From positions 1 through 64,000 of IMG/VR virus record IMGVR_UViG_3300025141_000016: a stretch of 64,000 nt of DNA. The stretch is one strand, 5' to 3'. The translations under genes were made by a program, and so were the position numbers. The notes beneath the pieces were generated by a model. It was not told where the DNA came from. It worked only from the letters and a program-made list of their open reading frames with translations, and did no database searches. Position 1 is the stretch's first letter. Every line of letters starts with the position of its first letter. Positions 1 to 64,000 of the stretch are shown piece after piece.

Positions 1-121
1 GGACAGCCTATCAAGATGGTCGCCCGGAGCATGAGATCGGGCAAGCCGCCCGTGTTTTGCGTAAGGGACTCGTAGAGGCTTCCGCCGATGTTCGTGTGGC
101 TCGCCACAGGGGCCGGACGAG

Positions 122-2050
122 ATGAGCCTTGCTGACCTCGCTGCCGCCGTAGGACGGCGCTCTGTTGACGAAGCGGTTGATGAGAGCGTGGACATAATCA
201 CCTTCATCGAGTCCCAATGGGGACTCGGACTACGGTTGTTTCCCGTCCAGCGTGTGATCTTGAAGGCGCATTATGGGATGCCCCTCGATGACAATGCCGA
301 GGGTTTCCCCCTTGATGGGCCTGTTCCTACGGACCACCCATCTTTTCCTACGGCCTCTTTGGATGAAGACGGGTGCTACCTCTACCGTATCGTTGTTGCC
401 GACTTTCGCCGCGATAACCCACAATACATGACGGAGGCTGGGTATCTCCGGCACTTGTTTGACGAGGGGCGCTGCAACATCCGTGAAGTGGTTGCGGGGG
501 AGCAACGACGGGAGATGGTGCTCTCCGTGGGCCGCCGCTCGGGCAAGACTCTGATCACGTCGTGCATCGTGGCCTACGAGAACTACCGGTTGCTTCTGAA
601 AGGCAACCCCCAGCGGTACTACGGCTCGTCACAGTCGAACGTGATCCAGTTGATCTCGGTTGCAACGGACAAGGACCAAGCGGGGCTCCTTTACCAAGAG
701 GCTGCGGGACACTTCACCAAGTGCGATTTCTTCCGACCTTACATGGCGAACGCCACCCAGTCGTTTGCCACGTTTCAAACGCCCTTTGACATTGACCGGT
801 ATGGTTCCTATGCGGACAACCCCAAAGCCCGGTACAGCCTCAAGGTGACCTTCCGGTCTTGCGTGGCCAAGGGGCTCCGAGGTGGGGCCAACATTCTTGT
901 GGCATTGGATGAGGTGGCTCACTTCGGGGAGAAAGGTCAGGCCAGTGCCGATGAGGTCTACCAAGCCGTTGAGCCGAGCACCCGTACTTTCAGTCCCAAA
1001 GACCCCGCCAACCTCACCCGTCCTACCGGGGAGAACGAGGGTCGAATCATCTTGATCTCATCCCCTCTCGGGAAGCAGGGGCTTTTCTACAAGCAGTTCC
1101 GGCTTGGCTTTGGGAACAACAAGGCTGCCGACAACCTGCTGTGTATCCAAGCGCCGACATGGGAGGTCAACCCGACAGTGCCCGCCGAGACGTTTGTTGC
1201 CTCTTACCTCAAAGATCCCAACGTCTTTTTCACGGAATACGGAGCAGAGTTCACGGACAGGACGCGGGGGTGGATTCCAGATGCGGCGGATCTGCTGGCA
1301 TGTGTGGACCCTACTGCTCGCCCCAGGCTGCGAGGGCCGACCCGTGCTCCTCACTTCATGGGGCTCGACGTGGCTCTGGTGGGTGACTACACCGCTGTAG
1401 CCATTGGCCACAACGAGCCATCGGGTGAGGTGGTCCTCGATCACATTGAGCGGATCCGGGCCGGAGAGGGTGACTTCGTAGGCCAGGAACGTCTGGAGTT
1501 TGATGACGTGGCGGATTGGGTCTACGACTTGTCCCGGCGCTACTACATCACGGATGGGATCTTTGACCAGTGGGCCGGGATCCCGATGGAACAGGCGTTG
1601 AGGAAGCGGGGGCTCTCGACGCTGAAATCGGTTCACCACACTCGGCAGTTATCGAGCCAAATGTTCCAGAACTTCAAGGACATGATGTTTGACAAGAGAC
1701 TGGTCCTCTACAACTGGCCTTTGCCGGAGGGGGAGGACCACTGTGCCTACCTCGCGGAACTGCTTGAACTCCAGGCAGACCACATCAGCAAGTACATCGT
1801 GAAGGTCGAGGCCCCCAACATCGAGGGCAAACACGATGACTTTTCGGATGCCCTTGTTCGGATGGTGTGGAGTGCCACGACCAACTCGACCAAGGTGGTG
1901 AGGATGGTGGGGTCCAAACGGTATAGTGGAGAATCTGTTGCGGTTTCTCGTTTTGGTCGGAAGGCCACGGCACTCAAAGGTCGGAGTGGTTCTCATCCTT
2001 CACGCATGATCCCCAAGGGGGGCCGGGGTTCCGGGGGCACTGGTCGGTAG
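122..2050 (+). CDS. terL: Terminase large subunit
   Basis: Walker A VLSVGRRSGKT, Walker B VALDEVAH, coupling motif ISSP, and RNase H-like nuclease acidic motifs MGLDVA, IFDQW and HDDFSDALV. Lies two genes upstream of the portal. Confidence 0.95.
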   Translation: MSLADLAAAVGRRSVDEAVDESVDIITFIESQWGLGLRLFPVQRVILKAHYGMPLDDNAEGFPLDGPVPTDHPSFPTASLDEDGCYLYRIVVADFRRDNPQYMTEAGYLRHLFDEGRCNIREVVAGEQRREMVLSVGRRSGKTLITSCIVAYENYRLLLKGNPQRYYGSSQSNVIQLISVATDKDQAGLLYQEAAGHFTKCDFFRPYMANATQSFATFQTPFDIDRYGSYADNPKARYSLKVTFRSCVAKGLRGGANILVALDEVAHFGEKGQASADEVYQAVEPSTRTFSPKDPANLTRPTGENEGRIILISSPLGKQGLFYKQFRLGFGNNKAADNLLCIQAPTWEVNPTVPAETFVASYLKDPNVFFTEYGAEFTDRTRGWIPDAADLLACVDPTARPRLRGPTRAPHFMGLDVALVGDYTAVAIGHNEPSGEVVLDHIERIRAGEGDFVGQERLEFDDVADWVYDLSRRYYITDGIFDQWAGIPMEQALRKRGLSTLKSVHHTRQLSSQMFQNFKDMMFDKRLVLYNWPLPEGEDHCAYLAELLELQADHISKYIVKVEAPNIEGKHDDFSDALVRMVWSATTNSTKVVRMVGSKRYSGESVAVSRFGRKATALKGRSGSHPSRMIPKGGRGSGGTGR

Positions 2051-2059
2051 CCCCCCTAT
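2045..2059 (+). promoter_or_regulatory. Late-type motif CGGTAG-N5-CTAT
   Basis: CGGTAG CCCCC CTAT; the TAG is the terL stop codon. Confidence 0.65.
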
Positions 2060-2086
2060 GGGCCAACCCTCGGTAGGAGACTTCAC

Positions 2087-2662
2087 ATGGCTACCTTCGT
2101 TCAAAACTCCTCGCTCCCTGATGCGGGGGATGTAGAGTTGATGTTCCCAGGAGATCGCTTTCCGGTGATCGCTGGTCCCCTATTGCGTGCGTCTGGTTGG
2201 CGCGGTGGTCAGTTCGTCATGTACGCGACGGCGAATGATGACTTCACTGTCGAAGCGAGTGATGGTACGGGAGCGGCAGGGTTTCTACTGTTCCAGTCCG
2301 AGAACTACCAGACGACCCCTCCCACTGGGGCAGGTCCGGGCAGCCCAGAGAACTGGACCTCCCAACAGTTTTTGAACCCACAGGGTGGAAACAACGTCGC
2401 CACGATGGTCAATGGGGGAACACGGGCTTACTTCCGTGTTTTTGAGACGACTGCTCTCGTGGGAGCAGGCACCCGAACGGGTGGGGCTATCACCTATGTC
2501 CTCAATGAAGACCTCAAAATCTCCGAGAACGGGCTTCTGTGCAACGATTCCGACGCGAATCTTATCGCAGCCGGGATCGCCACCCCCATTGTCGTCGGTA
2601 TTGTGTCAGCGATACCTGCTGCTGCCAACGCCAACCGCCTGTGCATGGACATGAAATACTGA
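2087..2662 (+). CDS. Head decoration/cement-like virion protein, paralog of 22685..23323
   Basis: RBS GGAGA upstream. FETTAL...TYVLNEDLKISENGLLCN...VGIVSAIPA aligns by eye with FESQTL...TYTTGEHLYSSMNGYLTN...IGILKMPA of the pre-MCP gene. Confidence 0.55.
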   Translation: MATFVQNSSLPDAGDVELMFPGDRFPVIAGPLLRASGWRGGQFVMYATANDDFTVEASDGTGAAGFLLFQSENYQTTPPTGAGPGSPENWTSQQFLNPQGGNNVATMVNGGTRAYFRVFETTALVGAGTRTGGAITYVLNEDLKISENGLLCNDSDANLIAAGIATPIVVGIVSAIPAAANANRLCMDMKY

Positions 2663-2672
2663 TGAGGATGCT

Positions 2673-2996
2673 TTGAGTCGATACCGCTCCAGTAATGCCC
2701 CCACGGATACTGACCGTCAGATCCAGGCTCTCCTCGACCGCGCCTCCCGCTCGGTAGGGGAGGCGATCCGTCTGGCTTCTTCGGCTCCTGTGGCGGCTGG
2801 TCGTGGGAAACGTCGGGTGTCAGGGGACTTGGAGCGGGCGATGGCAGCCCTCCAGACGGTTCGATATATCGGAGCATCCCCCACAGGCCGCGATGAAATG
2901 AGCGAAGTCGAACTCAATCGCCTCCATCGGGAGCGCCTGTCGAATGAAAGGGCCGAGCGTCGTGCAGCGGTGAAGGAGCAGATCGATGTCGGATAA
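2673..2996 (+). CDS. Hypothetical protein (head cluster)
   Basis: 107-aa ORF with RBS GAGG, overlapping the portal start. Contains an IRLAS motif. Confidence 0.6.
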   Translation: MSRYRSSNAPTDTDRQIQALLDRASRSVGEAIRLASSAPVAAGRGKRRVSGDLERAMAALQTVRYIGASPTGRDEMSEVELNRLHRERLSNERAERRAAVKEQIDVG

Positions 2997-4707
2997 AACG
3001 ACCTCCGGTGACGGTGTTCCTGTTCGCAAGGTCAAGTCTGGCGACGGGAAGCGGAAAGCGAAGACGGGCAAGCCCCGTCGCGTCACTTCCTCCATGATGA
3101 GAGCCCACAATCGCACAGCCAGCTTCTCGTCAAGCATGGGGAACTCCGAGGCTGTTGAAGGGTTTGGCGGCAACTTCTACTCCCCAGAACTATCTACGGA
3201 CTTCTTGGAGTTGCCGCAGAGTCTCCATGAGCAGTGGAACTACTACCGGTTTTTCTACCGGAATGAGCCTTTCGTTGGTCAGGCGGTGGACCTCCACACG
3301 GAACTGCCGATCAGCAAGGTCAGGATCGGGATGGCTCACGCCAAGAATCGTGAGATCGCGACTGCCGCTACCCGTTTTTGCGAGCGTTGGGCGAAGCGCA
3401 TCCATCTCCTCGACAGGCTGTTGGCTATCACCCATGACCGCAACCTCATCGGAGAGGTCTTCGTCTGGTGTGAGGATGCCAATGGGGAGATGCCCCGAGA
3501 GATCCGTGAAGAGGAGCGCCGGACACTGACCGAAGACGGGGAAGTCAATGAGGAGTGGGTTGAGTACGATGACGCAGATGAACGCGCCGTCAAGTGGCTC
3601 AAAAAGAACTACAAGGGGTGGACGAACATGCGTGTTCTGCCCCCCGAACAAGTCCAGATGCAGAGTTTCAACTTCACTGATGAGCGCATCTTTGAACTGA
3701 TCCCTGACAGCAAGACGAAGGACATTGTTGAGAAAGCCCGGATGGGGGACAAAGAAGCTAAACGCATCGTGGAGTCGATGCCTCCCGAGGTCGTCCAGGC
3801 GGTCACGGCGGGAGAGAACATCCCTCTCAACACTGACCCCATGGCAGGGTCATTCATTCATTACGTCGCCAACCGCAAGTCAGACTACGACCCCCGAGGC
3901 CGTTCCATTTTGGAACGCTGTATGCGTGCTCTGGTCTACCGGGACAAGCTGCGGCAGGCGCAGACCAGCATCGCTTCCCGGCACATGACCCCGATTCGGA
4001 TCGTGTCTGGGGATGACCTTGACATAGCGGATGTGGAAGCCTTGCGGGAGCAGGTAGACAACGCTCTGCAAGACCCCGACTACTCGATCATCGCGAACTT
4101 TGAGGTCAGGTGGGAAGAGATGGGTGCTGATCAGCGTCTACTCGATCTCTCGTCCGAATATGACCTCACTGACCGTCAGTTGTACGCTGGGCTCGGTGTG
4201 ACCGAGGGGCTTCTCTCTGGTGAGAGTGCCTACGCCGGGGACCGGATCAACCTTGAAGTCATCAACACGCGGTACATGCTGCTCCGTGAACAACTCCAAG
4301 ACCTCGTTGAAAACTACTTTTTCAAGCCGATGTGTGCTCGCATGGGTTTCGTGGAGGAGGACGAGGACGGAGAGGAGCGCGTGATTGTTCCCACCTTGTC
4401 GTTCACTCGACTGGCCCTGCGGGACAATCGGGACACGTTCGATGCCCTCTACAATCTCTACACCAAGGGCAGCTTGGACGTGGACACCATCTTGGAACTG
4501 CTCAACCTTGACCCCATCGCGGTCAGGGAGCGCATCGAGCGTGACCTGTTCACCGTCAATGACCCCACGTTCAATGAAGTGCTCCGAGGTGTCTACGGAG
4601 ATGCAGGTCGGGCTATCGCGGAGAACTCCAATGCAGCCGAGAAGATTGCCAAGGTGCTTGGCTTGAAGTTTGAGAAGCCCGCCGAGGAAGAGGGCGGCAG
4701 GTTCTAA
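2986..4707 (+). CDS. Portal protein
   Basis: 573 aa, downstream of TerL. Portal-like segments RFFYRNEPFVGQAVDLHTELPIS, YDPRGRSILERC and REQLQDLVENYFFKP. Confidence 0.85.
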   Translation: MSDKTTSGDGVPVRKVKSGDGKRKAKTGKPRRVTSSMMRAHNRTASFSSSMGNSEAVEGFGGNFYSPELSTDFLELPQSLHEQWNYYRFFYRNEPFVGQAVDLHTELPISKVRIGMAHAKNREIATAATRFCERWAKRIHLLDRLLAITHDRNLIGEVFVWCEDANGEMPREIREEERRTLTEDGEVNEEWVEYDDADERAVKWLKKNYKGWTNMRVLPPEQVQMQSFNFTDERIFELIPDSKTKDIVEKARMGDKEAKRIVESMPPEVVQAVTAGENIPLNTDPMAGSFIHYVANRKSDYDPRGRSILERCMRALVYRDKLRQAQTSIASRHMTPIRIVSGDDLDIADVEALREQVDNALQDPDYSIIANFEVRWEEMGADQRLLDLSSEYDLTDRQLYAGLGVTEGLLSGESAYAGDRINLEVINTRYMLLREQLQDLVENYFFKPMCARMGFVEEDEDGEERVIVPTLSFTRLALRDNRDTFDALYNLYTKGSLDVDTILELLNLDPIAVRERIERDLFTVNDPTFNEVLRGVYGDAGRAIAENSNAAEKIAKVLGLKFEKPAEEEGGRF

Positions 4708-4710
4708 CCT

Positions 4711-4725
4711 CGGTAGGAGTCCTAT
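4711..4725 (+). promoter_or_regulatory. Late-type motif
   Basis: CGGTAG GAGTC CTAT. Confidence 0.6.
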
Positions 4726-4754
4726 TCCCGTGGTTGGGTGTGCCAAGACCAAAA

Positions 4755-4798
4755 AGGTCGAGGTCGAGGTCGAGGTCGAGGTCGAGGTCGAGGTCGAG
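4755..4798. repeat. Perfect hexanucleotide tandem repeat (AGGTCG)x7
   Basis: Read directly at 4755-4796 plus AG. Lies between a late-type promoter motif (4711) and the RBS AAGGAG (4803). Confidence 0.95.
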
Positions 4799-4817
4799 TA
4801 AGCAAGGAGATCCCACC

Positions 4818-5834
4818 ATGTCCAAAACCATTACCGCAACTGATCGCTCCCGCTTGATCCGGCTCGCATCCTCGATGCCTGCTGGATCTCCCAAGCGGAA
4901 GGCAATCCTCAATGCAATCGCAAGTACGGATCAAACGGATTTCCTCGACACGAGACTCGACCGGGCCTGGAAAAAGGCCCTGAAGTCGTATTTCGCATGG
5001 AAGCAGGATGGGGAAAAGACCGATTCCCGCCTCTACCAGCAGCTACGCCAAGACCCCACAAACGAGCGTGCCAACTCCACGATGCTGGAACTGCTTGCCC
5101 AATACCGAAAAGAGGGTGGGAAGCTGCTCAAAACTGTGAAAGCGATCTACGCTGCCGCAGAGGGCCACCCCATCAGCAAGCAGTCTGACTTCCGTCAGGG
5201 GAAGGGGAACTTGGACCATGCAGAGCATGGTCTCAAGTCCTTCACCCCCTCCAAGTACGACAACCCCGTGGACATGATGTACCACGGCTCGTATGGCTAC
5301 CAGATGTTGATGAGCGCAATCGAACACTTGGCCTACGCACGCCACAGTGAGGGCCTGAAGACTGCTTCTACGCGGACCCGAACTGCAAAGTACAACACGA
5401 AGCTGCGGGCGACGGACACGTTGTCAGAGGCCGCCATGTTGGGTGTGGCTGCCCCCATCCCCCGGAGGGGGTTGAAGACTGCTTCGACTGGTTGGGTCAC
5501 GGATTTGTTCACCGCGTGGCAGGACAAACGCATTGACAAGCACGACTTCTATACTGCTCTTTGGCCTTTCTGGAAAGACGGTCAGATCCGGCCTGCCGAG
5601 GTAGCTGCCCTTACCCTCGCTGCTGACTCCACCTTTGGTAAAGGAGTTCCTGCTGGCGTGGTCAAAATGCGGTTGGGGGACATTGAAAAGGGTTTTGATC
5701 TCGGTGAGGATGTGGATGCCATTATCCGACCCATAAGCCGCAACATCCTACGTCGTCTTGGGTTGAAGACTGCTTCTACGCGGACCCGAACTGCAAAGTA
5801 CAACACGAAGCTGCGGGCGACGGACAGGTTCTAA
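4818..5834 (+). CDS. Modular head-associated protein with GLKTAS linkers
   Basis: Start reassigned to ATG 4818 (RBS AAGGAG). N-terminal DRSRLIRLAS motif, three GLKTAS linkers and a duplicated KTASTRTRTAKYNTKLRATD. Confidence 0.75.
   Translation: MSKTITATDRSRLIRLASSMPAGSPKRKAILNAIASTDQTDFLDTRLDRAWKKALKSYFAWKQDGEKTDSRLYQQLRQDPTNERANSTMLELLAQYRKEGGKLLKTVKAIYAAAEGHPISKQSDFRQGKGNLDHAEHGLKSFTPSKYDNPVDMMYHGSYGYQMLMSAIEHLAYARHSEGLKTASTRTRTAKYNTKLRATDTLSEAAMLGVAAPIPRRGLKTASTGWVTDLFTAWQDKRIDKHDFYTALWPFWKDGQIRPAEVAALTLAADSTFGKGVPAGVVKMRLGDIEKGFDLGEDVDAIIRPISRNILRRLGLKTASTRTRTAKYNTKLRATDRF
5356..5826 (+). repeat. 63-bp exact direct repeat pair (5356-5418 and 5764-5826), plus a partial copy near 5469-5485
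   Basis: TGAAGACTGCTTCTACGCGGACCCGAACTGCAAAGTACAACACGAAGCTGCGGGCGACGGACA occurs twice, identical. Confidence 0.9.
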
Positions 5835-5998
5835 CTCCCCACCCCTCGGGCTTCGGCTCCAGCCCGTACATGAGATTGGTACACACCTCGCCAGTGCCCT
5901 CTTTGGTCCCAGAGATGGTGGCCGAGGAAGATGAGCCCGGTGGGCGTGGTCCACACGCCGAACCAGACCAGAGGAGATGGGTAGGAGGGAGGAGTCAT
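5831..5998 (-). CDS. Possible small hypothetical protein (55 aa)
   Basis: ATG..TAG frame MTPPSYPSPLVWFGVWTTPTGLIFLGHHLWDQRGHW... fills an intergenic gap. No clear RBS. Confidence 0.25.
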   Translation of the reverse strand: MTPPSYPSPLVWFGVWTTPTGLIFLGHHLWDQRGHWRGVYQSHVRAGAEARGVGS

Positions 5999-6041
5999 AG
6001 CACAAGCCCGGTATAGAGAGAGTAGAGAGAGTAGGGGGTGT

Positions 6042-6056
6042 CGGTAGTCCTGCTAT
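6042..6056 (+). promoter_or_regulatory. Late-type motif
   Basis: CGGTAG TCCTG CTAT. Confidence 0.7.
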
Positions 6057-6096
6057 ACCCCTCCTCCGGGTAGACACAGATCGGAGTGCCCTACCG

Positions 6097-7656
6097 ATGG
6101 CCCAACCACCTTATCTTCTCGACGTACTACAGATCGAACCCGGCAGTGGGGATACCCTCACCATCGCTCGGGATTCGACAGCAGGTGCGATGGAGTTCGT
6201 GGACGCTGTGGTCACTGGCGGCGTTCTGCTCCCGGCTCTCGTTGGCTTACGCAACGTCACCGGAATCTTTGTCGTGGGTCGAGCGGGCGACGGAGCCCCT
6301 TACACCACGATCCAATCAGCGATAGACGCTATCCCTGTGTCTTCCAGTGCGGCTGCACCCTCGGTGGTGCTGATTCTCTCTGGGGTCTACACCGAGAACC
6401 TGACCATCCAGCGCGATGGGGTCTGTCTCGTGGGGCTCGGTGGGGTCACCATCGCGAACAGCGGTGCCTCGGACACGATCACTGTCAGCGCGGCTACCGA
6501 CTCGACTCCCCAGGACGCGCTGTTCCGGGGGCTCACGGTTACGAATGACCAAGCGGCCCAGTCCTGTATCAACATCCTCGGTGCGGATACCTTTGCGACC
6601 GCAACGGCTACTGTGGTCAACGCCCCCCTCGCTACGGGGGACACTCTTACCATTGGGGGAGTGGTGCTCACCGGCACCGCAGCCGCCCGCACCAGCGGAA
6701 GTGATGACTTCTGGGCTGGGGGTGGAACGGTGGATGCCATCGCTGCGGAGATCGTGGATGCGATCAACGACCCAGCCAATGGGTTTACCGCTACGGCTAC
6801 CGCTACCTCCGCACTCGGCGTGGTCACTTTGACCGCCGTTACGGCGGGGTCTGGCGGAAACGCCATCACCTTGGCCTCAAGCACCACACCTGCGGCTGGG
6901 ATCACCCTTTCTGGTGCCACCTTCGCAGGCGGGACTTCAGCAGGGTCCATGGTCGGGGATGGCCTCATCACTATTGAAGATTGCGTCCTCGTCGCCTCTG
7001 GCGCTGGGGGTTTTCAGGTCAACGCTGACACCGTGGGCCATATCCGTGTGCGTGGAGGCACCTTCCGAGGCTCCGCTTCTAACTCTCTTTCCCAAGCCGC
7101 CAACTGCGCGGCTTTCCGGCTGTCGGGGATTGAGTGGATCAATGACATTCAAGTTGCCTACGACACCACTCTTGACCGGCCCAGTGACACCGCCTGCGCC
7201 TATGAACTGACCTCGTTGGGTCGGGTTCACGCTGTTCTGTCGAATCTATCTGGGGCTGGGACGCTTACGCTCCGCGCCTGTGCCGAAGTATCCACGATTT
7301 CCCAGGATGGGGACCAGACTCTCGATGTGCTCCACTCGACGCTCGGGACGCTCACCCTCGACACCACTACCGCTGCGACCCTACGGCAGAGCACCCGAAC
7401 CACATTGACGGTTGCCGGGGGAACCCCAACCCTCCAAGAGCCCGTCTTCGTCGGCACCCAGGCATTTCTTGGGACACTGACCCAGACGATCACGTTGCCT
7501 ATCACACAGCCAGATGCCCTTTACACCGTGCTCTTGGAGAGTCCCGTTACCACTTCCGTATTGGCGGTGACGAACAAGACAACCACTACTTTTGACATTG
7601 AAGCGGCACCTGCTCTAACGGGTACCGTGACCTATTCCGTGGTCCGCGCCCTTTAG
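6097..7656 (+). CDS. Virion structural/fibre protein with beta-helix-like start
   Basis: YTTIQSAIDAIP...VLILSGVYTENL is typical of pectin-lyase-like beta-helix starts. Ala/Thr/Gly-rich, and carries the shared IAAEIVDAIND module. Confidence 0.7.
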   Translation: MAQPPYLLDVLQIEPGSGDTLTIARDSTAGAMEFVDAVVTGGVLLPALVGLRNVTGIFVVGRAGDGAPYTTIQSAIDAIPVSSSAAAPSVVLILSGVYTENLTIQRDGVCLVGLGGVTIANSGASDTITVSAATDSTPQDALFRGLTVTNDQAAQSCINILGADTFATATATVVNAPLATGDTLTIGGVVLTGTAAARTSGSDDFWAGGGTVDAIAAEIVDAINDPANGFTATATATSALGVVTLTAVTAGSGGNAITLASSTTPAAGITLSGATFAGGTSAGSMVGDGLITIEDCVLVASGAGGFQVNADTVGHIRVRGGTFRGSASNSLSQAANCAAFRLSGIEWINDIQVAYDTTLDRPSDTACAYELTSLGRVHAVLSNLSGAGTLTLRACAEVSTISQDGDQTLDVLHSTLGTLTLDTTTAATLRQSTRTTLTVAGGTPTLQEPVFVGTQAFLGTLTQTITLPITQPDALYTVLLESPVTTSVLAVTNKTTTTFDIEAAPALTGTVTYSVVRAL

Positions 7657-7664
7657 GAGTTTTG

Positions 7665-9014
7665 GTGGCTATAACATTCCCTACAACAGTCCAGTACAAG
7701 CGAAGACAACGACCCGCTCTGGAGGTTGGCACGCTTGGGCGCAGTCGCGTTTATCTTGTGCAGATGCCCCCTTCCCTGCTGCGGCTTGTCTACAAGGAGG
7801 GCAGGCGCATAGAGGGCTTGGGTGGGTCCAGCTATGACAAGGTGAAGTGGGATTCCGGCCCCAACGAGGGCAAAAAGGTAGCCATCAGGACATTGGAGGC
7901 TTGGGCTCAAAACGCGGAATCGGGTGGCCACGCGGGAAGCCAGGATGCCGCTCGCTACAGGGACCAGATTACGAACATTACAGGGAAGACCGCTATGAGC
8001 AACCCCGACGATTTTTGGACCAAACTGGCTACCGGACACACAAACACCGTGCTCGCTCACGGGATGGACCGCCATCTGGGTGCCCCCCTGGGTGACTCTT
8101 TTGAGGGAGTCCGTGTGTTGAGTGACGTGGGCCGTGCTGCTCATGCTCTTTCGCTTCCTGTGGCCGCTGGGGTCAAGGTGTCCTTTGCTGGAACCCTGGG
8201 TGCTCTCATGGCCCACGATGACTCGCCTGCCGATGGTGCCATCGGAGAGGTGGTCACGGTCAAGTCAGCTACGGGGGAGATCACCCACCATGATGGCAAG
8301 GTCTTCGTGAAGTGGGACGACGGTAAGTTCCGCCCCATCCACTCCGAGCACCTGCGTCTGGCTGGGTCCACGAGCAAGACTGCTTCCAAAGTCGTGAAGA
8401 TTCGCAAGGACGACAAGGGCAACGGCCTTTGGATTGAGGCGCGGGGGAAGCTGGAGGGACCGCTCACAGCGGCACAGGTGCTATCAAAGGTTGATAGCTA
8501 CCTTGATGACTCCGACGTGGTTGTCATGGGGCGTGATCATTCGCTGGGTCGGAACCAGACAGCGGTTCCCTACAGCAAAGCCCTCTATGTGATCCGCAAC
8601 AAGCGTGGGGATGTGATTGATGAGGGCTACTCCCTCAAAAACCTGTGGAATAAGTGGTTCGACCGGTTCCTTGGATGGAGGATGGCTTCCCAGGACAAGG
8701 AAGTCGCTGAACTGTTGAAGGCCAAGCCTGATAATGAGTTCCTACAGTCCGTGGAGGAGCAACTGGATGACGACCGCTCCCTGTCGGACAAGCAAGAGGA
8801 AGTTCTCGATGAGATTCAGGATGAGGTCAAGTCTGACAAGGCAGCTTCGTTCCGCGTGGGCACCCTTGGTGACCTCACGAACTTTTTGAAGGTTGCCGAG
8901 GGCAAGCTGATTCACACCAGTACCGCAGACCTGTGGTCCTATACGAAGGATGCGGATGGGGCTTTCCTCGTCTCACGCCTGTTTGACGATATGGGCGAGC
9001 CCTTGAAGGGGTAG
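7665..9014 (+). CDS. Modular head-associated protein
   Basis: RBS AGGAG, GTG 7665 (or TTG 7662). Segments are separated by GKTA|M, SKTAS|, WRMAS| and DKAAS|. Confidence 0.7.
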   Translation: MAITFPTTVQYKRRQRPALEVGTLGRSRVYLVQMPPSLLRLVYKEGRRIEGLGGSSYDKVKWDSGPNEGKKVAIRTLEAWAQNAESGGHAGSQDAARYRDQITNITGKTAMSNPDDFWTKLATGHTNTVLAHGMDRHLGAPLGDSFEGVRVLSDVGRAAHALSLPVAAGVKVSFAGTLGALMAHDDSPADGAIGEVVTVKSATGEITHHDGKVFVKWDDGKFRPIHSEHLRLAGSTSKTASKVVKIRKDDKGNGLWIEARGKLEGPLTAAQVLSKVDSYLDDSDVVVMGRDHSLGRNQTAVPYSKALYVIRNKRGDVIDEGYSLKNLWNKWFDRFLGWRMASQDKEVAELLKAKPDNEFLQSVEEQLDDDRSLSDKQEEVLDEIQDEVKSDKAASFRVGTLGDLTNFLKVAEGKLIHTSTADLWSYTKDADGAFLVSRLFDDMGEPLKG

Positions 9015-9024
9015 GACGGCTGCT

Positions 9025-9039
9025 CGGTAGTCGGCCTAT
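9025..9039 (+). promoter_or_regulatory. Late-type motif
   Basis: CGGTAG TCGGC CTAT. Confidence 0.7.
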
Positions 9040-9067
9040 CGCATCGCCCTCGATAGGAGAAACGTCC

Positions 9068-9748
9068 ATGAGTGCAGATCCAACCCGCGTTGCTTCGGCC
9101 TTCGCCAAGAAAGCGGCCATGAGCCGTGTCGCGGGGGAGGTCCGTTTCATCAAGGACCGGTCTGGCGATAAGTCAGAGTGGGGTTGGGGTCCGACTGGAC
9201 CCAGCGAGCGCCACATCCAAGAAGATTTTGTGTTCAATGCACGGGAACTCAAACCGCTGGCCAAGACCCTACGATCCGCTTTGATGGCCCTCGGCCATGC
9301 CACGTCAGCCCACAACCGGCTGGTGAAGGTCAAGTCGCGCAACGTGAGCCCGGATGGGAGTCTCGGCGGCAAGGGCTACATCCAGACGATCCCAGACATG
9401 CGGCGGCAGTTGATGAACTGCGTAGAGGCTTTGTCGGCCTTCACCGATACCATCTATGACGAGATGAACGCTCCCCACTGGAACCCCAGCGAGGACACTC
9501 TCAATGCTCGTGACCGCGATGAGGTCAAGGAGATCATTGAAGATGCGGAGGAGATCAAAGAAGATCCCGAAGGCTGGGCCGAGGAACAGGAAGAGGACAT
9601 GGATGATGAGGATGAGGACGAGGACGACCTCGACCCATCAGGAACCAAGATGGCCCGCAGGACGAAGGTAGCGGCTTCCCGTCGTGTTTCCGAAGGCACA
9701 GTATCTTCTCACCGGGTTCTCGCCCGGTACACTGGGAGGCTCCCATGA
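9068..9748 (+). CDS. Head-associated protein with N- and C-terminal RVA-type motifs
   Basis: RBS AGGAGA. N-terminal DPTRVASAFAKKAA, acidic tail, C-terminal HRVLARY. Confidence 0.75.
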   Translation: MSADPTRVASAFAKKAAMSRVAGEVRFIKDRSGDKSEWGWGPTGPSERHIQEDFVFNARELKPLAKTLRSALMALGHATSAHNRLVKVKSRNVSPDGSLGGKGYIQTIPDMRRQLMNCVEALSAFTDTIYDEMNAPHWNPSEDTLNARDRDEVKEIIEDAEEIKEDPEGWAEEQEEDMDDEDEDEDDLDPSGTKMARRTKVAASRRVSEGTVSSHRVLARYTGRLP

Positions 9749-11553
9749 GCAGTAACAAGAATGATCTCGATTTTGCAGGGACACACCTCCCGTCTGACCT
9801 GTTGACCCCGAGCCTGGGTTCCAACTACGGAATGGATGGCTTTGAGGACATGCAGTACGGCTTGGGTGTTTTGGAAGGGGTACTTGACCCCGCTCTCCAT
9901 CGTGCCCCCGCACTCCCCGACGGGGTGACACAAACTGCCGCCGCCGAGATGAACCTCACCGCCATGATGGAAACTGAACTGGCCGACTTGAAGTGGCTTG
10001 ACCCCTCCCAGGAACAGGATGAGGAGAGGCTTCCCCAGACCCCCGAGATGATCCCAGAGTTGGTGAACGCCTGGGGAGTGGACCGTCGCACCGACGGCGT
10101 GTCTGTTGAGGCTCATCAAAAGGAACTTTCCCGAGCGAGGTACGAACAGTCCCTCGCTGATAAGGGGACACCCAAACGAGCCAACGAACGGACCATGACG
10201 CGGGTTGTGACCCATGCCATGCGACGTTCTGTCGAAGGCCAGCACATTGACCGTATCGTTCGTGAGGCGTGTGAGAGCATGGGAGCCGAGTTCTCCCGCA
10301 TCGTTCCCCACCTTCGCATGGTCAAGGCAGAGCATGGTCTTGTGGGCAACGTCTTCGTTCGTGCCGCTGCCTACCCTGGATGGAGTAACGGCAAGGGGAA
10401 GAAGCACGTCAAGAAACACGCTCCGTCAGCCAAGTACATCATCGTCACCGCTGGCGATCTGGAGCAGGCCACTTGGATTCAGGATGGTCGTTGCGCCTAC
10501 ACAGGCAAGAAAGCCGTGGTCGAGATCCCGTGGAAGGAAGCCTACGCCCACTACGCCCCGCGTCTTCGTGCGACGGGACGTAAGGTAGCGTCGGGTGACC
10601 CGAGGGCGGCTCTCCAAGCCTCCTTCCTGTCACTCCCCGAAACCAAGACCGCCGAGAGCCATAAGCCTCGCGAGATTCGTGCGGGAGAGGTGTCTTTTGG
10701 ACATGAGTTCCGCCAACAGTTCGATGTAGACCCCGAAGCGGTGGGCATCAATCATGTCGCCACCGTAGATGGATTCCTCTGGGATGGTGACCCCACGGGT
10801 TCTCGGGTGAAGGCAGCGGACGACCTGCGAACCGCACTTGAAGGGGTGGCTGCACTCCGTGAAAGCGGGACATACAGCGGTGATGTGCTTGGGATTGCTC
10901 CCATGACGCGCACCGAGGTCACTCTGTCTGATGAGAACGCCGCTATCGCGAAGGCTGCTTCCGAGGGTGGTGTGTCTGGCAACGAGATCAGGAACACACT
11001 CCGCGCTGCTCGTCGTGCCATGTCCGAGGGACTGGCCGGGAAGGATCTCACTTCCTACATCACGCATCGGTTCGCTTCCAGCGTCCTCTCTGCGTCCAAG
11101 GGTCTTCTGGCGGGGCTTCGCTCACGCCATGAGGGTGCTTCGGGATTCCTCTATGTGGATGCCCAAGCCTATGCCTCGGCATCGGGGGCCGGAGGATGTG
11201 AAAAGGCTGCGTCCAAGCACCGCGCCAATCAGATCCCTTCCGTTGCCGCGATGCCTCGCTGTGCTTCCTGCACTCTGGCCCGTCCGTTGGAGGACGGGAC
11301 TCGCAAGTGTGGGGTCTACAACAAGTTGCTCCTGACAGACACCACGGGCAACGAGATCGAGCAGATCAAGGCCAAGAACATCAAGCAGGCTGAAATGTCA
11401 GACGCGGAGACGGTGGCTTCCTATTTTGCTCCCTCGTATGATCCCGCCGAGTTTGGGCTCCACAACGCCAACCTCGACAACATCGAACAGGCTCCTCTTA
11501 CCGAGACGGAAAAGCTGGGTGAGATCCTGTTTGATGGGTGGACCATCTCGTAG
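9745..11553 (+). CDS. Hypothetical head-cluster protein with internal duplication and C-terminal Cys cluster
   Basis: ATGA overlap with the previous gene. Two related segments (EHGLVGNVFVRAAAY / HEGASGFLYVDAQAY) and RCASC...RKC. Confidence 0.75.
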   Translation: MSSNKNDLDFAGTHLPSDLLTPSLGSNYGMDGFEDMQYGLGVLEGVLDPALHRAPALPDGVTQTAAAEMNLTAMMETELADLKWLDPSQEQDEERLPQTPEMIPELVNAWGVDRRTDGVSVEAHQKELSRARYEQSLADKGTPKRANERTMTRVVTHAMRRSVEGQHIDRIVREACESMGAEFSRIVPHLRMVKAEHGLVGNVFVRAAAYPGWSNGKGKKHVKKHAPSAKYIIVTAGDLEQATWIQDGRCAYTGKKAVVEIPWKEAYAHYAPRLRATGRKVASGDPRAALQASFLSLPETKTAESHKPREIRAGEVSFGHEFRQQFDVDPEAVGINHVATVDGFLWDGDPTGSRVKAADDLRTALEGVAALRESGTYSGDVLGIAPMTRTEVTLSDENAAIAKAASEGGVSGNEIRNTLRAARRAMSEGLAGKDLTSYITHRFASSVLSASKGLLAGLRSRHEGASGFLYVDAQAYASASGAGGCEKAASKHRANQIPSVAAMPRCASCTLARPLEDGTRKCGVYNKLLLTDTTGNEIEQIKAKNIKQAEMSDAETVASYFAPSYDPAEFGLHNANLDNIEQAPLTETEKLGEILFDGWTIS

Positions 11554-11562
11554 GGGGTTCCC

Positions 11563-14280
11563 ATGCGGGGATCCCCGTCCCAAGTAGCGCGTCGATGGAT
11601 GCAGGCTCGTGTCGAGCCTCTGAACCCCGAGCAGGCCAAGAAGTTCCGTAAGGAAGTGCTCATGCTTGCGAAGGCGGCGGAACGTGCGTCTTCTTACGCT
11701 GATGTGGAGCAGATTGTCCCTGCGGTGGCGAAGTGGAGACAGGCGTTTGACTATTACAACGCCGCTATCCGCAAAGAGTTGGAGGCTCGTGTCCGAGAGG
11801 GTGAGAATCGGAACATCCCTGTCCCCGAGGGTGCGACCCGACCGGATGCAGGGTGGGCAAAATACTACATCGAAAATGCCAAGCCGGTCTGGGATCTCTC
11901 TTACGAGGTAGGTTCGTTGCCGAGCGTCCCCAAAGTCACGAATCGACACGGTGGCGCTTTTGAGGAGCCCGAGGTGGCTCGTGCTCGGATGGTTGAGTTC
12001 TGGCTGGGCCGGGGGGATTCTCAACAGGAGGCAGAGCGGAAAGTAGAGGATTACCTGTTGGGGTCGCCCTCGTGGACCCGAGAGGAAGCCGAACAGAAAG
12101 CGGTGGATCGGTGGAAGGGGGAATCCCGTAAGTGGGCCAACCGTGTGCGTCGGAAGGCCAGGAAGACTTGGGCTTTCTACGCGGATCTGGCCGCATGGGC
12201 ACAACGGTCTATGGGAGGGGCGCGGGAGATAGCGATTGCGGTCCCCGACGAGGAAGTCGTCTCCCTGGAAGGGTTCCGTGTCATCTTCCGGGGCTTTGCG
12301 GAGTCCCCCTACCAAGACAAACTCCCCGCTGTGAAGCACGGGTTGAAGATGTACCGGCAGTTGGCCCAGAAGCGAGCCCCCATCCTGCTGAAACGGCAGA
12401 CACCGATCTTCATCGAGTGGACGTTTGAGCCGACCACCTCATCCAGTGCGGGAGCCTACTACCTGGGGAGTAAGATATTCGTGACCCCATGGAAGATCGG
12501 CAAGGACATTGGTGACTTCGTGAAGACGATGGCTCACGAGATGGGCCACCACATTTTCAGGACTTACCTGTCGGGGGCTGCAAAAAAGGCGTGGACTGCG
12601 TTCATTCGGGGTGACTACAAGGAACTCGACCTCCGCGAAGCACTTGCCATCATGCAACGGGTGGGGGCAAGAACCATCGTTGGTGATGAGTTGGCCGAGG
12701 AAGACCCCATCCTCTACCTCCAGATGAACACCCTGATGCACGACTCCAGATTCAAGTACATGGACCTTTTCAGTGTTGAGGACATTCAAGAATACCTCAA
12801 TGCAGGGAAAGACCCTATGGTCGCCGTTCCCATCAATCCCATCACAGGGTACGCGGGGAAAAACCCCGAGGAGGCGTTCTGTGAGGCTTTGGGCCTGTTA
12901 GTGGCCTATGGGAAAAAGGCGGTCCTGGGTCCGGTTCGGATGATGCTCCGGGGTGTTCTGCCGGAAGTCCGCATAGCGTCCGAGAAGACCATGACCGAGC
13001 GGGTAGCCCAGCGTAAGCACGCTGAAATGACGGGTGAGGCTTCCGTCGCCTTGATGAAATGGCTCTCCAAGGTCACCCAACGGATAGGGGTGGCGCGACA
13101 CGTCTACGTCGTCGGGGGAGCCGTCAGGAACTTTCTGATCGACAAGCCCATCAAGGACATTGACATGGTGGTGGACTCCCTCTCCTTACGAGGGAACCGG
13201 GACGCTGCTTGGGTGGCAAAGGAGATTGCCCGCGCCATCCCTACCAGCACGGACATTGTGACTGACGCTCTGATGGTGTCCAAGGTGTTCATCCAGGGGG
13301 AGTGGGACTTGGATGGCCACCAGATGAAGGATGAGGTCATCGAGATCGTCAACGCCCGAGCCGAGATTTACGAGCAGGACGAGGAGGGCAACTACCTGGG
13401 ACACAAGCCCGTCCGAGTTGACCCCACGACCTTGGAAATCGACGCAACTCGACGGGAGTTCACTTTCAACACCCTCATGTGGTCGTTGCTCTCGTTGGCC
13501 GATGGCCCGGAAAAGGCTGAAATCATTGACCTTACAGGGTGTGGAGTGCGGGATTTGGAGGCTCGCGAGATGCGTTGCCCCCAGGATCCCGACAAGACCT
13601 TCACGGAAGACCCCACACGGATCATCCGCACCATCAAGTTTGCGTTCAAGTACGGCTTCAAGCTGCCCCCGGACGTGAAGGCAGCGGCTACCCGGCAGGC
13701 TCGGGGACTGAAGCGAATCCCCTCAAAGGCGTGGGGAGCCCTTCGCGACATTGTGCTGGAGAACCCCCAGTACAAAAAGGCTCTGGGAGTCATGGATGAC
13801 CTCGGGGTCATTGACGTGCTCGCTGACATGGTGCGCGACGACCAGCAGTTCGCCACCACCCTGCTCAACTACTCCCAGAAGCGGGGAGTGGCGTTCATGT
13901 TTGACCTCATGGACCTTGGGATTCCTGTGGGTGCGCCCATGGGATTCATGGACTCTGCCCAACAACGCCAGTTCCGAGCGTTGTCTGTGGACATGGACCG
14001 AGATGAGGCCCTCCACTACCTTGAAGCCATCAAGAACCCAGGGGTGGCGTACAAAGATAAGAAGTTCGTGCCTTCCCTGGCCAGGGAGTACGGGGTGGAC
14101 CCGAAGAAGATGCGGGATTTCATGCCCGTGGTCACCCAGATTGGCAGGGATCTTCTTCTCGATGACCCCGAACTTCTGCACGATGCCCCTCGGCTGAAGC
14201 GAATGGTGAGGCGAGATTTGGGGTCCGCAAACGTGAGGGTGGCCTCGGAGTGGTTGCCGACTACTCGGGGAGGGTTTTGA
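11563..14280 (+). CDS. Multi-module protein: unknown domain + zincin (HExxH) + class II tRNA nucleotidyltransferase (CCA/PAP family)
   Basis: Zincin AHEMGHH...PEEAFCEAL. Nucleotidyltransferase motifs VYVVGGAVRN..DIDMVV, RAEIY..KP loop, DATRREFTFN and FTEDPTRIIRTIKF. Confidence 0.85.
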   Translation: MRGSPSQVARRWMQARVEPLNPEQAKKFRKEVLMLAKAAERASSYADVEQIVPAVAKWRQAFDYYNAAIRKELEARVREGENRNIPVPEGATRPDAGWAKYYIENAKPVWDLSYEVGSLPSVPKVTNRHGGAFEEPEVARARMVEFWLGRGDSQQEAERKVEDYLLGSPSWTREEAEQKAVDRWKGESRKWANRVRRKARKTWAFYADLAAWAQRSMGGAREIAIAVPDEEVVSLEGFRVIFRGFAESPYQDKLPAVKHGLKMYRQLAQKRAPILLKRQTPIFIEWTFEPTTSSSAGAYYLGSKIFVTPWKIGKDIGDFVKTMAHEMGHHIFRTYLSGAAKKAWTAFIRGDYKELDLREALAIMQRVGARTIVGDELAEEDPILYLQMNTLMHDSRFKYMDLFSVEDIQEYLNAGKDPMVAVPINPITGYAGKNPEEAFCEALGLLVAYGKKAVLGPVRMMLRGVLPEVRIASEKTMTERVAQRKHAEMTGEASVALMKWLSKVTQRIGVARHVYVVGGAVRNFLIDKPIKDIDMVVDSLSLRGNRDAAWVAKEIARAIPTSTDIVTDALMVSKVFIQGEWDLDGHQMKDEVIEIVNARAEIYEQDEEGNYLGHKPVRVDPTTLEIDATRREFTFNTLMWSLLSLADGPEKAEIIDLTGCGVRDLEAREMRCPQDPDKTFTEDPTRIIRTIKFAFKYGFKLPPDVKAAATRQARGLKRIPSKAWGALRDIVLENPQYKKALGVMDDLGVIDVLADMVRDDQQFATTLLNYSQKRGVAFMFDLMDLGIPVGAPMGFMDSAQQRQFRALSVDMDRDEALHYLEAIKNPGVAYKDKKFVPSLAREYGVDPKKMRDFMPVVTQIGRDLLLDDPELLHDAPRLKRMVRRDLGSANVRVASEWLPTTRGGF

Positions 14281-14780
14281 TGCTGACCCCATCCGCCGTG
14301 CGGGTAGCTGCGAGGGCAGCCTCCTATGAACGAGTGTTTTACAGCCCGACCCCGTTCACGCGATTCCGGGCCGTTTCCCAGAAAGCCCCCACCCTTATGG
14401 GGAAGCCCCAGGGGCTTTGGTACTCGTGTGGTAGTTCGTGGGAGGACTTCACTCGGAATGAGATGGGGGGTTCCCGATTGGGTGCCTACGCCTACCGGAT
14501 CGAGATCAACCCCTCTGTGATGCTCATCATCAAGGACAAGGCTTCCTTCCTGTGGTTTGAGGAGAAATACGGGGTTCCCGCCAAGTTCGGGGGGGAGGCT
14601 ATTGATTGGGGGAGGGTGGCTCAACACTACCCCGGCATCGAAATCTGTCCGTACCGGTCGAAGCAACGAATGGACCACGATTGGTACTATCCATGGGATG
14701 TGGCAAGTGGTTGCATCTGGTCTGGGGTCGCGATCAAGTCGGTGGAAGAAATGTCTTCCCTTGAACGTGGGTCGCGGTAG
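14280..14780 (+). CDS. Uncharacterised protein (KPxGLWYS...WDVASGCIW type, possibly ART-like fold)
   Basis: TGATG coupling to the previous gene. N-terminal SAVRVAARAAS leader, then a compact aromatic-rich domain. Fold assignment is tentative. Confidence 0.6.
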   Translation: MLTPSAVRVAARAASYERVFYSPTPFTRFRAVSQKAPTLMGKPQGLWYSCGSSWEDFTRNEMGGSRLGAYAYRIEINPSVMLIIKDKASFLWFEEKYGVPAKFGGEAIDWGRVAQHYPGIEICPYRSKQRMDHDWYYPWDVASGCIWSGVAIKSVEEMSSLERGSR

Positions 14781-14789
14781 CGAGACTAT
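14775..14789 (+). promoter_or_regulatory. Late-type motif
   Basis: CGGTAG CGAGA CTAT; the TAG is the upstream stop codon. Confidence 0.7.
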
Positions 14790-14815
14790 CAAACCCTCCG
14801 GGTGAGGAGTGTTTC

Positions 14816-17800
14816 ATGCGCCCGAAGGTGGCCAAATCCTACAACCGCATAGCGATGTACGACTTCGACGGAACCTTGTTCCGAAGTTGGGAGGCTACAC
14901 CTGAATGGTGGGCCGGGTCATCCCTCGATACTGGTCCCTACTCGTTTTTCGTGCGCCACGAGTCTCTGGGTGAGCCCTGTGTTCCTGATTCCCCGGAATC
15001 CGATTACTGGATCACCAAGACGGTGGCAGCAGCCAAGAAGGACTCCTCCGACCGAAATGTCTTTGTGGTCGTAGTGACTGGGAGGGTTCGGACACACAAA
15101 CGGCGAGTATTGGAACTTCTCAAAAGCAAAGGGATCAATCCCGAGGCTTCCTACTTCAATCCAGGCATGTCGGCTGCCAAGTTCAAGGTGGCGGTCCTCC
15201 GCAACTTGTTGGCGGGCCACCGAATGGTCAGTGCGGTGGATGTGTGGGAGAACGAGAATCAGACGTACTACGAGAACGCCCTACGCCAAGCGGCAAAGAA
15301 ACTGGACCGTGAGATCACGGTGACGATCCACAGCATCCATGTGCCGCCCAAGCCTCTCGTGTGTGGTCCCCGCGATTTTGGGTTGTCGAAAGATGCCTCC
15401 GTCGGTCGGGTGGTGGCCAAGTATCAGGGGAAGAAAGAAGTCCCCACGGCTGATGGGAAGGGTACGTCTACGGTCTACGAGTACGGCCCCCGTCAAGTGG
15501 CCAAACGCCACAAGGAAAAGGCCAAGCGGATCGAATCCCTCCGGCAGAAGATGGCGGAACTGCGGCAACAGGCTCGGGGTGACCTCACGAGCAAAGACCC
15601 TCAAACGCGCCTCACGGCGTTGGCAGTCTGTCTCATGGATGAGACTTACGAGCGCGTGGGCAACGAGAAGTCTGCCGAGGAAGGTCACCATGGGGTCACC
15701 AACTGGACGGCAGGTCATGTCTCTCTCGGGGACAAGAGTGCCACCGTCAAGTACACCGGGAAGTCTGGGGTCAAGCAAGAGAAGACGGTCACCAACGCTC
15801 GGGTGTTGAAGGCCCTGCGGGAAGCCATGAAAGGCAAGGGTAAGGGCGACAAGATCCTGTGCGATGGGGATGAGTGCGACATTCTCGCCAAGGATGTGAA
15901 CGCCTACCTCAAACCATTCGGGGTCACCGCGAAGGACATTCGGGGGCTCCATGCCAACGAGGAGATGCGTCGTCGTCTTCAAGAGGTACGAAAGGGTGGT
16001 CCCGATCTCCCGGTCGCCCGGAAAGAAAAGGACAAGATCCTGAAGGCCGAGTTCCAGCAAGCCTTGAACGATGCTGCCAAAGCTGTTGGCCACGAAGCCA
16101 GCACCCTACGGAGGCAGTACCTTGTACCGACCATGGAGGAGACATTTATCCACGACGGCACCGTGATTGACCAGTTGGCCAAGAAAGCTGGGGGCAGCCG
16201 CATCCTCTACTACATCGGTAAGAACAAGGCACAGCCCAAGCCCAAGCGGGTCAACCACTGGAAGGACCGGGGGCAGCCCGAACCGGCTTGGGTGCGTCCG
16301 TGGCTCGATGCTCCGGTTCAAAATGCCGTGTTTCTCACCACCAATCCCTTCGGTGTGGCAACGAACCACGGGGTGGTGGGGCATGTCTATGCCTATGACG
16401 TTCCCCAGTGGGTGCTCAAAGAGGCCAAAGGGCTCCACCGCTATGATTGGGCTACCGAGGTCATCATCCCCGATGTGCTGTGGAAGCACGTCAAGTTTCG
16501 GGGCAAGTCGATGGACCGGCAGGAGTTCGACCAGATGATCAGGGAGGGCCAGAACGAGCGGTCCTTTGCCCAGTGGAATCGGAACATGGGATTGCGAGAG
16601 AAGCGCAAGCCAGAGTTGGTAGGACAGCCTGTTTGGGTCACCGCCACCAAGTCGGATGCGGAGAAAGAGGAGGAAGAAGACCAGAGGTTGATCCGGCAGA
16701 GCCCCAAGAAGAAGCCCCCTCGTCGGGATCTGGAACGGGGTCGTGTTGAGGACACACACGAGACGGATGCCGATGAGGACCAAGACCGGAAGGACCGCTC
16801 CCGCAACTTCAAGGACGCGGCTGCTTGGGTCGCCCTCCGGTATGCCGCTGGGGCTGCCGCAGCCGAGGCCGATGACGAAGGTAGTTCAGGCGGTGGGGTC
16901 AGCGGTAAGTTCCTCATGTTCTTGGAGGAAAAGGGTGGCGATCAGGTCACCAACCCGGACACCGGGAACAAGGTCAAACTCAAAAGTCTCAAAGGCCCGA
17001 AGGGGAAGGAGTTACAGAAGCGGGAGTTCCAGAAGTGGCTGGACTCCGAGAGCGACGGAGATGCCGGTGCCGAGCCCTCGGGACCGAAGCCGAAACCGAA
17101 GCCGAAACCGAAGCCGACAGGCCCCTCTGCCGATGCGAAACATGCAGAGTCCCTGGATAAAGTAGTGGGTGCCCAACAGAAGCGTGAAGATTTGGTCGCG
17201 GAGGGAGAGCCCTTTGATGTGGAGGCCATCAAGGCAACCATACGTGAGGAGTTCTCCGCGATCCCTGGGGTAGATCCCACCACGATCAAAAACACCCTGG
17301 GGTCTATGACGTTGGTCCCCCCCAAGGGATCCCACGACACTCCCGAGATGCTACTGGAGGCAGCGGTGGCGAGCCTCACCAAAGCCAACGGTGGGGCGGT
17401 CAAGGCTTTCGGCAAGAAGACCAAGATTGTCGAGAAGAAAGCATTGGAACAGGTCACGGAACTTGCGGGGGAAGCCGCCAAGGGGTTGAGCAAGTCCCTG
17501 ATGCCACATGACTTGCTCGCCGTCGCGGCTCACATGGAAGCGGCTAAAGACGAAGCGGTGGCAGAGATTCTGGATGGACGTGCCCGTAAGGATGCTCGGT
17601 CCAAGGCGCAGTTCGCGGATCGGGTGCTGGAAAGGATCGATGGTGACAACCCGCCCTCTCCCGAGGAGATCGCGGAAGCCCTGGTGGCGAAGCGGGCAGT
17701 CGGGGTGCTTGATGATCCCACGATGCTTTACCCCCACAAGCCCCTGACGAGTTTGAGCACCGAACCGTTGTCGTTCGATAACCCTGGGGCCGAGGCGGCC

Positions 17801-18583
17801 TACCGGGAGAAAATGACCGAGGTGGCTGTTGATGCCATGGACGCTTACCGAACCTTCACCCCGGAGGACCGTGAGACGCATCGCAAGGGGCTGGAAAAGC
17901 ACATCAAGAAAATGACGGAGGGAGGGGACACCGAGTCGGAACAGTACGCCCAAGCCATCTCCCAGATGCGGGGCATGGCGCTTGCGTCAGCCTTGGAAGA
18001 CGGGGACAAGGCCAAGGGGGTCAATCCCACGTTCCAAGCGTTGCTGGTAGGGGCTGACAATGCGGGACGAGTGGAGGAGTTTGCCAGGGTCAACCTTTCC
18101 GGTGCTGCGGAAGGGGATAGTAGTGCCCAGCAAGTATTCCGTGACGTGATGGAAGATACCTCCCATGAAGACATGGCGAAGATGCTTCCAGACGATCATC
18201 CGGCCCAATCTGCCTTGAAGTTGTTGACCGGCTGCCCGTCTGGCGCAGACCCCAACAGTCAGGGGTGCCGGGAACTGGCGAACCTCCCCCAAGATTCCAT
18301 CGACATGCTGAACACGATGGTCAACGATGCGGTGATGGGAGAGGTGCTGTTCACGGATCAAGCCCTGGTATCGGCAGACCCTAACGCCTCGGTCGGGTCC
18401 ATCAAGCAGAAGAAGAAGCAGACCAAGCAGACGGGCAAGGGGAAGTCTTTTGCGGACATGATGGCGGCTTTTCTTGCAAGCCTCAAAGCAGGTAAGAGTG
18501 CCGCGCAGTTGCCCACGGGGATATACGACTTTGATCCTTGGAGGGCATCTATTTCCGGGCAAAGGGATGAGTTCAGCCGGTAG
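14816..18583 (+). CDS. Multi-module protein: HAD phosphatase (RNA-repair SAK type) + DNA topoisomerase IB + ART-like module + acidic helical region
   Basis: HAD: MYDFDGTLFRS...VVVTGR. TopoIB: YERVGN, GKSG, DVNAYL..TAKDIR, VGH, RRQYL. ART-like: YYIG...AVFLT...EVIIP. Confidence 0.85.
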   Translation: MRPKVAKSYNRIAMYDFDGTLFRSWEATPEWWAGSSLDTGPYSFFVRHESLGEPCVPDSPESDYWITKTVAAAKKDSSDRNVFVVVVTGRVRTHKRRVLELLKSKGINPEASYFNPGMSAAKFKVAVLRNLLAGHRMVSAVDVWENENQTYYENALRQAAKKLDREITVTIHSIHVPPKPLVCGPRDFGLSKDASVGRVVAKYQGKKEVPTADGKGTSTVYEYGPRQVAKRHKEKAKRIESLRQKMAELRQQARGDLTSKDPQTRLTALAVCLMDETYERVGNEKSAEEGHHGVTNWTAGHVSLGDKSATVKYTGKSGVKQEKTVTNARVLKALREAMKGKGKGDKILCDGDECDILAKDVNAYLKPFGVTAKDIRGLHANEEMRRRLQEVRKGGPDLPVARKEKDKILKAEFQQALNDAAKAVGHEASTLRRQYLVPTMEETFIHDGTVIDQLAKKAGGSRILYYIGKNKAQPKPKRVNHWKDRGQPEPAWVRPWLDAPVQNAVFLTTNPFGVATNHGVVGHVYAYDVPQWVLKEAKGLHRYDWATEVIIPDVLWKHVKFRGKSMDRQEFDQMIREGQNERSFAQWNRNMGLREKRKPELVGQPVWVTATKSDAEKEEEEDQRLIRQSPKKKPPRRDLERGRVEDTHETDADEDQDRKDRSRNFKDAAAWVALRYAAGAAAAEADDEGSSGGGVSGKFLMFLEEKGGDQVTNPDTGNKVKLKSLKGPKGKELQKREFQKWLDSESDGDAGAEPSGPKPKPKPKPKPTGPSADAKHAESLDKVVGAQQKREDLVAEGEPFDVEAIKATIREEFSAIPGVDPTTIKNTLGSMTLVPPKGSHDTPEMLLEAAVASLTKANGGAVKAFGKKTKIVEKKALEQVTELAGEAAKGLSKSLMPHDLLAVAAHMEAAKDEAVAEILDGRARKDARSKAQFADRVLERIDGDNPPSPEEIAEALVAKRAVGVLDDPTMLYPHKPLTSLSTEPLSFDNPGAEAAYREKMTEVAVDAMDAYRTFTPEDRETHRKGLEKHIKKMTEGGDTESEQYAQAISQMRGMALASALEDGDKAKGVNPTFQALLVGADNAGRVEEFARVNLSGAAEGDSSAQQVFRDVMEDTSHEDMAKMLPDDHPAQSALKLLTGCPSGADPNSQGCRELANLPQDSIDMLNTMVNDAVMGEVLFTDQALVSADPNASVGSIKQKKKQTKQTGKGKSFADMMAAFLASLKAGKSAAQLPTGIYDFDPWRASISGQRDEFSR

Positions 18584-18592
18584 CCCGTCTAT
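18578..18592 (+). promoter_or_regulatory. Late-type motif
   Basis: CGGTAG CCCGT CTAT; the TAG is the upstream stop codon. Confidence 0.7.
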
Positions 18593-18658
18593 ATGGCATG
18601 TCTATGGGTAAGACTTGTCATACTCCCTTTTGGGATTCCTACGTCGGAGAAAAACAAC

Positions 18659-19060
18659 ATGAGCACGCTCACTCGCCACGGTGCCCGCAATCTAACTGCG
18701 GCTATCGACCGGATCGCTTCCGCAGTTCAAGACAACCCCACGATGTTGGGCATTGATCCCAAGATCGCCAAGGATTTCGCCTATCGCTGCGATCTGATTT
18801 CGGATGCGGTTGAGACAAAGGCTGTCTCCAACTTCCCCAAGCAGGGTGAGGCGGCAGTACAGGAAATCGGAGCCGAGACAACCGGTCCCGTCTATGAGGA
18901 GGATGCGAGCCCTGACCTGAAGGGTCAGTTCACGCAGGAATCCTTTACCGAGTTGACCGACATCGCGGAGAAACTGGAAAAGGCGGCTTCCGCCATCGCT
19001 TCTTCTCTCTCGTCGGCCCCGTCGCAGGTTGCTGACCACGGGTTCAATCTCACCAAGTGA
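18659..19060 (+). CDS. Hypothetical head-cluster protein
   Basis: Start reassigned to ATG 18659 (RBS GGAGA). Contains DRIAS and EKAAS motifs. Confidence 0.7.
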   Translation: MSTLTRHGARNLTAAIDRIASAVQDNPTMLGIDPKIAKDFAYRCDLISDAVETKAVSNFPKQGEAAVQEIGAETTGPVYEEDASPDLKGQFTQESFTELTDIAEKLEKAASAIASSLSSAPSQVADHGFNLTK

Positions 19061-19075
19061 CCCGAGGGGTGTCCT

Positions 19076-19609
19076 TTGCGCCGTAACGCCGTAAATAATG
19101 TCAACTGGCAGCAGCGAGCCCTCGCCTTTCAGGTTGGGGACGTTGTGGGGCCGTTTGGCCTATTCGATGCACAGTCGGGCCGCGTCACAGCGGTTTGGCC
19201 TGCCATCGGTATGGTTGATGTGGAGATGGCCTCGGGCAACAAGCGGTATCCAGTCGAAGACCTCCAGCGATTTGACAGTGAGGGTGATTCAGAACCCCCC
19301 TACACTGACTCTGCCCCAGGTGGGCAGCCCACAGTACAGGTGCCCGGTGGCCCCGTTGACAAGTCGGCGGCTCGGGTGGCATATGCCTATCGCAAGGCAA
19401 TCTACTGGGCTGACAAGGACCGACAGTACAGGGCCAACCGAGATGAAATGGCCTCGGGCCAGCCTGGATGCCCTCGTTGTGAAGAACAGCCCCATCTCCG
19501 ACGGGCAGTCTACAAGCGACGTGATGGCAGCAGTGAACGTCTCCTGGGATGCCCAGGTTGCATGTTCCTCATCAAGAGATCCGACATTATGAACCTTGGC
19601 GGCGAGTAA
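19076..19609 (+). CDS. SH3-like + zinc-ribbon head-cluster protein
   Basis: FQVGDVV..GRVTAVWP..VDVE; linker SAARVAYAYRKA; CPRC...CPGC. Confidence 0.65.
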   Translation: MRRNAVNNVNWQQRALAFQVGDVVGPFGLFDAQSGRVTAVWPAIGMVDVEMASGNKRYPVEDLQRFDSEGDSEPPYTDSAPGGQPTVQVPGGPVDKSAARVAYAYRKAIYWADKDRQYRANRDEMASGQPGCPRCEEQPHLRRAVYKRRDGSSERLLGCPGCMFLIKRSDIMNLGGE

Positions 19610-21045
19610 TGGCGTTCTTGAAGCAGGCGAAGGCAGTTGTCGTCCATCCTCGCATTAGCGGGCGTGTGTGGGGAGGTATCCGTAAGGCTGCTTCTGGTCC
19701 CACGCGGGATCTGACAGCCCAGGCTCGGGAGATTCTGGGTGAGGGCCTTCATTCGGACGACTATCTGGTCACCCACTGCACCATCGTTGCCTCGGTGGAT
19801 GTGGATGCGGTGCCTGGAGTTCGCCTGGGCAACGTCAAGATCGGTAGCGCCACGGTCAACAGGAAGTGGGACGACTACTACATCAAGCCCCAATGCTCCC
19901 AGTTCGTAAACAACAACGGTGACGCTTGGTCCCGGTCGGTGTTGCGGATGGCGTACCCCACGTTTATCGGGGGGCACAACTTCCAAGAGCACGTCCAGAT
20001 TGAGGAACAGAGCAAGGGTCGGATCATCGACGCTGTTGCTCGTGACATAGGGGATTCCCTCTATGTGGACATTCTGGTCGCCACCAGCCGCAAGCACGCC
20101 GCTCTGGTCCAAGACATTCAGTCTGGAAAGATGGCTACCCTGTCGATGGGTTGCACCACTGACTTCACCGTCTGTACCAAGTGCGGCCACTATGCCGTCG
20201 ATGAGACGCAGTTGTGTGAGCACGTTCGCTACGCCAAACTCAATACCTTCATGGATGAGGCTGGGCAGAAGCGGGTCATCGCGGAGTTGTGTGGACACCA
20301 GACCTACGACGAGAACCCTGATGCGCCCGGTGGGGTCAGATTCATTGAAGCCTCATGGGTTGCGGTGCCAGCGTTTGCTGGGGCAGTGATGCGGAACATC
20401 CTCGCTCCTGGCGAGGTGGTTGAAGCCGAAGTCCGTAAGGTCATGGCTTCACCTCCTACCGAGTGGTCTTCACAAGCTGTGGTCAAAGCCGCCAACCTTC
20501 GTGGTGTCCAAGCCTTTGAGTTTGGGGACGAGGAGGGTGAAGGAGAGGGTGAAGGAGGGGGAGAGCCCGCTGCCGATGACGCTGCTCCTTTCCAAGCGGC
20601 TGAAGACACCCTCTACAATGCTTTGAAAAGTCGGGTGGTTGAGCGTCTACAGCGAGAGATCGCACAAGAGAACGTGGAAGACGAGATGGGGTCCGAGGCC
20701 CCAATGGACCCCAACGACAACATCATCAAGGAAGGAGCAGCGCAGAACTATGCCGCATCCCTCCAGATGATGACCCGTGTCGCATCCAGCCCTATTGCCC
20801 TCATTGATGGGGTCGCCACGATCAACTCTTCCTACGGGATTCGGGTAGGTCGTGACGTATATCGAACCGCTTTGCGGGTAGGGGCTCATAGCCAATACCC
20901 TTCCCTTACCCATTTCCGACGAGCGTGCCGCAAGGTTGCTGGTCGCGATTTGTCCTCTGCCGAGATCCGGGTTGTTGTCCGGCTTGGCTCGCTGCTCTCA
21001 CGGTGGGAGCAACACAACAACCCTCCAACCACCCAATCTGAATAG
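19609..21045 (+). CDS. Prohead (maturation) protease, assemblin/HK97 fold with Zn-ribbon insert
   Basis: TAATG coupling. HNFQEH, SMGC..CTKCG..CEH and FIEASWVAVPAF. Lies directly upstream of the scaffold and MCP genes. Confidence 0.75.
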   Translation: MAFLKQAKAVVVHPRISGRVWGGIRKAASGPTRDLTAQAREILGEGLHSDDYLVTHCTIVASVDVDAVPGVRLGNVKIGSATVNRKWDDYYIKPQCSQFVNNNGDAWSRSVLRMAYPTFIGGHNFQEHVQIEEQSKGRIIDAVARDIGDSLYVDILVATSRKHAALVQDIQSGKMATLSMGCTTDFTVCTKCGHYAVDETQLCEHVRYAKLNTFMDEAGQKRVIAELCGHQTYDENPDAPGGVRFIEASWVAVPAFAGAVMRNILAPGEVVEAEVRKVMASPPTEWSSQAVVKAANLRGVQAFEFGDEEGEGEGEGGGEPAADDAAPFQAAEDTLYNALKSRVVERLQREIAQENVEDEMGSEAPMDPNDNIIKEGAAQNYAASLQMMTRVASSPIALIDGVATINSSYGIRVGRDVYRTALRVGAHSQYPSLTHFRRACRKVAGRDLSSAEIRVVVRLGSLLSRWEQHNNPPTTQSE

Positions 21046-21054
21046 GAGACTGCC

Positions 21055-22431
21055 ATGCGCCGTCGTATGACTTGGAATGACACAGGGGATGCTCGGCAGC
21101 GTCGGGCCTCCAGTACCGAAACCCCCAACACGAAGAACGCCGAATGGGGCGAAGACCCCCATCCTGGCCCTTACGAGAACGGAGAGCACCCGGCCACCCC
21201 CGACGAGGAATCGTCTCACCCGGCAGCCAAGGCAGCAGCCCTGGAGCGCAAGGCGGCGAAGTGCATTCGCATCGCCACTGCTATGCTTGGTGAAGGCGCG
21301 ACCGTGGCCGCCATCGAAGATCAGGCTCTCGTGCTCATGGACCTCCCTGACCGCTCCATCAAGGCCAGCCTTTCCCGTATCGCCGGAGACGACGATATGG
21401 ACGAGGATCTGGACGACGATGATGCCGCCGCTGCGGAAGGTGTCGAGGAGGCCAAGGGCAAGAAAGCCTACGTTCGGATGCTGGAGCAGCGCGTTGCTCG
21501 GATGGAGCGTATCCTCACTCGTCTCGCAGACAGCGAAGACCCCGAGGGCGATGACGACGACGACGGCAGCGAAGATCCCGGTGAGGAGGCCAAGGGCAAG
21601 AAGGCCCGCGCTCTCCGCGCCAAGGCCCTCCGTATGCTCCGACTCGCTGACGAGGAAGAAGCATCTGACGAGGAAGAAGCATCCGACGAGGAGGAGGCCA
21701 AGGGCAAGAAAGCCCGCCGCCGCCGACTCGCTGATGACGAGGAGGCTTCCGACGAGGAGGCTTCCGACGAGGAGGCATCCGACGAGGAGGAGGCCAAGGG
21801 CAAGAAGGCCCGCGCTCTCCGCGCCAAGGCCCTCCGTATGCTCCGACTCGCTGACGAGGAGGAGGCTTCCGACGAGGAGGCTTCCGACGAGGAGGAGGCC
21901 AAGGGCAAGAAGTCGGCTGGATACATGGACGAGGAATCCATGCTGGACGAGATGTTGCTGGAGGAGATGCTTGCCGAGGAGTCCATGCACGAGGAAGGTC
22001 ACATCGTTGAGACTGCCGACGAGTCCATGGGCGACGAGATGGTCGAGGTCAGCATTGATCCCGTTGGTGACCCCATGGGACTCATGGAAGGCGACCTCAT
22101 GGCCGAGGACGAGATGATGGTTCTTGCCAAGCTGTTCGGAAAGGAAGGCGGCGAGGCTGACGAGGACAAGGCTGAAAAGGAAGACCACGACAAGGGTGCC
22201 ATCAAGGATGATGAGGACCACATCGCGGATCTGGAGGAAGACAAGGATGAGGACAAGGAGGACTTGGCAAAGGAAGAGTCCAAGGGCAAGAAAGCTGCCC
22301 GTCGTCCCCAGCCCAAGCGAGCCAGCGCAGGCGCGACCCGTCTGGGCGGTGTCTCCAAGGAAGCCGCTTCCGAGATCAGTGACCTCTCCCAGCTTTGGGA
22401 GTCTGCCCCTGACGTGAGCAAGTTCTTCTAA
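21055..22431 (+). CDS. Scaffolding protein (highly acidic, repetitive)
   Basis: Glu/Asp-rich with EEAKGKK, ASDEE and RMLRLAD repeats. Lies between the protease and decoration/MCP genes. Confidence 0.75.
   Translation: MRRRMTWNDTGDARQRRASSTETPNTKNAEWGEDPHPGPYENGEHPATPDEESSHPAAKAAALERKAAKCIRIATAMLGEGATVAAIEDQALVLMDLPDRSIKASLSRIAGDDDMDEDLDDDDAAAAEGVEEAKGKKAYVRMLEQRVARMERILTRLADSEDPEGDDDDDGSEDPGEEAKGKKARALRAKALRMLRLADEEEASDEEEASDEEEAKGKKARRRRLADDEEASDEEASDEEASDEEEAKGKKARALRAKALRMLRLADEEEASDEEASDEEEAKGKKSAGYMDEESMLDEMLLEEMLAEESMHEEGHIVETADESMGDEMVEVSIDPVGDPMGLMEGDLMAEDEMMVLAKLFGKEGGEADEDKAEKEDHDKGAIKDDEDHIADLEEDKDEDKEDLAKEESKGKKAARRPQPKRASAGATRLGGVSKEAASEISDLSQLWESAPDVSKFF
21583..21900 (+). repeat. 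Scaffold internal repeats, including a ~74-bp duplicated block (~21583-21656 and ~21787-21860)
   Basis: GAGGAGGCCAAGGGCAAGAAGGCCCGCGCTCTCCGCGCCAAGGCCCTCCGTATGCTCCGACTCGCTGACGAGGA occurs twice, with short TCCGACGAGGAG repeats. Confidence 0.85.
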
Positions 22432-22457
22432 ATCGACCCTCCGGGCCGACGATCTAT

Positions 22458-22496
22458 GAAGACCCCCCCTCGGACTTGTCCGGGTGGGGGTCTTTC
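22458..22496 (+). terminator. Intrinsic terminator after the scaffold gene
   Basis: Hairpin GAAGACCCCC..CGGAC-TT-GTCCG..GGGGGTCTTTC. Confidence 0.65.
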
Positions 22497-22684
22497 ACGT
22501 CGGGGGGGAGGACTTTCCCTCTTTCCGGGTCGATTTACCCTGGGGGTTCAATAGGCCGCCTATACCCACCCCCTATGTGTAGGCGGAAACGTCTTTCATG
22601 GTCGTAGCGGTAATCGTTGCGGCTTTTACAAACCCTCGCCCCTGTAAACAGGGAGCACAAGCCCCCCCTCATTAGGAGATCATC

Positions 22685-23323
22685 ATGGCTTTGCTTGGAC
22701 AGGCATCGGGTGGTTGGACCGAGAGTTCTTCGGCGCTTCGTATTCTGCATGTCGGAATCCGAAACACCGTCGGTATCCTCACGGCTGACGCATTCACCCA
22801 GACAAACCCCGTTGGCATCAGCAGCAGCGGTTCTTTCTCAACCTCCAACGGTATGAACACGGCCACCCTTGGTGTGCTCGGTGGTTCTGTTGCCTACGCT
22901 CGCCCGGATGGCGGCTCCAACGAAATCGGTGGGCCTTCCAATACTGGCGCTGCGGCCAGCATCGCCACTCCCCCCGTCGGAGTCAATGACGTTCGTCCAC
23001 TCGGCGTGTTCCTGAACACGGCAGTCGGCCTCGCCTACGAGAACACCCCTGGTGTTGCTTCTGGCAAGGGACCGTATGTCTCGGGTCAGGGAACCTACGC
23101 CAACAGTCTCTTTGAGTCACAGACTCTTGCGGCTGGCTTCGCGGCTCTCACCTACACGACCGGTGAGCATCTGTACAGTTCGATGAACGGCTATCTCACG
23201 AATGTCGTCACCGACCGCTACGGCCTTTTCCTTCCTGCTGGTGCTGAAACCACCGTCATCGGTATCTTGAAGATGCCTGCCGACGCGGTTCAGGCTGAAA
23301 TGGTCTACGACCAGCGCATCTGA
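22685..23323 (+). CDS. Head decoration/cement protein
   Basis: RBS AGGAGA, immediately upstream of the MCP. Gly/Ala/Thr-rich; paralog of 2087..2662. Confidence 0.65.
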   Translation: MALLGQASGGWTESSSALRILHVGIRNTVGILTADAFTQTNPVGISSSGSFSTSNGMNTATLGVLGGSVAYARPDGGSNEIGGPSNTGAAASIATPPVGVNDVRPLGVFLNTAVGLAYENTPGVASGKGPYVSGQGTYANSLFESQTLAAGFAALTYTTGEHLYSSMNGYLTNVVTDRYGLFLPAGAETTVIGILKMPADAVQAEMVYDQRI

Positions 23324-23353
23324 TCAACCACCTTCCCACATTTGGAGACAATC

Positions 23354-24226
23354 ATGTCCGTATCGAACTCTGTGAAGGCCAAGCTGATCAGCGACTACAT
23401 TAGTACCGCCGCTGGTCGGGCCAAGTTGGCCGCCTCAATGACTCAACCCCTCCGGCTTCGCCGGGACTACCATAGTGTAGGTAGAAAGACCTTTTTGGTC
23501 GAGCAGTTGCCAGATGGCGCTCTGCCTATCTACGATAAAGACCCCGATGTTACGGCATTCGTGGTCGGTGAGGAAGGTGAGAACATCATCGCCGTCACCA
23601 AGCCCCGTCGTGTCATCTTCCCTCTCTTTGAGATCGCCTCCAACCCGGAGATCCCACTGACGCAGGTGAAGGAACGTCGCTTCGATCTCATCGAGCGGTC
23701 GCAGGACCTCGCTCGTGCCCAGATCCAGGCTGCTGAAGACGAGCGTGTCTTCGCCACCCTCGATGCTGTCGCTGCCAACGGCTTCGACTCGGTTGGTGCG
23801 GTCAACGCCGACACCGCCGTCGTCGCACCGATCAGTGGTGACGTGCTCGCGGATGCTTTCTCGCTCATCGAACGCCACGATCTGCGTGTTGCTCGCGTCT
23901 TTATGAACGCTCGCGACTACGCCGATCTGCGGAAGTTTGGCCGGGACATTCTCGACATCGAAACCCAGCGCGACCTGTTGAAGACTGGTCTGATGGCAAC
24001 CCTTTGGGGAGCCCAGATCATCGTCAGCCGCCTCGTGCCGGTCGGCACCGTGTACGTCTGCTGTGAGCCCGAGATGTTCGGTCGGATGCCTGTCCGTACC
24101 GAGTTGACGGTCCTCTCGGCTGACGATCCCAAGGCGCGGACCATCGGGTTCAGTTGCTTTGAGAACCTGGGCATCGGTTGTTTCAACCCGCGTGGCCTCG
24201 CTCGTCTGACTGTCACCCGTCCGTAG
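23354..24226 (+). CDS. Major capsid protein (HK97 fold)
   Basis: Start ATG 23354 (RBS GGAGA), about 290 aa. GRKTFLVEQLPDGALPIYDKD, FEIASNPEI, AQIQAAEDERVF and WGAQIIVS..VPVG. Followed by a strong terminator. Confidence 0.85.
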   Translation: MSVSNSVKAKLISDYISTAAGRAKLAASMTQPLRLRRDYHSVGRKTFLVEQLPDGALPIYDKDPDVTAFVVGEEGENIIAVTKPRRVIFPLFEIASNPEIPLTQVKERRFDLIERSQDLARAQIQAAEDERVFATLDAVAANGFDSVGAVNADTAVVAPISGDVLADAFSLIERHDLRVARVFMNARDYADLRKFGRDILDIETQRDLLKTGLMATLWGAQIIVSRLVPVGTVYVCCEPEMFGRMPVRTELTVLSADDPKARTIGFSCFENLGIGCFNPRGLARLTVTRP

Positions 24227-24254
24227 TCCCTGACTACTCGGTCGTTTTGACCCT

Positions 24255-24290
24255 GGAACCCCTACCGGACTTGCTCCGGTAGGGGTTTCC
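24255..24290. terminator. Bidirectional terminator after the MCP gene
   Basis: 13-bp stem AACCCCTACCGGA-CTTGC-TCCGGTAGGGGTT between convergent genes. Confidence 0.8.
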
Positions 24291-24299
24291 TCGTCTTGG

Positions 24300-25043
24300 T
24301 TACCGTAGAGAGGGCGGGAGCCGTAGGTCTTCGGTGGCCATCAGGAGTTCGCGGGCAGGCCCGTAGGGCTCTGTGAACCCGAACGTCTCGATGAGGGGGG
24401 CATCCGCCTTCGCAACCCATCCCAGCATTTCCTCGTCGTACAGCTTGGCTGCATCGGGGATGTGGTGTTGGGGTCGGTGGGAAGCGCAGTTCTGGGATTG
24501 GATGGCTTCAATCATCTCGCGGGGCCTGTTGAGTAAGAGGGCCATTCCCTCTTTCAGCCTGGAGGAGTCGAGGAACATGGCTGGGCGGGGAGGTCTGCCG
24601 TAAACGTACCGGAAGGTCCAACTACACAACCCAAGCCCTGACCCCAAGTAGTTGTTGAGGGCACCCTCGTAGTGGTCCTGCATCACATCCCAGACCACAG
24701 TGAAGTTGTCGGGCATCTCTTCCACGTCGAGGGGGTGGGTGAGCCCGAACAACACGTCGCGGAACTCGTTGCTCCCGTTGCCAAACTTGATCAGGTCGTC
24801 CTTCATCCCCCATAGACAGTGCTGATAGAACGACAGATACCATGACCATGGGTCGCGGACGGTTCCGAACAACATCCGATTCTGCAACGCGCTGACCGGG
24901 ATCTCACTCGGGGGTCCGTGTTTCTTCGGCCCTTGGACACAGATGCCGCCCACATCAGGGATGCGGACCATAATCCTCCCGACGGTGGTCCCTCCTGTCT
25001 TTGGCATGTGCCAGTAGGCGAGGTTGTCGGTGACGTAAATCAT
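24300..25043 (-). CDS. Sulfotransferase family protein
   Basis: 5'-PSB-like YWHMPKTGGTTV and 3'-PB-like FGTVRDPWSWYLSFY. Confidence 0.8.
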   Translation of the reverse strand: MIYVTDNLAYWHMPKTGGTTVGRIMVRIPDVGGICVQGPKKHGPPSEIPVSALQNRMLFGTVRDPWSWYLSFYQHCLWGMKDDLIKFGNGSNEFRDVLFGLTHPLDVEEMPDNFTVVWDVMQDHYEGALNNYLGSGLGLCSWTFRYVYGRPPRPAMFLDSSRLKEGMALLLNRPREMIEAIQSQNCASHRPQHHIPDAAKLYDEEMLGWVAKADAPLIETFGFTEPYGPARELLMATEDLRLPPSLR

Positions 25044-25163
25044 AAGGTTCTCTTGGTGGGTGCGTACTGCTAAATGTTACCCGCCGTGTGAAGGTATGAG
25101 CCGACACCCTCTCGTGGCGGGTACAAGTATAGGTGAGCGTGTAGGTACAGAGATGGAGGCATC

Positions 25164-25328
25164 ATGGCGTTCCGAAAAACAAGCGTTGCCGTGGAACCCC
25201 CCACGCCAGTTGACCTTCCGGCCCCCGCCGTCGGGGAAATCCGTGATGACGGGAAGGTCTGGGATGGGGGGAAGTGGATCCCACAGGATGAGTGGAAAGC
25301 ACGAGAAATGGACCAAGGCGCAACCTAA
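25164..25328 (+). CDS. Small hypothetical protein (54 aa), absent from the ORF track
   Basis: RBS GGAGG. MAFRKTSVAVEPP...DDGKVWDGGKWIPQDEWK; its TAA abuts ATG 25329. Confidence 0.65.
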   Translation: MAFRKTSVAVEPPTPVDLPAPAVGEIRDDGKVWDGGKWIPQDEWKAREMDQGAT

Positions 25329-25640
25329 ATGACGCTTATGAGCCTGCTTGCGGCCTACGGCCTCTGCTTTGGCCTGATGAATGACAAGGCCAAGTGGATC
25401 ACCGATAGGCTGATCGCCCTCCCACTACGCAAGGACGGGGAGGGGGCGACCCTCTTTGGCCGGATGTTCGCGTGCCCGTATTGCACGGGGTTTCACGCAG
25501 GATGGGTTGTGTGGGTAGGGGTGTCACCTGAAGTGGTTGGGAGTTTGGTCTGGGCCATTGGCATCCTGACGTTTGCCTTTGCCTCGGCTGCTTTCTGCTA
25601 CGCCTTGGACACCGCCTTGCGGTGGATAGAGGAAAGATGA
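25329..25640 (+). CDS. Small membrane protein (DUF1360-like)
   Basis: Hydrophobic segments and FACPYCTGFHAG motif. Confidence 0.6.
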   Translation: MTLMSLLAAYGLCFGLMNDKAKWITDRLIALPLRKDGEGATLFGRMFACPYCTGFHAGWVVWVGVSPEVVGSLVWAIGILTFAFASAAFCYALDTALRWIEER

Positions 25641-25912
25641 TGGACAACATTTTATGTCCCGTTGAACTGGGAGGCTCCTCTTTTGGGGAGTACGCCAATG
25701 CCTTTCGTGTCATGCAGGATGGCCAAGACATTCTGCTTGATTTCTGCGTCTACTCCGAAGAGGGGAACAAGGCGCGGCTTGTGTCAAGGGTAAGGGTAAG
25801 CCATGCGTTTCTTGGGGTGATCTTGGATCGTCTGAAACAGGACACAACCCCAGTGGAGGACGATCAGGGCAAGACTCTCTTCATCCTCCCACCGGTAACA
25901 GGCGAGAACTGA
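25637..25912 (+). CDS. Hypothetical protein (DUF3467-like)
   Basis: ATGA overlap with the previous gene; YANAFRV..QDILLDF motif. Confidence 0.55.
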   Translation: MMDNILCPVELGGSSFGEYANAFRVMQDGQDILLDFCVYSEEGNKARLVSRVRVSHAFLGVILDRLKQDTTPVEDDQGKTLFILPPVTGEN

Positions 25913-25967
25913 ATCTACTACCGCAACTTCGCGGGTATCTATGAAGGTAAGGGACAAGGAGACCTCC

Positions 25968-26855
25968 ATGAACTACACCAAGGGCGAGTTTCAACATTTC
26001 CGGGCCATCACCAAGATTCACCTGGGGGCTATCAGCGATAACCTCTATGAAGGTGAGGAGGTCGCCTATGACGGCTACACCATGAAGCGTGGGGAGGATG
26101 ATCATGCTCTCCACACTCTGCGTGCTGCGGTCAAGGTAGGCTGGCTCGTTCCCGTTGAAGCCCCCGAGACGCAATATGTTCCGCAACCGGCTGGGGTCAA
26201 GGTCCATCGCGCTGATGGGCTCTCAACGGAGGAGATTGGAATCCCCACCATCACACAAGAAGACGTGTATGTGGGTGATCTGCGCGAGGTGCGTCCCGAT
26301 AACGCCCTGCCCATGCACAAAGCCTCCAAGGCTGGGGAGTTGCGTAGCGAGGGGAAGCCGGACAAGCCCAAGAACCCTGATGAGGGGGTGGTTGTGTCTA
26401 CCTTCAAGACGGCAGCGAAGGCGGCGACCGTCGAGGTAGGGAAGGATGATCGGCGTATCGTGCAAGAGTTGGACAACAAGACCAGCGTGGACGCGGAACG
26501 GACGGCCATCGCTACAGGTGACGTGGATGAACCCATTGGGGGACATGACCTCACGGAACTTCTCCCTGATGCTGCTTCCTCTGGAACTCCCGAGGCTGGT
26601 GTTGCTGGTGAGGGGAGGGGAGATGAGGCAGACTCCCGAGCAGCCCAGATCAACACGTCCTCGGAAAGCCCTCTCGCTCACATCCGCCAGTTCATCCCTG
26701 GTTTTGAGTGGGACATGGACATTCAATGGGCCAAGCGGGCCAAGATTGCCTGTGAGAAGTACGGCCACATCCCGCCTGTGCTCGCGTACATCAAGTCCGT
26801 CGAGACGGACACGGTGAAAAAGCACATTGAAAGCCGCATGGCTGGGAACAAGTAG
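25968..26855 (+). CDS. Hypothetical protein
   Basis: Start reassigned to ATG 25968 (RBS AAGGAG). Coding-like composition. Confidence 0.7.
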   Translation: MNYTKGEFQHFRAITKIHLGAISDNLYEGEEVAYDGYTMKRGEDDHALHTLRAAVKVGWLVPVEAPETQYVPQPAGVKVHRADGLSTEEIGIPTITQEDVYVGDLREVRPDNALPMHKASKAGELRSEGKPDKPKNPDEGVVVSTFKTAAKAATVEVGKDDRRIVQELDNKTSVDAERTAIATGDVDEPIGGHDLTELLPDAASSGTPEAGVAGEGRGDEADSRAAQINTSSESPLAHIRQFIPGFEWDMDIQWAKRAKIACEKYGHIPPVLAYIKSVETDTVKKHIESRMAGNK

Positions 26856-26861
26856 GGCTAA

Positions 26862-26876
26862 CGGTAGATTCCCTAT
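26862..26876 (+). promoter_or_regulatory. Late-type motif
   Basis: CGGTAG ATTCC CTAT. Confidence 0.7.
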
Positions 26877-26906
26877 CATCCGCCCCAGGGCAAGTAAGGA
26901 GGCACC

Positions 26907-27446
26907 ATGCGACACACCTTGTTCGCTCTGATCTTATTCGTTTCTGCTCTCTCTGCTCCTGTGGCCTACGCCCAGGAAGGGGCACCCCCCGATGCGGTGG
27001 AGGTTTCTGACGAGGCCAAGGTCGAGGCCGAGGAAGCAGCCGCAGAGAACCAACCCGCTATTGAGGCTTCGGATGAGGCTTCGGATGAGGCTCCCACGGA
27101 AGGTGAGGCACCATCCGAGGAAGACCTTGAAGCTACGGCAGATAGCACCAGTATGCTGGTCCAGGCTCTCCAGAACAAACAGTGGGGCCTTGCCATCGGC
27201 ATGATGCTCTGTCTCCTCGTTGCTTTTGCCAATAAGTTTGGCATGAAGGACAAGGTGGGGTCCAAGGCTGTGCCCTGGGTCACCTCCGGTATCGCGGTTG
27301 CAGGCGCAATCGGCGCGGCTCTGATGAGTGGCGTGGCGATCACCGAGGCTCTGACGCAGGGGCTTGTAGCCGGTATGACGGCTATTGGTGGATGGGAGAT
27401 GGTGCTGAAACACATCTTCAAGAAGAACGAATCGGCCTCCAGTTAG
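26907..27446 (+). CDS. Signal-peptide membrane protein (holin-like or envelope protein)
   Basis: N-terminal signal ending AYA, acidic linker and 3-4 hydrophobic helices. RBS AAGGAGG. Confidence 0.6.
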   Translation: MRHTLFALILFVSALSAPVAYAQEGAPPDAVEVSDEAKVEAEEAAAENQPAIEASDEASDEAPTEGEAPSEEDLEATADSTSMLVQALQNKQWGLAIGMMLCLLVAFANKFGMKDKVGSKAVPWVTSGIAVAGAIGAALMSGVAITEALTQGLVAGMTAIGGWEMVLKHIFKKNESASS

Positions 27447-27462
27447 GGGCCAGGAGAGTCCC

Positions 27463-28101
27463 ATGAGTGTTGCCCATCGTGATCGTTTCCAGCGCCCTGG
27501 AGAGGAGGCCCATATTGGTCTTGCCCTCACCCATGCTGCTGACCTTGCCCCCGTGAAGGGAGAGGTGTTCATCAAGGTGGTGGACGCTCCTACGGGGGAG
27601 GTGCTGCATGAGGAGCACATCCAGAACGTGATCACGCTTGATGCGGGTATCCTCGCGGCTATCCTGCTTCGCGACCCCGAGTCCCGAACCCATGGGTTCA
27701 ACATGTTGGCGGTGGGAACGGGGGCCACAGGAGCAATCCTGTCTCCCGATGCTGCCGACCCCAAGCAGCGGAAGTTGAACGCCGAGATTGAGCGTAAGGC
27801 TTGGTCCAGCACCACTTTCCGAGATGCGAGCGGGGCGGCTGTGGCGATCCCTACCAATGTCGTGGACTACACAGTCACGTTCGATGAGGGGGAAGCGGTG
27901 GGTCCGTTGAACGAGATGGGCATTGTGAGCACCATCTCTTCCAACGTGGCGATCACCAACCCCAACCCGGACACCTTTCCGACGCGGGATCTCGCTCGGG
28001 ACTTGACCCTCTACGACATTCTGGGCAACTACCTGACTTTCAGCGTGATCAGCAAGCCGAACACCGCTCGGCTCACCATCACTTGGCGCATCACGCACTA
28101 A
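27463..28101 (+). CDS. Virion tail/baseplate-associated structural protein
   Basis: NVIT..G, LAVGTG, GEAVGPLNEMGI and KPNTARLTITWRIT resemble conserved phage tail-associated proteins. Confidence 0.6.
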   Translation: MSVAHRDRFQRPGEEAHIGLALTHAADLAPVKGEVFIKVVDAPTGEVLHEEHIQNVITLDAGILAAILLRDPESRTHGFNMLAVGTGATGAILSPDAADPKQRKLNAEIERKAWSSTTFRDASGAAVAIPTNVVDYTVTFDEGEAVGPLNEMGIVSTISSNVAITNPNPDTFPTRDLARDLTLYDILGNYLTFSVISKPNTARLTITWRITH

Positions 28102-28179
28102 CCAAGTAAGACGCGCCTACTGTCCGAAATCGGACAAACCACCGGCAGTGGTTTCTCTGGCCGCCGTCAGTGGTGAGAT

Positions 28180-28207
28180 GAAAGCCCAGGTTCTTCCTGG
28201 GCTTTTC
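28180..28207. terminator. Hairpin/terminator between convergent genes
   Basis: GAAAGCCCAGG-TTCTT-CCTGGGCTTTTC. Confidence 0.6.
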
Positions 28208-28374
28208 GCTGTGCAGGGGCGACGAGAACTTCTCGCTGAAGCTCGCTGAAGCTCAGAGGTGCCTCCCAAGAAACCTTGTTGTGGGGTCATCGCTGACCCC
28301 ACACGCGAAGAACCCCCGTCGGGCAGAAGCGCCTAACGGGGGTTCCTGTCTCTGTCTGGGCTCAATGCCCTCAC

Positions 28375-28575
28375 TTACTGGCTGGCGGTATCGCCCGTAT
28401 CGGTGTCCGTATCGGTATCCGTATCGGTATCCGTATCGGTGTCCGTATCGGTATCCGTATCGGTATCCGTATCGGTGTCGGACTCGGCGGTGTCAGAGGG
28501 TTCGGTTCCGGTGTCGGAATCCTTGTCTCCACACGCTGCCAAGAGAACCGCCGTAAGGAACAGGTACTTGTACAT
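28375..28575 (-). CDS. Small lipoprotein with (DT)n repeat
   Basis: Start ATG 28575. MYKYLFLTAVLLAAC lipobox followed by about 14 DT dipeptides. Confidence 0.75.
   Translation of the reverse strand: MYKYLFLTAVLLAACGDKDSDTGTEPSDTAESDTDTDTDTDTDTDTDTDTDTDTDTDTDTGDTASQ
28388..28480. repeat. Tandem 6/12-bp repeat (GTATCG/GTATCC/GTGTCC) encoding DT
   Basis: Read directly from the sequence. Confidence 0.85.
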
Positions 28576-28688
28576 GGTGCATCTCCAATGTGAGCCGGGG
28601 TGGCTCACAGGTATGGGGACGGTATCGGCAGTCTACCGATACTCCCTCTATCGACGCACACCCGGTAGATTCCCTGGAGTGAGCCCGC

Positions 28689-30617
28689 GTGTCTGTTGTT
28701 GACCCTGTTCAAATCGTGGCCCGCTACCTCAAAGTGGCCGACCTCGCACCCCCTTTGGGGTATCCGGGTGGGTCATGCCACCTGATGGAGCGGATACGCG
28801 AGGAGGTGCGGAACCCCTCACTCCGAGAGGTGATGGTTGACAACCACCAGAACCAAGAGGATGGGTACGCTCGTGGGGAGGAGAGGGCGATCTATGATGA
28901 GTTCGATGAAGGGCCGATTCGTGGAACGTCCTTCAAGAAAGTCCTCATCACCCCTCACACCCAATACCGCATGGACCTGCGAGGGGTCACGCTAAAGGAT
29001 CTTGCACGCTTCTTCCAGGCGCTCCAACAGGAGTGGAACAAGGATCGGTCAAAGGGGAACACCTACTGGACACGCAAGCTGGAAATGCGCGGAAAGCAAC
29101 AGAAGGCCACCCTCAACAACCTCACCGTCGCCTTCCGGGTGCTGAACTTTGAGCCTCCCAGCGGGTCGGGGCGCACCAAAACCAAGGCCAGGATCGAGGT
29201 GATGGTCCACACCGCGTTCTGGAAGGGGCGCAAGAACCCGTCTCCTGTTCCCGAGAGTTCCTGTCAAGGTTGGGAGGGGTGGTCAAAGGAGTACCCGAGT
29301 GGTCAAGGGCTTGACCGGCTGTTCCCGAAGCGGGTAGCGGCTCGGTATGCGGATCGCATAGCCTCTCCCTCTGGGTTCATGTCCGAATACAAGGGGAAGA
29401 CCTGGGATAACCCCCTGGACCCCAGGATGCGTGTGTGGTCCTTCCAGAGAGACGGGGAGGATATGCCCCTCATCACCACCGAAATAGAAGCCAGCCGCTT
29501 TGATGGGGAGCCCGCGATCTGGTTGAAGGCTCTCATCTCTCCCCAAAAGAGGGGGACTGGAATGGCCTCTTCCATCTTGAAGATGATTACAGCGATGGCA
29601 GACAAGCATGACACCCTCGTCTACCTCACCGCGAAGCCCATGCCTGTTTGGGGGGCTGATAACCTCCTTTCCACATCCCAACTAAAGTCTTGGTACAAGA
29701 GGAACGGTTGGGTCCAGGCGCAGGAATACGGGGACATGATGGTGCGCTACCCCAAGGGTAAGACCGCCGATCTATCGCCCCCTCTCGGCTTCCCAGGCGG
29801 TCCCTGTCAGGTCATCGAGCGGATTGATGAGGAGATCCATGACCCAGGGTTGCGTGACCGTCTGGTGGACCAAGTAGAGGACGGCACTTCCCTGTCGAAC
29901 TCCAACGCTGCCAAGGTTTATGAACTGGAGGCAGAGCCAGGAGTTCCACGCTCCAAGTTCAAGAAGATCCTCATCACCCCCCACGCGCAGTACCGCATGG
30001 ACCAACGTGGAATCACGGTAGGTGATCTTCGGGTTGCCCTCATGGGGTTCGCGAAGGCGTGGAACGACGCACGTTCCACACAGAGCGTACAGGCTCGCAT
30101 GTGGGAAGACGACATGGCCTGGGGCGAGAAGATCGAGTGGGTTGACCCTCGTATCGGTTTGCAGATCGTCTTCACAGCCAGCAAGGGCACCGTTCGCCTC
30201 GTGACTGCTTTCTGGAAAGGTCAGTCTGACCCCCGACCGGTGGACGAGGAGTCGTGTGGGGTCCACCGCCATGCGGGAGGGGCTGGGGATTGCTACGAGG
30301 CCAACGGGCGGTATTTTATGAACCAAGCGGTCTTTCCCGGTTCGGATAAGGGGATGCGGCTGGTTCACGGTGAGGTCACAGGACAGGGCTCCCTGTCGGG
30401 GGTCAACTATGGCCACGCCTGGATTGAGGACGGGAACACTGTGATCGACAAGTCCAATGGCCGGAACGTCAGGATGCCCAAAGACGTGTACTACGCCTTG
30501 GGGCAGATTGACCGGAACGACAACATCCATGTCTACAAGCCAGAGGAGTTCCGCCGCAAGGTGATGCAGCATGAACATTGGGGTCCGTGGGATCTCCGCA
30601 CCTCGACGGGGCTTTGA
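28689..30617 (+). CDS. Four-module protein: RelE/DUF4258-like + GNAT + RelE/DUF4258-like + papain/transglutaminase-like
   Basis: Duplicated LxPPLGxPGG..ITPH(T/A)QYRMD.RG..TAFWKG. GNAT QKRGTGMAS..WYKRNGW. C-terminal GDCYE..HAWIE..VID. Confidence 0.75.
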   Translation: MSVVDPVQIVARYLKVADLAPPLGYPGGSCHLMERIREEVRNPSLREVMVDNHQNQEDGYARGEERAIYDEFDEGPIRGTSFKKVLITPHTQYRMDLRGVTLKDLARFFQALQQEWNKDRSKGNTYWTRKLEMRGKQQKATLNNLTVAFRVLNFEPPSGSGRTKTKARIEVMVHTAFWKGRKNPSPVPESSCQGWEGWSKEYPSGQGLDRLFPKRVAARYADRIASPSGFMSEYKGKTWDNPLDPRMRVWSFQRDGEDMPLITTEIEASRFDGEPAIWLKALISPQKRGTGMASSILKMITAMADKHDTLVYLTAKPMPVWGADNLLSTSQLKSWYKRNGWVQAQEYGDMMVRYPKGKTADLSPPLGFPGGPCQVIERIDEEIHDPGLRDRLVDQVEDGTSLSNSNAAKVYELEAEPGVPRSKFKKILITPHAQYRMDQRGITVGDLRVALMGFAKAWNDARSTQSVQARMWEDDMAWGEKIEWVDPRIGLQIVFTASKGTVRLVTAFWKGQSDPRPVDEESCGVHRHAGGAGDCYEANGRYFMNQAVFPGSDKGMRLVHGEVTGQGSLSGVNYGHAWIEDGNTVIDKSNGRNVRMPKDVYYALGQIDRNDNIHVYKPEEFRRKVMQHEHWGPWDLRTSTGL

Positions 30618-30618
30618 C

Positions 30619-32925
30619 ATGCCAAAGGAACTTTTTGACCAACTACAGAAGAAGCGCGTCCGAGTAGACCGGGACACCATGGAGATGCTGGAAGACTCGT
30701 CGGCCCGCAACCTCCGTGCCTCCACCGTTGCTGCTGCGCGGATGCAGGACAGCTTGGTTGCCATGGTTGCCGAGGTGGACAAGTGGCGCGGCAAGAAAGG
30801 GACTGTTCCTGGCCCTGGGGTCTTGTATTTCCGCCGTGACCCTTGGGATCTCCAGAAAGTCGGCAACGAGTTCTACCGGAGCAGCCGCGTCTGGATGGAT
30901 TACGTCATTGACCATCTCGCCATCCCGGCCTCCAAGGCCAAGTCCGTCGAGATGCTGGCGCGGTTGTTCAATCGGGTCAAGGCACCCAAAGACTATGTGA
31001 AGTGGTTTGACAAGAACGCCAAGCGGTGGACCTTGATGCGGCAGACCGTCAACTGGGAACCCCGAGGTGAGGGAGAGGAAGGGACGTTTTCAATCGGCCC
31101 CTTCACCGTCCACAACACCATCGGAGCGAGCGGGAAGACTCTGGAGCGGATCGTTCGTATCGTGGAAAAGGCAGTCAAGAACGCCCGTAAGGGAACGGGG
31201 CTTCCCGGCTTTGCCCGCACCCTTGGGGGCAATCTCTACATCGTAGGGAAGATCGGTCGTCCCAAATGGGCCGCGTGGTACATGGCTGGGAAGGATGCCA
31301 TCTACCTCCGAACTGTGCGTGGAATGTCCGAGAACGAGTCTGCCCAGCACCTCATACATGAACTGGGTCATCGCTATAAGAGCAAGATGATGGACCGGGG
31401 AATGTGGGACCGCTGGGTCCGTCACCATCGCCAGATGAAATCCAACCCGACCTCGACAGGCTTTCCTGATGTTGGGGTCAAACTCCCCCTGAAAGTGAAC
31501 AACAAGGATGCCGAGGTTGGCGAGTACATCGAAGGTGGGGCCAAGATCGTAGAGGTGGGGTCAGGCAGGGAGATCGGGACTGTCACCAAGAGTAAACTCT
31601 TGAAGTGGGTGATGAATGCAGAGGCCCAACTCGCTTTTCCGTCTATCTATGCGAGTAGTGATGCGGAGGAACATTTCGCGGAGGCATTGGCCATGAAAGC
31701 CATGGGAACCTTGGGAGCCGACCACGAGAGGGCGTTCGACGCAGTAGTGGCAGACGAGTCTGCTGCTCGTGTGGCGGCCCGTTACGCACTGAAGATCGCC
31801 CCCACCCCTGGCATGACCACCTATGTCACGGACAAGTCGAAGGAGAACCTGCCCACGGACATTGATCGTGAGGAGCAGGTGAATCTCCCATTACCGGGGT
31901 CAGCCACTCCGGGGGGAGAGGGCAGAGACATTCCGCAGTTCGTCTTCAACACACCTGACGTGGGGGACAAGATTCTACCGCGTACCTTGGGGATCCCAGG
32001 TGAGCAGTACGGTGACCCCACGAAGTTCGACTACAACACTCCGACACGCCGGTCGTTGACAGGCGCAGACGAGGAAGAAGAATCAGGTCAGAGCCGGTCC
32101 AACTCCTACGTCACTGATGTAGTCCGTCAACTGGTGGACGATGATGATGACGATGACGAGGGGATGGACAAGGAAGCCTACCGGCAACGCTGGACGAAGG
32201 GCAAACGGCAGCGCAAGTCACGGGGGCGCAAGAAGGAGAAGCGGAGGATGTACAACCGCCGCAACAAACAGACACGGAAGACGTACTCCAAGAACTGGCG
32301 CAAGAGGAACAAGAACAACAGTGCCTTCAAGCGCAGCAACAAGCGGCGTAGGAAGTCGAACCGCAAACGGCGTACTGCAAGTGCCCTGTTGGTAGCCCAC
32401 GCTCACCGCACAGCGGGAGTCTTGACGGTGCCGGACATCGCCTTTGCTATCGGCCCCGAGCAGATGCTTGGGTACGTTCGGTCTGTCTCCCCCATGTCGG
32501 GGATGGTCACCATCGAGTTGGACGAGGCTAATGCGGTCCCCTTGGACTCCCTGCCCGTCGATGTGTTCCTGCGGATGGCGGTCTTCCTGACAGACGAGGA
32601 CATTGATGCGTTCTATGACCTCGTGGACGTGGAGATCGGTCCCGAAGCCTACGACGACATTGATGAGGAAGGGGTACGGGAGTGTGCTCGGCTCTATGAC
32701 CGTGATCCCGACTCCAGCGAGTTTCAGAACGACTGCTTTGAACTGACAGGGGAGCATGAACTCGGTGCGATGGAGGCCCATCAACTGGAGTCTGTTTCCC
32801 AGTCGGTGATCACCGGAGCCATGGAATCGGGCCATGCCCGTAGCCTGGAAGATGCGGCCAACGAAGACATTTCCGAGGAATATGACCCCAGGTTGTACTA
32901 CGGCGAGGTCGAAGTTGAGCGGTGA
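30619..32925 (+). CDS. Multi-module protein with zincin (HExxH), basic tract and acidic C-terminal module
   Basis: Start ATG 30619. LIHELGHRY..YAS..EEHFAEAL; linker SAARVAARYALKIA; Arg/Lys-rich tract. Confidence 0.75.
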   Translation: MPKELFDQLQKKRVRVDRDTMEMLEDSSARNLRASTVAAARMQDSLVAMVAEVDKWRGKKGTVPGPGVLYFRRDPWDLQKVGNEFYRSSRVWMDYVIDHLAIPASKAKSVEMLARLFNRVKAPKDYVKWFDKNAKRWTLMRQTVNWEPRGEGEEGTFSIGPFTVHNTIGASGKTLERIVRIVEKAVKNARKGTGLPGFARTLGGNLYIVGKIGRPKWAAWYMAGKDAIYLRTVRGMSENESAQHLIHELGHRYKSKMMDRGMWDRWVRHHRQMKSNPTSTGFPDVGVKLPLKVNNKDAEVGEYIEGGAKIVEVGSGREIGTVTKSKLLKWVMNAEAQLAFPSIYASSDAEEHFAEALAMKAMGTLGADHERAFDAVVADESAARVAARYALKIAPTPGMTTYVTDKSKENLPTDIDREEQVNLPLPGSATPGGEGRDIPQFVFNTPDVGDKILPRTLGIPGEQYGDPTKFDYNTPTRRSLTGADEEEESGQSRSNSYVTDVVRQLVDDDDDDDEGMDKEAYRQRWTKGKRQRKSRGRKKEKRRMYNRRNKQTRKTYSKNWRKRNKNNSAFKRSNKRRRKSNRKRRTASALLVAHAHRTAGVLTVPDIAFAIGPEQMLGYVRSVSPMSGMVTIELDEANAVPLDSLPVDVFLRMAVFLTDEDIDAFYDLVDVEIGPEAYDDIDEEGVRECARLYDRDPDSSEFQNDCFELTGEHELGAMEAHQLESVSQSVITGAMESGHARSLEDAANEDISEEYDPRLYYGEVEVER

Positions 32926-32926
32926 T

Positions 32927-33997
32927 GTGCCATCGGCAGTGCGTGTAGCCAGCCGCTTCGCCTACGAGAAAGGGGACATTGGTGCCCCTACTCGTCCGGG
33001 GGGGCAGGACAACAAACGCCAGCACAAGCAAGAGCGGGGCGAGGCACGGAAACGCCGTATGAGGTATCGGAAGACTCGGATGCGTGACAAGCGGAACGTC
33101 CTCATCAACTGGCACACGAGATTGAAGCGTAAGCCCAAAGTCCGAGAGCGTCGTGAGCGGTACAAGGAAGATCCAGAGCGGTATAAACGCCGTGCTCCGA
33201 AGGAGTATGAGCGTCCCGATCCCGATAAAGTGGCCGCTCGGTTTGTAGAGCGTCTGGCGGGGGATGTGATCCTCTATGACCAGTGGAATCCGGCCAATGG
33301 CCAAATCAACCAGCCGGGGCTCGATGTGAACTACCGGGCAACGAGCCCCACCACTTACGAGATGGCACCGGATGAGGAGATGGGTGTCCCGGCAGGGGTT
33401 CGGGCTCCCAGCAACCAGACCGAGAACGTCCCTCCCGCTTCTTCTCGGGTCATCCCCGATGCCATGAAGGAGACGCTACGGGAGCAGTTGACCTATGTGC
33501 CCGCCCAGCGGCAAGCCGCAGCCACCATTCCCCAGATCCAGCAGAACTGTGGCCCCCTCGTTCACACACGTTCCCAAGGGCTGAAATACCGGCGTAAGCG
33601 TCTCTCACCGAGTGGCATGTCCACATGGACCGTCACAGGCTCCACGGGGAACTCCTACACGGTGAGGATCAAACCCATCCAAAAGGACAAGCGGGTCAAG
33701 CTGGTGAAAAAGATGCCCGTCAAGGTGTCCTGCACCTGCGAGTTTTTCCGCTGGCAGGGACCGGAGCACTGGGCCAAGGTCAATGATTTCCTGTACGGCA
33801 AGCCCCGTGGTACGGCATCGTTCCCCATCATCCGCGACCCCAAGAGCAAGCATTGGGTTTGTAAGCATGTGTTGGCGGTACTTCGGTTGGCCGTGAAGTG
33901 GCGGCGTGCTTCGGAAGGGGAGTATTCCTACGAGGGTCCGTTGGAGCCCATGGCTGACCCCACGCAGGTAGCCGTCCGCTTTGCCCTCGGTTGGTGA
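32927..33997 (+). CDS. Multi-module protein with basic tract and SWIM-type zinc finger
   Basis: Probable GTG start 32927. SCTCEFF..VCKHVLAVL, and three RVA/KVA/QVA-x-RF motifs. Confidence 0.75.
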   Translation: MPSAVRVASRFAYEKGDIGAPTRPGGQDNKRQHKQERGEARKRRMRYRKTRMRDKRNVLINWHTRLKRKPKVRERRERYKEDPERYKRRAPKEYERPDPDKVAARFVERLAGDVILYDQWNPANGQINQPGLDVNYRATSPTTYEMAPDEEMGVPAGVRAPSNQTENVPPASSRVIPDAMKETLREQLTYVPAQRQAAATIPQIQQNCGPLVHTRSQGLKYRRKRLSPSGMSTWTVTGSTGNSYTVRIKPIQKDKRVKLVKKMPVKVSCTCEFFRWQGPEHWAKVNDFLYGKPRGTASFPIIRDPKSKHWVCKHVLAVLRLAVKWRRASEGEYSYEGPLEPMADPTQVAVRFALGW

Positions 33998-34001
33998 TCG
34001 T

Positions 34002-34352
34002 CTACTTCTTGGACTTCTTGGGTGGTTCGGGATCTGCCGCTGCCAACATCTTGCGGGCTGACCCCTCGGGGGGGAGGCGAGGAACGGCAGCATCCAGAAG
34101 ACTCGCATCCAGAGCAGACTTGATCTCGTTGAAGGCTCGCTTGTAGTCAGGCTCAAAGCGGAGTTCGGTCTTGCCACTATGTCCATGGATGGCCTGGACT
34201 TCCCCTACACTGTCGTAGACAGTCACGCTGGGATGTTCAGACAGCCAGAACAAGGCGGCTCGCCCGTTGTCTGCGACGAATCCTTGTGCCACACGCCCTG
34301 TTCCCGAGATGCCACTCTCGTCTTCAGCGCGGTAGAGGTAAAACACTTTCAC
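34002..34352 (-). CDS. Conserved phage hypothetical protein
   Basis: GTG 34352 with RBS GGGGAG. EDESGISGTGRVAQG..IHGHSGKT. Confidence 0.7.
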   Translation of the reverse strand: MKVFYLYRAEDESGISGTGRVAQGFVADNGRAALFWLSEHPSVTVYDSVGEVQAIHGHSGKTELRFEPDYKRAFNEIKSALDASLLDAAVPRLPPEGSARKMLAAADPEPPKKSKK

Positions 34353-34390
34353 TCGGGCTCCCCGTTGGGTGGTCCTGCCCAGAGGAAGGT

Positions 34391-34405
34391 ATAGGCTTCC
34401 TACCT
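34391..34405 (-). promoter_or_regulatory. Late-type motif variant on the minus strand
   Basis: AGGTAG GAAGC CTAT upstream of GTG 34352; the TAG is the upstream stop codon. Confidence 0.5.
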
Positions 34406-34828
34406 TCGGGTCGTGCGACTTCGGAGGGGGTACGCCCGGACTTCGGCCTCCCCCCACGGGGCTTCGGAGAGCAATCTGTACCCCTGCTTTCGGAGCATGG
34501 CTTCTGCTTGGTGCTTGGCAGCGGCGAGAGAGTCGAACGGCCCGATCTCTGACAGGTCGTTCTGGACGATGAACCACCCCTCCGATCCTTGGAAGAGATC
34601 CAAGAGGGGGGTCACTTCCTCTTTCTTGGCGGTGAGGGCTGGGTGGCGTTGGAACTCCCGCATCGTAACGAACGAAAGCCCCCCATCCGACTTGCGGATG
34701 GGGGGCGGTATGAATCCCTTGGGCCACGTTGGTCCCACGCGACGTGCCAGTTCCCGCTCAACGCACACTCGGTTGAGTGGGTCGTCAAGCATGGCAACGA
34801 TGGTGGTGTAGCGGGGATCAAGCGGCAT
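34400..34828 (-). CDS. Hypothetical protein
   Basis: 142-aa ORF tiling the minus-strand island. Confidence 0.5.
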   Translation of the reverse strand: MPLDPRYTTIVAMLDDPLNRVCVERELARRVGPTWPKGFIPPPIRKSDGGLSFVTMREFQRHPALTAKKEEVTPLLDLFQGSEGWFIVQNDLSEIGPFDSLAAAKHQAEAMLRKQGYRLLSEAPWGEAEVRAYPLRSRTTRR

Positions 34829-34834
34829 GAGTGC

Positions 34835-35080
34835 CTACTTGCTATGGGACACGAACTCGTTGAGGCGCTGGGCCGTCGAGATCACTTCTTCTGTGGTGTA
34901 GAAGGTCTGGTGGGGGTTTTCTGTATCCTTGTCCTTGTCCTCCCGCGCCATGTGTGCGTTGGTTTCAAGGATGGACTGGGCCAGATGCAGCAGGTCGAAC
35001 CTCATCTCGTAAGGGTTCCGGCGACCACCGACGTTAGGATTTTCATTGGCGTGAACGGGCGTAGGGATCTGGGAAGGCAT
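34835..35080 (-). CDS. Small conserved phage protein
   Basis: RBS GGAG. NPYEMRFDLLHLAQ..EEVISTAQRLNEFVS. Confidence 0.7.
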   Translation of the reverse strand: MPSQIPTPVHANENPNVGGRRNPYEMRFDLLHLAQSILETNAHMAREDKDKDTENPHQTFYTTEEVISTAQRLNEFVSHSK

Positions 35081-35092
35081 AGCTTACTCCGC

Positions 35093-35128
35093 GTGTGTGT
35101 GTGTGTGTGTGCCCCCGGAGGGGCACAC
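35093..35128. repeat. (GT)9 dinucleotide repeat overlapping a 9-bp hairpin
   Basis: GT x9 at 35093-35110, and GTGTGCCCC-CGGA-GGGGCACAC at 35107-35128. Confidence 0.85.
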
Positions 35129-35130
35129 CA

Positions 35131-36297
35131 CTATACCCCGGCAGCACTCCCCCACACCCCGGCGTAGTCCTCGGGAACCTCTTTCTGGACACGGACTCCG
35201 CGCATTATGGGTCCGGCATAGGATCCCCGTGAGTCGTGGGCCACGATGGGAGGAATGGAGGAGGCTTTGATGCCGAACATCTCGGCCACCTTTGCGTGGT
35301 CCATGACCCGAGCGAAGGATGCAATCGTGGGTTTCAGACCCTCCAGACCTTCCTGTAGGGTCAAGGCTCGGTAGGGGAGGGGGACGTTCTGCATCGCCCA
35401 ATAGACTTGGGGCCATTGGGAGGTCCGGTACACGATGTAGATTCCCGTCACGAAGGGGGTGCCTCCCCCTTCCTTGGTGCCCGAGTGGTAAGCCAGGGTT
35501 CCGACTTGCTGGATGCACAGTTGCTCGTGCGGGGGGAGTCCGATCTTCCGGTCGATTCCTTGGGCGGTCCACACAAGTTCGATGGCGTGGTGCATCGTGG
35601 AAACTCGGAGCAGGGCAGTCCCGAGGGGGCCTAACTTCCCCTTGTGGGTCATCATCCTGACCTCGGAGAGTTCGTCAGCCGAGAACATCTCTGGGGACAG
35701 CGTGCGGAACCTCGTCTCCTCCGAGGCCAGCAAGAGGCGAGGGTCCAGCTTCTTGTTGGAGTAGATGTGCTGGCCGAAAGCGTCCCCTTTCTTCCTGGCG
35801 GCAAGGAACAGCCGTCTCCGAACACTACGGGACACTCCTGCCATGAGCCCGGTGGAGCCGAGGTATTCACGACCTTTCAGCATCGTGACGGCGAACACCG
35901 CTGGGTGCGTGTAGGCGTTGCCCATGATGTTGGCGGCGGTGAGGATGTTGTCTACGGAGATCCCCCCGCAGAAGTCGATGTGGGCGGTGTTGTAGGGGAT
36001 GCTCATGGAGGCCACGTCTGCCAGATCCCCCGTGATTCCATTGATGGTGGGATAGCCGTCCTTGCACCAGTCGATGAGGAAGGGGTCACGGTCTACAGCG
36101 GTGACCGTGCTCATGTCGAATCCGAGTCCGTTGAGGACGGCGAGATCCCCTCCTTCCCCGGCCAGGACCAAAGTCCCTCGGTAGGGGAGACGGGATGCTT
36201 CCGCGAACTCGCGGAGGGCGACCCAAGCACGGAACCGAATCAGTTTCTTGCCGGGGCTGTCCCCTTTGTAGGTGGTTTCTTTGGCGGCAGCGGACAT
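35131..36297 (-). CDS. Putative SAM-dependent methyltransferase-like protein, possible C-terminal HTH
   Basis: Rossmann-like LVLAGEGGD..VTAVDRD..GD..HIDFCG. C-terminal HAKVAEMFGIKASSI. Confidence 0.5.
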   Translation of the reverse strand: MSAAAKETTYKGDSPGKKLIRFRAWVALREFAEASRLPYRGTLVLAGEGGDLAVLNGLGFDMSTVTAVDRDPFLIDWCKDGYPTINGITGDLADVASMSIPYNTAHIDFCGGISVDNILTAANIMGNAYTHPAVFAVTMLKGREYLGSTGLMAGVSRSVRRRLFLAARKKGDAFGQHIYSNKKLDPRLLLASEETRFRTLSPEMFSADELSEVRMMTHKGKLGPLGTALLRVSTMHHAIELVWTAQGIDRKIGLPPHEQLCIQQVGTLAYHSGTKEGGGTPFVTGIYIVYRTSQWPQVYWAMQNVPLPYRALTLQEGLEGLKPTIASFARVMDHAKVAEMFGIKASSIPPIVAHDSRGSYAGPIMRGVRVQKEVPEDYAGVWGSAAGV

Positions 36298-36305
36298 AGG
36301 AACTC

Positions 36306-36866
36306 CTACTCGGATGGAGAGGTGGAGGGATGGTGGGCTCCCTGATGGAGCAGTCGCTCTCCGTCAGGGGAGACGAGATAGGAGTCTTCGTCCATGTGAA
36401 GGTGGCCCTTCCAGAACGGTTCCTTCAACTGGATGACGTTTGTGGGCTTCCCATTGGACGCATCGCTGTAGATGCCGTTCCCGTGGCGGGTCACCTCTCG
36501 GAACTCCCCCGGCAACGTCTTGGAGGGGTCAATGAAGTGAGGGGCGACCGACGGAAGGGTAGACCAGAAAGAGGTGAGGTCTTTGGCCGACATACCGGTC
36601 CACCAGACCCAATGGCGATAGCCATACTCTTCCACCAAGAACAGGACTGCTTGGTCTTTAGTGCTGACCACCGATAGAGGGAAGTCTGCACTGTCGAAGC
36701 CGTGGGGTGCTTCCGTGGAGGCGTTTTCTTGCCATCCGTGGGGTTCCACTTGTTCTGCGGCCCAATCGCAGGCTGCGTCAAACGCATAGCGACGGGTGCC
36801 TCCGTTCATCCACCAAAAGCGGTGGAGGGTAATGGTTTGGGGTTTCATGGGGTGCTCCAGATTCAT
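36306..36866 (-). CDS. Hypothetical protein
   Basis: Start ATG 36866 (ATGA coupling) or ATG 36848 (RBS GGAG). Trp-rich. The longer upstream extension in the ORF track looks non-coding. Confidence 0.6.
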   Translation of the reverse strand: MNLEHPMKPQTITLHRFWWMNGGTRRYAFDAACDWAAEQVEPHGWQENASTEAPHGFDSADFPLSVVSTKDQAVLFLVEEYGYRHWVWWTGMSAKDLTSFWSTLPSVAPHFIDPSKTLPGEFREVTRHGNGIYSDASNGKPTNVIQLKEPFWKGHLHMDEDSYLVSPDGERLLHQGAHHPSTSPSE

Positions 36867-37009
36867 GCTGCCGGGAGGGCGATTGCCTTCCCGTCGATGG
36901 TGATGTTGGTGATGGTGTGGCCTGCTTCGCGGAGTACCGCGATGGCTTGCTCCAAGGCCCACCCCTTTGGGAGAGGGGCCTTGCCTTTGTCGGTGTGAAT
37001 GATGGTCAT
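36863..37009 (-). CDS. Small hypothetical protein (48 aa), absent from the ORF track
   Basis: RBS GGAG. MTIIHTDKGKAPLPKGWALEQAIAVLREAG..., with ATGA overlaps at both ends. Confidence 0.6.
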   Translation of the reverse strand: MTIIHTDKGKAPLPKGWALEQAIAVLREAGHTITNITIDGKAIALPAA

Positions 37010-37650
37010 GGGGCTGCTCCTGGCTGGAAGGACACCGACCACACTTGGGATTGGGGGGAAGTCCCCCGACCTGCAAGCAACTCACGGTAGGCTCCGATGA
37101 GGGCTTCCAAGTGCTCGGTGTTTCGTTTGGCCACCCACTCCATCTCGGGGGGGCAGAACAGGGAACGGGGGTCATCCTCGACAGATTCAGCCAGCGCCCT
37201 CTGCACCCGGAAGAACATCGCCGTCAAGATGGGGGGCGGGATGTAGAGGATCTCTTCTTCTTCTGTGTATTCGTCGGGGTCGTGGAGTTTCCGGCCTTCC
37301 GCGATTCGCCCTATGACAAGGGCTTGAACCTCATAGGCACGCTTACCCCACACCTCACCCATCTTTGGGATGATGCCATCGTCGTGGAGGTCCAGGGCGT
37401 GGAAGACTGCTCCGATAAGTTCGGTGTACACCATGTTCCGCCCTTCCCAGAGGCGTTCAATCCGGCGAAGCAACAGAGGCCACTCGTATTTGATGATGGC
37501 CTCATGGGTCCACCGGCTCCCCCTGGTCTTGTCCGAATCGAACGCCATCAGGTGCAGAATGTCTTGCACCTCCGGTACGGAGAGCAGGACCGTTCCTCGG
37601 TAATCGTGGCGAGGAAGACTGGAAGCGAGGTTTGTGGGGTCGGTTTTCAA
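37006..37650 (-). CDS. Hypothetical protein
   Basis: 214 aa, TTG start, downstream of the promoter at 37717-37745. Confidence 0.6.
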   Translation of the reverse strand: MKTDPTNLASSLPRHDYRGTVLLSVPEVQDILHLMAFDSDKTRGSRWTHEAIIKYEWPLLLRRIERLWEGRNMVYTELIGAVFHALDLHDDGIIPKMGEVWGKRAYEVQALVIGRIAEGRKLHDPDEYTEEEEILYIPPPILTAMFFRVQRALAESVEDDPRSLFCPPEMEWVAKRNTEHLEALIGAYRELLAGRGTSPQSQVWSVSFQPGAAP

Positions 37651-37716
37651 TGAAGTCTCCGATGGCCTCTCAATGAGGCGCGGGTAAACGTATGGGAGGC
37701 ACAGGGTATGTGCCTC

Positions 37717-37745
37717 CCATACGGAGATAGGTGGGGGGTTTGAAC
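37717..37745 (-). promoter_or_regulatory. Sigma70-like early promoter, copy 1: TTCAAA-N17-TATGGG
   Basis: Shares GGGGGTTCAA and TCTCCGTAT with the copies near 38693 and 60231. Confidence 0.7.
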
Positions 37746-37756
37746 CCCCTTGTGGT

Positions 37757-38164
37757 TCAAGAGTTGAACTTTGTCTTGGGCATCTTCCCGCCCTGTGCTT
37801 TCAGGCCGTTCCTGACCTGATCAACGGTGAACTTGTAGCGCCCACCTCTCGGGCCGATTCCGACGAGGGGGTACTTGGGGCGGCTCGTCTTGATCCCCGA
37901 AACCGTGTAGATGGTTCCGTTCCCGCATCGGAAGGGTGCTCCCCAGCAATCGGGGGGGATCCCCAGGCGTGTGGCTGTGGCAGCGAAGTCAGCAGGAGCC
38001 CCGTCCGTGGCGACGGTGACGAACTCCCACTTCATAGTTAGTCGATCCCCACTCCAGCGGTAGGGGCCTTGGGTGAGCATCAGACCATACTTGGACGCGA
38101 CCTCTTCAAGCGCGTCCTTGGCTTCGGCGGAAAGAATCTTGGCGGTTTCTCGGTCAAAGGACAT
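37757..38164 (-). CDS. Conserved phage hypothetical protein
   Basis: Start ATG 38164. AKDALEEVASKYGL..YTVSGIKTSRPKYP. Confidence 0.65.
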   Translation of the reverse strand: MSFDRETAKILSAEAKDALEEVASKYGLMLTQGPYRWSGDRLTMKWEFVTVATDGAPADFAATATRLGIPPDCWGAPFRCGNGTIYTVSGIKTSRPKYPLVGIGPRGGRYKFTVDQVRNGLKAQGGKMPKTKFNS

Positions 38165-38660
38165 GGGCTTCTCCGTGGGTGTGGCTGTGGATGTGGTGGA
38201 TAGAGGTAGGGTCAAAAACAACGACCTCCCCCTCGTCGTGGGGAGTCTCGATTCCGGCGTGTCCGTGTGCGAGAAAGACCGCCCGTACCTTCCGGGCAGC
38301 GTGTTCTCGTTCCTCTGCCGTCCCTTTGACGGTGGTCATCCTCCACCACTGATCGTCGGCCAAGGTGAAAACCGTCTTGTGGAATAGCCGTTCGGCCTCG
38401 GTGGAGGGCTCAACGGGGGTAAGTGACCCCCGTTTGAGGAAGTAGGGGTATGGGAGGTAGGCGAAGGTGCTGGTGTCCACTACGACTTCCAGCACCACTT
38501 CCCCGCAAGCCCGCGCCCGAGAAATACTGGCGGTGAGGTAGAAACCCCAGCCAAAATCGCCCGGATCTCGGGTTCTCGGGGCCTCCAAGTCCACGCCCCC
38601 TGCCAAGATCGAGGCGGCTCGTTCCCGGCTTGTGCCGTGGTAAAGGGTGCGGAATCCCAT
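38154..38660 (-). CDS. ADP-ribosyltransferase-fold protein (HGT-type)
   Basis: Start ATG 38660 (RBS AGGAG). LYHGTS, GDFGWGFYLT and GEVVVF. Confidence 0.65.
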   Translation of the reverse strand: MGFRTLYHGTSRERAASILAGGVDLEAPRTRDPGDFGWGFYLTASISRARACGEVVLEVVVDTSTFAYLPYPYFLKRGSLTPVEPSTEAERLFHKTVFTLADDQWWRMTTVKGTAEEREHAARKVRAVFLAHGHAGIETPHDEGEVVVFDPTSIHHIHSHTHGEAHVL

Positions 38661-38691
38661 GAAATCTCCTGATGGCGGGGGGTGCTTACCC

Positions 38692-38720
38692 TCCATACGG
38701 AGATACCGGGGCGAGTTGAA
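38692..38720 (-). promoter_or_regulatory. Sigma70-like early promoter, copy 2: TTCAAC-N17-TATGGA
   Basis: Minus strand GGGGGGTTCAACTCGCCCCGGTATCTCCGTATGGAG, upstream of ATG 38660. Confidence 0.7.
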
Positions 38721-38761
38721 CCCCCCTACGGCAAATCAGTTGAAATCAGTCGGGGTGTTGT

Positions 38762-38776
38762 CGGTGGCCCGTCTAT
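38762..38776 (+). promoter_or_regulatory. Late-type motif
   Basis: CGGTGG CCCGT CTAT. Confidence 0.65.
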
Positions 38777-38816
38777 ACCCCTCCGGGGGTAGGGTTCGTC
38801 TTGGAGGCCCGATTCG

Positions 38817-40493
38817 ATGGCAGCCGAAATACGAAGTAGTATCCCTGCTAAACCAACGCTTGATAGCGTTAGCCGGGACGATCTTGCGCTCGCGGAAGTA
38901 GTTACCGTTGAGCAAAAGCCTCCCGTGGTGGGGACAACTTGGGCGTGGACCTTGGTCTACGTCCCCGAGGGCAGCGCGGCTGTTCTCACTCCTCCAGCGG
39001 CGGTAACCACTTCTGGACCCATGGATTTCACCGTGGACCGCGTGGGGTCGTACCTCGTTCGCCTTGTCGTGGACGCAGGACTTCCGACGGAGAGCACCCA
39101 GTATGTGCGTCTCCGGGCGCTGACCGCTTCTCTGGGCCTCAAACTGGTGGCTGCGGGGGAACGACGGGACGCGACGGGAGTGATTCCCGTTGACGTGGAC
39201 ACCGAGGGGTGGGCCAACGAGCAGAACTTCAATCTCTTGGCCTTGGAAACGGCTGCGGCAACTGACCCCCTTGCAGATGTTCTCGTTGTCGGGAACATCA
39301 CGGGCGGGACCGACATTCTGATGACGACCGGCGACAGGATCGTTGGTCAAACGCATGTGGTGGTCGCCTCTACCGGGGCAGGCACCAACATCGTGCTGAA
39401 CCCCGATGCCACAGGGTCGGTTGTCGTCAACGGTAAACTCACCGTCACCGGACTCATCGATCCCACTGGGGTCATCTTCGATGAAGCGGCAAGCCCTACT
39501 GTGGTGGGAACCAAGGGCGGCCTCTTTGTCTCGGACGGCAGCGGAGCCCTGACCCAGAACCACCTTTACTACCAGCCCACGGGCGCGGGTGTTCCGGTAG
39601 ACCTTTCCCACGCTCATGCAGCGGAGAGTCTGGCGGATACCCTGGTAGCCGGAAACACCACGGGTGCCACTGACCTCGTTGTTTCGGCAGGCCAGCAGAT
39701 CCAAGGTCAGACCAAGATTATCTTGGACGAAGGCCCCGATGTAGCAGGGGCGGCGAACAAGGGTGCCCTCTTTGTCTCTGATGGGTCGGGTGCGTATGTC
39801 GCCAACGAACTTTACTTCCAGCCCACTGTTGGCGTGGCGGTCAACCTCTCTCATGCCCACGCTGCGAACACCCTGTCTGCCGTCCTGGCAGCCGGAAACA
39901 CCACGGGTGGGACCAACATCCAGATCACCGCTGGCGATTCGATTATCGACCAGACGCGGATCGTGCTCAACGAAGCAGCCTCTCCCACAGTCGTCGCCAC
40001 CGAGGGTGGCCTCTTTGTCTCCGACGGGACGGGGGGTTTGGAACAAAACGAGCCCTACTACAAGAATGATGCTGGGAACGACAGGCGCATCCTCCACGTC
40101 CCCGCTGGTGACCCTGCCTACCTGATCCCCTACAACATCAACATGCCCGATGTGCCCAACGACACGGTGCAGTACCAAGGGTGGGTTCCTACCGCCTGTG
40201 TTCTCCAAGCAGTGCGGGCCATGATGGTGACCCTCAACACCCAAGGGAACTACACGCTCGCTGTGACCAACGTGGCTTCCGGTAACACCTGCCTCTCCAC
40301 AGCGACCTTCGACATGAACGGCCTCGTTGCGGGTGGGGTGACTGATGTGGCTCTCACGGGGACGCCAGCGGATCTTGCCTTTAGTGCGCCGGGTGGGGCA
40401 ACGGCGGGCCGATGGAATGTTTCTCTTGTTTCCGATGATGCCGCCTTCGATGGGTCGGACATATACATCGAACTCGTCTTTGGAGTGCCCTAA
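38817..40493 (+). CDS. Fibre/structural protein (short paralog of 41689..46869)
   Basis: PKD/Ig-like N-terminus (WAWTLVYVP..FTVDRVGSYLVRL), three GxLFVSDG repeats, and a C-terminal domain shared with the paralog. Confidence 0.75.
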   Translation: MAAEIRSSIPAKPTLDSVSRDDLALAEVVTVEQKPPVVGTTWAWTLVYVPEGSAAVLTPPAAVTTSGPMDFTVDRVGSYLVRLVVDAGLPTESTQYVRLRALTASLGLKLVAAGERRDATGVIPVDVDTEGWANEQNFNLLALETAAATDPLADVLVVGNITGGTDILMTTGDRIVGQTHVVVASTGAGTNIVLNPDATGSVVVNGKLTVTGLIDPTGVIFDEAASPTVVGTKGGLFVSDGSGALTQNHLYYQPTGAGVPVDLSHAHAAESLADTLVAGNTTGATDLVVSAGQQIQGQTKIILDEGPDVAGAANKGALFVSDGSGAYVANELYFQPTVGVAVNLSHAHAANTLSAVLAAGNTTGGTNIQITAGDSIIDQTRIVLNEAASPTVVATEGGLFVSDGTGGLEQNEPYYKNDAGNDRRILHVPAGDPAYLIPYNINMPDVPNDTVQYQGWVPTACVLQAVRAMMVTLNTQGNYTLAVTNVASGNTCLSTATFDMNGLVAGGVTDVALTGTPADLAFSAPGGATAGRWNVSLVSDDAAFDGSDIYIELVFGVP

Positions 40494-41689
40494 TGCCTGC
40501 ATCACCATGGTCTGCCGCTGTTCGCGCTAACGTCTTCCTGGCCCCCGGAGCCCAACGGGACGCTGCGTTCCGTCTACGGACGAGTCAACCCACCGATGTC
40601 TTTGCTGGTGACTGTGACCAGAGCCTCAACCTCCTCGTATTTGAGGATGTGCTCACAGGCGGTGGCACCACCTCTTACATCAGTGCCCAAGCTGGGGTCA
40701 GGATGCAGACGGCGGCTGCGGCGGGGGACAGGGTGGTTCGCCAATCCAGAGAGTATGTGCGCTATCTCCCCGGAAAGAGCCAGATGGTGATGGTTTCCGT
40801 TGACTTCCAGGGAAGCACGGCAAACGTGATCAAGAGGGCGGGCTACTTCGATGACAACTCCACTGGATACGGCGCGGGGATGTACTTCTATGTCGATGCA
40901 GGTGGGATCAAGACAGGCCACCGCGTAGGTGCATCGGACACCCTGGTAGATCAGGTCAACTGGAATGTGGACAAGTTGAACGGCGGTGGACCGTCTGGGG
41001 TCACGTTGGACACCACGAAACCACAAACGATGGTCTTCGTCTTCGGGGGGATGGTTCCCTCGGTGATGCGATGGGGTTTCATCCTCGATGGGAACATCGT
41101 TATTTGTCACGAGGAGTTCCAGACCAACACAGCCGCAGGCCCCCAGATGCCTCACCCCTCTCTCCCTGTCCGTTGGGAACTGGAGAGCACCGGGGGTGTT
41201 GGGGAGATGTTCGCTTTCTCGGCCTCGGTCCAATCCGAGGGGGGCTTTGACGACAAGGGACGCGCTTCGGGGCTGCCTCGCAACGCTCCTCTCTCATTGA
41301 CGGCGGTTGGGGTGAAGCCTCTCCTGTCAATCCGGCTGAAGACCTCGTTCAAGCGGGGACAAGTCCATCCTACTTCCCTCTCGGTCCTGGCCGATGGAAG
41401 CGAGAACTACTACTACCTGCTTCTCCTTCGGCCTACTCTGACGGGTGCCACTTTCGCGACTGGGGTGGACCATGTAGAGGGGGACATAGCGGCTACCGCT
41501 TATGGTGGCGGCCATATCGTTGGTAGTGGGTGGGGAGAGGCCGGGAAGGTTCTCAACGTGCCCCTCGACGGCATCCTACTGGGGGCTGATTATGCGGGAA
41601 CGACGGACATTCTGACCTTGGCGGTCAGCCCCGTTGGCACTTCCCCGACTGACTTCTATGCCGCGATCAACTGGCGGGAGTTCATCTGA
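40493..41689 (+). CDS. Virion structural protein (lectin-like)
   Basis: RQSREYVRYLPGKSQ..QxxWNVDKLNG. Translationally coupled within the tail operon. Confidence 0.65.
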   Translation: MPASPWSAAVRANVFLAPGAQRDAAFRLRTSQPTDVFAGDCDQSLNLLVFEDVLTGGGTTSYISAQAGVRMQTAAAAGDRVVRQSREYVRYLPGKSQMVMVSVDFQGSTANVIKRAGYFDDNSTGYGAGMYFYVDAGGIKTGHRVGASDTLVDQVNWNVDKLNGGGPSGVTLDTTKPQTMVFVFGGMVPSVMRWGFILDGNIVICHEEFQTNTAAGPQMPHPSLPVRWELESTGGVGEMFAFSASVQSEGGFDDKGRASGLPRNAPLSLTAVGVKPLLSIRLKTSFKRGQVHPTSLSVLADGSENYYYLLLLRPTLTGATFATGVDHVEGDIAATAYGGGHIVGSGWGEAGKVLNVPLDGILLGADYAGTTDILTLAVSPVGTSPTDFYAAINWREFI

Positions 41690-44600
41690 TGGCTGTTGCG
41701 AGTATCCATAGCCTCCGAAACGGCGCTGACCCGTATACTGGTACGAGTCGGGACGACCTCGCCCTTACGGATGTGGTCACGGTCAATGCTGTTCAGATTG
41801 GCACCGCCTATCAGTGGAGTCTTGCCTACATCCCAGAGGGTTCCGCTGCGGCGTTTTCAGGGAGTGTGGTTGCTCGGAGTCCCGGCACCTTTACCGTAGA
41901 CAGGGAAGGACCGTATCTGGTCCGGCTTGCCCTCACGGCTCCCCAGATCACTGTGAACGCAGTCCTCACGGCGGGGTCAAAGTTCACCATCAATGGCGTA
42001 GACCTAACGGCGGTTGCCGGAGCGTCTACCCCTGGAAGCAACGACTTCTCCGTGGGGAGTGGCACCGTTGCTGGGATCACCGCTGAAATCGAGGCCGCCA
42101 TCAATGATGGTGCCAACTCCTTCACAGGCATCGTCACCGCTTCGGATGCCTCACCGGATGTGGTGTTCTCTCCCGTCGTGGACGGGGTTCCGATCACCAT
42201 CACCCACACTTGGCCTGCCGCAGACGTGACGGTAGGCAACTTGGAGACGGAGCAGTACGTCCGTCTCCGTGCTCTCACAGCCTACGGCGCATTGAAGCTG
42301 GTGGCGGCGGGAGAGAGGTACGACACTCTCCGCGTCCCTGTGGACACCACCTTTGACGGGTGGGCCGACGAGCAGAACTTCAACCTGCTCGCTCTCCTCG
42401 GCCTCGCCAGCGTGACTGCCGCATCCACCCGTGTCCTCTATGTGGACCCGGTGAATGGGGACTACCAGACCATCCAGGCGGCTATCGACTACGCCGATTC
42501 CCAGACACCCTCTATCGCGACCCAGTGGGTTGTTCTGGTTCGTCCTGGGGTCTACGTCGAAGACCTGACCTTTTACCCGTGGGTCAACCTTTTCGGGTGG
42601 CCGGGAGGGGAACAATCCCCCCTTGTCACGGTGCGGAACGCCACGGCGGGGCTCCCTCATCTTATCCACCTGCCGAACCCCACCCACTCCATCAATGTCG
42701 TCAACATCTCTTTTGAGCGTCTTGTCGCAAGTGCCGTCTCTACGTTGCGCCAGACGGGGAGTGGAAGGGCTACCTTTATTCGGTGCTCCTTGCGGGCACA
42801 GGGTACAGGCGTGGCGTATCAGGAGTTCGCGGGCGTTGCCCAGTTCTTTGAGTCCCAGATTTATGGGGGCACCAGCACTCCTGCCGACTACGCCATCCAT
42901 GTCCAGAACGGGGCCAACATCCTTGCCATGCACCGTTGCTCGGTCGAGGGGCGGTCAGGGTTGTTGCTCGGGACGCAGGTCCAAGCTGAAATCCGAGACT
43001 GCTCCATCACAGGTAGCGGTGACTTCGGCATCAACACGAACGCCGACAGCTTGGAAGTCGAATACTGCACCATCCAGAACTCCACCACTTCGGTCGCGTT
43101 CAACCCGGCACCTTTTTCTGGGGCTGCGGGTAGCACCGACACTACTATCCGGTGGTCACGGGTAGGAAACCTCACCGCAGACGGAACCAATGTCTTTGGT
43201 GTGGGTCGCCTCGACCTCGGCTCCACTGAACATGGCACCATCACGCGCACGAATGGTGCAGTCGGTGTGGCCACTGTCCCTGCCGACACCATCTTCTATG
43301 ACAACGCTCTGGTGGCTCATAGCCGCATCGTGAACGCGGTGGAGATCGGGGGCGACCTCACCGCCACGAACGTCCAAGATGCCCTCGATGAGATTTACAC
43401 CTACGCCATCGGGGTGCGGACCCTGGACGATGCCTATGATGGTGGGGTCACCGCTACCGGCGTGGGCCGGACCATCGTTGCTGACCAGGGAGCCGTCCAG
43501 ATCGTGGATGCGGTTGCCCCCTCCGATCCCATCCCACCTGACAACCCCAACGGGAGCCTTGAAGTGGTGGGGGCCATCAAGGTTGGAGGCATCAACAAAC
43601 CGGAAATCACAGTTGACCCCAACCCTTTTGGGAACGGTCCTGCGGTTCATCTGGGACGCGAAATCTGGGCCAATGATGCCCCAAGCGGAAGCACCGCGCT
43701 GATTCTCGGAGATGCCACAGGCTCCCCGATGTTTCACAACTACAACCTCCGAGTGGGAACTCAACACGCTGATGGCGGGGCTCCCCATGGGGTTGGGGAA
43801 CTTTTCCTCCGAGCAGGAGACTCCCACGCCGCAATCAACGCGGGTTCCCTATACATCCAGGCAGGCACGGCAACCCAAGCGGGCGGCGAGGGTGGAGACA
43901 TTTACGTTGTGCCCGGAGGCAGCACCCTGGGGGCTACCGAAGGGTCCATCATCCTCGGAAGACCCCGCACCGCTACTTCTGCAACCCTCACAGCGAACGC
44001 CGCGATGGGTGCGGGGACGGCGACGGCGGGGATTATCCAGTTCGGCATCGACTCGGGGTCTTTCAAGATCACCCTGGCGGGCGGCGAGAACTTGGCAGCC
44101 GTACACGCGCTGTTCAACGCCACGGGAGTTGTGACCACCAATCCAGCCGATGATCCCATCATCCTGACGACGGTGGCCGCAGGCCCAACAGCGGAAGTCT
44201 TCTTCCTCAACGCGGGCGCTGGGGTGGATGCCTCAATCGGCACCTTTTCGGGTCAGCCGATGGTGGCAGGTACTTGGCCTGACACCGTGAAGGTGGATGC
44301 TACTGCTCTGAACGAGATCACCATTGGTGCTGGTGGCACAACCGGTCCTCTGGTCTACAACGCCGAAACCGGGAAGTTGACCGTACCAGGGATGATTGAC
44401 CCCACGGGGATGATCTTCTCCGAGTCCACCTTGGCAGCTACGACAGCCGCAGTGGCCGGGTGGACGGCTGGTAACCAGGGTGCCCTCTTTGTCTCCGATG
44501 GCACAGGGGGTTTGATCGACAACCACCTCTACTACGTCTTCGACACCGGGGCTGCCCTCGACATATCCGGGGGAGGCACTGGGGATGTGGTCGGACCAGC

Positions 44601-46869
44601 GGGTGTGGCCGCCGATAATGCCGTGGTTCGGTGGGATGGGCTGACGGGGAAACTCGTCCAAGATTCCAATGCCATCTTGGACGACACAGGGAACCTTTCC
44701 TTGGTGGGGTCCGTCACGGCAGGCACAGAAGTCATCATCACCGAGACAAGCGTTCCTCCCTCCGCTTCCCTTACTACAGGAAGGCTTTGGGTTTCTCCGG
44801 GGCAGAACCCAAACGGTTTGGGGTTCGTCTCGGATAACGGCACTCTCCAAGCCCTTCCGGGGGCGTGGCAGATAGCTGTCATGCACTCCAGCCAACTGGC
44901 TATCAAGTCCTCACAAGGGGTGATCCTTCAGGCGACCGCTTTCTTTATGACGGCCCAGCCAAACAACGGTGACCTCTTTACCATCACGGATGGAGCGACG
45001 ACCCGTGTCTATGGGGCCGTTGCGGGCGGGGATGTTCAGTACACTCTCGGAGCCACTGTCTCCCTCACCCTGGACAACCTTGTCGCCGCCATCGTTGCTG
45101 ATGGTGGGGCAGGGCAACCGTGGACAGCCCTTCATGTCGGCTCGATCAACTTCGCGCCTGCCACCACAGATGGTGTGGTCATCATCCATCGGGTCAGCCA
45201 AACCGCCGCCAGTTTTCCTGACCGGATCTTTGGGGACGCCAACTTCGTCACCAACACGGTGGCTCGCTACATGCGGTTCGATGAGGCCCCTGACTACCGG
45301 AGGATTGGGGACGATTCGTTCAATGACGAGGTTTTGCCCAACGCTGACCCCGGAGCCAAGCGGTTCGGTGTGGGCCGGAATCAAGCGGCCCTGTTCAGTG
45401 GCGACGTGTGCATAAGCATCTTCGACCAGACGGTGCAGATTCTCGACAAGGCTGTCCACCCTGACACATGGTCGAGTATCGGTGGCGGTGGCGGGGCCAG
45501 CCTTGCTACCACTCTGGGGATCGGGAACACGTCAGGTGGGACCGACATTCAACTGACCACAGGGGATGAAATCACTGGTCAGACGGATGTGATCATCAGG
45601 TCCGGTGGTGCTGGAGACATTGAGTTCCACCCAACCAACAATGTGCTCCTTCAGAACAATAAGGGTCTTGCGTTTGGCACGAACGCAGGCAACCTTTCGT
45701 CCGGCCTGGGCGCTGGCATCGTGTACGACGCTGGAACGAACCTACTCCTTGTTGGCGTTTCAGCAGTCCCACCGGTCGCCTACAGCGGAGGAGCGACCGC
45801 CGCTGGACTTGCGCTTATGTCAGATGCGACAAACACAGTTACGGCTGGCGCGGGCGTAAACTCTGGAAGTGTCGCTCTTTCCAGTGGCGCTACTCTGTTC
45901 ACGGGTCCAGGCACTACCGCAGGCAATACCGGCGATGCTCGGCTGTTCTCCGGGCCTACCCTTATGGATGGGAATACCGGGATGGCTTTGGTTTTCTCCG
46001 GCGATGCTGCCGGAGGGGACTCGGGACAGGCTCAACTCCGCAGCGGGTCCGCCTCTGGAGTCTCCGGGCTTGCCTTGGTGGTCACCGGCGATGCCGCCAC
46101 GGGAGCCAGCGGTGGTGCCTATCTCAATACCGGTTCTTCCCCGACTCTTTCGGGCTCAGTAAATGTATATAGCGGGAACGCACTCACAGGAGCCAGTGGT
46201 GGTGTGAGCATTACAACGGGTCTTGGTCAGAGTACCAATGCAGTTTCTCTTACGACTGGAGCGGCATCCGCTGGAAATAGTGGGGATGTCCTGATTACCA
46301 CAGGCACCGCAACGGGAACTCGGGGCACCCTTCACATCAACACACGGGGGATGGAGGTCAGAGAGTCCAAGCCTGCCTCGGAAGGTGTGGGCAAGGCGGG
46401 ACTGTTCGTCTCTGATGGGACAGGAACACTACCGGGTGGTGTCACCCCGATCCAGAACGCCCTCTACTACTTGGGGCAGCCAGCGGGTCGCGACATTCGC
46501 CTCGATCTGCCTTCCCTGGACCGGCACCACATCAACATGCCCGAGAGTGGCGGCAACACTGTCCAGTACCTCGGGTGGGCAGTCCTTCCATGTCGGCTCA
46601 CCAAGATCAAGGTGCTCATGTCCACCGTCAACACGGTCGGGAACTACACCCTGGCGATCACCAATCAAGCGGGGAACACCGTTCTCAATGCGGCCACCTT
46701 CGATATGAACTCGTTGGGGGCGGGGGCAGTAACAACCCTCACCTTGACAGGTGCGTTGGCTGATCTGGACTTCGCCGTGGATGACAAGTGGACCATCGCC
46801 TTGGCGAGTTCTAACCCCGGCTTCAACGGTCAAGGGATCTACATCGACCTCACCTTTGAGTTGACCTGA
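41689..46869 (+). CDS. Long tail fibre/spike protein
   Basis: 1726 aa, Gly/Thr/Ala-rich. YQTIQAAID beta-helix start, glycine-rich repeats, and both ends shared with 38817..40493. Confidence 0.8.
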   Translation: MAVASIHSLRNGADPYTGTSRDDLALTDVVTVNAVQIGTAYQWSLAYIPEGSAAAFSGSVVARSPGTFTVDREGPYLVRLALTAPQITVNAVLTAGSKFTINGVDLTAVAGASTPGSNDFSVGSGTVAGITAEIEAAINDGANSFTGIVTASDASPDVVFSPVVDGVPITITHTWPAADVTVGNLETEQYVRLRALTAYGALKLVAAGERYDTLRVPVDTTFDGWADEQNFNLLALLGLASVTAASTRVLYVDPVNGDYQTIQAAIDYADSQTPSIATQWVVLVRPGVYVEDLTFYPWVNLFGWPGGEQSPLVTVRNATAGLPHLIHLPNPTHSINVVNISFERLVASAVSTLRQTGSGRATFIRCSLRAQGTGVAYQEFAGVAQFFESQIYGGTSTPADYAIHVQNGANILAMHRCSVEGRSGLLLGTQVQAEIRDCSITGSGDFGINTNADSLEVEYCTIQNSTTSVAFNPAPFSGAAGSTDTTIRWSRVGNLTADGTNVFGVGRLDLGSTEHGTITRTNGAVGVATVPADTIFYDNALVAHSRIVNAVEIGGDLTATNVQDALDEIYTYAIGVRTLDDAYDGGVTATGVGRTIVADQGAVQIVDAVAPSDPIPPDNPNGSLEVVGAIKVGGINKPEITVDPNPFGNGPAVHLGREIWANDAPSGSTALILGDATGSPMFHNYNLRVGTQHADGGAPHGVGELFLRAGDSHAAINAGSLYIQAGTATQAGGEGGDIYVVPGGSTLGATEGSIILGRPRTATSATLTANAAMGAGTATAGIIQFGIDSGSFKITLAGGENLAAVHALFNATGVVTTNPADDPIILTTVAAGPTAEVFFLNAGAGVDASIGTFSGQPMVAGTWPDTVKVDATALNEITIGAGGTTGPLVYNAETGKLTVPGMIDPTGMIFSESTLAATTAAVAGWTAGNQGALFVSDGTGGLIDNHLYYVFDTGAALDISGGGTGDVVGPAGVAADNAVVRWDGLTGKLVQDSNAILDDTGNLSLVGSVTAGTEVIITETSVPPSASLTTGRLWVSPGQNPNGLGFVSDNGTLQALPGAWQIAVMHSSQLAIKSSQGVILQATAFFMTAQPNNGDLFTITDGATTRVYGAVAGGDVQYTLGATVSLTLDNLVAAIVADGGAGQPWTALHVGSINFAPATTDGVVIIHRVSQTAASFPDRIFGDANFVTNTVARYMRFDEAPDYRRIGDDSFNDEVLPNADPGAKRFGVGRNQAALFSGDVCISIFDQTVQILDKAVHPDTWSSIGGGGGASLATTLGIGNTSGGTDIQLTTGDEITGQTDVIIRSGGAGDIEFHPTNNVLLQNNKGLAFGTNAGNLSSGLGAGIVYDAGTNLLLVGVSAVPPVAYSGGATAAGLALMSDATNTVTAGAGVNSGSVALSSGATLFTGPGTTAGNTGDARLFSGPTLMDGNTGMALVFSGDAAGGDSGQAQLRSGSASGVSGLALVVTGDAATGASGGAYLNTGSSPTLSGSVNVYSGNALTGASGGVSITTGLGQSTNAVSLTTGAASAGNSGDVLITTGTATGTRGTLHINTRGMEVRESKPASEGVGKAGLFVSDGTGTLPGGVTPIQNALYYLGQPAGRDIRLDLPSLDRHHINMPESGGNTVQYLGWAVLPCRLTKIKVLMSTVNTVGNYTLAITNQAGNTVLNAATFDMNSLGAGAVTTLTLTGALADLDFAVDDKWTIALASSNPGFNGQGIYIDLTFELT

Positions 46870-46911
46870 TGCCCCCGCACGTCCCGGTGATCTGTCGATA
46901 CGCAGAGGTAA

Positions 46912-47364
46912 GTGATGCCTGACTATAGCCGCCCATATTTTTCCGCCTCACCCCCAACGGCACCTGCCGACGTTCTGGGATCGTCGGGGGCACCCGTGAC
47001 CCTCGGGGCCACCATAGTTCCCGCCAACATATCGACAGCGGTGGATGTGGATGGGCACAAGTACGTCGTCTTCTTTGTCCATCTCCTGGCACTTGGGGGA
47101 GCAACCAAGGTCATGGCTGAAGTCTTCTTTAGCCCAACAGGGGGCGCGGCTCCGACAGAGTGGTCCTCCGTGAAAACCGAGGATGTGACTGCGGGTGTAG
47201 CTGTCCAGAGCAAATACGAGATTGAGCAAGGGGTTGGTGGACCTGGGCTGGTGATCGTGGCCCCGATACCCACCCGAGGGGTACAGTATTACAGCATCGG
47301 GTTGAGGTCCGACGGGACTCCCGACGTATACGTTCAGTACCGAGGGTCAGGAGGACCGATCTAA
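46912..47364 (+). CDS. Structural hypothetical protein
   Basis: 150 aa, beta-rich, within the tail operon. Confidence 0.6.
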   Translation: MMPDYSRPYFSASPPTAPADVLGSSGAPVTLGATIVPANISTAVDVDGHKYVVFFVHLLALGGATKVMAEVFFSPTGGAAPTEWSSVKTEDVTAGVAVQSKYEIEQGVGGPGLVIVAPIPTRGVQYYSIGLRSDGTPDVYVQYRGSGGPI

Positions 47365-47627
47365 TGGCGCTCTACTACTACACCCCTGTTTTCATCGTCC
47401 CTCCATCAGAGGGTAACCCTTACGGAAGCATCGAACCGGGAGAACTGGATAGCGATGATGTGACCATCATCGACTCACAACCACCATTGGGAACCTCGGC
47501 TCCGAAGTACGACGACGTGGCAGAGCGGTTTGTGCTTGTGTGCCCTGATGGAACGACCCCCCCGAATGGTTGGGTCGAGAAGACCAAGGCCGAAGTGAAC
47601 AGTGATTATCCGGGCTTGATCCCGTAG
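47364..47627 (+). CDS. Small hypothetical protein
   Basis: TAATG coupling, 87 aa. Confidence 0.65.
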   Translation: MALYYYTPVFIVPPSEGNPYGSIEPGELDSDDVTIIDSQPPLGTSAPKYDDVAERFVLVCPDGTTPPNGWVEKTKAEVNSDYPGLIP

Positions 47628-47636
47628 GAGGCCGCG

Positions 47637-48698
47637 ATGGCATTGATTTGGTCCTGGGGAGTAGGCGAAGAATCCCCAACTTTGTTGGAGTCTATGGGCT
47701 TCGACTGTAGCAGCACGAGCACGAACAGTATTGAGCCGAGGCAGACCTATCAGTACAGGCCGTCTGGCGGTGCTGCTCGGTGGTCTTGGGCACTTGACCA
47801 CAACGCCTGGGTCACCCCTCCCGTTGGCGCGAAGCCTACCAATGCGATGGGGTGCCTAACCACTGCTTTTTTCGCGGAGCCGGGAACTGGTCCTTGGAAC
47901 AACACCACCTTATTGAACATATACGGGGGAAACAGCGGTAGGAACATCTATGTTCAGGTCACATCGGGAGGGGCGCTGAAGCTGTTTGTGGACAACACCT
48001 ACAAAGCTACTTCGACTTCGACGTGGCAGTGGAGTGGGCAGTGGCACCAAGTCACCCTGAAGTACGATATGAGTGCGGACCCGTGGAAGGGAAGCGTCTG
48101 GGTCGATGGCGTACAGGCCATCGCAGAGCAAACTGATGCGCGTGTTGCGGAACCCAGCGGGGCCACCATCTCCTTCACCATGGGCCAGGGTTTCGTCAAC
48201 GCGGACAGGGCAACCTACATCGGCCAGTGCATCATTTATGACAACTACACGGACCCGGCTGAAAATGTGCGCTTCGTGAGCCGCATCGCACCAGACACCG
48301 ACAGCAGCACGACCGGTACATGGGCCTCCACTGGTCCCAACAACCATTCGGTGCTGGGGTCAGACCCCTTTGACGCGGCTACCTACACCGAGAACTCGGG
48401 GCCTCCCTCTGCGGGAGATGATGTGATCACCACTTTCGCGGGAAACCTGGGAGTCGCCTTGGGCGGGGTGCCGCCATCGGTGGATGGGGTCACGGTTCAT
48501 TCGTTCAGCACAGGACTTGCCAACACGGCGAGAGCCGAGGTCGGAGATCAAGCAGGGGCCACAACGACTCCAGGGGTTACCAGCACCATGTCGAACACGA
48601 CCACCTACGCCACGGCCACGGCACCGACGAAGCCCAGCGGAGGGGCGTGGACCGCTACAGACACCCCGAAAGCGAAATATGAGATCATAAGTGTCTGA
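47637..48698 (+). CDS. ConA/LamG-like structural protein
   Basis: RBS AGGAGG. QWHQVTLKYD..VWVDG pattern. Confidence 0.65.
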   Translation: MALIWSWGVGEESPTLLESMGFDCSSTSTNSIEPRQTYQYRPSGGAARWSWALDHNAWVTPPVGAKPTNAMGCLTTAFFAEPGTGPWNNTTLLNIYGGNSGRNIYVQVTSGGALKLFVDNTYKATSTSTWQWSGQWHQVTLKYDMSADPWKGSVWVDGVQAIAEQTDARVAEPSGATISFTMGQGFVNADRATYIGQCIIYDNYTDPAENVRFVSRIAPDTDSSTTGTWASTGPNNHSVLGSDPFDAATYTENSGPPSAGDDVITTFAGNLGVALGGVPPSVDGVTVHSFSTGLANTARAEVGDQAGATTTPGVTSTMSNTTTYATATAPTKPSGGAWTATDTPKAKYEIISV

Positions 48699-51600
48699 TG
48701 GCTACAGCCCAACTACAAGGGCTGTTTGCAACAGTCGTACATGAAGCACCCCCTGACCCAGCCCAACTACAAGGGCTGTTCACTACGGTCGTGCATGAAT
48801 CGCCGCCTGATCCAGCCCAACTCCAAGGGTTGTTCACGACGGTCGTTCATGCAAACTGGGGGAGTGATGCCCAACTCCAAGGGCTGTTTACGACGGTTGT
48901 TCACGAGTCCCCGCCTGACCCCACACGTCTGGAAGGGCTGTTCACAACGGTTGTGGCGGGTGACCCCCTTGCAGCGACAGTTTCCAACATCTCGGGGAAC
49001 GTCGGAGTTCTCGCTACCTTTGACGGGTCGGCTTCCGTAGCGGATACCCTTCGGTGGGCATGGCAGTCCGTCCCTGGCGGGAGTGCCATCGCGAACCAGA
49101 TCCTACCGTTCCCCGACAATGGGGCGCAGTTCCCGGTTGATATGACTGGGAACAAAGGGCTTTGGCACTTTGAGGTGGATTCTGGAGCCACGCCGGTTCC
49201 CTTCCCCGACAACGGGGCTGCCACTCCTTTAGACATGACGTGGAACACGTCGCTTTTCCACTTTGAGGCAGCATCCGGGGCCTCCCCGATCCCGTACCCT
49301 GACAACGGAGCAACGACCCCGGTTGACATGACCGACAACCTGGGCCTGTACCACTTTGAGACAACCTCGGGGCTTACCCAGGTTCCTTTCCCCGATAACG
49401 GGGTGGCGACCCCCATTGACATGACCGCCAACGAAGGGCTTTGGCACTTTGAGGGGAACGCCAACGACACTTCGGGCAACGCTCGGAACGGCACGGTCAC
49501 CGGGGCCACCCAGGTCGCGGGCAAGGTGGGTTCCTTTGCCTACTATTTCAATGGCACCAGCGATTACATCGACTATGGGGCGATCCTCGCTTTCACGACG
49601 GGTGACTTCACGTTTTCGTTTTGGATGAATCCCAACGCCTCCCAGGTCAGTTGGGCCAAGGTTTTCGGTTGCCAGGGGGCTGGAGCGGGGGACGGATACG
49701 CCTTTGAGAACCACTCTGCCAACCACTACCGATTCCAGAGCGGAGACGGCTCCAGTTGGTTCGCTAACGGCAATACGATGTACATCCCACCGGGTAGGTG
49801 GTCGCACATCACTCTTGTCCGAGTCGGGCAGGTGATCACCGGCTACCTCGATGGGGTAGCAGTGTATACCGACGTGGCCCCTACGACGATTGCTGACCTC
49901 GCGGACTTTGAGATGGGGCGACAGACTGGAGCGTCGGCGTACTGGGAAGGGATACTGGACGAGTTCGCCGTTTGGTCCCGTGCTCTCTCCCCCGTAGAGA
50001 TCGCTGACATTTACACCAAGCAGTTGGCACCGCAGATCAACGACACCTCGGGTCAGTCTGCTTGGCTCCAAGACGTAGGAACCACCCAGACAGCCGGGGT
50101 GGTCGGTTCCTTCGCTCGGGCCTTCAATGGCACCGACCAGTACATCCAGGGGAACATCCCCAATGCCCCCACGACGGAGGGGAGTTGGGCGGGCTGGTTC
50201 AAGATCAACGCAGGGGTCGCTGCCTACGATATGATTGCGGGCTTCGCGCCGTGGTCCACTTCTCCCAACGGCACGGCCCGAGGGTTGCTCTACCACAACA
50301 GCGGCTACCTCTACTGGTGGGGCTACAATGCTGATCAATCCCTGAACAACGCCAAGATTGTCCTGGGTCAGTGGCATCACCTCGCGGTGAGTTGGGAAAA
50401 CACTGACAATGTGAAGGTGTACCTCGACGGGACGATGTACTACAGCATGACCCACGCGGGCCTCAACACCCCTTCAAATCAGTTCTGGATCGGGGCACGT
50501 CCCGACACCACTGACTACACCCCGATGGAGTGTGACGAGATCGCCATTTGGGATCGCGTGATTTCCGAAGCCGAGGTCGCTGCCATCTACAGCAAGCAGT
50601 CAGCGGGACAGATCAGGGACTCCTCCGGGTCGGCAGGAAACCTCGTAGACCACAGCACCACCCAGGTCACAGGCAAGGTCGGGTCTTTCGCCCGTGCCTT
50701 CAACGGGACGGACCAGTACATCAACGGCCCGATTTTGAGCCCGGACTCCCCAGTGGTCCCCTTCCCCGATAACGGGGCTGTGACCCCGATTGACATGACG
50801 GACAACAAACTCCTGTTCCACTTTGAGGGGAACGCCAACGACACCTCGGGTGAAGGCCACAACATGGCGGTCGTGGGATCGCCCGCAGTTGTACCGGGCA
50901 AGGTCGGGTCTTTCTGCTATGACTTCCCAGGGACGAACACAGATTATCTCTCGACCCCCTACCCTCCTGGGGCTCCCAAGTCCTTCCAGATCACGGGAGA
51001 TGCTACTGCCTCTTTCTGGTTGAACGCCGATTCTATTGGTCCTCACAACACCGAATCCATGATTCTCCTTGGGAATCCGGCATACGCGGATGAAGCCGAT
51101 AATGTCCTGTTCTTTGTGCGCTGGGCGACTACGGCAGGTGATTTAGAGTACACCCACCAGTCTGGGCCGGGTAGCGGCTTCACGAGGACTCAATCCCACG
51201 TCTTCAACACCAACCTGTCAGCAGGTGTCTGGTATCATTTGGTGTTCGTGCGAGACACCACCGCAAAGACGATCACGCTCTACATTGATGGGGTGTTGAG
51301 CGGGGTTGGCACTTACTTATTGAACCCCACCGGAGGATCAAACGGGAGCTTTGCCTCCGGCTACATGATCGATGGGAGAATGGATGAGATGGCGCTCTGG
51401 TCCCGCGCCCTCCCCGCGTCCGAAGTTGCTGACATTTACAGGAAACAGCAGGGATCCCATGTCAGCCTCCACAGTGGCTCCCTCTCATGCTGGTTCAAGC
51501 GCGTTTCGGGTACGGCCAGTCGCATCATCGTCGGATTGGCCGACAATCGCGTCACCAAGAACGGGACGTGGAGGACGATCAGCGTCAACAACAACCTCCT

Positions 51601-52714
51601 CCAGTTCTGGGGCTACAGCGACGACATCAATAACATCCACCCCATCACCTTGGGCCAGTGGTACCACGCCGTGGTCACCTGGGAGAACACCAATGATGTA
51701 AAGGTGTATTTGGACGGGGTGTTGCAGGCTTCACACACCCTCACCCTCCTCCCCCCTCCCGCCGAGTTGTGGATGGGGGCCGAACCCCACAACAGCAACT
51801 ACACCGATATGGAACTCGATGAGGTCGCCGTTTGGGGTCGGGCTATCTCGGAAACCGAAGTCGTAGACATTTATGTGGAGCAGGCAGCGGGGATCCTCGG
51901 GGACACTTCGGGGCAGGGCGTGAACCTCGTGAACTACGGGACCACCCAGGTCGCAGGTCGGGTGGGGGCGTATGCTCGGGCTTTCAACGGGACCGACCAG
52001 TGGGTGCAAGGCGTTGTACCGAACGCCCCCACCACCGACGGGACGATCTCGGCTTGGGTCAAGCTGGGGGCGAACACCCAATACCGCATCATCTGTGGCT
52101 TCGGAGATGACCGTCAGGCCAGTGTCTCCTCCATGAACGGCACATGGCGGTTCCTCGTCGTTGGGAACACTGCCGGTCAGTTGGGCTTCTATGGGTACAA
52201 CAACGACACGACCAATCTCGGGACGCTGAATGTGGGCACTTGGCACCATGTGGCCTGCGTCTGGTCCAGCACTACCTACCTTGAAGTCTATCTGGACGGC
52301 GTGAGGGTAGCGAACCAGACCATCGCTGGTCTGGTGGTCCCATCTTCGCAGTTCTGGATGGGAGCCCGACCCGACAACACCAACCGCACGAACATGGAAC
52401 TCGATGAGGTGGCGGTGTGGAATCGTGCCCTTTCCCAAACCGAAATCCAGACGATCTACGACTTTCAGAACACCGCGTCCTACGCGGGTGGCGGCCCCAC
52501 TTTCCCCTTCACCCCCGACGTGATTGGGACGTACACGGTCCAGCTTCAAGCCAGGGGGTCAGTCGGCAATCAAGTAAACGCGAGCGCGGATGCTTTGATT
52601 ACAGCAGCCGGTGGCAAGAGGCACCTGTTCACAGGTATGGTCCTTCACCATCGCTTTGGGGGCATGGGCCAGTTCACTGCCGAGCAACTGCCCGGAAGCG
52701 AGGACGATGATTAG
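48698..52714 (+). CDS. Multi-LamG (ConA-like lectin) fibre/receptor-binding protein
   Basis: About five LamG-type domains (WHHLAV.W..VYLDG..DE.A.W.RAL), N-terminal AQLQGLFTTVVH repeats and PFPDNG..DMT repeats. Confidence 0.85.
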   Translation: MATAQLQGLFATVVHEAPPDPAQLQGLFTTVVHESPPDPAQLQGLFTTVVHANWGSDAQLQGLFTTVVHESPPDPTRLEGLFTTVVAGDPLAATVSNISGNVGVLATFDGSASVADTLRWAWQSVPGGSAIANQILPFPDNGAQFPVDMTGNKGLWHFEVDSGATPVPFPDNGAATPLDMTWNTSLFHFEAASGASPIPYPDNGATTPVDMTDNLGLYHFETTSGLTQVPFPDNGVATPIDMTANEGLWHFEGNANDTSGNARNGTVTGATQVAGKVGSFAYYFNGTSDYIDYGAILAFTTGDFTFSFWMNPNASQVSWAKVFGCQGAGAGDGYAFENHSANHYRFQSGDGSSWFANGNTMYIPPGRWSHITLVRVGQVITGYLDGVAVYTDVAPTTIADLADFEMGRQTGASAYWEGILDEFAVWSRALSPVEIADIYTKQLAPQINDTSGQSAWLQDVGTTQTAGVVGSFARAFNGTDQYIQGNIPNAPTTEGSWAGWFKINAGVAAYDMIAGFAPWSTSPNGTARGLLYHNSGYLYWWGYNADQSLNNAKIVLGQWHHLAVSWENTDNVKVYLDGTMYYSMTHAGLNTPSNQFWIGARPDTTDYTPMECDEIAIWDRVISEAEVAAIYSKQSAGQIRDSSGSAGNLVDHSTTQVTGKVGSFARAFNGTDQYINGPILSPDSPVVPFPDNGAVTPIDMTDNKLLFHFEGNANDTSGEGHNMAVVGSPAVVPGKVGSFCYDFPGTNTDYLSTPYPPGAPKSFQITGDATASFWLNADSIGPHNTESMILLGNPAYADEADNVLFFVRWATTAGDLEYTHQSGPGSGFTRTQSHVFNTNLSAGVWYHLVFVRDTTAKTITLYIDGVLSGVGTYLLNPTGGSNGSFASGYMIDGRMDEMALWSRALPASEVADIYRKQQGSHVSLHSGSLSCWFKRVSGTASRIIVGLADNRVTKNGTWRTISVNNNLLQFWGYSDDINNIHPITLGQWYHAVVTWENTNDVKVYLDGVLQASHTLTLLPPPAELWMGAEPHNSNYTDMELDEVAVWGRAISETEVVDIYVEQAAGILGDTSGQGVNLVNYGTTQVAGRVGAYARAFNGTDQWVQGVVPNAPTTDGTISAWVKLGANTQYRIICGFGDDRQASVSSMNGTWRFLVVGNTAGQLGFYGYNNDTTNLGTLNVGTWHHVACVWSSTTYLEVYLDGVRVANQTIAGLVVPSSQFWMGARPDNTNRTNMELDEVAVWNRALSQTEIQTIYDFQNTASYAGGGPTFPFTPDVIGTYTVQLQARGSVGNQVNASADALITAAGGKRHLFTGMVLHHRFGGMGQFTAEQLPGSEDDD
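48707..48960 (+). repeat. Five imperfect ~54-bp repeats encoding (A/T)(Q/R)L(Q/E)GLFTTVV
   Basis: Visible in both DNA and protein. Confidence 0.8.
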
Positions 52715-52715
52715 G

Positions 52716-52730
52716 CGGTGGGTATCCTAT
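52716..52730 (+). promoter_or_regulatory. Late-type motif
   Basis: CGGTGG GTATC CTAT. Confidence 0.65.
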
Positions 52731-52778
52731 CGGGGGCCTCTGTCGAGGCTCCTTTGGTGCCTCTGACAAGGAGTTCCT

Positions 52779-55700
52779 TTGCCCGTCTACCTCCCAGGAC
52801 TTACCTTCGGTGGCCTCGGCTATGGCGGGGCCTCTTACGGGTATTCCCCTTATGGGTCTGGGGTACATCCTCGACTTCCCGTCCCTACCACTGGGGGATA
52901 TGGCGGGGCACCCTACGGATTTTCGTCCTACGGCTCGGTAGACATTACCCCTCCTCGGGTCACGGGAGTCCAAGCCCTCGACGGCTACCGGGCAGAGGTG
53001 TTTTTCTCGGAGGAGATGGCCAATAACGCTGCTCTCGTAGCGGCAGGCTCCTATACTTTTGTGGCTGCCCATGGTGTAGCCATCACCGCTGTATCGGTGG
53101 CCAAGGGCACCAGTGGCTCCCATGGGGGGTACACATCAGTCATCGTGACCCACACAGGATCTACCCTGGGGGGTCAGTACACACTGACGGTGGCTGGGCC
53201 GACGGATATAGCGGGCAACCCTGTTGGACCGCCTCCCACAGACTCCGCTGCTTTCTATGCCTTTGGGGACACCGCAACGGTAGCCGCCTCTCTCCCATCG
53301 CCAGATGATGGTCGCACTGTCCGGTTGGACTTCACGAACTCTCTGGGTGCCGCCCAAGCGTTGCTGACAGAAGCCGAGTTCACCCCCGGTGTGGATGCCA
53401 CGGCTTCGTATGGGATCTCTACTTCGTATCCAGTGGCCCCCTTCATCGGGTCGGCCACACAGGATCCCGCAACTCTTTCGCGGGTGGACCTTGATGTTCA
53501 CCCCATGACTTCGACCACTTACACCGTTACCGCAGGTCCGAGTCTCGCGTACAAGTACCAGGGACTTCTCCTTCCCGACGATGACCCCACGTTCACTGGG
53601 GTCGAGATCGGTACGGGAACCAGTGTTGCCACCACCACTCATGGACTCTTGCTCACCAAGGGAGCAGCGGTTCAATACGGTTGGGGGTTCGGGGACACGA
53701 CTGGGCGGATGATCACAGGGACGACGTTCCAGGCAGGGTTCACTTTCGACCCTACGTCGGCAACGATCACCCCGGCTGTCCTCAACTCCACCTTGGCGAC
53801 CCTTTCCGTCTCGGACGGCGTGGTGCAGATCAACCTGACCCTATCGGATTCCGGTGGGGTCAAGGTGATTGGCATCTCTTCCGGGGCCTATACCGCTTCG
53901 GTTGCAGCGGCCTGGGACACGGGTGAGCACTCGGTCGTTCTGATCCGCAACCAGAGGGGCACTTTCTATACCGTCCTATTTGACGGTGAACCTCTCCATA
54001 CTTTTTCTTCCACCACGCCGGGGCTTGGACCTGCCGCCGACCCAGCGGGGACAGCGTTTGTCCTCTCCCCTGCCCATTCGGTGTCCCTGTTCAAGTTGAA
54101 GAGAGTGGGGCTGACAGCCACCACCACCTTGTTTACGAGTGCGTGGAACTTCATCCATGGGCTTCCTGTTTCCTTCACCGGGTCAGACGTTCTGACCGGA
54201 GATCGGATCAAGACTCACTACGGTCCTCTCGTCCGAGGCTGGGGTGACGCGACCCCAGCCACGAAGGAGGATGTGGAAGTCCGCTTGGATGGCGGGACCA
54301 TCGAGATCGCTGGGGTCAACCCCTACGTCGGAGAGATTTACCCGGTGCCCCCCATCCCCCTGGCTGCGGGGCCGATGGCTGCATCGGGGACCATCGAGAT
54401 CGGGCCGGGGCAGCCGGTTGCAGGTGCCGCCCAGATCACCGTGAACAGCGTGACCCTACAGGAAGGCGTTGGGGTGGGGTGGGCGAACGGAGTCAGCATC
54501 ACGGCCACGGCTACTGCCATCGCAGCGGCGGTCGTTGCTCATTGTGGGTGCCAAGCAGTCGGTGTGGGGAACGTGGTGGAGATCACCGCTCTCTCTACCG
54601 GGGTGGCTGGGAATCTTATCGGTCTGGCCAACACCAGCGGTGACCCCAACGTCGTGGTATCAGGGGTGTTCCTCGCGGGTGGGGTGGATGGGTTCGCCGT
54701 AGAGGTGGACTACATCTGGTTCGTCAACCCAGCGATGGAAATGTCGGGGTTGAACACGAGGGGTCTGACGCTCAACACCTGGGATCGTGCCGTGGGGCAC
54801 ACGGCAGGCGATGTGTCTCCGCTACCAGATGGAAGCACAGGCACTACCAAGACCAATCGGTTCCCCATGGGGGTCGCTCTCGGCCCTTATGAGCGCAAGT
54901 CCCCCAAGAGGATCGCCCACAAGTACATCGGTTGGCAGATGGACTACTCGGCGCTCACCAACCAGCCGACGACCCTCCTGCTCAACCAGAACCCCCATGC
55001 GATCTCCGTGGGTGCTCTTTCTGTTGATGCTTTGAGCGACATAGGAATCTATGACGGGCAAGTCTCTCCCCCCAATGCCCCGACCCCCTGGCAACTGGAC
55101 GGGGTTGACACGGGGCACTCCATGGGGGATGGCACCTATTCCTTGGTGGACGCTTCTACCGGCCCTTATGGCATTGGAACCGCCGCTTTCTACAAGCGAG
55201 AGGCAGACCTCTCGATCACCACATCAGTCACAGACACCGCTCGTTTCCGTGTTGTGTCTTACGTCGCGGACGGGGTGTTCACAGGCGTTGCCTTGGGCCT
55301 CCATGATGGGGCGCATCTTGTCCTCGTTGGAGCCTTGGTCATTGATGGTGTGTCTCATGTGGGTGTCCTGCTTGATGCCACGAAGGCGCACTTGGAGGAG
55401 GGGTGGGAAGTTGGGCCGTCCGTCACAGGTACAGGCACATCCCAGACCACCTTTACGGTGCCTTATGCGGATCTGCCGTCAGGAATCGAGTCAGGGGACC
55501 GTTTCCGTATTGCGTCTGGGACGCAGGCGGGGGTTTACACCATCGCAGAGTGCGGGCTTGATCTGGACTCCGACACTCTCGACGTTGAAGTCACGATAAC
55601 AACTTCCTTCCCCGCCAACGTCACGGAATACGGCTCGGGCTCCTTCAAGGTGTACTTTGAGACTCCTTGGGCCACCGACCTCATCTCTTTCCGCCTCTAC

Positions 55701-58700
55701 TGTGATTTTCCCACTGGGTCGGCACAGGCACACCTGGGAGGAGGTATTGCGGGGCTCATCGCGGATGTGGCCGAGGTCGCTCCTTTCCCAGCCCAAAGCG
55801 CCCTCCTCCTCCCCGCAACCGAGAAAGGGGTTCTCTTTTGGGGAAGTGTGTCCCGTCGGGCCACGTCCACTTCGATCTGGGATCTGACCCAATACTCCGT
55901 CACCCCTGCCCTACAGAAGTATACGGCACAGGGCATCACGGCTCTCACCGAGATGGGAACGCTGCCCCAGGATGACCCGAACGATCCTTGGTACATCATA
56001 GGAGACTTCGGCTACGCAGAGGTGGATGCCAGTGGTGACCATGTGCTTCTCAAAAGCACTTCCGGGGACACCTCCATCCCCTTGCAGTTTGCCTACGAGC
56101 GAGTTGAGCCCTTCCTGACCTCCAAGGTCAGGACTGATTCGGAGGCTACCTTCAGGGTGGAGTCCGGCATTCTGGGGGCTGGAGATGCCACCTTCCGCCT
56201 CCGAGATGGGCAACGAGAAGTCCTCGTCAACACGCTGATTTATCTCCAGACAGGGGGGAACCCCAACGAGTTGCTTCCTGTGCGGCCCAACGTCTCTCTG
56301 TCGGGGCTCCAGGCACCCGCGAGTGCGGGATGGTTGGCATCGAACATCAACTCGGTTCCCAACCCCTTTGTGCGTGGGCAAACCCTCCAGTTCACCAAAG
56401 CCACGGGGCAGGTGGCCGAGTGGACCAACACAGGAGTTGATCCACTCCCCTATGTGGATGAGGGGGCGATCATCGAGGGAAGGTTCTCGGTCGAGAGCCA
56501 TACCGTTGGGAGCTACGGGATCGGTATCGCTTTGGGGGGTAGCTTCCGTCTTCCAGCCAGCGTAGTAGAGCGCAAAGTAGTTCTGACCCTGGGCACAGGC
56601 ACCGTTGATCTACGGGACCGCGACGGTGTGTTGGTACAGTCCTTTGCTTATGCCTGGGACGACAAAGCAGCCCACACTTATCGGGTGCTGTGTGATCCTG
56701 TCGCAGACCTCGTGGTCCTTGTCATTGATGATGTGGTGGTTGGCTCAACCCCGATGGTGGGGTTCTCCCAGCTTGCCGTGGAAGCCCCCAACATTTACCT
56801 CACGGGCTTCCTGGGCTTCCTGGGGACGGGTGCGTGTGCGGTCACCCTTGGTTCCTTCCATGTGGTGCCTCTCCGGGCCGTAGCCCCAACAGGGACGAAG
56901 CTGGTTCGCACTTTCGGCGTGCTCCTCCGTGGAGGGGACGACACTGACCTTGACTCGTACCGCATCCCGCGTACAGACGGGACGACTCTCCCGAACTCCA
57001 ACCCCGCCGTCACGGTGGAGGAGATGGACTGGCGCGATCACTGTCGGGTTCGGGCTTTCCTTGACCCCACATGGGGCGTGTCGGTCTATCGACCGGATCT
57101 TCCGTTGCCCCCAGGGGCCTCCGAGGACTTCATCACAGAGACGACAGATCCATCGGCGGCTTGGATCAATGTCGAGTATCGCGATCTCCCGTCCTATGAG
57201 GCAGCCCGTGGATCAGTAACCTTTGGGGCACTCAACCGTAAAGCCATCACCCAGCAAAGATGGGCTTCGGTTCGTTACCGGATTCGGGGAGCCGCAGATG
57301 GCTTCGGGGTCGCCCCGCAAGGGATGGTCCTCAACCAAGCCGTCACGCTGACCTCCGGCGAGTACAACCTCGATGCCACCCCAGAGACAAGGGTGATCAC
57401 ATCGAGGTCACCGTACTCTGTCTACATCCCAGACAGTGCCATCTACGCTGATCGGGTGTTCGTCGTCCAAGTGGATGGGAGCATCGTTGCACCGGCAGAT
57501 TGGGACTTCGACAGTGATACGCAGTATCTAAAGTTTCAGTCCACGAGCCCTCTCCCTTCCGATGAGCACGCCGTCACCGTCACCTTTGTCGTCGGGAAGC
57601 CTGTCACCAAGACCTATCTCTGCTCCCAGCCCATTGATGAGTCGGTCACGGTGCTCAACGAGGGAACTCCCCCCATCCCGACGGGTCGGGATGAGGCTGT
57701 TACTCGTGCGGTGGAGGCAGGCAGCGAGATCAATGACCCAGCGGATGTGCTGGACTCTGCGGAGTCAATGGTCCTCAATGACCCGTACCGCGTTGTCACC
57801 TTCACCGAAACGGAAGAGTCCCTTTACGCGGACCTCCAGTTTTGTGAGACGGAAGACGGGGAGAGTGTCCATCTCTCCACCATCTGCGATGGTCCGGGTC
57901 CGGGTGCAGGGCTCTCCCACATCGGGATAGACGGCCATTTCACTGTCGATGACTTCACCGTCCCCGAAGGCCCAGCCGGTCCTTGGGGTGGGTCTTCCCC
58001 CGTCTTCAAGGGATCGTCCACGCACTTCGACCCTGCTACGGTTCTCGTCGCGTCAGGCGGGTTCGTCCTGGGAGGGAACCTCGGGCCGGGTACGGCGATT
58101 TTGTACCCCAACCAGCGCGGTCCTTCCGGGCTGCCGCCCGAGGGGGGGATGGGGATCAATCAAGATTTCGTCCTGCGTCTGGAGGATGTGACTCCCCGCG
58201 AGGAAGACCTCGCCATCCAGACTCTCCTCGGGGACAACGTACCTCCCACCTACGCTGACCCCACGATAGATCCGAACCCCGATGGAGTCCCTACGGGGAA
58301 CGGCCACGGGGCTTGCGCCTATACGATGGTGGACCGCGCTACCGTGAATGTCTCGCGTCTGGGACCATGGGGTGCCAACACATGGTTCGGGGTGGTCACT
58401 GTTCTCAACAATGCTGCCATCGTGGCAGGGGACACCATCACCTTCTCGGGCCTTCCCCTTACTGCTTCTGCGGCCCCTGGAACAGACGAGTTTCTGATTG
58501 GGGCCGATGCTGCGGAGACGGTGGCAAACATCCGAGATGCGGTCAACGACACCTCAAACAGTTTTGTGGGCCTGTGCCATGCCCAAGTAGATGCACCCCC
58601 TACGACCAATCAAGTGAGTATTTCATCGGCACGAGAGCTTACCTTCGCCCTAAGCAACGGGGTTGCTTTCCAACCCAACCCTGCGACCGGGTTTTTCAGC

Positions 58701-58820
58701 AAACGGTCCCTCCTGGGAGGGGGCGCACAACTGGACGGGTTCCAGTTCATTCTCGTTGGCGGCAGCCAACTTCCCACCACTACCGTTGTGACCAGCGGGT
58801 ACATCAGATCCGCCAACTGA
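52779..58820 (+). CDS. Large baseplate wedge/tail structural protein
   Basis: 2013 aa, TTG start with RBS AAGGAG. GYGGxxYGxSPYG repeats, Ig-like DITPPRV..VFFSEEM and lectin-like segments. Exact role uncertain. Confidence 0.65.
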   Translation: MPVYLPGLTFGGLGYGGASYGYSPYGSGVHPRLPVPTTGGYGGAPYGFSSYGSVDITPPRVTGVQALDGYRAEVFFSEEMANNAALVAAGSYTFVAAHGVAITAVSVAKGTSGSHGGYTSVIVTHTGSTLGGQYTLTVAGPTDIAGNPVGPPPTDSAAFYAFGDTATVAASLPSPDDGRTVRLDFTNSLGAAQALLTEAEFTPGVDATASYGISTSYPVAPFIGSATQDPATLSRVDLDVHPMTSTTYTVTAGPSLAYKYQGLLLPDDDPTFTGVEIGTGTSVATTTHGLLLTKGAAVQYGWGFGDTTGRMITGTTFQAGFTFDPTSATITPAVLNSTLATLSVSDGVVQINLTLSDSGGVKVIGISSGAYTASVAAAWDTGEHSVVLIRNQRGTFYTVLFDGEPLHTFSSTTPGLGPAADPAGTAFVLSPAHSVSLFKLKRVGLTATTTLFTSAWNFIHGLPVSFTGSDVLTGDRIKTHYGPLVRGWGDATPATKEDVEVRLDGGTIEIAGVNPYVGEIYPVPPIPLAAGPMAASGTIEIGPGQPVAGAAQITVNSVTLQEGVGVGWANGVSITATATAIAAAVVAHCGCQAVGVGNVVEITALSTGVAGNLIGLANTSGDPNVVVSGVFLAGGVDGFAVEVDYIWFVNPAMEMSGLNTRGLTLNTWDRAVGHTAGDVSPLPDGSTGTTKTNRFPMGVALGPYERKSPKRIAHKYIGWQMDYSALTNQPTTLLLNQNPHAISVGALSVDALSDIGIYDGQVSPPNAPTPWQLDGVDTGHSMGDGTYSLVDASTGPYGIGTAAFYKREADLSITTSVTDTARFRVVSYVADGVFTGVALGLHDGAHLVLVGALVIDGVSHVGVLLDATKAHLEEGWEVGPSVTGTGTSQTTFTVPYADLPSGIESGDRFRIASGTQAGVYTIAECGLDLDSDTLDVEVTITTSFPANVTEYGSGSFKVYFETPWATDLISFRLYCDFPTGSAQAHLGGGIAGLIADVAEVAPFPAQSALLLPATEKGVLFWGSVSRRATSTSIWDLTQYSVTPALQKYTAQGITALTEMGTLPQDDPNDPWYIIGDFGYAEVDASGDHVLLKSTSGDTSIPLQFAYERVEPFLTSKVRTDSEATFRVESGILGAGDATFRLRDGQREVLVNTLIYLQTGGNPNELLPVRPNVSLSGLQAPASAGWLASNINSVPNPFVRGQTLQFTKATGQVAEWTNTGVDPLPYVDEGAIIEGRFSVESHTVGSYGIGIALGGSFRLPASVVERKVVLTLGTGTVDLRDRDGVLVQSFAYAWDDKAAHTYRVLCDPVADLVVLVIDDVVVGSTPMVGFSQLAVEAPNIYLTGFLGFLGTGACAVTLGSFHVVPLRAVAPTGTKLVRTFGVLLRGGDDTDLDSYRIPRTDGTTLPNSNPAVTVEEMDWRDHCRVRAFLDPTWGVSVYRPDLPLPPGASEDFITETTDPSAAWINVEYRDLPSYEAARGSVTFGALNRKAITQQRWASVRYRIRGAADGFGVAPQGMVLNQAVTLTSGEYNLDATPETRVITSRSPYSVYIPDSAIYADRVFVVQVDGSIVAPADWDFDSDTQYLKFQSTSPLPSDEHAVTVTFVVGKPVTKTYLCSQPIDESVTVLNEGTPPIPTGRDEAVTRAVEAGSEINDPADVLDSAESMVLNDPYRVVTFTETEESLYADLQFCETEDGESVHLSTICDGPGPGAGLSHIGIDGHFTVDDFTVPEGPAGPWGGSSPVFKGSSTHFDPATVLVASGGFVLGGNLGPGTAILYPNQRGPSGLPPEGGMGINQDFVLRLEDVTPREEDLAIQTLLGDNVPPTYADPTIDPNPDGVPTGNGHGACAYTMVDRATVNVSRLGPWGANTWFGVVTVLNNAAIVAGDTITFSGLPLTASAAPGTDEFLIGADAAETVANIRDAVNDTSNSFVGLCHAQVDAPPTTNQVSISSARELTFALSNGVAFQPNPATGFFSKRSLLGGGAQLDGFQFILVGGSQLPTTTVVTSGYIRSAN

Positions 58821-58832
58821 TGAGGAGGCCCC

Positions 58833-58967
58833 ATGGACTTTGATTTCTCAACTGACTCCCCCGATCTCGGTACGATCTTCGCCTACGTCTTGGGGCTTCC
58901 CCCCAAAGAGGGGGGCGCGTCCCCCCATGGGTTCGTCGTGGTTGAGCCCTTTCCTTTTGAGGGCTGA
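58833..58967 (+). CDS. Small hypothetical protein (44 aa), absent from the ORF track
   Basis: RBS GAGGAGG. MDFDFSTDSPDLGTIFAYVLGLPP... Confidence 0.5.
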   Translation: MDFDFSTDSPDLGTIFAYVLGLPPKEGGASPHGFVVVEPFPFEG

Positions 58968-58971
58968 ACGC

Positions 58972-59008
58972 AAAAAACCCCCACCCGGCGTGAGCCAGAT
59001 GGGGGTTT
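58972..59008. terminator. Bidirectional terminator
   Basis: AAAAAACCCCCACCCGGC-GTGA-GCCAGATGGGGGTTT between convergent units. Confidence 0.65.
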
Positions 59009-59065
59009 AGGGTTGGGGTTAGGAAATAACCGCTCTACTTCAGATGTGGTCGGCCACCCACTCCA

Positions 59066-59404
59066 TCACCCAGCCCCGCGCAAGAGGTGGTTGCGGAGAG
59101 ATTCGGCTACCAGATTGGGGAGGAGTGCAACCAGGGTTCCATCACCAGCTAACCCGTGATGCTCCCCCCCAACCCACTTCACGGATCGGATTTCGCAGAA
59201 GGGTGGGGGGAGGTGTGCGAGGGGATTCTCCCCGCCCCTTATTTCTCGGTGGCCGCATACGTTGGGGGTTGTGGCTTGTGTGACCACGGGGGGCGTGGGG
59301 GGCGCTGTGTTGGCAAACAGGGCCAGGAACCCCATCATCTCTTTGTGCTCTTGGGGGGATAGGTCAGAACAACCGGCTCCGACGGCGGGGACTCCTTTTG
59401 ACAT
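59066..59404 (-). CDS. Possible hypothetical protein
   Basis: Fills the minus-strand island; weak support. Confidence 0.3.
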   Translation of the reverse strand: MSKGVPAVGAGCSDLSPQEHKEMMGFLALFANTAPPTPPVVTQATTPNVCGHREIRGGENPLAHLPPPFCEIRSVKWVGGEHHGLAGDGTLVALLPNLVAESLRNHLLRGAG

Positions 59405-59430
59405 GATGGGTTCCGTGGTGGTGGGGAGGT

Positions 59431-59637
59431 TTAGCGGCCCGTTTCATCGACCCCGGACTCAACCAGGGAGTGCGCTAACGCTTCCTCTGCTTCGGTCAGG
59501 ATGATCTCATTTCCATATTCATCGAGGATGTGGGTGATGGCCCACCTTCCTTCAAGGACGAAGGCTACGGTAATGTCCATATCGCTCTTGTCAGGTAGAG
59601 AGCGATGGATGCTCACAGTTCGGATTTCGGGGTCCAT
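59431..59637 (-). CDS. Small hypothetical protein
   Basis: 68 aa, with AAGGAAGG upstream. Confidence 0.6.
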   Translation of the reverse strand: MDPEIRTVSIHRSLPDKSDMDITVAFVLEGRWAITHILDEYGNEIILTEAEEALAHSLVESGVDETGR

Positions 59638-59699
59638 GGATGTTCCTTCCTTTTACTTTATCGGTTCCTGGCTTTCTTCCGGGCTTTCCGGCGTTGGGA

Positions 59700-60203
59700 T
59701 CAGTTGCCTTTGCTGGGGAGGGGCCTTTGTTGAGCCCCTTCGCTGTGGGGGGTGGAAACCACATCTCTGCCGTAGAAGTATCCGATAGGGATCATCGCGG
59801 TTTCCCACGATGCACTGTCGGGGTATCTCGGATCGAAGTCATCAGGGACGAAGGTGAAGAGGTGGTACTGGTTGCAGGAGTCCACAAGCCTGGATTCAGC
59901 GGGGAAAATCTGGATGGACTCGGCCTCGGGATGCACAAGTTCATTCTTGATGCGCTGGAAGTCGCGGAAATCCGTGATAGCGAGGTTGGAAACATGGCGG
60001 ATGGACAGATGAATGATGCGGGGGAACCCCGGACTCTGTTTCCTGGGGGGGTAGACATGGACGATATATCGACTGTTGCGGAAGACCGGAGCCCTCATCT
60101 CATCGGTACTTCTCCCGCCTGGAACCCATGGGGTCCACTCGTCTTCTTTGAGACGAACTTCAAGCCCGTCTTGGACGGATACGGTGGCGGTAGGCTTTCC
60201 CAT
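59700..60203 (-). CDS. Conserved phage protein (HLSI..FQRIKNEL..FPAESRLVD..NQYHL type)
   Basis: Recognisable widespread phage motif of unknown function. RBS AGGAG. Confidence 0.75.
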   Translation of the reverse strand: MGKPTATVSVQDGLEVRLKEDEWTPWVPGGRSTDEMRAPVFRNSRYIVHVYPPRKQSPGFPRIIHLSIRHVSNLAITDFRDFQRIKNELVHPEAESIQIFPAESRLVDSCNQYHLFTFVPDDFDPRYPDSASWETAMIPIGYFYGRDVVSTPHSEGAQQRPLPSKGN

Positions 60204-60230
60204 GATTCTCCTAAAGGGTCGGGGTGTAGC

Positions 60231-60259
60231 CCTATACGGAGAAGCACGGGGGAGTTGAA
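60231..60259 (-). promoter_or_regulatory. Sigma70-like early promoter, copy 3: TTCAAC-N17-TATAGG
   Basis: Minus strand GGGGGGTTCAACTCCCCCGTGCTTCTCCGTATAGG, upstream of ATG 60203. Confidence 0.7.
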
Positions 60260-60303
60260 CCCCCCTGGGAGCAAAAAGTTGAGGGGGGGTGGACTCTCCC
60301 CGT

Positions 60304-60318
60304 CGGTAGCCCCTCTAT
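60304..60318 (+). promoter_or_regulatory. Late-type motif
   Basis: CGGTAG CCCCT CTAT. Confidence 0.7.
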
Positions 60319-60343
60319 CGCCACTCCGTAGCTGGAGGCTCCT

Positions 60344-60490
60344 ATGGGATGCGGCTGCCGCAAGAACAAGAACGCGACCAAGAAAGCAAACGCTGGCAAC
60401 ACGTCTGCTCCGCGTATCAGGGTTGCGCGAACAACTCCTCGGGTGCCGGTCACTAAACGACTCCCCCGTGGAACGCGGGTGCGTCAATGA
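60344..60490 (+). CDS. Small basic MGCGC protein (48 aa), absent from the ORF track
   Basis: Late motif at 60304 and RBS GGAGG. MGCGCRKNKNATKK...RVRQ. Confidence 0.55.
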   Translation: MGCGCRKNKNATKKANAGNTSAPRIRVARTTPRVPVTKRLPRGTRVRQ

Positions 60491-60534
60491 TGTACCCACA
60501 CTTCCGGGTAGGGTAGCCCTTGATGGAGAGTTGA

Positions 60535-63500
60535 ATGGCCATCCGAGATAAATACTTTACTGGATCGACGGTTTCCCGGTATCTCTCACCAGGGGAGCAC
60601 TCCTGGGATGAGGCGGTGTACCAGAGCGGGAAGCCCGTGCTGGATGCCGAACTCAATCTTTCCCAGGAGATCAACCGAGAACTTCGCCGTCTGGTTCAGG
60701 ATCGAGAAACCCCCTCGGGTTTTCTACGGGGACCAGTGCCATTTGCCGAGGAGGGAGATTTCGACTTCCCTGCCCCGGTGGATGCCGACTTCGTGACCAA
60801 CGCCTTTTACATGAGTAAGCGGACGGCTCTTGTCGCCAACATGCCCATCACCGTTGAGTACACGGGCACGACAACCAAGGGACTCAACCTCATCCAGTTG
60901 GATTCAGCGCCGGTCAATGGGGGTGCTCCCCCCGATGTGAAGCGCACGGATTTCGTTTTTTTAGAGGTATTCCAGGCGCTTGTGAGCCATTCCCCTCACG
61001 CCTCTGGGACCATCTTGGTGATCCAGAACACCGTGACGGGCACCATCAACATCGGAGGGGTGAACCTCACCGATGCTGCTGGACCCCGCACCTCGGGGGC
61101 CAACGACTACAACGGTACGGGTCCAAATGCAGCCGCCATCGCGGCTGACATTCGTGATGCGATCAACGATGTGGCCAACGGGTTCGCGGCGACTGTGACC
61201 GCAGAGATCGATGTGACGACTGCGGAACAAGTCAACTTGCGGGCGACCGATGCTTTTGCTGGGGCTGCGGGCAACGCCGTCGTATTCAGCACAGCGGCAC
61301 CCGCAGACTTCACCCTCAACCCTCTGGGTGGGTTCCTCACGGGCGGTGTCGATACTCCCAACAAGCCAAGCCAGAGCACCATCTACCGGAACGGTAATGT
61401 GGATGCTCCGGCGGGTGTGAACTTGCTGGGAGCGATTGCTGACCCCACCATCGGAACCGAGTCCACCAAGCGTGTTCAGATCCAGTATCGGGTCCGAGCC
61501 ACTGGACAGGCCGAGGCAGTCAACTTCAAGACCGAAAACGGTTTCAGCAACCCGGAACTGGAAGCCCAGGGCACCCAGGCTATTCCTGTGAACCGATACC
61601 GGTTCATCCCGGCTGACGGGACAACAGTTCTGGCCTACGTTGAGATCAGCGGGGCCATGACAGCGGGCGACACCATCACCGTGAATGGCACCGTGCTGAC
61701 CGCTGTGAACGGCGCACCTGCCGCTGGTGAGTTCGACATTTCCTCTGGGGTTCCGGCCACCATGGCCACCAACCTCACAGCTACCATCACGGCATCGGTG
61801 GCAACCGTGGCAGCTTCGTCGGCCTCGGGGATCGTCACCATCGTTCCCGCTGTGGCTGGGACCAACGTCACCCTATCTCATGTGACGGTCGCTAATGTGG
61901 ACACCGCAGTCAACTCGGCTGTGTCCTATGACACCGTGGACAATGGGCTGTTCATCGCAGGAGATGGGACGGCACAGGCCGCCGCCGCCCTTGGAACGGT
62001 CACGGGCTACGTTTACGCCATCCCGATCTGCTTCATCTTCCGACGCAACGACGCGACTACTACCGGTGGCTTTGCGCCGGTAAACAACACCAATGGGGCT
62101 CTCGCAGCCACCCATGCGCTCTACACCAACACCAACGGCATCGGGTCCATCCCGGTGGATACGTCCGACCGGCCTGACCGCAACTTCCATGACGCTATCG
62201 TCAGGGGGGATCTTCTCGACCTACGGAGGCATGTCTCTCCCGGTGGTGTAGACCTCAAAGCCGAACTGGAATCCCAGATGACGGCGCTGCTTGACGGCAC
62301 TACTCGTACCTGGGCCATCGACACCCAAGGGGTCACCGAACTTGGCGGGGGTTCCGGGGATGTGTCCTCGGTTTACCTCGTCTGCAACGAGATCGGAGAC
62401 ACAGACACGGTGCGTGGGGAGACGATTGGGACTTGGGACCATATCCGTCGCCGCTTCGGTGACCAGTCAGTCGTGGAACGACGAATCTTCCCGATTATCC
62501 CTACCGCTGCCTCTGCTGCCAATCCGGGCCTCTTTATGAACCCCAGTGCAGCGGGGTGGGCACAAGGGTCGGTAATCAACATCGACTTGGACAATCTCGA
62601 TGCGACAGGTCTGGGGAACTGGGTTCCTACCGGGGCACCCGATTTCGTGACTAACCTGTGGCCTGTGGGAACCAAGATCACTAACGTCCTGGCGGTCACC
62701 CACGATGACGGGAACTATGGGGCTCCCATTTCACAGGACGTAGAGATTGACCTCATTCAAGGGATGGGGACACCCCACATCCAGATCACTTTGGCCGAGA
62801 ACATCCTCCAGGCCAACGGTGGGGTCAGTGGGGCAGCCAACTACGACCTATGCCCTCTTGCTGTGGGCACGTCCGCTCGACGCATCTATGTGGAGTTGGA
62901 GATCACCTATCCCGTTGGTTCCGGCTCCTCCGCAACCCCCGATGAGGTCATTTCGGCAGACCCGACCGTGACGATCTACCATGGCGCAGGCTTGGAGAAC
63001 GACACTTCCAAGCGACCTACCGATTGGGAAGACCTCATGGACCCGCAGTTCCGTACAGGGAAGCGGGAACTGGGGATGGAGTATGTGGCCAATGATGGGT
63101 TGACTGTTCCAGCTTCGGGGGATCCAATCTCTGACTCGGTGGTGAGCCAGACCGCTCTCCTATTGGAACTCCCTCGACGTTTGAACGGCAACAAGAGTGC
63201 CCTTACGACGGTCACCGAGGTCGGTAATCCTGGCCCTGCCATCAACCATCTGGTGGACGTAACCAGCACTTACTGGGGATCATCTTCCCGGCTCTTGCAA
63301 GTCCAGGCTGGCCTCACGGCAGCCCAGAGCCTCTGCAACATCGAATACTTTGCCCAAGATCCGGTCCCGAACTTCAGTAGCCCTGGCCCGCGCTATCAGG
63401 TCAGTGTTTATTACCGCTCCAATGCCCCCCAGACGGTAGGCGTGCAGGCGGGCGCTCCGGCGAGTATCCCACTTCCTGACCCGCTGACCCTACGTCCCCT

Positions 63501-64000
63501 GGTCATGTCTCGTGACCTGTGGACCGATACCGTTTCGGTGGGGTCCGTTGACCTGCCGTACCCCTACAACAACCCGTCCGACCAGATCGCGGTAAACGCA
63601 GACCTGACGACGGGGGGCTCTCCCGCCTTTCCGGGGGAATGGGCCTTGATGAGTCTCGCCAAGATCAGCGTCGGTGACTTCGACGCGGAGACAGGGCTTC
63701 TCAACCTTCACCAGATGGTTCCCGTTGACCCCAACACTGATTTGGCCTTCTCCAACTTGGACTGGGATACGGATTTCCGAGCCCACTACAAGTCTGGGGA
63801 TCCCACCGCTTACCGACCGACTGCTATGGCACAGCCCTTGTCAGGGGTGGCTACCCACAAGGTTTGGTTCCCCTTCCTCGCGCAAGCCACCGTGGACACG
63901 GTGTACTTCCGCAAGGGAGAGGTTCTTCTCGTGGTAGTCAGTCGATACGCCCTATTAGATGGAGACAACGTGGTTCGGTTTACCAGCACCGACAACGAGA
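60535..64000 (+). CDS. Large baseplate/tail structural protein, 3' partial (absent from the track, no stop in the window)
   Basis: RBS GGAGAG. MAIRDKYF..AVYQSGKPVLDAELNL is a DUF4815/DUF6519-like start. The frame appears open to the window end. Confidence 0.8.
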   Translation, partial: MAIRDKYFTGSTVSRYLSPGEHSWDEAVYQSGKPVLDAELNLSQEINRELRRLVQDRETPSGFLRGPVPFAEEGDFDFPAPVDADFVTNAFYMSKRTALVANMPITVEYTGTTTKGLNLIQLDSAPVNGGAPPDVKRTDFVFLEVFQALVSHSPHASGTILVIQNTVTGTINIGGVNLTDAAGPRTSGANDYNGTGPNAAAIAADIRDAINDVANGFAATVTAEIDVTTAEQVNLRATDAFAGAAGNAVVFSTAAPADFTLNPLGGFLTGGVDTPNKPSQSTIYRNGNVDAPAGVNLLGAIADPTIGTESTKRVQIQYRVRATGQAEAVNFKTENGFSNPELEAQGTQAIPVNRYRFIPADGTTVLAYVEISGAMTAGDTITVNGTVLTAVNGAPAAGEFDISSGVPATMATNLTATITASVATVAASSASGIVTIVPAVAGTNVTLSHVTVANVDTAVNSAVSYDTVDNGLFIAGDGTAQAAAALGTVTGYVYAIPICFIFRRNDATTTGGFAPVNNTNGALAATHALYTNTNGIGSIPVDTSDRPDRNFHDAIVRGDLLDLRRHVSPGGVDLKAELESQMTALLDGTTRTWAIDTQGVTELGGGSGDVSSVYLVCNEIGDTDTVRGETIGTWDHIRRRFGDQSVVERRIFPIIPTAASAANPGLFMNPSAAGWAQGSVINIDLDNLDATGLGNWVPTGAPDFVTNLWPVGTKITNVLAVTHDDGNYGAPISQDVEIDLIQGMGTPHIQITLAENILQANGGVSGAANYDLCPLAVGTSARRIYVELEITYPVGSGSSATPDEVISADPTVTIYHGAGLENDTSKRPTDWEDLMDPQFRTGKRELGMEYVANDGLTVPASGDPISDSVVSQTALLLELPRRLNGNKSALTTVTEVGNPGPAINHLVDVTSTYWGSSSRLLQVQAGLTAAQSLCNIEYFAQDPVPNFSSPGPRYQVSVYYRSNAPQTVGVQAGAPASIPLPDPLTLRPLVMSRDLWTDTVSVGSVDLPYPYNNPSDQIAVNADLTTGGSPAFPGEWALMSLAKISVGDFDAETGLLNLHQMVPVDPNTDLAFSNLDWDTDFRAHYKSGDPTAYRPTAMAQPLSGVATHKVWFPFLAQATVDTVYFRKGEVLLVVVSRYALLDGDNVVRFTSTDNE

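What the first reader, a model, noticed from the sequence alone, without database searches (positions are those of the whole stretch)
2045..60318. Phage-specific late promoter candidate CGGT(A/G)G-N5-CTAT with fixed spacing
Seen: 10 copies with an invariant 5-nt spacer at 2045, 4711, 6042, 9025, 14775, 18578, 26862, 38762, 52716 and 60304. All lie at gene boundaries directly upstream of + strand genes. Variants occur at 34391 (minus), 28624 (minus, CGAT), 28637, 22549 and 46885. In several copies the TAG doubles as the upstream stop codon. A rough uniform-base expectation is below one copy in the window, though I did not exhaustively scan coding regions. TAG-N5-CTA is a dyad, and the GG-N10-AT geometry matches the GG-N10-GC spacing of sigma54 promoters (TGGCAC-N5-TTGC) with a different sequence. 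Inference: recognised by a phage-encoded sigma factor or RNAP, possibly sigma54-like.
Basis: partly seen in the sequence, partly recalled or inferred. Interest (0 to 1): 0.7.

Follow-up and report, generated by a model that had tools for sequence, protein, structure and literature searches.

The report
Clade-specific late promoter of marine jumbo phages
The repeated CGGTAG-N5-CTAT signal is real and is very probably the promoter that switches on the head, tail and other later genes of an uncultured marine giant phage. Its shape resembles sigma-54 promoters, but no sigma-54 machinery is present.

Summary
There are 10 exact copies in the window against 0.25 expected, all on the + strand, and 28 in the 297-kb phage record. 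A weight matrix finds about 55 sites. They are almost all intergenic, co-oriented with the next gene, and end 22-48 nt before its start codon. The 5-nt gap is strict.

Three related contigs (67-75% nucleotide identity in shared genes) carry the same motif upstream of orthologous genes (Fisher p of 1e-6 to 1e-10). It is often the only conserved element in divergent intergenic regions. It heads operons for major head protein, protease, virion proteins, tail sheath and baseplate.

Two other promoter-like classes serve small-gene clusters and replication genes. The motif is therefore best read as a phage-specific late (partly middle) promoter.

Shine-Dalgarno positions force any start site into the roughly 15 nt after CTAT. 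However, the -12 GC of sigma-54 promoters is replaced by an invariant AT. I found no sigma-54, enhancer-binding ATPase or multisubunit RNA polymerase gene; the single-subunit polymerase search was uninformative.

The phage encodes a divergent ECF-like sigma with a novel N-terminal domain, and a tandem sigma-region-4 protein next to a NusG-like gene. Which of these reads the motif is unresolved. No RNA data were available.

The parts
2045..2059 (+). Class-B promoter core CGGTAGCCCCCCTAT. Its TAG is the stop of the terminase large-subunit gene (122-2050). It lies 27 nt upstream of the ATG at 2087, in the operon leading to the portal gene (2986-4707).
   Evidence: orthologous sites in G001 and G002
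4711..4725 (+). Class-B core CGGTAGGAGTCCTAT just after the portal gene stop. It is followed by an AGGTCG x7 tandem repeat (4755-4798) and ORF 4734/4818-5834.
6042..6056 (+). Class-B core CGGTAGTCCTGCTAT, 40 nt upstream of the ATG at 6097. The downstream block GGGTAGACAC is conserved in the orthologous G001 and G002 sites.
9025..9039 (+). Class-B core CGGTAGTCGGCCTAT, 28 nt upstream of the ATG at 9068.
14775..14789 (+). Class-B core CGGTAGCGAGACTAT. Its TAG is the stop of 14280-14780. It lies 26 nt upstream of the 1255-aa gene 14816-18583.
18578..18592 (+). Class-B core CGGTAGCCCGTCTAT. Its TAG is the stop of the 1255-aa gene. It heads the operon with the prohead protease (19609-21045) and an acidic-repeat scaffold-like protein (21055-22431).
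   Evidence: (site conserved in G001, G002, G003)
22549..22563 (+). Variant core CAATAGGCCGCCTAT (PWM 15.4) in the 254-nt gap ahead of 22685-23323 and the major head protein gene 23354-24226.
26862..26876 (+). Class-B core CGGTAGATTCCCTAT, 30 nt upstream of the ATG at 26907.
   Evidence: conserved in G003
28624..28638 (-). Variant core CGGTAGACTGCCGAT on the minus strand, 48 nt upstream of 28375-28575(-). It sits back-to-back with, and overlaps by 2 bp, the + strand variant at 28637.
28637..28651 (+). Variant core CGATACTCCCTCTAT, 37 nt upstream of the GTG at 28689 (642-aa ORF). It forms a divergent pair with the minus-strand copy in a 113-bp intergenic region.
34391..34405 (-). Variant core AGGTAGGAAGCCTAT on the minus strand, 38 nt upstream of 34002-34352(-).
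38762..38776 (+). Class-B core CGGTGGCCCGTCTAT, 40 nt upstream of 38817. Its operon holds virion structural protein 40493-41689 and the 1726-aa gene. It is divergent from a class-A element at 38692-38725(-).
46885..46899 (+). Weak variant CGGTGATCTGTCGAT (PWM 14.4) after the 1726-aa gene and upstream of 46912/46996-47364.
52716..52730 (+). Class-B core CGGTGGGTATCCTAT directly after the virion structural gene 48830-52714 and 48 nt upstream of the 2013-aa gene 52779-58820.
60304..60318 (+). Class-B core CGGTAGCCCCTCTAT, 27 nt upstream of the ATG at 60346 of a gene of more than 1170 aa that runs off the window. It is divergent from a class-A element at 60231-60264(-).
27371..27385 (+). Possible extra site CGGTATGACGGCTAT (PWM 16.4) inside the 3' end of 26907-27446, 77 nt upstream of 27463. 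Its status is uncertain.

Best explanation
The motif is the core of a promoter class specific to this clade of phages, which I call class B. The full element reads C1 G2 G3 T4 A5 G6, a strict 5-nt gap, C12 T13 A14 T15, about 11 unconserved nt, then a G-rich block (G27 G28 G/T T/G A). Transcription most probably starts at or just before that G-rich block. That places CTAT at about -15 to -12 and CGGTAG at about -26 to -21, with no -35 element. The promoter is most likely used by the host multisubunit RNA polymerase after it has been reprogrammed by a phage-encoded sigma-type factor. It turns on the head, virion, tail and baseplate operons and some DNA-metabolism genes. Two other promoter-like classes serve the small-gene (early-looking) clusters and the replication genes. 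The best candidate reader is the phage's divergent ECF-like sigma (record 107568-108488, minus strand, 306 aa). Its sigma-2 part could read the CTAT block and its conserved 75-aa N-terminal domain could read CGGTAG. A tandem sigma-region-4 protein (record 271749-272357) and its NusG-like neighbour are conserved next to the clamp-loader gene and sit at the boundary with the class-B-rich structural genes. They may be co-factors. Shown: the existence, enrichment, orientation, placement and evolutionary conservation of the motif, and the gene classes it precedes.
For: Enrichment, strand bias and intergenic restriction. Strict N5 spacing. In 123 pooled sites T4, A14 and T15 are invariant. The same motif occurs in three related contigs, which share 67-75% nucleotide identity with the record in conserved genes, and it lies upstream of orthologous genes: Fisher p 4.9e-10, 2.8e-6 and 3.6e-9. 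Thirteen of 19 divergent intergenic regions carry a correctly oriented copy, including two back-to-back pairs in 109-113-bp gaps with no other conserved sequence. The 25 nt upstream of the motif carry no information. The downstream genes are structural: the terminase/portal module, the protease, major head protein 23354-24226, virion proteins, tail sheath and baseplate J. Separate promoter-like classes exist. Class A is a T-tract plus GGGGGTTCAAC-N17-TATAGG, with 22 or more copies in small-gene clusters. Class C is GGGGGT-N17/18-GGGTA, upstream of replication genes and conserved in all four genomes. Start-site window: the Shine-Dalgarno to ATG spacing at class-B genes equals that of other genes, and the SD never starts closer to the motif than position 31-32. 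Phage sigma: 20 of 26 family members match Sigma70_r2, the profile hits sigma-H in PDB (E 1e-4), and all top fold matches are sigma factors. Tandem region-4 protein and NusG/KOW neighbour, with synteny conserved next to the clamp loader.
Against: No transcript 5' ends are available: no RNA run was listed and the phage is uncultured. The layout fits no sigma70-family promoter. Nothing is conserved at -35, and the CGGTAG block lies too close to CTAT to be a -35 element. The position equivalent to -7 is not T. No test links any protein to the motif, because the protein-DNA complex job was not folded. The record is estimated to be only 67% complete, so the true reader may be missing. Several giant ORFs have no family match and could hide a polymerase. 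Class B also precedes some non-structural genes, so the timing label is approximate.
Confidence: 0.72

Rival explanations
1. The motif is the binding site of a phage DNA-binding regulator, an activator or repressor such as the tandem helix-turn-helix (sigma-region-4 x2) protein. It would sit at a fixed place next to a weak, unrecognisable core promoter, and would not be read by a sigma factor. Two recognition helices would contact CGGTAG and CTAT one helical turn apart.
For: There are two conserved blocks whose centres are 10 bp apart, with strict spacing and a 3-bp dyad. The 202-aa protein has two sigma70_r4-type HTH domains with near-invariant recognition helices. Its gene lies at the boundary with the class-B-rich structural genes.
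Against: In the 485-kb relative LR745208 both recognition helices of this protein are identical. Yet the motif is not enriched there: 10 matches against 9 in the control, and none of quality in 40 kb around the gene. Orientation dependence and the fixed distance to start codons mean the motif still behaves as part of the promoter.
Confidence: 0.12
2. The motif is a promoter for a phage-encoded RNA polymerase that the searches missed. Such an enzyme could be a very divergent single-subunit or two-barrel polymerase hidden in one of the giant ORFs, or encoded on the missing third of the genome.
For: The promoter is long, rigid and highly conserved, and is followed by a conserved G-rich start block, as in T7-like promoters. 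The PF00940 search was uninformative because its control rang nowhere. ORFs of 3818, 2013, 1888 and 1778 aa have no functional family match. The record is estimated to be 67% complete.
Against: No beta or beta' Pfam match, with controls positive. No convincing DxDGD catalytic motif in any of the four proteomes; the single NADFDGD is in a low-complexity protein without homologues. The 11 unconserved nt between CTAT and the start block are unlike T7-type promoters, which are conserved up to +1. The phage does encode sigma-type factors, which only make sense with a host core enzyme.
Confidence: 0.07
3. The motif is an ops-like loading or pause signal read on the non-template strand of elongating polymerase by the phage's NusG-family protein. 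It would be an antitermination or translation-coupling signal, not a promoter.
For: CGGTAG is identical to bases C3-G8 of the E. coli ops element GGCGGTAGCGTG. Those are the bases required for RfaH recruitment (PMC5995543). Positions 9-10 of the motif are weakly Y-G, like ops T11-G12. The phage encodes a conserved NGN/KOW protein.
Against: The ops flanking GG is absent at positions -1 and 0, and the invariant CTAT has no counterpart in ops. Back-to-back divergent pairs leave 9 bp or less for upstream promoters, and nothing upstream of the motif is conserved. One ops per operon suffices in known systems, whereas here there are about 55 sites, one per short operon.
Confidence: 0.04
4. The motif acts at the RNA level as a processing site, a stabiliser or a translation signal in polycistronic transcripts.
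For: It sits at gene boundaries within co-directional arrays, is usually not preceded by terminators, and lies at a fixed distance from start codons.
Against: It is present as the sole conserved element in divergent regions, where transcripts must begin. I found no conserved secondary structure and no obvious compensatory changes in the spacer by eye. The strict duplex-like two-block architecture is typical of protein-DNA recognition.
Confidence: 0.03
5. These are genuine sigma54-dependent promoters, read by host sigma54 or by a phage sigma54-like protein.
For: GG at the inferred -25/-24, a strict 5-nt gap and a start about 12 nt after the second block match the sigma54 layout TGGCAC-N5-TTGC (the consensus is from general knowledge).
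Against: The -13/-12 GC is replaced by an invariant AT. No Sigma54_DBD and no Sigma54_activat ATPase is encoded in the record, with controls positive. About 55 enhancer-dependent promoters without an activator gene is implausible.
Confidence: 0.02

Closest known systems
Sigma54 (-24/-12) promoters, TGGCAC-N5-TTGC (general knowledge)
   Same: Both have two short blocks separated by a strict 5-nt gap and a GG in the upstream block. Both blocks lie directly upstream of the inferred start, at about -25/-24 and -13/-12, and there is no -35 element.
   Different: The -12 GC is an invariant AT, and the other positions differ. The phage record encodes no sigma54 DNA-binding domain and no AAA+ enhancer-binding activator.
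T4-type late promoters (TATAAATA read by gp55 with gp33 and the gp45 sliding clamp; review PMC2988020)
   Same: Both are phage-specific late promoters without a -35 element, placed in short gaps inside co-directional gene arrays. A split or partial sigma apparatus is plausible. The region-4-like gene is conserved next to the clamp-loader gene, with the clamp gene about 7 kb upstream.
   Different: The sequence is unrelated and there is an additional upstream block. Homology to gp55 or gp33 was not shown, and clamp dependence was not tested.
Promoters read by phage-encoded sigma factors, such as SPO1 gp28 and gp33/34 or phiEco32 gp36 (general knowledge)
   Same: A phage-encoded sigma70-family protein exists here, and a distinct consensus marks later genes.
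   Different: The known examples keep a -35/-10 or an extended -10 layout. Here the upstream block lies only 5 bp from the CTAT block. In this phage it is class C, not class B, that has the canonical 17-18-bp spacing.
E. coli ops element GGCGGTAGCGTG, the RfaH recruitment site (PMC5995543)
   Same: The six central bases CGGTAG are identical, and a NusG-family gene is present in the phage.
   Different: The ops flanks are not conserved here. An invariant CTAT block is added. The placement indicates a promoter rather than a transcribed leader element.
T4 middle promoters (MotA box plus sigma70 -10, sigma appropriation; general knowledge)
   Same: A phage-specific upstream box replaces the -35 element, and a phage protein with sigma-region-4-like features could replace or remodel region 4.
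   Different: The MotA box is centred near -30 with a normal -10. Here the box abuts the proximal block. No MotA or AsiA homologues were sought or found.

Membership tests
Sigma54-dependent promoter | Conserved GG at -24/-25 and GC at -12/-13 with a fixed 5-nt gap between the TGGCAC and TTGC blocks | tested here: not met
   The spacing is strict and GG is conserved. The positions equivalent to GC are A14 and T15, invariant in 123 sites.
Sigma54-dependent promoter | A sigma54 protein (RpoN box) is available | tested here: not met
   PF04552 gave no match at E<=1 in the 297-kb record, with controls positive. The host is unknown and the record is about 67% complete, so host sigma54 cannot be excluded.
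Sigma54-dependent promoter | An AAA+ enhancer-binding activator (Sigma54_activat) | tested here: not met
   PF00158 gave no match in the record, while the control rang in 14 of 14 genomes.
Sigma54-dependent promoter | Start site about 11-12 nt downstream of the -12 block | not testable with these tools
   No RNA run was listed. Indirectly, Shine-Dalgarno positions confine the start to within about 15 nt after CTAT, and a G-rich block sits 12 nt after it.
Sigma70-family (-35/-10) promoter | A -35 element 16-18 bp upstream of a -10 element | tested here: not met
   There is no information content in the 25 nt upstream of the motif. CGGTAG lies only 5 bp from CTAT. Classes A and C of the same phage do show 17-18-bp spacing.
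Sigma70-family (-35/-10) promoter | A -10 element with T-12, A-11 and T-7 | tested here: inconclusive
   T13 A14 T15 could be -12 to -10. The position equivalent to -7 (position 18) is T in only 14 of 123 sites.
T7-like single-subunit RNAP promoter | A phage single-subunit RNAP gene, and a contiguous conserved block running to +1 | tested here: inconclusive
   PF00940 gave no match, but its control rang nowhere. The 11 nt before the putative start are unconserved, unlike T7-type promoters.
Jumbo-phage multisubunit RNAP promoters (phiKZ/AR9 type) | Phage-encoded beta and beta'-like subunits | tested here: not met
   PF00562 and PF00623 gave no match, with controls 14 of 14. No credible DxDGD motif. 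Very divergent subunits could still escape these models.
ops / RfaH-type recruitment element | The 12-nt GGCGGTAGnnTG on the non-template strand of a transcribed leader, downstream of a promoter | tested here: not met
   The core CGGTAG matches. The flanking GG is absent and TG is only weakly present. Divergent back-to-back pairs leave no room for upstream promoters.
T4-type late promoter system | A -10-only TATAAATA box read by gp55 with gp33 and the sliding clamp | not tested
   The sequence differs. The clamp, clamp loader and a region-4-like protein are encoded in the same gene cluster. No gp55 or gp33 homology search was run and no functional test was possible.

The most novel reading that the evidence does not exclude
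A sigma70-family (ECF-like) phage sigma has acquired a new N-terminal DNA-reading domain and so recognises a promoter with sigma54-like -24/-12 geometry and no -35 element. It would do this without sigma54 or an enhancer-binding ATPase. This would be the late switch of a large, widespread clade of uncultured marine jumbo phages. The switch would work together with a conserved clamp-loader, NusG-like and tandem-region-4 gene module.
Probability: 0.18. Interest if true: 0.75.

Novelty: new variant of a known kind. Interest (0 to 1): 0.5.

Why it matters
If the reading is right, sequence alone gives the transcription programme of an uncultured clade of marine jumbo phages. Each of the two sigma-like proteins has hundreds to more than 1,100 homologues in metagenomes. 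The programme has three promoter classes, an inferred early, middle and late order, and candidate regulators. The late class has a two-block layout hugging the start site, known so far only from sigma54, yet without sigma54 machinery. It could therefore reveal a new way for a sigma70-type factor or a co-factor to position RNA polymerase. In practice the motif is a precise marker for operon starts and late genes when annotating these genomes. It is also a ready template for in vitro work.

Tried and rejected
- **RNA evidence.** No RNA run was listed for the window, and the 24 holders are marine DNA metagenomes. No start-site mapping was possible.
- **Cultured or annotated relatives.** None found except the unannotated LR745208.
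- **Protein-DNA complex.** The prediction of the tandem region-4 protein with a site was not folded by the tool. It is no evidence either way.
- **Terminators upstream of the motif.** Folding energies of the 47 nt upstream equal those of other genes (p=0.85). Only a few sites, for example record 280099 and 285768, follow a terminator-like hairpin.
- **GGGTA block as the -10, with the motif as a -35 substitute.** Rejected, because the Shine-Dalgarno sequence would then lie upstream of the start at most sites and no forbidden zone is seen. Class C does show such a zone.
- **Reversed-sequence control for one-mismatch counts.** It is inflated by codon bias (21 hits), so I relied on intergenic versus in-ORF counts instead.
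- **Weak Sigma70_r2 hit.** It failed a single-sequence Pfam scan but was confirmed at family level.
- **Giant ORFs and the sigma N-terminal domain.** PHROGs on four giant ORFs gave no functional assignment, only two weak hits to families of unknown function. The Atlas search on the sigma N-terminal domain gave nothing useful.
- **NADFDGD string.** The one found in G001 is a chance match in a low-complexity protein.
- **Moraphage paper (PMC12619734).** It concerns a different, Bacteroidota-infecting lineage.

Full report
**Observation.** The pattern CGGTRG-N5-CTAT occurs 10 times in the window at exactly the reported coordinates, all on the + strand. Dinucleotide shuffles expect 0.25. The window is the first 64 kb of a 297,104-bp IMG/VR virus record with 59% G+C and a CheckV completeness estimate of 67%. 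The record carries 28 exact copies, 27 of them on the + strand. With my own codon-bias gene caller (293 genes, 92% coding), all 25 CGGTAG-N5-CTAT copies are intergenic, as are 24 of the 29 one-mismatch copies. Most end 22-48 nt before a start codon on the same strand. At 12 of 53 sites in the record the motif TAG is the stop codon of the upstream gene.

**Anatomy.** An iterated weight matrix finds 71 hits at 12 bits or more, against 7 in the reversed control. Of these, 53 are intergenic and within 120 nt of a co-oriented start. The 13 in-ORF hits are roughly what the control predicts. I pooled 123 non-identical sites from this record and three relatives. In that set T4, A14 and T15 are invariant, C1, G2, A5, C12 and T13 exceed 91%, G3 is 90% and G6 is 82%. 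The five spacer positions and the 25 nt upstream carry almost no information. The gap is strictly 5 nt. About 11 nt after CTAT lies a weaker G-rich block (G27 G28 G/T T/G A). It persists in the 40 sites whose start codon is 38 nt or more away, so it is not merely the ribosome-binding site. It is also conserved between orthologous sites while the intervening bases change.

**Conservation.** Using the acidic-repeat protein next to the prohead protease as a probe, I found three large related viral contigs, G001-G003. They share 67-75% nucleotide identity with the record in conserved genes. They carry 27, 19 and 25 copies of GGTRG-N5-CTAT, against 0-1 in controls, again intergenic and co-oriented. 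Reciprocal-best-hit orthologues share the presence or absence of the motif far more often than chance: Fisher p 4.9e-10, 2.8e-6 and 3.6e-9. Good copies also occur near homologues of the phage sigma that are only 47-50% identical (L053, L056), and in a contig whose region-4 protein is 63% identical (L050). The phage is from marine metagenomes. No RNA run was listed and no cultured relative exists.

**Why a promoter.**

- Of 19 divergent intergenic regions in the record, 13 contain a correctly oriented class-B copy. Two gaps of 109 and 113 bp (record 226946-227056 and window 28575-28689) consist essentially of two back-to-back copies plus the two leaders. That leaves no room and no conserved sequence for other promoters.
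- The remaining divergent regions mostly carry a second repeated element, class A. It is a T-tract followed by GGGGGTTCAAC-N17-TATAGG, a sigma70-like -35/-10 layout with 22 or more copies. It is confined to clusters of small genes and was found only in this record. In the window it lies at 37716-37749(-), 38692-38725(-) and 60231-60264(-).
- A third element, class C (GGGGGT-N17/18-GGGTA), is conserved in all four genomes. It precedes the replication and recombination genes at 252-269 kb: Dda-like helicase, UvsX-like recombinase, exonuclease, sliding clamp and clamp loader.
- Class B precedes the structural genes. These are the terminase/portal module, the protease operon, the major head protein (23354-24226), virion proteins (40493-41689 and 48830-52714), the tail sheath (record 280221) and the baseplate J operon (record 99199).
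- Class B also precedes a UvrD-like helicase and a HAD RNA-repair protein.

The simplest reading is a three-class temporal programme in which class B is late, partly middle.

**Where transcription would start.** At class-B genes the GGAG to ATG spacing has the same distribution as at other genes, with a mode of 6 nt. These are therefore ordinary ribosome-binding sites that must be transcribed. Their first base is never closer to the motif than position 31-32, and beyond that the distribution is continuous. A start site must therefore lie between CTAT (position 15) and about position 30, most plausibly at the conserved G27/G28. That places CTAT at about -15 to -12 and the GG of CGGTAG at about -25/-24.

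I considered the alternative that GGGTA is a -10 element, as it appears to be in class C. I rejected it for class B because most ribosome-binding sites would then be untranscribed. Class C does show the expected empty zone between GGGTA and the ribosome-binding site, whereas class B does not.

**Who reads it.** The record has no match to RNAP beta or beta' families, to the sigma54 DNA-binding domain or to the sigma54 activator ATPase, with positive controls in each case. The single-subunit RNAP search was uninformative. Catalytic-motif scanning and PHROG scans of the giant ORFs gave no functional assignment.

Two sigma-type proteins are present.

- **The 306-aa sigma (record 107568-108488, minus strand).** It belongs to a family of about 590 metagenomic proteins. 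Twenty of 26 sampled members match Sigma70_r2 and two match region 4. The family profile hits sigma-H in PDB (E 1e-4). The AlphaFold model (pLDDT 80) matches only sigma factors over about 185 columns. It also has a conserved 75-aa beta-rich N-terminal domain of unknown fold.
- **The 202-aa tandem region-4 protein (record 271749-272357).** It belongs to a family of about 1,100 proteins and has two sigma70 region-4 helix-turn-helix domains. It always lies after a clamp-loader gene and a NusG/KOW-like gene, and its gene is immediately followed by class-B sites.

One comparison bears on the choice between them. The 485-kb relative LR745208 has a region-4 protein with identical recognition helices. 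It shows no enrichment of the motif: 10 matches against 9 in the control, and none of quality near the gene. Its sigma homologue is 244 aa and lacks the N-terminal domain. This single contrast argues against the tandem region-4 protein as the sequence reader. It points weakly to the 306-aa sigma, perhaps through its extra domain. This is inference only. The protein-DNA complex job was not folded.

**Rivals.**

- An activator-site reading differs mainly in which protein touches the DNA.
- An undetected phage polymerase cannot be excluded, because the record is incomplete.
- The ops idea arose because CGGTAG equals the RfaH-contact core of GGCGGTAGCGTG (PMC5995543) and the phage has a NusG-like gene. 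The ops flanks are not conserved, CTAT has no ops counterpart, and the divergent pairs leave no space for upstream promoters.
- An RNA-level role is unlikely for the same positional reasons.
- A true sigma54 promoter fails on the invariant AT at -13/-12 and on the missing sigma54 and activator genes.

**Verdict.** 'Late' is approximately right. 'Sigma54-like' is right for layout and wrong for membership. The reader of the motif is unresolved. The case is a new variant of a familiar kind, the phage-specific late promoter. Its unusual layout and the conserved sigma, NusG-like and clamp-loader gene context make it a worthwhile in vitro target.

Noticed in passing
window 37716-37749(-), 38692-38725(-), 60231-60264(-); record 94-119 kb and 175-211 kb: A second, longer repeated element (class A) has 22 or more copies. 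It is a T-tract followed by GGGGGTTCAAC-N17-TATAGG(AGTG), upstream of clusters of small genes. The layout is sigma70-like. The G-run and C-run around TTCAAC could also pair as a hairpin, with apparent compensatory changes by eye. It was found only in this record and not in the three relatives.
   Followed up: partly
record 252-269 kb and elsewhere, e.g. G000:C1:262869-262897 and 255333-255361: A third promoter-like class (class C) reads GGGGGT-N17/18-GGGTA. It has canonical -35/-10 spacing, is conserved in all four related genomes and lies upstream of replication and recombination genes. The ribosome-binding sites respect a gap consistent with GGGTA being a -10 element.
   Followed up: partly
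record 107568-108488 (-) = L010:7568-8488: A divergent ECF-like sigma factor of 306 aa carries a conserved 75-aa N-terminal beta-rich domain of unknown fold. Single-sequence Pfam misses it, and about 590 homologues exist in metagenomes.
   Followed up: yes
record 269818-272357 = L048:9818-12357: A conserved gene trio runs clamp loader, NusG/KOW-like protein (182 aa), tandem sigma70-region-4 protein (202 aa). The last protein ends in a conserved hydrophobic tail (W..EPVIY.V). This could be a clamp- or polymerase-binding peptide, but I did not test it.
   Followed up: partly
window 28395-28479: A perfect 12-nt tandem repeat, CCGTATCGGTAT x6.8 (36-nt super-unit x2.4), lies inside or next to the small minus-strand ORF 28375-28575, beside the divergent promoter pair.
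   Followed up: no
window 48705-48851: A 54-nt tandem repeat x2.7 (CAGCCCAACTACAAGGGCTGTT...) lies at or just upstream of the start of the large virion structural gene (ORF 48698-52714; my start call is 48830), downstream of 47694-48698. Its function is unknown.
   Followed up: no
window 4755-4798: AGGTCG x7.3, a perfect hexamer repeat, lies directly downstream of the 4711 promoter copy. It falls in the leader or the N-terminus of ORF 4734/4818-5834.
   Followed up: no
window 35081-35130 (minus-strand leader of 34835-35080): A (CA)n microsatellite of about 11 units follows a GC hairpin, upstream of a small minus-strand gene.
   Followed up: no
window 21055-22431: The protein after the prohead protease is rich in acidic 12-18-nt repeats and is scaffold-like. 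The major head protein is 23354-24226 (phrog_2522, E 1e-54).
   Followed up: partly
window 41689-46869, 52779-58820, 14816-18583; record 155169-166625 (3818 aa): Several giant ORFs of 1255-3818 aa have no informative family match. They lie in class-B operons and are presumably virion or injected proteins.
   Followed up: partly
record ends versus G001 (G001:65651-74450): In the relatives, genes homologous to the record's last 14 kb lie directly upstream of the terminase gene that opens the window. The record is therefore probably a permuted, near-contiguous genome rather than one missing sequence at this junction.
   Followed up: no

What the first reader, a model, noticed from the sequence alone, without database searches (positions are those of the whole stretch)
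4818..33997. Candidate capsid-cargo polyprotein system: unrelated enzymes joined by shared RVAxR(Y/F) and K/R-x-A-S linkers
Seen: most head-cluster ORFs are strings of unrelated modules whose boundaries carry two motifs. Motif 1, [RKQ]-[VI]-A-x-R-[YF] or close variants: TRVASAF and HRVLARY (9068), SQVARRW and ERVAQRK (11563), VRVAARA (14280), GRVVAKY and WVALRY (14816), ARVAYAY (19076), QIVARY and KRVAARY (28689), ARVAARY (30619), VRVASRF, KVAARF and QVAVRF (32927). Motif 2, [KR]-x-A-[SADG]: KTAS x3 (4818), KTAS/RMAS/KAAS (7665), RIAS, KDAS, KKAG, KVAD, KTAD and RTAS. Motif 1 is usually followed within a few residues by motif 2 and then a new domain. I did not see these used as linkers in the tail/fibre genes (38.8-64 kb) or the minus-strand islands. 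Established: T4 internal proteins carry a capsid-targeting sequence removed by gp21, phiKZ gp175 processes many head proteins at a short motif, and herpes assemblins cut at x-x-A|S. Inference: motif 1 docks cargo in the prohead and motif 2 is cut by the assemblin-type protease (19609), releasing enzymes that are ejected with the DNA. This would be a plug-in effector-packaging grammar.
Basis: partly seen in the sequence, partly recalled or inferred. Interest (0 to 1): 0.92.

Follow-up and report, generated by a model that had tools for sequence, protein, structure and literature searches.

The report
Shared linker motifs in jumbo-phage head proteins
In a giant phage related to Bacillus phage G, the proteins encoded next to the capsid genes are built from swappable enzyme modules joined by two short conserved peptide motifs; one motif is very probably the cutting site of the head-maturation protease, and the other may be a packaging tag, so this looks like a new variant of the known way phages load and release proteins in their heads.

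Summary
In the plus-strand ORFs from 4.7 to 34 kb, [KR]-x-A-S occurs 28 times against 7.5 expected. Strict motif 1 occurs 5 times against 0.07. Neither motif is enriched in the TerL/portal, minus-strand or tail ORFs.

The window is the first 64 kb of a 297-kb IMG/VR contig of a jumbo phage. Its capsid protein is related to those of Bacillus phage G and Tunturi_5.

- In a 485-kb relative, [KR]-x-A-S sits at background everywhere except the head module, where it is about 3-fold enriched.
- The motif flanks the protease domain in all relatives, and it aligns at the portal N-terminus with phage G.
- It lies in disordered linkers and coincides with the points where modules are exchanged between relatives. 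These modules include HAD, topoisomerase IB, a CCA-type nucleotidyltransferase and HExxH modules.

I therefore read [KR]-x-A|S as the prohead protease site, with confidence about 0.7.

Motif 1 (P-x-x-R-V-A-x-R-Y/F/W) is a real short motif found across the closer relatives: 24 occurrences against 1.4 expected. It occurs at N-termini, at C-termini and at module junctions. Its docking role is untested, and it overlaps motif 2.

Overall this is a new variant of known kinds: T4 CTS with gp21, phiKZ/SPN3US propeptides, and polyvalent proteins. No cleavage or packaging has been shown experimentally.

The parts
2986..4707 (+). Portal protein, with a predicted N-terminal processing site RTA|S at aa 43-46 (nt 3112-3123)
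   Evidence: phrog_16240, E 3e-34. The site aligns with KMA|S of phage G gp14 although the two portals are only 27% identical.
4818..5834 (+). Internal head protein (338 aa) with four [KR]xA|S sites: aa 15, 181, 220 and 317
   Evidence: The N-terminal 17 residues end in RLA|S. The sites at 181 and 317 lie in a 67-nt direct repeat. No family match.
7665..9014 (+). Internal head protein (449 aa) with the sites KTA|S 238, RMA|S 339 and KAA|S 392
   Evidence: Only its C-terminus has a homologue, in LR745208.1.
9068..9748 (+). 226-aa protein with N-terminal motif 1 plus a tandem run of [KR]xA sites (MSADPTRVA|SAFAKKA|AMSRVA|G), and C-terminal motif 1 (RVLARY, nt 9713-9730)
   Evidence: The homologue in LR745208.1 is 53% identical.
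9745..11553 (+). 602-aa protein rich in sites (5 x [KR]xA|S), probably a core or scaffold-like protein that is degraded
   Evidence: Its 32%-identical homologue in L003 has 6 such sites.
11563..14280 (+). Two-module protein. It has N-terminal motif 1 (QVARRW, aa 7), an HExxH module (aa 7-472), the site RIA|S at aa 470 (nt 12970-12981), a CCA/poly(A)-type nucleotidyltransferase module (aa 473-892), and RVA|S at aa 892
   Evidence: PolyA_pol E 1e-14 and phrog_2244. PDB CCA-adding enzymes at E 1e-12. The homology breakpoint at aa 475 is 3 aa from the site. The HExxH module gives only a sub-threshold zincin hit.
14280..14780 (+). 166-aa protein with N-terminal motif 1 followed by a site (MLTPSAVRVAARAA|S)
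   Evidence: phrog_8582, function unknown.
14816..18583 (+). Five-module protein (1255 aa). HAD (aa 2-192); KDA|S 192 plus RVVAKY 198; topoisomerase IB (aa 198-456); KKA|G 456; module C (459-598); charged module D ending in KDAAAWVALRY (608-677); module E (about 700-1255)
   Evidence: HAD_SAK_1 and Topoisom_I. PDB TopoIB 6z01 at E 1e-8. Breakpoints at 200, 458 and 677 lie 0-1 aa from the motifs, supported by 10-16 HSP ends each. Alignment A3. AF2 gives a confident domain at 202-457 with pLDDT below 50 in 166-201 and 458-566.
18593..19060 (+). Conserved small head protein with RIA|S at aa 40 and KAA|S at aa 130
   Evidence: Sites are kept in 6 of 8 and 5 of 8 homologues, against 49% mean column identity.
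19076..19609 (+). Conserved head protein with KSA|ARVAYAYRKA (motif 1 at nt 19373-19390). In some relatives it forms the C-terminal module of 1000-1170-aa proteins
19609..21045 (+). Prohead serine protease (478 aa). Protease domain at about aa 34-265; conserved sites at aa 25-28 (RKAA|S), about 293-296 (KAA|N, which is KAA|S in most relatives) and 390-393 (RVA|S); helical C-terminal domain
   Evidence: phrog_18299. Alignment A1 has invariant H128 and S179. AF2 places the sites in low-pLDDT segments 1-33 and 266-332. BFVD fold hits to phage G gp19 and prohead proteases. Site conservation.
21055..22431 (+). Acidic repeat protein, the presumed scaffold, with RRA|S at aa 16, KKA|A at 412 and KRA|S at 421
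   Evidence: The terminal sites are kept in 3-4 of 4 full-length homologues. Breakpoints at 110 and 412 coincide with sites.
23354..24226 (+). Major capsid protein (HK97 fold). KLA|A at ORF aa 28 is uninformative
   Evidence: phrog_2522, E 9e-55. Relatives identified. The KLAA column is conserved, but the whole protein is 85% identical across relatives.
28689..30617 (+). Four-module protein. N-terminal motif 1 (QIVARYLKVA|D); module 16-225; RVAARYADRIA|S (nt 29331-29366); GNAT-like module 226-357; KTA|D 358; a repeat of the first module at 360-527; RHA|G 527; C-terminal module 528-642
   Evidence: Breakpoints at 227, 350 and 528 lie 1-10 aa from the motifs. Module exchange with L011 and L053. 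The GNAT hit is weak.
30619..32925 (+). Two-module protein. HExxH module (aa 1-384), then RVAARYALKIA|P (nt 31768-31800), a C-terminal module, and RTA|S at aa 585
   Evidence: The 634-aa L011 protein is the N-module of 28689 joined to the C-module of this protein at a motif 1. Breakpoints at 400 and 414.
32927..33997 (+). 356-aa protein with motif 1 three times: N-terminal RVA|SRF, internal KVAARFVERLA|G and C-terminal QVAVRFALGW-stop. It also has a SWIM-like zinc finger and RRA|S at aa 326
   Evidence: The SWIM hit is sub-threshold. The breakpoint at ORF aa 123 is 2 aa from a site.

Best explanation
The window is the head-morphogenesis end of a jumbo phage of about 297 kb from the phage-G-related group.

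Between the portal and the protease-scaffold-capsid genes, and again just downstream of the capsid genes, lie genes for internal head proteins. Several are polyproteins: strings of unrelated modules joined by short linkers. The modules include a HAD phosphatase, topoisomerase IB, a CCA/poly(A)-type nucleotidyltransferase, two HExxH modules, a GNAT-like module and a SWIM-like module.

Shown here:
- The linkers carry [KR]-x-A-S.
- This motif is enriched only in the head module.
- It is conserved at aligned positions around the protease domain, at the portal N-terminus and at the scaffold ends.
- It sits at the edges of folded domains.
- It coincides with the points where relatives have exchanged or inserted modules.

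Inferred:
- The proteins co-assemble into the prohead.
- The prohead serine protease (19609-21045) then cuts after Ala in [KR]-x-A|S. This removes propeptides, trims itself, the portal and the scaffold, and separates the enzyme modules. The modules stay in the head and leave with the DNA.

The second motif, P-x-x-[RKQ]-V-A-x-[RK]-[YFW], is a short motif selected at the peptide level and independent of position. It is found at N-termini, at C-termini and at junctions. My best guess is that it is the incorporation signal, binding scaffold, shell or portal much as the T4 and P1 capsid-targeting sequences do. That step is the weakest.
For: - Enrichment and specificity.
- Whole-genome control in LR745208.1: [KR].AS observed/expected is about 1 in 23 bins of 20 kb and 3.1-3.2 in the two bins holding the head module.
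- Clade-wide 2-5-fold enrichment in 36 of 38 head loci, including phage G (17 observed, 4.5 expected) and Tunturi_5 (15 observed, 6.4 expected).
- Conserved sites flank the protease domain, including KIA|S in phage G and KVA|S in Tunturi_5. They lie in low-pLDDT segments.
- The portal sites align at 27% identity.
- In-domain matches are not conserved, whereas linker matches are.
- Homology breakpoints fall within 15 aa of a motif in 36% of cases against 18% by chance (P=0.0005). All well-supported breakpoints in the cargo proteins but one (aa 609 of the 14816 protein) lie within 0-10 aa.
- The TopoIB module is bounded by KDA|S and KKA| in different contexts, and L054 has an HExxH module inserted at that linker.
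- The AF2 domain edges at 202 and 457 match the sites at 192 and 456.
- Motif 1: 24 observed against 1.4+-1.2 expected in non-redundant relatives, with 4 N-terminal and 4 C-terminal copies. Codons differ between copies, so selection acts on the peptide.
- Protease identity.
- Precedents: T4 CTS with gp21 (PMC9958956), the SPN3US AXE motif with several sites per propeptide and protease self-cleavage (PMC5694885), and the P1 DarB N-terminal signal (PMC9024508).
Against: - There are no proteomic or biochemical data for this clade. The phage G virion study that might hold N-termini was not available.
- The protease model gave no PDB fold hit, and sequence and profile searches of the PDB found nothing. 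Assigning the assemblin fold therefore rests on BFVD matches and on the known fold of the family.
- The core of motif 1 is itself a [KR]-V-A-[AS] match, so the two motifs are not independent.
- Motif 1 is missing from the phage G and Tunturi_5 head regions.
- In LR745208.1 its strict form is scattered over the genome (8 observed, 1.7 expected) rather than confined to the head module.
- One strong breakpoint, at aa 609 of the 14816 protein, has no motif nearby.
- Whether the enzymes are ejected is pure inference.
Confidence: 0.55

Rival explanations
1. There is one signal, not two. Motif 1 is a subclass of the protease site, [KR]-V-A|[AS]-R-[YF], perhaps with an exosite helix. The linkers then carry tandem cleavage sites that excise short spacer peptides, and nothing docks.
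For: - RVA|A and RVA|S fit motif 2.
- Sites occur in runs 4-8 residues apart: RVA|SAFAKKA|AMSRVA|G, RVA|ARYADRIA|S and KSA|ARVA|YAYRKA|.
- Several sites within one propeptide are known in SPN3US (PMC5694885).
Against: - The protease's own conserved sites and the portal and scaffold sites lack R-[YFW] at P2'-P3'.
- Several motif-1 copies have Q, W or N instead of K/R at the first position, or lie at the extreme C-terminus where a cut would release only 4-6 residues.
- Phage G and Tunturi_5 keep motif 2 without motif 1.
Confidence: 0.22
2. The cargo's own HExxH (zincin-like) modules, rather than the prohead protease, process the polyproteins. This is what has been proposed for polyvalent proteins of phages and plasmids.
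For: - HEMGHH in the 11563 protein, HELGHR in the 30619 protein and HEIGHQ in the module inserted in L054.
- The idea of autoprocessing by such metallopeptidase (MPTase) domains is set out in PMC5512222.
Against: - Pfam support for these modules is sub-threshold only.
- The best-conserved [KR]-x-A|S sites are in the protease, portal and scaffold.
- The sites are also present in phage G and Tunturi_5 head genes that have no such module nearby.
Confidence: 0.1
3. The motifs are junction or linker peptides that are kept because they tolerate or promote module exchange, like the junction motifs of polymorphic toxins. They involve no proteolysis or targeting.
For: - The motifs coincide with recombination breakpoints.
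- One module is inserted exactly at a linker.
Against: - Codons differ between copies, so DNA homology is not what is conserved.
- The same [KR]-x-A-S is conserved in single-domain core proteins that are not shuffled: the ends of the protease, the portal N-terminus and the scaffold.
- Specificity is sharp at P3, P1 and P1'.
Confidence: 0.1
4. The pattern is chance or a composition effect in Lys/Arg/Ala/Ser-rich head proteins.
For: Head ORFs hold more K and R than tail ORFs.
Against: - Per-protein shuffles and 10-aa local shuffles both fail to reproduce the count.
- Other orders of the same residues are not enriched.
- The pattern is replicated in 36 of 38 loci from other contigs and is restricted to the head module in a 485-kb genome.
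Confidence: 0.01

Closest known systems
T4 internal proteins: N-terminal capsid-targeting sequence removed by the prohead protease gp21 (PMC9958956). The N-terminal capsid signal of P1 DarB is a second example (PMC9024508).
   Same: - A short terminal peptide lies next to a protease site on non-structural proteins encoded with the head genes.
- The protease also trims itself and the core proteins.
- Five window proteins begin with the motif within their first 13 residues.
   Different: - The consensus is [KR]-x-A|S, not L/I-x-E|.
- The tag also occurs at C-termini and between modules.
- The substrates are multi-enzyme polyproteins.
- Targeting is not demonstrated here.
Proteolytic maturation of giant-phage heads in phiKZ and SPN3US: the S/A/G-x-E (AXE) motif, many head and ejection proteins cut, several sites per propeptide, and protease C-terminal self-cleavage (PMC5694885, PMC10052503).
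   Same: - A jumbo phage.
- One short motif shared by many head proteins.
- Clustered sites.
- A site after the protease domain.
   Different: - An unrelated lineage, with a capsid protein of the phage G type.
- P1 is Ala and P1' is Ser, rather than P1 Glu.
- Module exchange at the sites has not been described for those phages, as far as I found.
Herpesvirus assemblin: cleavage at (V/L)-x-A|S at a release site between the protease and scaffold domains and at a maturation site
   Same: - Ala|Ser at the scissile bond.
- A conserved site directly after the protease domain, followed by a helical C-terminal domain.
- Prohead proteases share the assemblin fold (established knowledge).
   Different: - P3 is Lys or Arg here.
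- No PDB fold hit was obtained.
- The third catalytic residue is unassigned.
Polyvalent proteins of phages and conjugative elements (Iyer et al. 2017, PMC5512222).
   Same: - Two or more unrelated enzymatic domains in one polypeptide.
- Encoded beside virion genes.
- Extensive domain shuffling.
- Presumed delivery with the DNA.
- HExxH modules are present.
   Different: - That work proposes autoprocessing by zincin (MPTase) domains and does not use the word 'linker' at all (0 occurrences). Here, shared linker motifs and the prohead protease are implicated.
- The domain set differs: HAD of the RNA-repair type, TopoIB and a CCA-type nucleotidyltransferase.
Encapsulin cargo-loading peptides, and the junction motifs of polymorphic toxins (established knowledge, recalled from memory).
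   Same: - A short peptide at either end of the cargo that could bind the inside of an HK97-fold shell.
- A conserved junction peptide that marks where variable modules are swapped.
   Different: - The sequence differs.
- No binding has been shown.
- The particle here is a DNA-filled phage head.

Membership tests
Prohead-protease-processed internal head proteins (T4 IP/CTS-gp21 type) | A prohead serine protease is encoded in the head module | tested here: met
   phrog_18299 E 1e-12. Invariant His128 and Ser179 in 16 homologues. BFVD fold hits to phage G gp19 and to prohead, COG3740 and T4-type core proteases.
Prohead-protease-processed internal head proteins (T4 IP/CTS-gp21 type) | One short cleavage motif is shared by several head proteins and by the protease itself | tested here: inconclusive
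   The sequence statistics and positional conservation fit. Cleavage itself cannot be observed with these tools.
Prohead-protease-processed internal head proteins (T4 IP/CTS-gp21 type) | The T4/phiKZ consensus, with Glu at P1 (L/I-x-E or S/A/G-x-E) | tested here: not met
   The enriched motif has Ala at P1 and Ser at P1'. No [LIVSAG]-x-E pattern ranked among the ten most enriched gapped tripeptides.
Prohead-protease-processed internal head proteins (T4 IP/CTS-gp21 type) | The targeting peptide is sufficient to bring a foreign protein into the head | not testable with these tools
   This needs reporter fusions in an infected host.
Herpesvirus-assemblin-type processing | Scissile bond Ala|Ser, with a release site between the protease domain and a C-terminal domain | tested here: met
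   In silico only. K-x-A-[SN] is conserved after the protease domain in 27 of 33 homologues and also in phage G and Tunturi_5. It lies in a disordered segment.
Herpesvirus-assemblin-type processing | Assemblin fold with a Ser-His-His triad | tested here: inconclusive
   No PDB hit by fold or by profile. BFVD hits are to prohead proteases only. Ser179 and His128 are invariant and His163 is nearly so.
Polyvalent proteins (Iyer et al. 2017) | Two or more unrelated enzymatic or effector domains in one phage polypeptide beside virion genes | tested here: met
   HAD plus TopoIB, and HExxH plus a nucleotidyltransferase, encoded between the portal and protease genes.
Polyvalent proteins (Iyer et al. 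2017) | A zincin-like metallopeptidase (MPTase) domain as the processing module | tested here: inconclusive
   HExxH motifs are present, but the only Pfam hits are sub-threshold (DUF5700 at E 0.046 and another zincin family at E 0.18).
MuF/SPP1 gp7-type head-associated polymorphic toxins | An N-terminal MuF (Phage_Mu_F) domain | tested here: not met
   No Phage_Mu_F hit in any head-cluster protein.
Encapsulin cargo-loading peptide | A terminal peptide with the family consensus that binds the shell lumen | tested here: not met
   The motif sequence is different. Binding was not testable.

The most novel reading that the evidence does not exclude
A large clade of jumbo phages (at least 545 IMG/VR contigs by capsid protein) may use a transferable two-part peptide grammar. 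One part is a position-independent loading tag, P-x-x-R-V-A-x-R-Y/F/W. The other is a [KR]-x-A|S release site. Together they would let any enzyme module be plugged into the head cargo, released by the prohead protease and delivered with the DNA. That cargo would include a pre-packaged nucleic-acid repair and topology kit: an RNA-repair-type HAD, a CCA-type nucleotidyltransferase and topoisomerase IB.
Probability: 0.3. Interest if true: 0.8.

Novelty: new variant of a known kind. Interest (0 to 1): 0.64.

Why it matters
How giant phages select, load and release the many non-structural proteins in their heads is understood only for T4, P1 and, in part, the phiKZ group. This work gives three testable predictions for the phage-G-related group:
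- a specific cleavage consensus;
- a candidate loading tag;
- evidence that evolution swaps enzyme modules at exactly these peptides.

The cleavage consensus is also present in two cultured phages, phage G and Tunturi_5, so it can be checked directly by mass spectrometry.

If confirmed, it would explain how cargo repertoires diversify. It would also give a simple handle for packaging chosen proteins into large phage heads. Finally, it would show that enzymes such as topoisomerase IB and tRNA-repair-type enzymes travel inside phage virions.

Tried and rejected
- DNA-level search of the phage collection with 8 kb of the head region found nothing. Relatives were found only at the protein level.
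- A sequence search and a profile search of the PDB with the protease found nothing meaningful.
- Foldseek of the whole protease model against the PDB gave only noise. The likely cause is that 139 of 478 residues are disordered and the model cannot be trimmed. The viral library did give prohead proteases.
- Pfam on the isolated protease domain and on seven small or unassigned head proteins gave nothing above threshold.
- I tested whether motif-1 hits outside the head module of LR745208.1 fall in recognisable virion or cargo proteins. The result was mixed: a UvrD helicase with an intein, a VWA protein, a LigT-like protein, and several with no hits. It was not informative.
- The capsid-protein match KLA|A is conserved, but so is the whole protein, so it is not evidence.
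- The phage G virion paper (Gonzalez et al. 2020) is not held. The phage G multi-omics preprint used fully tryptic searches and reports no cleavage sites. The Tunturi paper has no proteomics.
- Recent DNA duplication as the source of the motif-1 copies is rejected because their codons differ.
- Composition artefacts are rejected.


Full report
**What the window is.**
The window is about 59% G+C. It carries a plus-strand head module:
- large terminase, 122-2050;
- portal, 2986-4707;
- a run of long ORFs to 18583;
- two small conserved ORFs;
- a head-maturation protease;
- an acidic repeat protein, the presumed scaffold;
- a 212-aa protein at the position where phage G encodes its capsid decoration protein gp26;
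- the major capsid protein.

Three more long ORFs lie at 28689-33997. Minus-strand ORFs and giant tail or fibre ORFs follow.

The capsid protein is 83% identical to one in the 485-kb uncultured phage LR745208.1. It is 50% identical to Tunturiibacter phage Tunturi_5 and 41% identical to Bacillus phage G. The window equals the first 64 kb of IMG/VR contig IMGVR_UViG_3300025141_000016, which is 297 kb long. At least 545 IMG/VR stretches encode a close capsid relative.

Every listed instance is present. Shuffling within each protein gives these results for the plus-strand ORFs 4734-33997:

| Pattern | Observed | Expected |
|---|---|---|
| [KR].AS | 28 | 7.5+-2.7 |
| [KR].A[SADG] | 71 | 38 |
| strict motif 1 | 5 | 0.07 |

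The terminase/portal group, the minus-strand ORFs and 6839 aa of tail ORFs show no excess.
- Shuffling within 10-residue windows does not remove the excess.
- Other orders of the same residues are not enriched.
- A blind tripeptide scan recovers R.AS, K.AS, RVA, VA.R and DPT.
- Position scans sharpen motif 2 to [KR]-x-A-S. Only Ser is strongly enriched at P1' (3.8x), only Ala at P1, and Arg and Lys at P3. Asp and Gly at P1' are at background.

**Specificity for the head, tested genome-wide.**
I fetched all of LR745208.1 in ten pieces, giving 151,771 aa of ORFs. The observed/expected ratio for [KR].AS scatters around 1 in every 20-kb bin, except the two bins that hold the head module, where it is 3.1 and 3.2. 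The same 2-5-fold excess is seen in 36 of 38 head loci from other contigs. These include phage G (17 observed, 4.5 expected) and Tunturi_5 (15 observed, 6.4 expected).

**Why motif 2 is probably the protease site.**
- *The enzyme.* The ORF at 19609 matches a head-maturation protease family. It has an invariant His and Ser. Its predicted fold matches phage G gp19 and several prohead, COG3740 and T4-type core proteases in the viral structure library. PDB searches were uninformative.
- *Its own sites.* In the protease alignment, [KR]-x-A-[SG] is conserved at the N-terminus. K-x-A-[SN] is conserved directly after the protease domain, even in phage G (KIAS) and Tunturi_5 (KVAS). [KR]-[VT]-[AS]-[SA] is conserved in the C-terminal domain. 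Matches inside the catalytic domain are not conserved. The first two sites lie in segments with pLDDT below 50.
- *Portal.* The portal site RTA|S aligns with KMA|S of phage G, although the two portals are only 27% identical.
- *Other core proteins.* The scaffold ends and the small conserved head protein 18593 keep their sites above background conservation.

This pattern is what is known for gp21 of T4 and for gp245 of SPN3US: self-trimming, portal and scaffold trimming, and clustered sites. Those enzymes use a different consensus (PMC9958956, PMC5694885).

**Modules and junctions.**
BLAST between window proteins and relatives shows blocks of homology that end inside the proteins. In the cargo proteins, all well-supported ends but one fall 0-10 residues from a motif:
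- 14816 protein: 200, 458 and 677, each supported by 10-16 alignment ends;
- 11563 protein: 475;
- 28689 protein: 227, 350 and 528;
- 30619 protein: 400/414 and 595;
- 32927 protein: 123.

Over all proteins, 36% of ends are within 15 residues of a motif against 18% expected (P=0.0005). The exception is the end at aa 609 of the 14816 protein, which has 11 supporting alignment ends and no motif within 59 residues.

One relative protein, L011 (634 aa), is the N-module of 28689 joined to the C-module of 30619 at a motif 1.

The alignment of the TopoIB module shows it in many contexts. It is always preceded by K-[DEQ]-A-[SA]-x-x-R-V-V-A-K-Y-type linkers and followed by L-x-K-K-A. One relative has an HExxH module of about 190 aa inserted exactly at the HAD/TopoIB linker, with motif-1-like peptides on both sides.

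AlphaFold2 on residues 1-700 gives one confident domain, 202-457. Confidence is low in 166-201 and 458-566, so the sites at 192 and 456 sit at the domain edges.

Module identities:
- topoisomerase IB: Pfam E 3e-24, PDB 6z01 E 1e-8, with a plausible catalytic Tyr before the KKA site;
- HAD of the RNA-repair type;
- class II CCA/poly(A) nucleotidyltransferase;
- only weak signals for the zincin, GNAT and SWIM modules.

**Motif 1.**
With its context, the consensus is P-x-x-[RKQ]-V-A-x-[RK]-[YFW] followed by a hydrophobic residue or Ala.
- In the window it lies within the first 13 residues of five proteins (9068, 11563, 14280, 28689, 32927).
- It lies at the extreme C-terminus of two (9068, 32927).
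- It lies at junctions in the rest.
- In non-redundant head-region ORFs of IMG/VR relatives, the strict form occurs 24 times against 1.4+-1.2 expected, again at N-termini, C-termini and inside proteins of 1000-1600 aa.
- Copies use different codons, so the peptide is what is selected.

It is therefore a genuine short linear motif. Its function is open, for four reasons:
- Its core is itself a [KR]-V-A-[AS] match.
- It is absent from the phage G and Tunturi_5 head regions.
- Neither the scaffold nor the protease carries it.
- In LR745208.1 its strict form is scattered across the genome.

I favour a loading signal, by analogy with T4 and P1 (PMC9958956, PMC9024508). This remains an inference.

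**Comparison with known systems.**
The system works like the T4 and phiKZ-type schemes, in which a shared protease motif processes many head proteins. It also resembles the polyvalent-protein idea of multi-domain proteins delivered with the DNA (PMC5512222). It differs in four ways:
- the consensus is Ala|Ser with a basic P3, closer to herpesvirus assemblin sites than to the Glu-specific phage enzymes;
- the substrates are polyproteins of unrelated enzymes;
- there is a second, position-independent motif;
- modules are demonstrably exchanged at the motifs.

I found no description of these motifs in the papers I could search.

**Verdict.**
- The protease-site reading is well supported in silico.
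- The docking reading is plausible but untested.
- Packaging and ejection of the enzymes are inferred.
- This is a new variant of a known kind.
- Interest is moderate to high because it is directly testable in two cultured relatives.

Noticed in passing
window 14816-16183 and 12979-14277: A topoisomerase IB module, an RNA-repair-type HAD module (HAD_SAK_1) and a CCA/poly(A)-type nucleotidyltransferase module are encoded among the head genes. If packaged, they would form a virion-borne DNA-topology and tRNA-repair kit. Poxviruses are known to package a type IB topoisomerase (from memory).
   Followed up: partly
window 6097-7656: This 519-aa ORF inside the head cluster has almost no Lys, a Thr/Ala/Gly-rich composition like the tail fibres, no copy of either motif, and a weak pectinesterase (beta-helix) hit. 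It may be a head fibre or a displaced spike-like protein.
   Followed up: no
window 4755-4798: A perfect (AGGTCG)n hexanucleotide repeat lies between the portal stop codon and the ATG at 4818. It reads as an Arg-Ser repeat if the ORF is extended to the TTG at 4734.
   Followed up: no
window 5356-5422 and 5764-5830: A 67-nt direct repeat, 99% identical and 408 nt apart, lies inside ORF 4818. It duplicates the peptide LKTASTRTRTAKYNTKLRATD, which includes one predicted cleavage site.
   Followed up: partly
window 20140-20300 (protease aa 179-230): Directly after the invariant Ser179, the protease carries invariant cysteines (C182, C189, C192, C203, C228). This looks like a zinc-ribbon insertion in the catalytic domain and is conserved even in phage G gp19.
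   Followed up: no
window 21055-22431: The presumed scaffold contains tandem copies of KGKKARALRAKALRMLRLADEEEASDEE-type units that alternate basic helices with acidic runs. The EEAS repeats account for the E.AS signal in the P3 position scan.
   Followed up: no
L054:1987-4845 (IMGVR_UViG_3300035698_004832): A 1607-aa relative carries an extra HEIGHQ module of about 190 aa, inserted exactly at the HAD/TopoIB linker. The HAD module is itself preceded by MRVASRF.
   Followed up: partly
L007:4882-7677: In this relative the protease homology (window ORF aa 202-492) forms the C-terminal part of a 931-aa ORF. This is either a fusion with an upstream protein or an assembly or frameshift artefact.
   Followed up: no
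L090:641-5863 (LR745208.1 300641-305863): A 1741-aa UvrD-type helicase interrupted by a Hint/intein domain is encoded far from the head module of the 485-kb relative.
   Followed up: no
window 16637-16846 (14816 protein aa 608-677): A short, highly charged module, ATKS..EKE..RLVR.SPKKKPPR.D..R....DPD..QD.KD.S.NFKDA..RVA.RY, recurs at or near the C-terminus of many otherwise unrelated cargo proteins in relatives. It may be the real functional unit around this motif-1 copy.
   Followed up: partly

What the first reader, a model, noticed from the sequence alone, without database searches (positions are those of the whole stretch)
11563..15390. CCA-adding-like nucleotidyltransferase next to an RNA-repair-type HAD phosphatase: possible virion-delivered tRNA 3' end repair
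Seen: a class II nucleotidyltransferase module (about 12990-14240) retains GGAVR, DxD, EDxxR and the R-x-E-x-Y..P flexible loop. Its RRD motif is changed to RRE and no PAP-type LIGRRF signature is evident. Two genes later, a HAD module YDFDGTLFRS..VTGR (14816-15390) resembles HAD domains of Swiss-army-knife RNA repair proteins, although its motif IV reads WENE rather than ED/GD. Established: tRNA-targeting nucleases leave 2',3'-cyclic or 3' phosphates that must be removed before CCA can be added, and T4 Pnkp/Rnl1 counters the PrrC anticodon nuclease. Inference: a heal-and-re-add-CCA pair packaged in the head to counter tRNA-damaging defences at infection.
Basis: partly seen in the sequence, partly recalled or inferred. 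Interest (0 to 1): 0.75.

Follow-up and report, generated by a model that had tools for sequence, protein, structure and literature searches.

The report
RNA-repair modules inside phage head proteins
A marine giant phage carries a tRNA-tail-building enzyme and an RNA-end phosphatase as swappable modules of huge multi-enzyme proteins encoded among its head genes, which suggests, but does not prove, that it ships an RNA repair kit into the cell together with its DNA.

Summary
Window 13000-14244 encodes a complete class II (CCA-adding/poly(A)-type) nucleotidyltransferase module, and 14828-15397 encodes a HAD_SAK_1 phosphatase module.

- The NTase is the C-terminal half of a 905-aa protein. Its N-terminal half is a zincin metallopeptidase.
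- The HAD is the N-terminus of a 1255-aa protein that continues into a type IB topoisomerase with an intact catalytic pentad.
- The 166-aa gene between them looks ADP-ribosyltransferase-like.

All three lie between the portal and the prohead protease/major capsid genes of a 297-kb marine huge-phage contig. This matches the 'polyvalent protein' pattern.

The comparative evidence supports the NTase-phosphatase pairing:
- Relatives fuse this NTase to HAD, 2H phosphoesterase and RNA ligase in many orders.
- In 22 of 35 related head-module loci the NTase sits with a 2H or HAD domain, against 2 of 22 loci elsewhere.
- Sister phages gain and lose the modules as cassettes.
- All modules are under purifying selection.

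CCA specificity, the tRNA substrate and packaging into the virion remain untested. This is a new variant of two known themes, phage RNA repair and polyvalent injected proteins.

The parts
11563..14280 (+). Gene for a 905-aa two-module 'polyvalent' protein (P0001): zincin metallopeptidase plus class II nucleotidyltransferase.
   Evidence: ORF and translation. Two independently shuffled modules by BLAST against 120 relatives.
11605..12984 (+). Zincin-like metallopeptidase (MPTase) module, aa 15-475, with HEMGHH at 325-330 and a downstream Glu at 437.
   Evidence: H325, E326, H329, H330 and E437 are invariant in 35 relatives. AF2 model has pLDDT 85.9. Foldseek matches jumbo-phage 'putative peptidase / M34' proteins at E 4e-7 to 1e-5. 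The best PDB matches are anthrax lethal factor chains, but at non-significant E-values (about 0.03) and TM about 0.17. In relatives the same module carries other cargo: TopIB, Ham1, PRTase, GGACT and ParB.
13000..14244 (+). Class II nucleotidyltransferase module (tRNA-NTase/poly(A) polymerase family), aa 480-897, with a full-length flexible loop.
   Evidence: PF01743 and phrog_2244. A profile search of the PDB gives T. maritima CCA-adding enzyme as best hit at 1e-26, followed by CCA-, A-adding and PAP structures. Motif conservation. dN/dS 0.09-0.11.
14280..14780 (+). Small gene (166 aa from the ATG that overlaps the upstream stop codon). Probable divergent ADP-ribosyltransferase-fold protein. 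Dispensable.
   Evidence: phrog_8582. 3244 representative clusters, mostly viral. AF2 model has pLDDT 89. Structural matches are almost all ART-fold proteins but weak: MbcT Z 5.5, NatT 5.3, ParT 5.1, a domain of the cyanophage A4 pre-ejectosome 4.8, AcrIF11 4.2. A natural variant lacks exactly 14263-14774. dN/dS 0.18.
14816..18583 (+). Gene for a 1255-aa multi-module protein (P0002): HAD, TopIB, X module, conserved linker and C-terminal domain.
   Evidence: ORF and translation. Module borders from BLAST against relatives.
14828..15397 (+). HAD_SAK_1 phosphatase module, aa 5-194. Motif I DFDGT, motif II VTGR, motif III K124, motif IV WENE.
   Evidence: PF10307 above its cut-off. Weak phrog_415 polynucleotide kinase/phosphatase hit. 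Alignment of 39 relatives. dN/dS 0.24, with an unusually low dS of 0.085 against L006.
15404..16189 (+). Type IB topoisomerase catalytic module, aa 197-458.
   Evidence: PF01028 E 3e-24. PDB TopIB hits. R280, K316, R376, H426 and Y435 are invariant in 33 relatives. Present in all seven compared loci.
16169..16630 (+). X module, aa 452-605, function unknown, possibly a second ART-like domain. Absent from sister L004.
   Evidence: Indel against L004. Alignment with invariant GGSR, VFLT and ATEV motifs. Atlas leads to Arr and DarT/PARP families at 0.87-0.88 only. No Pfam or PDB sequence match.
13034..15393 (+). Cassette (NTase module, small gene and HAD module) that is replaced by about 14 bp in sister phage L004. 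There one ORF joins the MPTase directly to TopIB.
   Evidence: blastn colinearity at 81-88% identity. Junction sequences. P0006 architecture.

Best explanation
The region is an accessory RNA 3'-end 'heal and rebuild' cassette. It is built into the giant multi-enzyme (polyvalent) proteins of the head-gene block of a marine huge phage.

Shown:
- A complete class II tRNA-nucleotidyltransferase-family module is fused behind a zincin metallopeptidase.
- After one small ART-like gene comes a HAD_SAK_1 phosphatase module fused in front of an intact type IB topoisomerase.
- All of this lies between the portal and the prohead protease/capsid genes.
- The modules are conserved, are under purifying selection, and are exchanged as units between sister phages.
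- Across the clade the NTase is habitually joined to an end-healing phosphoesterase (2H or HAD) and sometimes to an RNA ligase.

Inferred mechanism:
1. Nucleases that clip tRNA acceptor ends leave 3'-phosphate or 2',3'-cyclic phosphate.
2. The HAD removes the terminal phosphate. A 2H domain elsewhere in this genome, or fused in relatives, would open cyclic ends.
3. The NTase rebuilds the missing 3' nucleotides (CCA or part of it).

Further inferred, with less support: the giant proteins are packaged in the capsid with the DNA, are cut into active pieces by the zincin peptidase or the prohead protease, and enter the cell at infection. The repair activity would then be present before any phage gene is expressed.
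For: Gene context:
- TerL, portal, prohead protease and MCP flank the locus on one strand. The genes are tightly packed or overlapping, and promoter- and terminator-like sites occur no more often than in shuffled sequence.
- Six related contigs place these modules in the same slot of the head block.

Module identity.

Fusions in relatives:
- HAD with NTase in P0032, P0018, P0107, P0098, P0104 and P0114.
- NTase, HAD and 2H in P0015 and P0076.
- RNA ligase, MPTase and NTase in P0004, which is 86% identical to the window protein.
- HAD, RNA ligase and TopIB in P0154.

Association tests:
- NTase-seeded loci from IMG/VR gave 57 non-redundant loci, 35 with head markers. Of those 35, 22 carry 2H or HAD within 10 kb (18 in the same ORF as the NTase) and 28 carry TopIB. 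Of the 22 loci without head markers, 2 carry 2H or HAD. Fisher p = 7e-5.
- TopIB-seeded loci: a phosphoesterase is present in 11 of 20 with an NTase and in 6 of 30 without. Odds ratio 4.9, p = 0.015.

Other support:
- The 2H partners keep both HxTx catalytic motifs.
- Cassette gain and loss between sisters at 80-88% nucleotide identity.
- dN/dS 0.09-0.24 for NTase and HAD.
- No tRNA genes in the 297 kb, by ARAGORN or by Rfam RF00005, so the NTase is not explained by tRNA genes lacking CCA in the part held.
- The zincin MPTase is the hub domain of phage and plasmid polyvalent proteins, and is predicted to process them for or after delivery (PMC5512222).
- CCA-adding enzymes and HAD 'Swiss-army-knife' phosphatases are already read as jumbo-phage RNA repair parts (PMC7824862).
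- tRNA-tail cleavage is now a documented bacterial immune output (PMC12851939).

From my own knowledge, not tested here: the E. coli CCA-adding enzyme carries an HD domain with 2',3'-cyclic phosphodiesterase and phosphatase activities (Yakunin 2004). That is the same logic achieved with other folds.
Against: - No biochemical or proteomic datum exists for any member.
- Specificity is open. PcnB, CCA-adding and A-adding NCBIfam models score alike at 38-74 bits, against cut-offs of 290-1440. Motif E is diverged, and the body/tail region has no detectable sequence match.
- HAD_SAK_1 has no solved or assayed member that I could find. Its motif IV is atypical (WENE).
- Sister L005 has the NTase with neither HAD nor 2H at the locus.
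- Among NTase loci the HAD is the rare partner: 2 of 35, against 21 of 35 for 2H.
- Domains of polyvalent proteins need not share a pathway. Fusion may reflect only co-delivery.
- The genome is about 67% complete, so tRNA genes may lie in the missing part.
- Virion packaging rests on gene position and analogy only. Phage G and Tunturi_5 lack the MPTase module. The PaBG virion proteome lists neither a peptidase nor TopIB.
Confidence: 0.45

Rival explanations
1. Same RNA repair chemistry, but not delivered by the virion. The proteins are made late with the head genes and work in the cytoplasm of the infected cell, keeping tRNA 3' ends intact during the long cycle of a huge phage. Their position in the head block is historical.
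For: Nothing in the sequence demonstrates packaging. The genome also has a stand-alone HAD_SAK_1-2H gene far from the head block, at 235373-236578. Other jumbo phages (G, Tunturi_5, Aeromonas and Lak phages) encode free-standing tRNA NTases away from head genes.
Against: The NTase, TopIB and phosphoesterase keep the same slot just behind the portal in 35 of 57 related loci. They are fused to the MPTase hub typical of delivered polyvalent proteins. Late expression would give repair only at the end of infection.
Confidence: 0.25
2. The HAD serves the topoisomerase it is fused to, not the NTase. It would remove 3'-phosphates, and the 2H domain would open 2',3'-cyclic phosphates, left on phage DNA when TopIB cleavage aborts, for example at embedded ribonucleotides. 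The zincin peptidase would clear trapped TopIB. The NTase would be an unrelated co-passenger.
For: HAD-TopIB is the commonest HAD architecture among the collected relatives: 18 proteins, plus HAD-2H-TopIB in 3 and 2H-HAD-TopIB in 2. An unrelated phosphatase family, PAP2, also sits in front of TopIB in many relatives. Six TopIB loci carry a phosphoesterase without an NTase. MPTase-TopIB fusions are common, 11 proteins. From my own knowledge: eukaryotic Top1 adducts are repaired by a metalloprotease, then Tdp1, then the HAD-type PNKP 3'-phosphatase, and Top1 makes 2',3'-cyclic ends at ribonucleotides.
Against: The architecture counts are biased because that search was seeded with HAD-TopIB. In NTase-seeded loci the 2H or HAD domain lies in the same ORF as the NTase in 18 of 22 cases. 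A phosphoesterase is about five times more likely (odds ratio 4.9) when an NTase is present. The one sister without an NTase (L004) also lacks the HAD. RNA ligase co-fusions point to RNA.
Confidence: 0.13
3. The NTase is an offensive or regulatory tailing enzyme rather than a repair enzyme. It could be a poly(A) polymerase that marks host RNAs for decay, or an enzyme that alters tRNA ends. It would be delivered or expressed to take over the host.
For: The best NCBIfam score is to PcnB, at 73.5 bits. E. coli PAP structures are among the PDB matches. Polyvalent proteins mostly carry offensive effectors (PMC5512222).
Against: CCA-adding models score nearly as well as PcnB (68.5 bits). The best PDB profile match is a CCA-adding enzyme. 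The constant company of end-healing 2H or HAD domains and RNA ligase fits repair, not tailing. The tandem NTase protein P0007 shows loop deletions like those that separate CC-adding from A-adding enzymes (the comparison rests on my own knowledge of Neuenfeldt 2008).
Confidence: 0.1
4. Ordinary housekeeping. The NTase matures phage-encoded tRNAs whose genes lack CCA, as proposed for many jumbo phages, and the HAD is unrelated.
For: tRNA NTases are common in tRNA-rich jumbo phages. The contig is only about 67% complete.
Against: No tRNA gene in 297 kb by two methods. No Rfam family in the window. This does not explain the phosphoesterase partners or the head-block position.
Confidence: 0.05

Closest known systems
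Polyvalent proteins of phages and conjugative elements (Iyer, Burroughs, Anand, de Souza, Aravind 2017; PMC5512222)
   Same: Giant polypeptides with several unrelated enzymatic domains. A zincin-like metallopeptidase related to anthrax lethal factor acts as the hub. They are encoded next to virion packaging genes. Domain shuffling is extreme. ART, 2H, PRTase and ParB domains are in the repertoire.
   Different: That survey lists no phosphatase. It mentions a topoisomerase only once, and its NTases are described as protein-modifying Pol-beta enzymes. It also states that the 2H domains of polyvalent proteins were never seen with RNA ligases, and so read them as RNases or signal degraders. Here 2H, HAD_SAK, a CCA-type NTase and an Rnl2-type RNA ligase co-occur, which favours true RNA repair. 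TopIB is the constant core.
Jumbo-phage RNA repair repertoire (Iyer et al. 2021; PMC7824862)
   Same: CCA-adding enzymes and HAD 'Swiss-army-knife' phosphatases are named there as phage tools that restore RNA ends after host attacks on tRNA.
   Different: There the SAK HAD is said to occur mostly as a stand-alone domain, and I found no mention of a head-gene position. Here both are modules of giant proteins in the head-gene block.
E. coli multifunctional CCA-adding enzyme (NTase plus HD domain). From my own knowledge; the NCBIfam model NF008137 'multifunctional CCA addition/repair protein' was hit weakly.
   Same: One protein combines CCA addition with removal of 2',3'-cyclic, 2'- and 3'-phosphates, which is the same repair logic.
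   Different: The healing domain is HD in E. coli. Here it is HAD or 2H, in separate or shuffled modules. The score of 46 bits is far below the model's cut-off of 451.
Phage T4 Pnkp/Rnl1 against the PrrC anticodon nuclease (from my own knowledge)
   Same: Phage-encoded healing (a HAD-type 3'-phosphatase) and restoration of damaged tRNA as counter-defence.
   Different: T4 repairs anticodon-loop breaks with a kinase-phosphatase and a ligase expressed after infection. Here no kinase module was identified in these proteins, the rebuilding enzyme is a terminal NTase, and the genes sit in the head block.
Virion enzymes delivered with the genome: poxvirus core TopIB, T4 Alt ADP-ribosyltransferase, N4 virion RNA polymerase (from my own knowledge and PMC5512222), and the cyanophage A4 pre-ejectosome (PDB 9k3a)
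   Same: Precedents for packaged TopIB, ART-like domains and very large ejected enzymes. An ART-like domain of a solved pre-ejectosome protein is among the best structural matches of the small gene's product.
   Different: None of these is an RNA repair enzyme. Homology to the window's proteins is absent, or is limited to TopIB catalytic-domain similarity.

Membership tests
Class II nucleotidyltransferases (tRNA NTase / poly(A) polymerase, Pfam PolyA_pol) | Head domain with motif A (GGxVR and DxD carboxylates) | tested here: met
   PF01743 at 52.7 bits against a cut-off of 23. GGAVRN, D532 and D534 are invariant in 49 relatives.
Class II nucleotidyltransferases (tRNA NTase / poly(A) polymerase, Pfam PolyA_pol) | Motifs B (RRD), C and D (EDxxR nucleotide-selecting template) | tested here: met
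   Motif B reads RRE (42 of 49 relatives; RRD in 7), a conservative change. Motif C residues D656, G659 and G661 are invariant. Motif D reads [DE]DPTRxxRxxKF, with D683 in 48 of 49 and R686 in 49 of 49.
CCA-adding enzyme proper (as opposed to PAP, CC-adding or A-adding) | Score above the curated equivalog cut-off of a CCA-adding model | tested here: not met
   TIGR02692 scores 68.5 against 438.8. NF009814 scores 68.5 against 290. NF008137 scores 46 against 451. PcnB TIGR01942 scores 73.5 against 305.65. A-adding NF041569 scores 38 against 1440. This is a divergent branch and its specificity is undecided.
CCA-adding enzyme proper (as opposed to PAP, CC-adding or A-adding) | Flexible loop between motifs A and B, needed for A addition and deleted in CC-adding enzymes (from my own knowledge) | tested here: met
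   A full-length loop of about 31 aa lies between R599 and R630. Modules 2 and 3 of the tandem relative P0007 lack 13 and 17 residues there.
CCA-adding enzyme proper (as opposed to PAP, CC-adding or A-adding) | tRNA-binding body and tail domains; addition that stops at CCA | not tested
   Only the head and neck (profile positions 27-286) align to solved enzymes. Activity needs a bench assay.
HAD superfamily, HAD_SAK_1 (PF10307) | Pfam score above the gathering cut-off | tested here: met
   31.1 bits against 25.6 and 34.5 bits in the genome search. Relatives reach 49 bits.
HAD superfamily, HAD_SAK_1 (PF10307) | Motif I DxDxT, motif II T/S, motif III K/R | tested here: met
   D16, D18, T20 and K124 are invariant. 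T88 is at least 90% conserved.
HAD superfamily, HAD_SAK_1 (PF10307) | Motif IV acidic pair (DD, ED or GDxxxD) | tested here: inconclusive
   It reads W-E145-N-E147. The subclade conserves WENE, others have WEDR, and one has WEDE. Two acidic residues remain but their spacing differs.
HAD superfamily, HAD_SAK_1 (PF10307) | Polynucleotide 3'-phosphatase activity | not testable with these tools
   No solved or assayed relative was found by sequence. There is only a weak phrog_415 polynucleotide kinase/phosphatase hit, E 0.0055.
Polyvalent proteins (Iyer 2017) | Two or more unrelated effector or enzyme domains in one polypeptide, with combinatorial architectures in relatives | tested here: met
Polyvalent proteins (Iyer 2017) | Zincin-like MPTase hub domain | tested here: met
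   HExxH plus Glu are invariant. The fold matches phage M34-like peptidases at E 4e-7 to 1e-5; the PDB matches to anthrax lethal factor are weak, E about 0.03.
Polyvalent proteins (Iyer 2017) | Encoded in the virion packaging or late-gene context | tested here: met
   The locus lies between the portal (2986-4707) and the prohead protease (19549-21045) and MCP (23342-24226). This is conserved in relatives.
Polyvalent proteins (Iyer 2017) | Physically packaged and delivered into the host | not testable with these tools
   No cultured relative or proteome is available.
Type IB topoisomerase | Catalytic pentad R-K-R-H-Y | tested here: met
   R280, K316, R376, H426 and Y435 are invariant in 33 relatives. 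PF01028 E 3e-24. I mapped them to human R488, K532, R590, H632 and Y723 from the alignment and my own recollection of the human numbering.
ADP-ribosyltransferase fold (small gene 14280-14780) | Significant sequence or structure match to an ART family | tested here: inconclusive
   No Pfam, PADLOC or NCBIfam hit. hhalign against the genome's own ART-PolyVal domain is not significant. Nearly all of the top structural matches are ART-fold proteins, but Z is at most 5.5 and Foldseek E at least 0.19. Atlas scores are 0.83-0.85.

The most novel reading that the evidence does not exclude
A large clade of marine huge phages packs a 'first-responder' enzyme kit into the capsid as giant polyproteins. 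The kit holds a type IB topoisomerase as constant core, plus exchangeable RNA-repair cargo: a CCA-type NTase, 2H or HAD end-healing enzymes and RNA ligase. The zincin peptidase cuts the polyproteins apart. tRNA acceptor ends clipped by host or rival-element nucleases would then be rebuilt from the first seconds of infection, before any phage gene is expressed. This would be the first virion-delivered RNA repair system.
Probability: 0.3. Interest if true: 0.8.

Novelty: new variant of a known kind. Interest (0 to 1): 0.6.

Why it matters
- Attacks on tRNA, now including cleavage of the 3' tail itself, are a major class of bacterial immunity. Known phage answers are spare tRNAs and repair enzymes made after infection.
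- If these modules are really carried in the capsid, phages would have a pre-emptive repair route. The head-block polyproteins of uncultured huge phages would then be a rich, modular source of RNA-end-processing enzymes.
- Even without delivery, the locus is useful. It gives a natural swap series in sister phages, with and without the NTase, HAD, ART-like gene and RNA ligase. It also gives a statistically supported NTase-phosphoesterase partnership that can be tested with four recombinant domains.
- It shows that a catalytically intact type IB topoisomerase is a conserved element of the head-gene block in this clade. No function for it is known.

Tried and rejected
- No near-identical phage record exists in the phage collection (megablast).
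- The MPTase profile finds nothing in phage G or Tunturi_5, so their data cannot be transferred.
- A full-length alignment of P0001 for folding misplaced the N-terminal fragments. I dropped it and folded the N-module alone.
- A HAD profile against PDB sequences gave nothing meaningful. The same was true for the X module and the small protein.
- The X module and the small protein are not detectably related to each other, nor to the genome's own ART-PolyVal domain.
- Pfam scans of the small-protein family, the X module and the C-terminal domain of P0002 gave nothing.
- PADLOC gave nothing. Rfam gave nothing in the window.
- No repeats beyond chance lie at the cassette borders. There is only a 10-12 nt similarity, encoding Ala-Ser-Val, at both ends.
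- The promoter and terminator scan was at chance level.
- DUF5661, RtcB and 2_5_RNA_ligase2 models do not hit this genome. The RNA_ligase model gives only a sub-threshold hit at 114.8 kb.
- The PaBG virion proteome is too shallow to inform.
- My first reading that the topoisomerase lacks its first catalytic arginine was a mis-registration of the human numbering. I withdrew it after the alignment.
The structures of the NTase and HAD modules were not predicted because both job slots had been used.
- No complex prediction was run, because no binding claim is made.

Full report
**What the window is.** The window is the first 64 kb of a single 297,104-bp IMG/VR virus contig, linear, with a CheckV completeness of about 67%. 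GC content is about 59%.
- It opens with a large terminase (122-2050) and a portal (2986-4707). It continues on the same strand to a prohead protease (19549-21045) and a major capsid protein (23342-24226).
- The capsid protein is 83% identical to that of an uncultured 485-kb phage (LR745208), 50% to Tunturiibacter phage Tunturi_5 and 41% to Bacillus phage G.
- Public runs that hold the sequence are marine metagenomes.
- The finding therefore lies in the head-gene block of a marine huge phage.

**Check of the observation.**
- ORF 11563-14280 (905 aa) matches Pfam PolyA_pol at aa 514-671 and phage tRNA-nucleotidyltransferase PHROGs.
- ORF 14816-18583 (1255 aa) matches HAD_SAK_1 at aa 30-179, above the curated cut-off.
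- All quoted motifs are present. In alignments of 49 and 39 relatives they sit in invariant or nearly invariant columns.
- RRE instead of RRD is the family norm (42 of 49).
- WENE instead of the WEDR of other members is conserved within a subclade that includes the window.

Both modules are pieces of larger proteins.
- BLAST against 120 relatives splits P0001 cleanly into an N-module (aa 10-475) and the NTase module (aa 480-897). The two occur independently elsewhere.
- The N-module has an invariant HExxH-H and a downstream Glu. It folds confidently (pLDDT 85.9).
- That fold matches 'putative peptidase / M34' proteins of the jumbo phages PaBG, Motura and pEa_SNUABM_5 at Foldseek E 4e-7 to 1e-5. 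In the PDB it matches anthrax lethal factor only weakly.
- This is the zincin-like metallopeptidase that Iyer et al. 2017 describe as the hub of phage and plasmid 'polyvalent proteins'. They unify it with lethal factor and predict that it processes those proteins for or after delivery (PMC5512222).
- P0002 has five parts: HAD (aa 1-190), a type IB topoisomerase (aa 195-458; PF01028 E 3e-24), a 150-aa X module, a short conserved acidic linker, and a C-terminal domain.
- The topoisomerase pentad R280, K316, R376, H426 and Y435 is invariant in 33 relatives.
- The gene between P0001 and P0002 starts at an ATG that overlaps the stop codon of P0001. It belongs to a very large, mostly viral family without annotation.
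- Its model (pLDDT 89) gives only weak structural matches, but almost all of them are ADP-ribosyltransferase-fold proteins: MbcT, NatT, ParT, AcrIF11, RES, diphtheria- and cholix-type toxins and PARPs. One is a domain of the cyanophage A4 pre-ejectosome.
- I treat 'ART-like' as probable, not established.

**Is the NTase-HAD pairing meaningful?** Three lines of evidence say yes, with limits.

*Fusions.*
- The same two modules occur in one polypeptide in P0032 (HAD 75% and NTase 62% identical to the window's) and in P0018, P0107, P0098, P0104 and P0114.
- NTase, HAD and 2H phosphoesterase are fused in P0015 and P0076.
- An Rnl2-type RNA ligase is fused to the MPTase-NTase protein in P0004, which is 86% identical to P0001.
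- HAD, RNA ligase and TopIB are fused in P0154.
- Together these are the textbook parts of RNA end healing, rebuilding and sealing.

*Association.*
- An IMG/VR scan seeded with the NTase gave 57 non-redundant loci. Of these, 35 have a terminase, portal, protease or capsid homologue within 10 kb.
- Of the 35, 22 carry a 2H or HAD domain (18 in the same ORF as the NTase) and 28 carry TopIB.
- Of the 22 loci without head markers, only 2 carry a phosphoesterase (Fisher p = 7e-5).
- In a scan seeded with TopIB, a phosphoesterase is present in 11 of 20 loci with the NTase and in 6 of 30 without it (odds ratio 4.9, p = 0.015).
- The 2H partners keep both HxTx motifs.
- Two unrelated end-healing folds thus alternate beside the NTase. 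This argues that what is selected is removal of a terminal or cyclic phosphate next to nucleotide addition.
- That is the same logic as the HD domain of the E. coli CCA-adding enzyme (from my own knowledge).

*Cassette behaviour.* Four sister genomes, colinear at 80-88% nucleotide identity, differ at exactly this spot.
- L004 lacks 13034-15393 (NTase module, small gene and HAD module). It joins the MPTase in frame to TopIB.
- L005 keeps the NTase but lacks the small gene and the HAD.
- L006 has everything plus an N-terminal RNA ligase.
- A contig in a further marine sample lacks only the small gene, skipping 512 bases from 14263 to 14774.
- dN/dS is 0.09-0.11 for the NTase, 0.24 for the HAD, 0.11-0.14 for TopIB and 0.18 for the small gene. 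All are therefore maintained genes.

*The limits.*
- L005 shows that the NTase can do without a local phosphoesterase.
- The HAD is the rare partner compared with 2H: 2 against 21 of 35 loci.
- Some phosphoesterases accompany TopIB without an NTase.
- The domains of polyvalent proteins may share only a delivery route, not a pathway.

**What the NTase does.**
- A profile search of solved structures puts the T. maritima CCA-adding enzyme first (1e-26). Other CCA-adding enzymes, A. aeolicus A- and CC-adding enzymes and E. coli PAP follow. Only the head and neck regions align.
- NCBIfam equivalog models for CCA-adding, A-adding and PcnB enzymes all score far below their cut-offs and close to each other. 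Membership of 'CCA-adding enzyme' in the strict sense is therefore not shown.
- Two observations lean toward tRNA-end work. The window's module has the full flexible loop. In the triple-NTase relative P0007 the second and third copies have 13- and 17-residue loop deletions and altered motif D. This recalls the split between CC-adding and A-adding enzymes (from my own knowledge).
- The contig has no tRNA gene by ARAGORN or by the Rfam tRNA model. This weakens the housekeeping explanation, but one third of the genome is missing.

**Is it delivered by the virion?** The evidence is contextual.
- The modules keep a conserved position directly behind the portal and before the protease and capsid genes.
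- They are fused to the MPTase hub.
- There are precedents for packaged enzymes: T4 Alt, N4 virion RNA polymerase and P1 Dar proteins (PMC5512222), and poxvirus core TopIB (from my own knowledge).
- An ART-like domain of a solved pre-ejectosome protein is among the best matches of the small gene's product.
- Short motifs of the types 'VR[IV]AS' and 'RVAxR[YWK]' are concentrated at module borders. They lie within 25 residues of a border in 74% and 57% of cases, against about 15% for random positions. They are 6- to 8-fold denser outside modules than inside. They could be processing sites or recombination joints.
- No proteome of a relative is available.
- I therefore put the chemistry (RNA 3'-end healing plus rebuilding) at about 0.6, and delivery given that chemistry at about one half.

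**Elsewhere in the genome.**
- A second, stronger HAD_SAK_1 (78 bits) lies at 235373-236578. It is fused to a compact 2H domain with two HVTL motifs, and could supply the cyclic phosphodiesterase step.
- Directly upstream of it is a 1247-aa protein with an ART-PolyVal domain.
- The ART-next-to-HAD arrangement thus occurs twice in this genome, if the small gene is indeed ART-like.

**Comparison with what is known, and novelty.**
- Phage RNA repair, and the use of CCA-adding enzymes and HAD 'Swiss-army-knife' phosphatases by jumbo phages, are described (PMC7824862).
- Polyvalent, probably injected, multi-enzyme proteins are described too (PMC5512222).
- The combination is new. RNA-repair modules, including RNA ligase, are built into head-block polyproteins around a conserved TopIB, are widespread in marine huge phages and are exchanged as cassettes.
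- The 2017 survey explicitly did not find 2H with RNA ligases in polyvalent proteins, and so read those 2H domains as non-repair enzymes. This clade is an exception.
- I rate it a new variant of a known kind. The interest is moderate to high because the hypothesis is directly testable and because tRNA-tail cleavage has just been shown to be an immune mechanism (PMC12851939).

Noticed in passing
window 15404-16189: A type IB topoisomerase module with an invariant R-K-R-H-Y pentad follows the HAD directly. It is the one constant element of this head-block locus in all seven compared phages and in 28 of 35 related head-module loci. Its role in a head-gene block is unknown.
   Followed up: yes
window 14263-14774: The small ART-like gene is missing, replaced by 11 bases, in a contig about 97% identical from another marine sample (run X3). 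The NTase gene then sits directly next to the HAD-TopIB gene.
   Followed up: yes
window 16169-16630: A 150-aa X module inside P0002 is absent from sister L004. It has invariant GGSR, VFLT and ATEV motifs that resemble an R-S-E ADP-ribosyltransferase triad. Support comes only from language-model leads to Arr and DarT/PARP families at 0.87-0.88, with no sequence or PDB match.
   Followed up: partly
P0001 aa 7, 469, 480, 891; P0003 aa 7 of the 166-aa form; P0002 aa 198; also window genes 9068-9748, 28689-30617, 32834-33997: Short motifs of the types 'VR[IV]AS' and 'RVAxR[YWK]' recur at the starts and ends of modules. They are enriched 6- to 8-fold between modules in 102 multi-module relatives. 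They may be protease sites or recombination joints.
   Followed up: partly
genome G000:C1:231505-236578 (outside the window): A second HAD_SAK_1 (78 bits) is fused to a compact 2H domain with two HVTL motifs. Directly upstream lies a 1247-aa protein with an ART-PolyVal domain. This may be a cytoplasmic or second polyvalent healing set.
   Followed up: partly
window 14816-15400 against L006:7239-7823: The HAD module differs from its L006 counterpart by dS 0.085 only, while flanking modules show dS 0.3-1.0. This looks like a recent transfer of the module between lineages.
   Followed up: partly
protein P0007 (relative, 1326 aa): It has three tandem NTase modules. The second and third have 13- and 17-residue deletions in the flexible loop and changed motif D (KDPTR, ESPIR). 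This suggests a division of labour like that of CC-adding and A-adding enzymes.
   Followed up: partly
window 4709-5826: Gene 4734-5834 (366 aa, with an Arg-Ser repeat at its N-terminus) is an insertion just after the portal gene. Sisters L004 and L005 lack it.
   Followed up: no
whole contig G000:C1: No tRNA gene was found in 297 kb by ARAGORN or by Rfam RF00005. This is unusual for a huge phage that encodes a tRNA nucleotidyltransferase, although the contig is estimated to be 67% complete.
   Followed up: yes
relatives P0127-P0149 and others: Many TopIB giant proteins of this clade carry a PAP2-family phosphatase (PF01569) in place of the HAD. A phosphatase in front of TopIB is thus a recurrent theme with two unrelated folds.
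   Followed up: no
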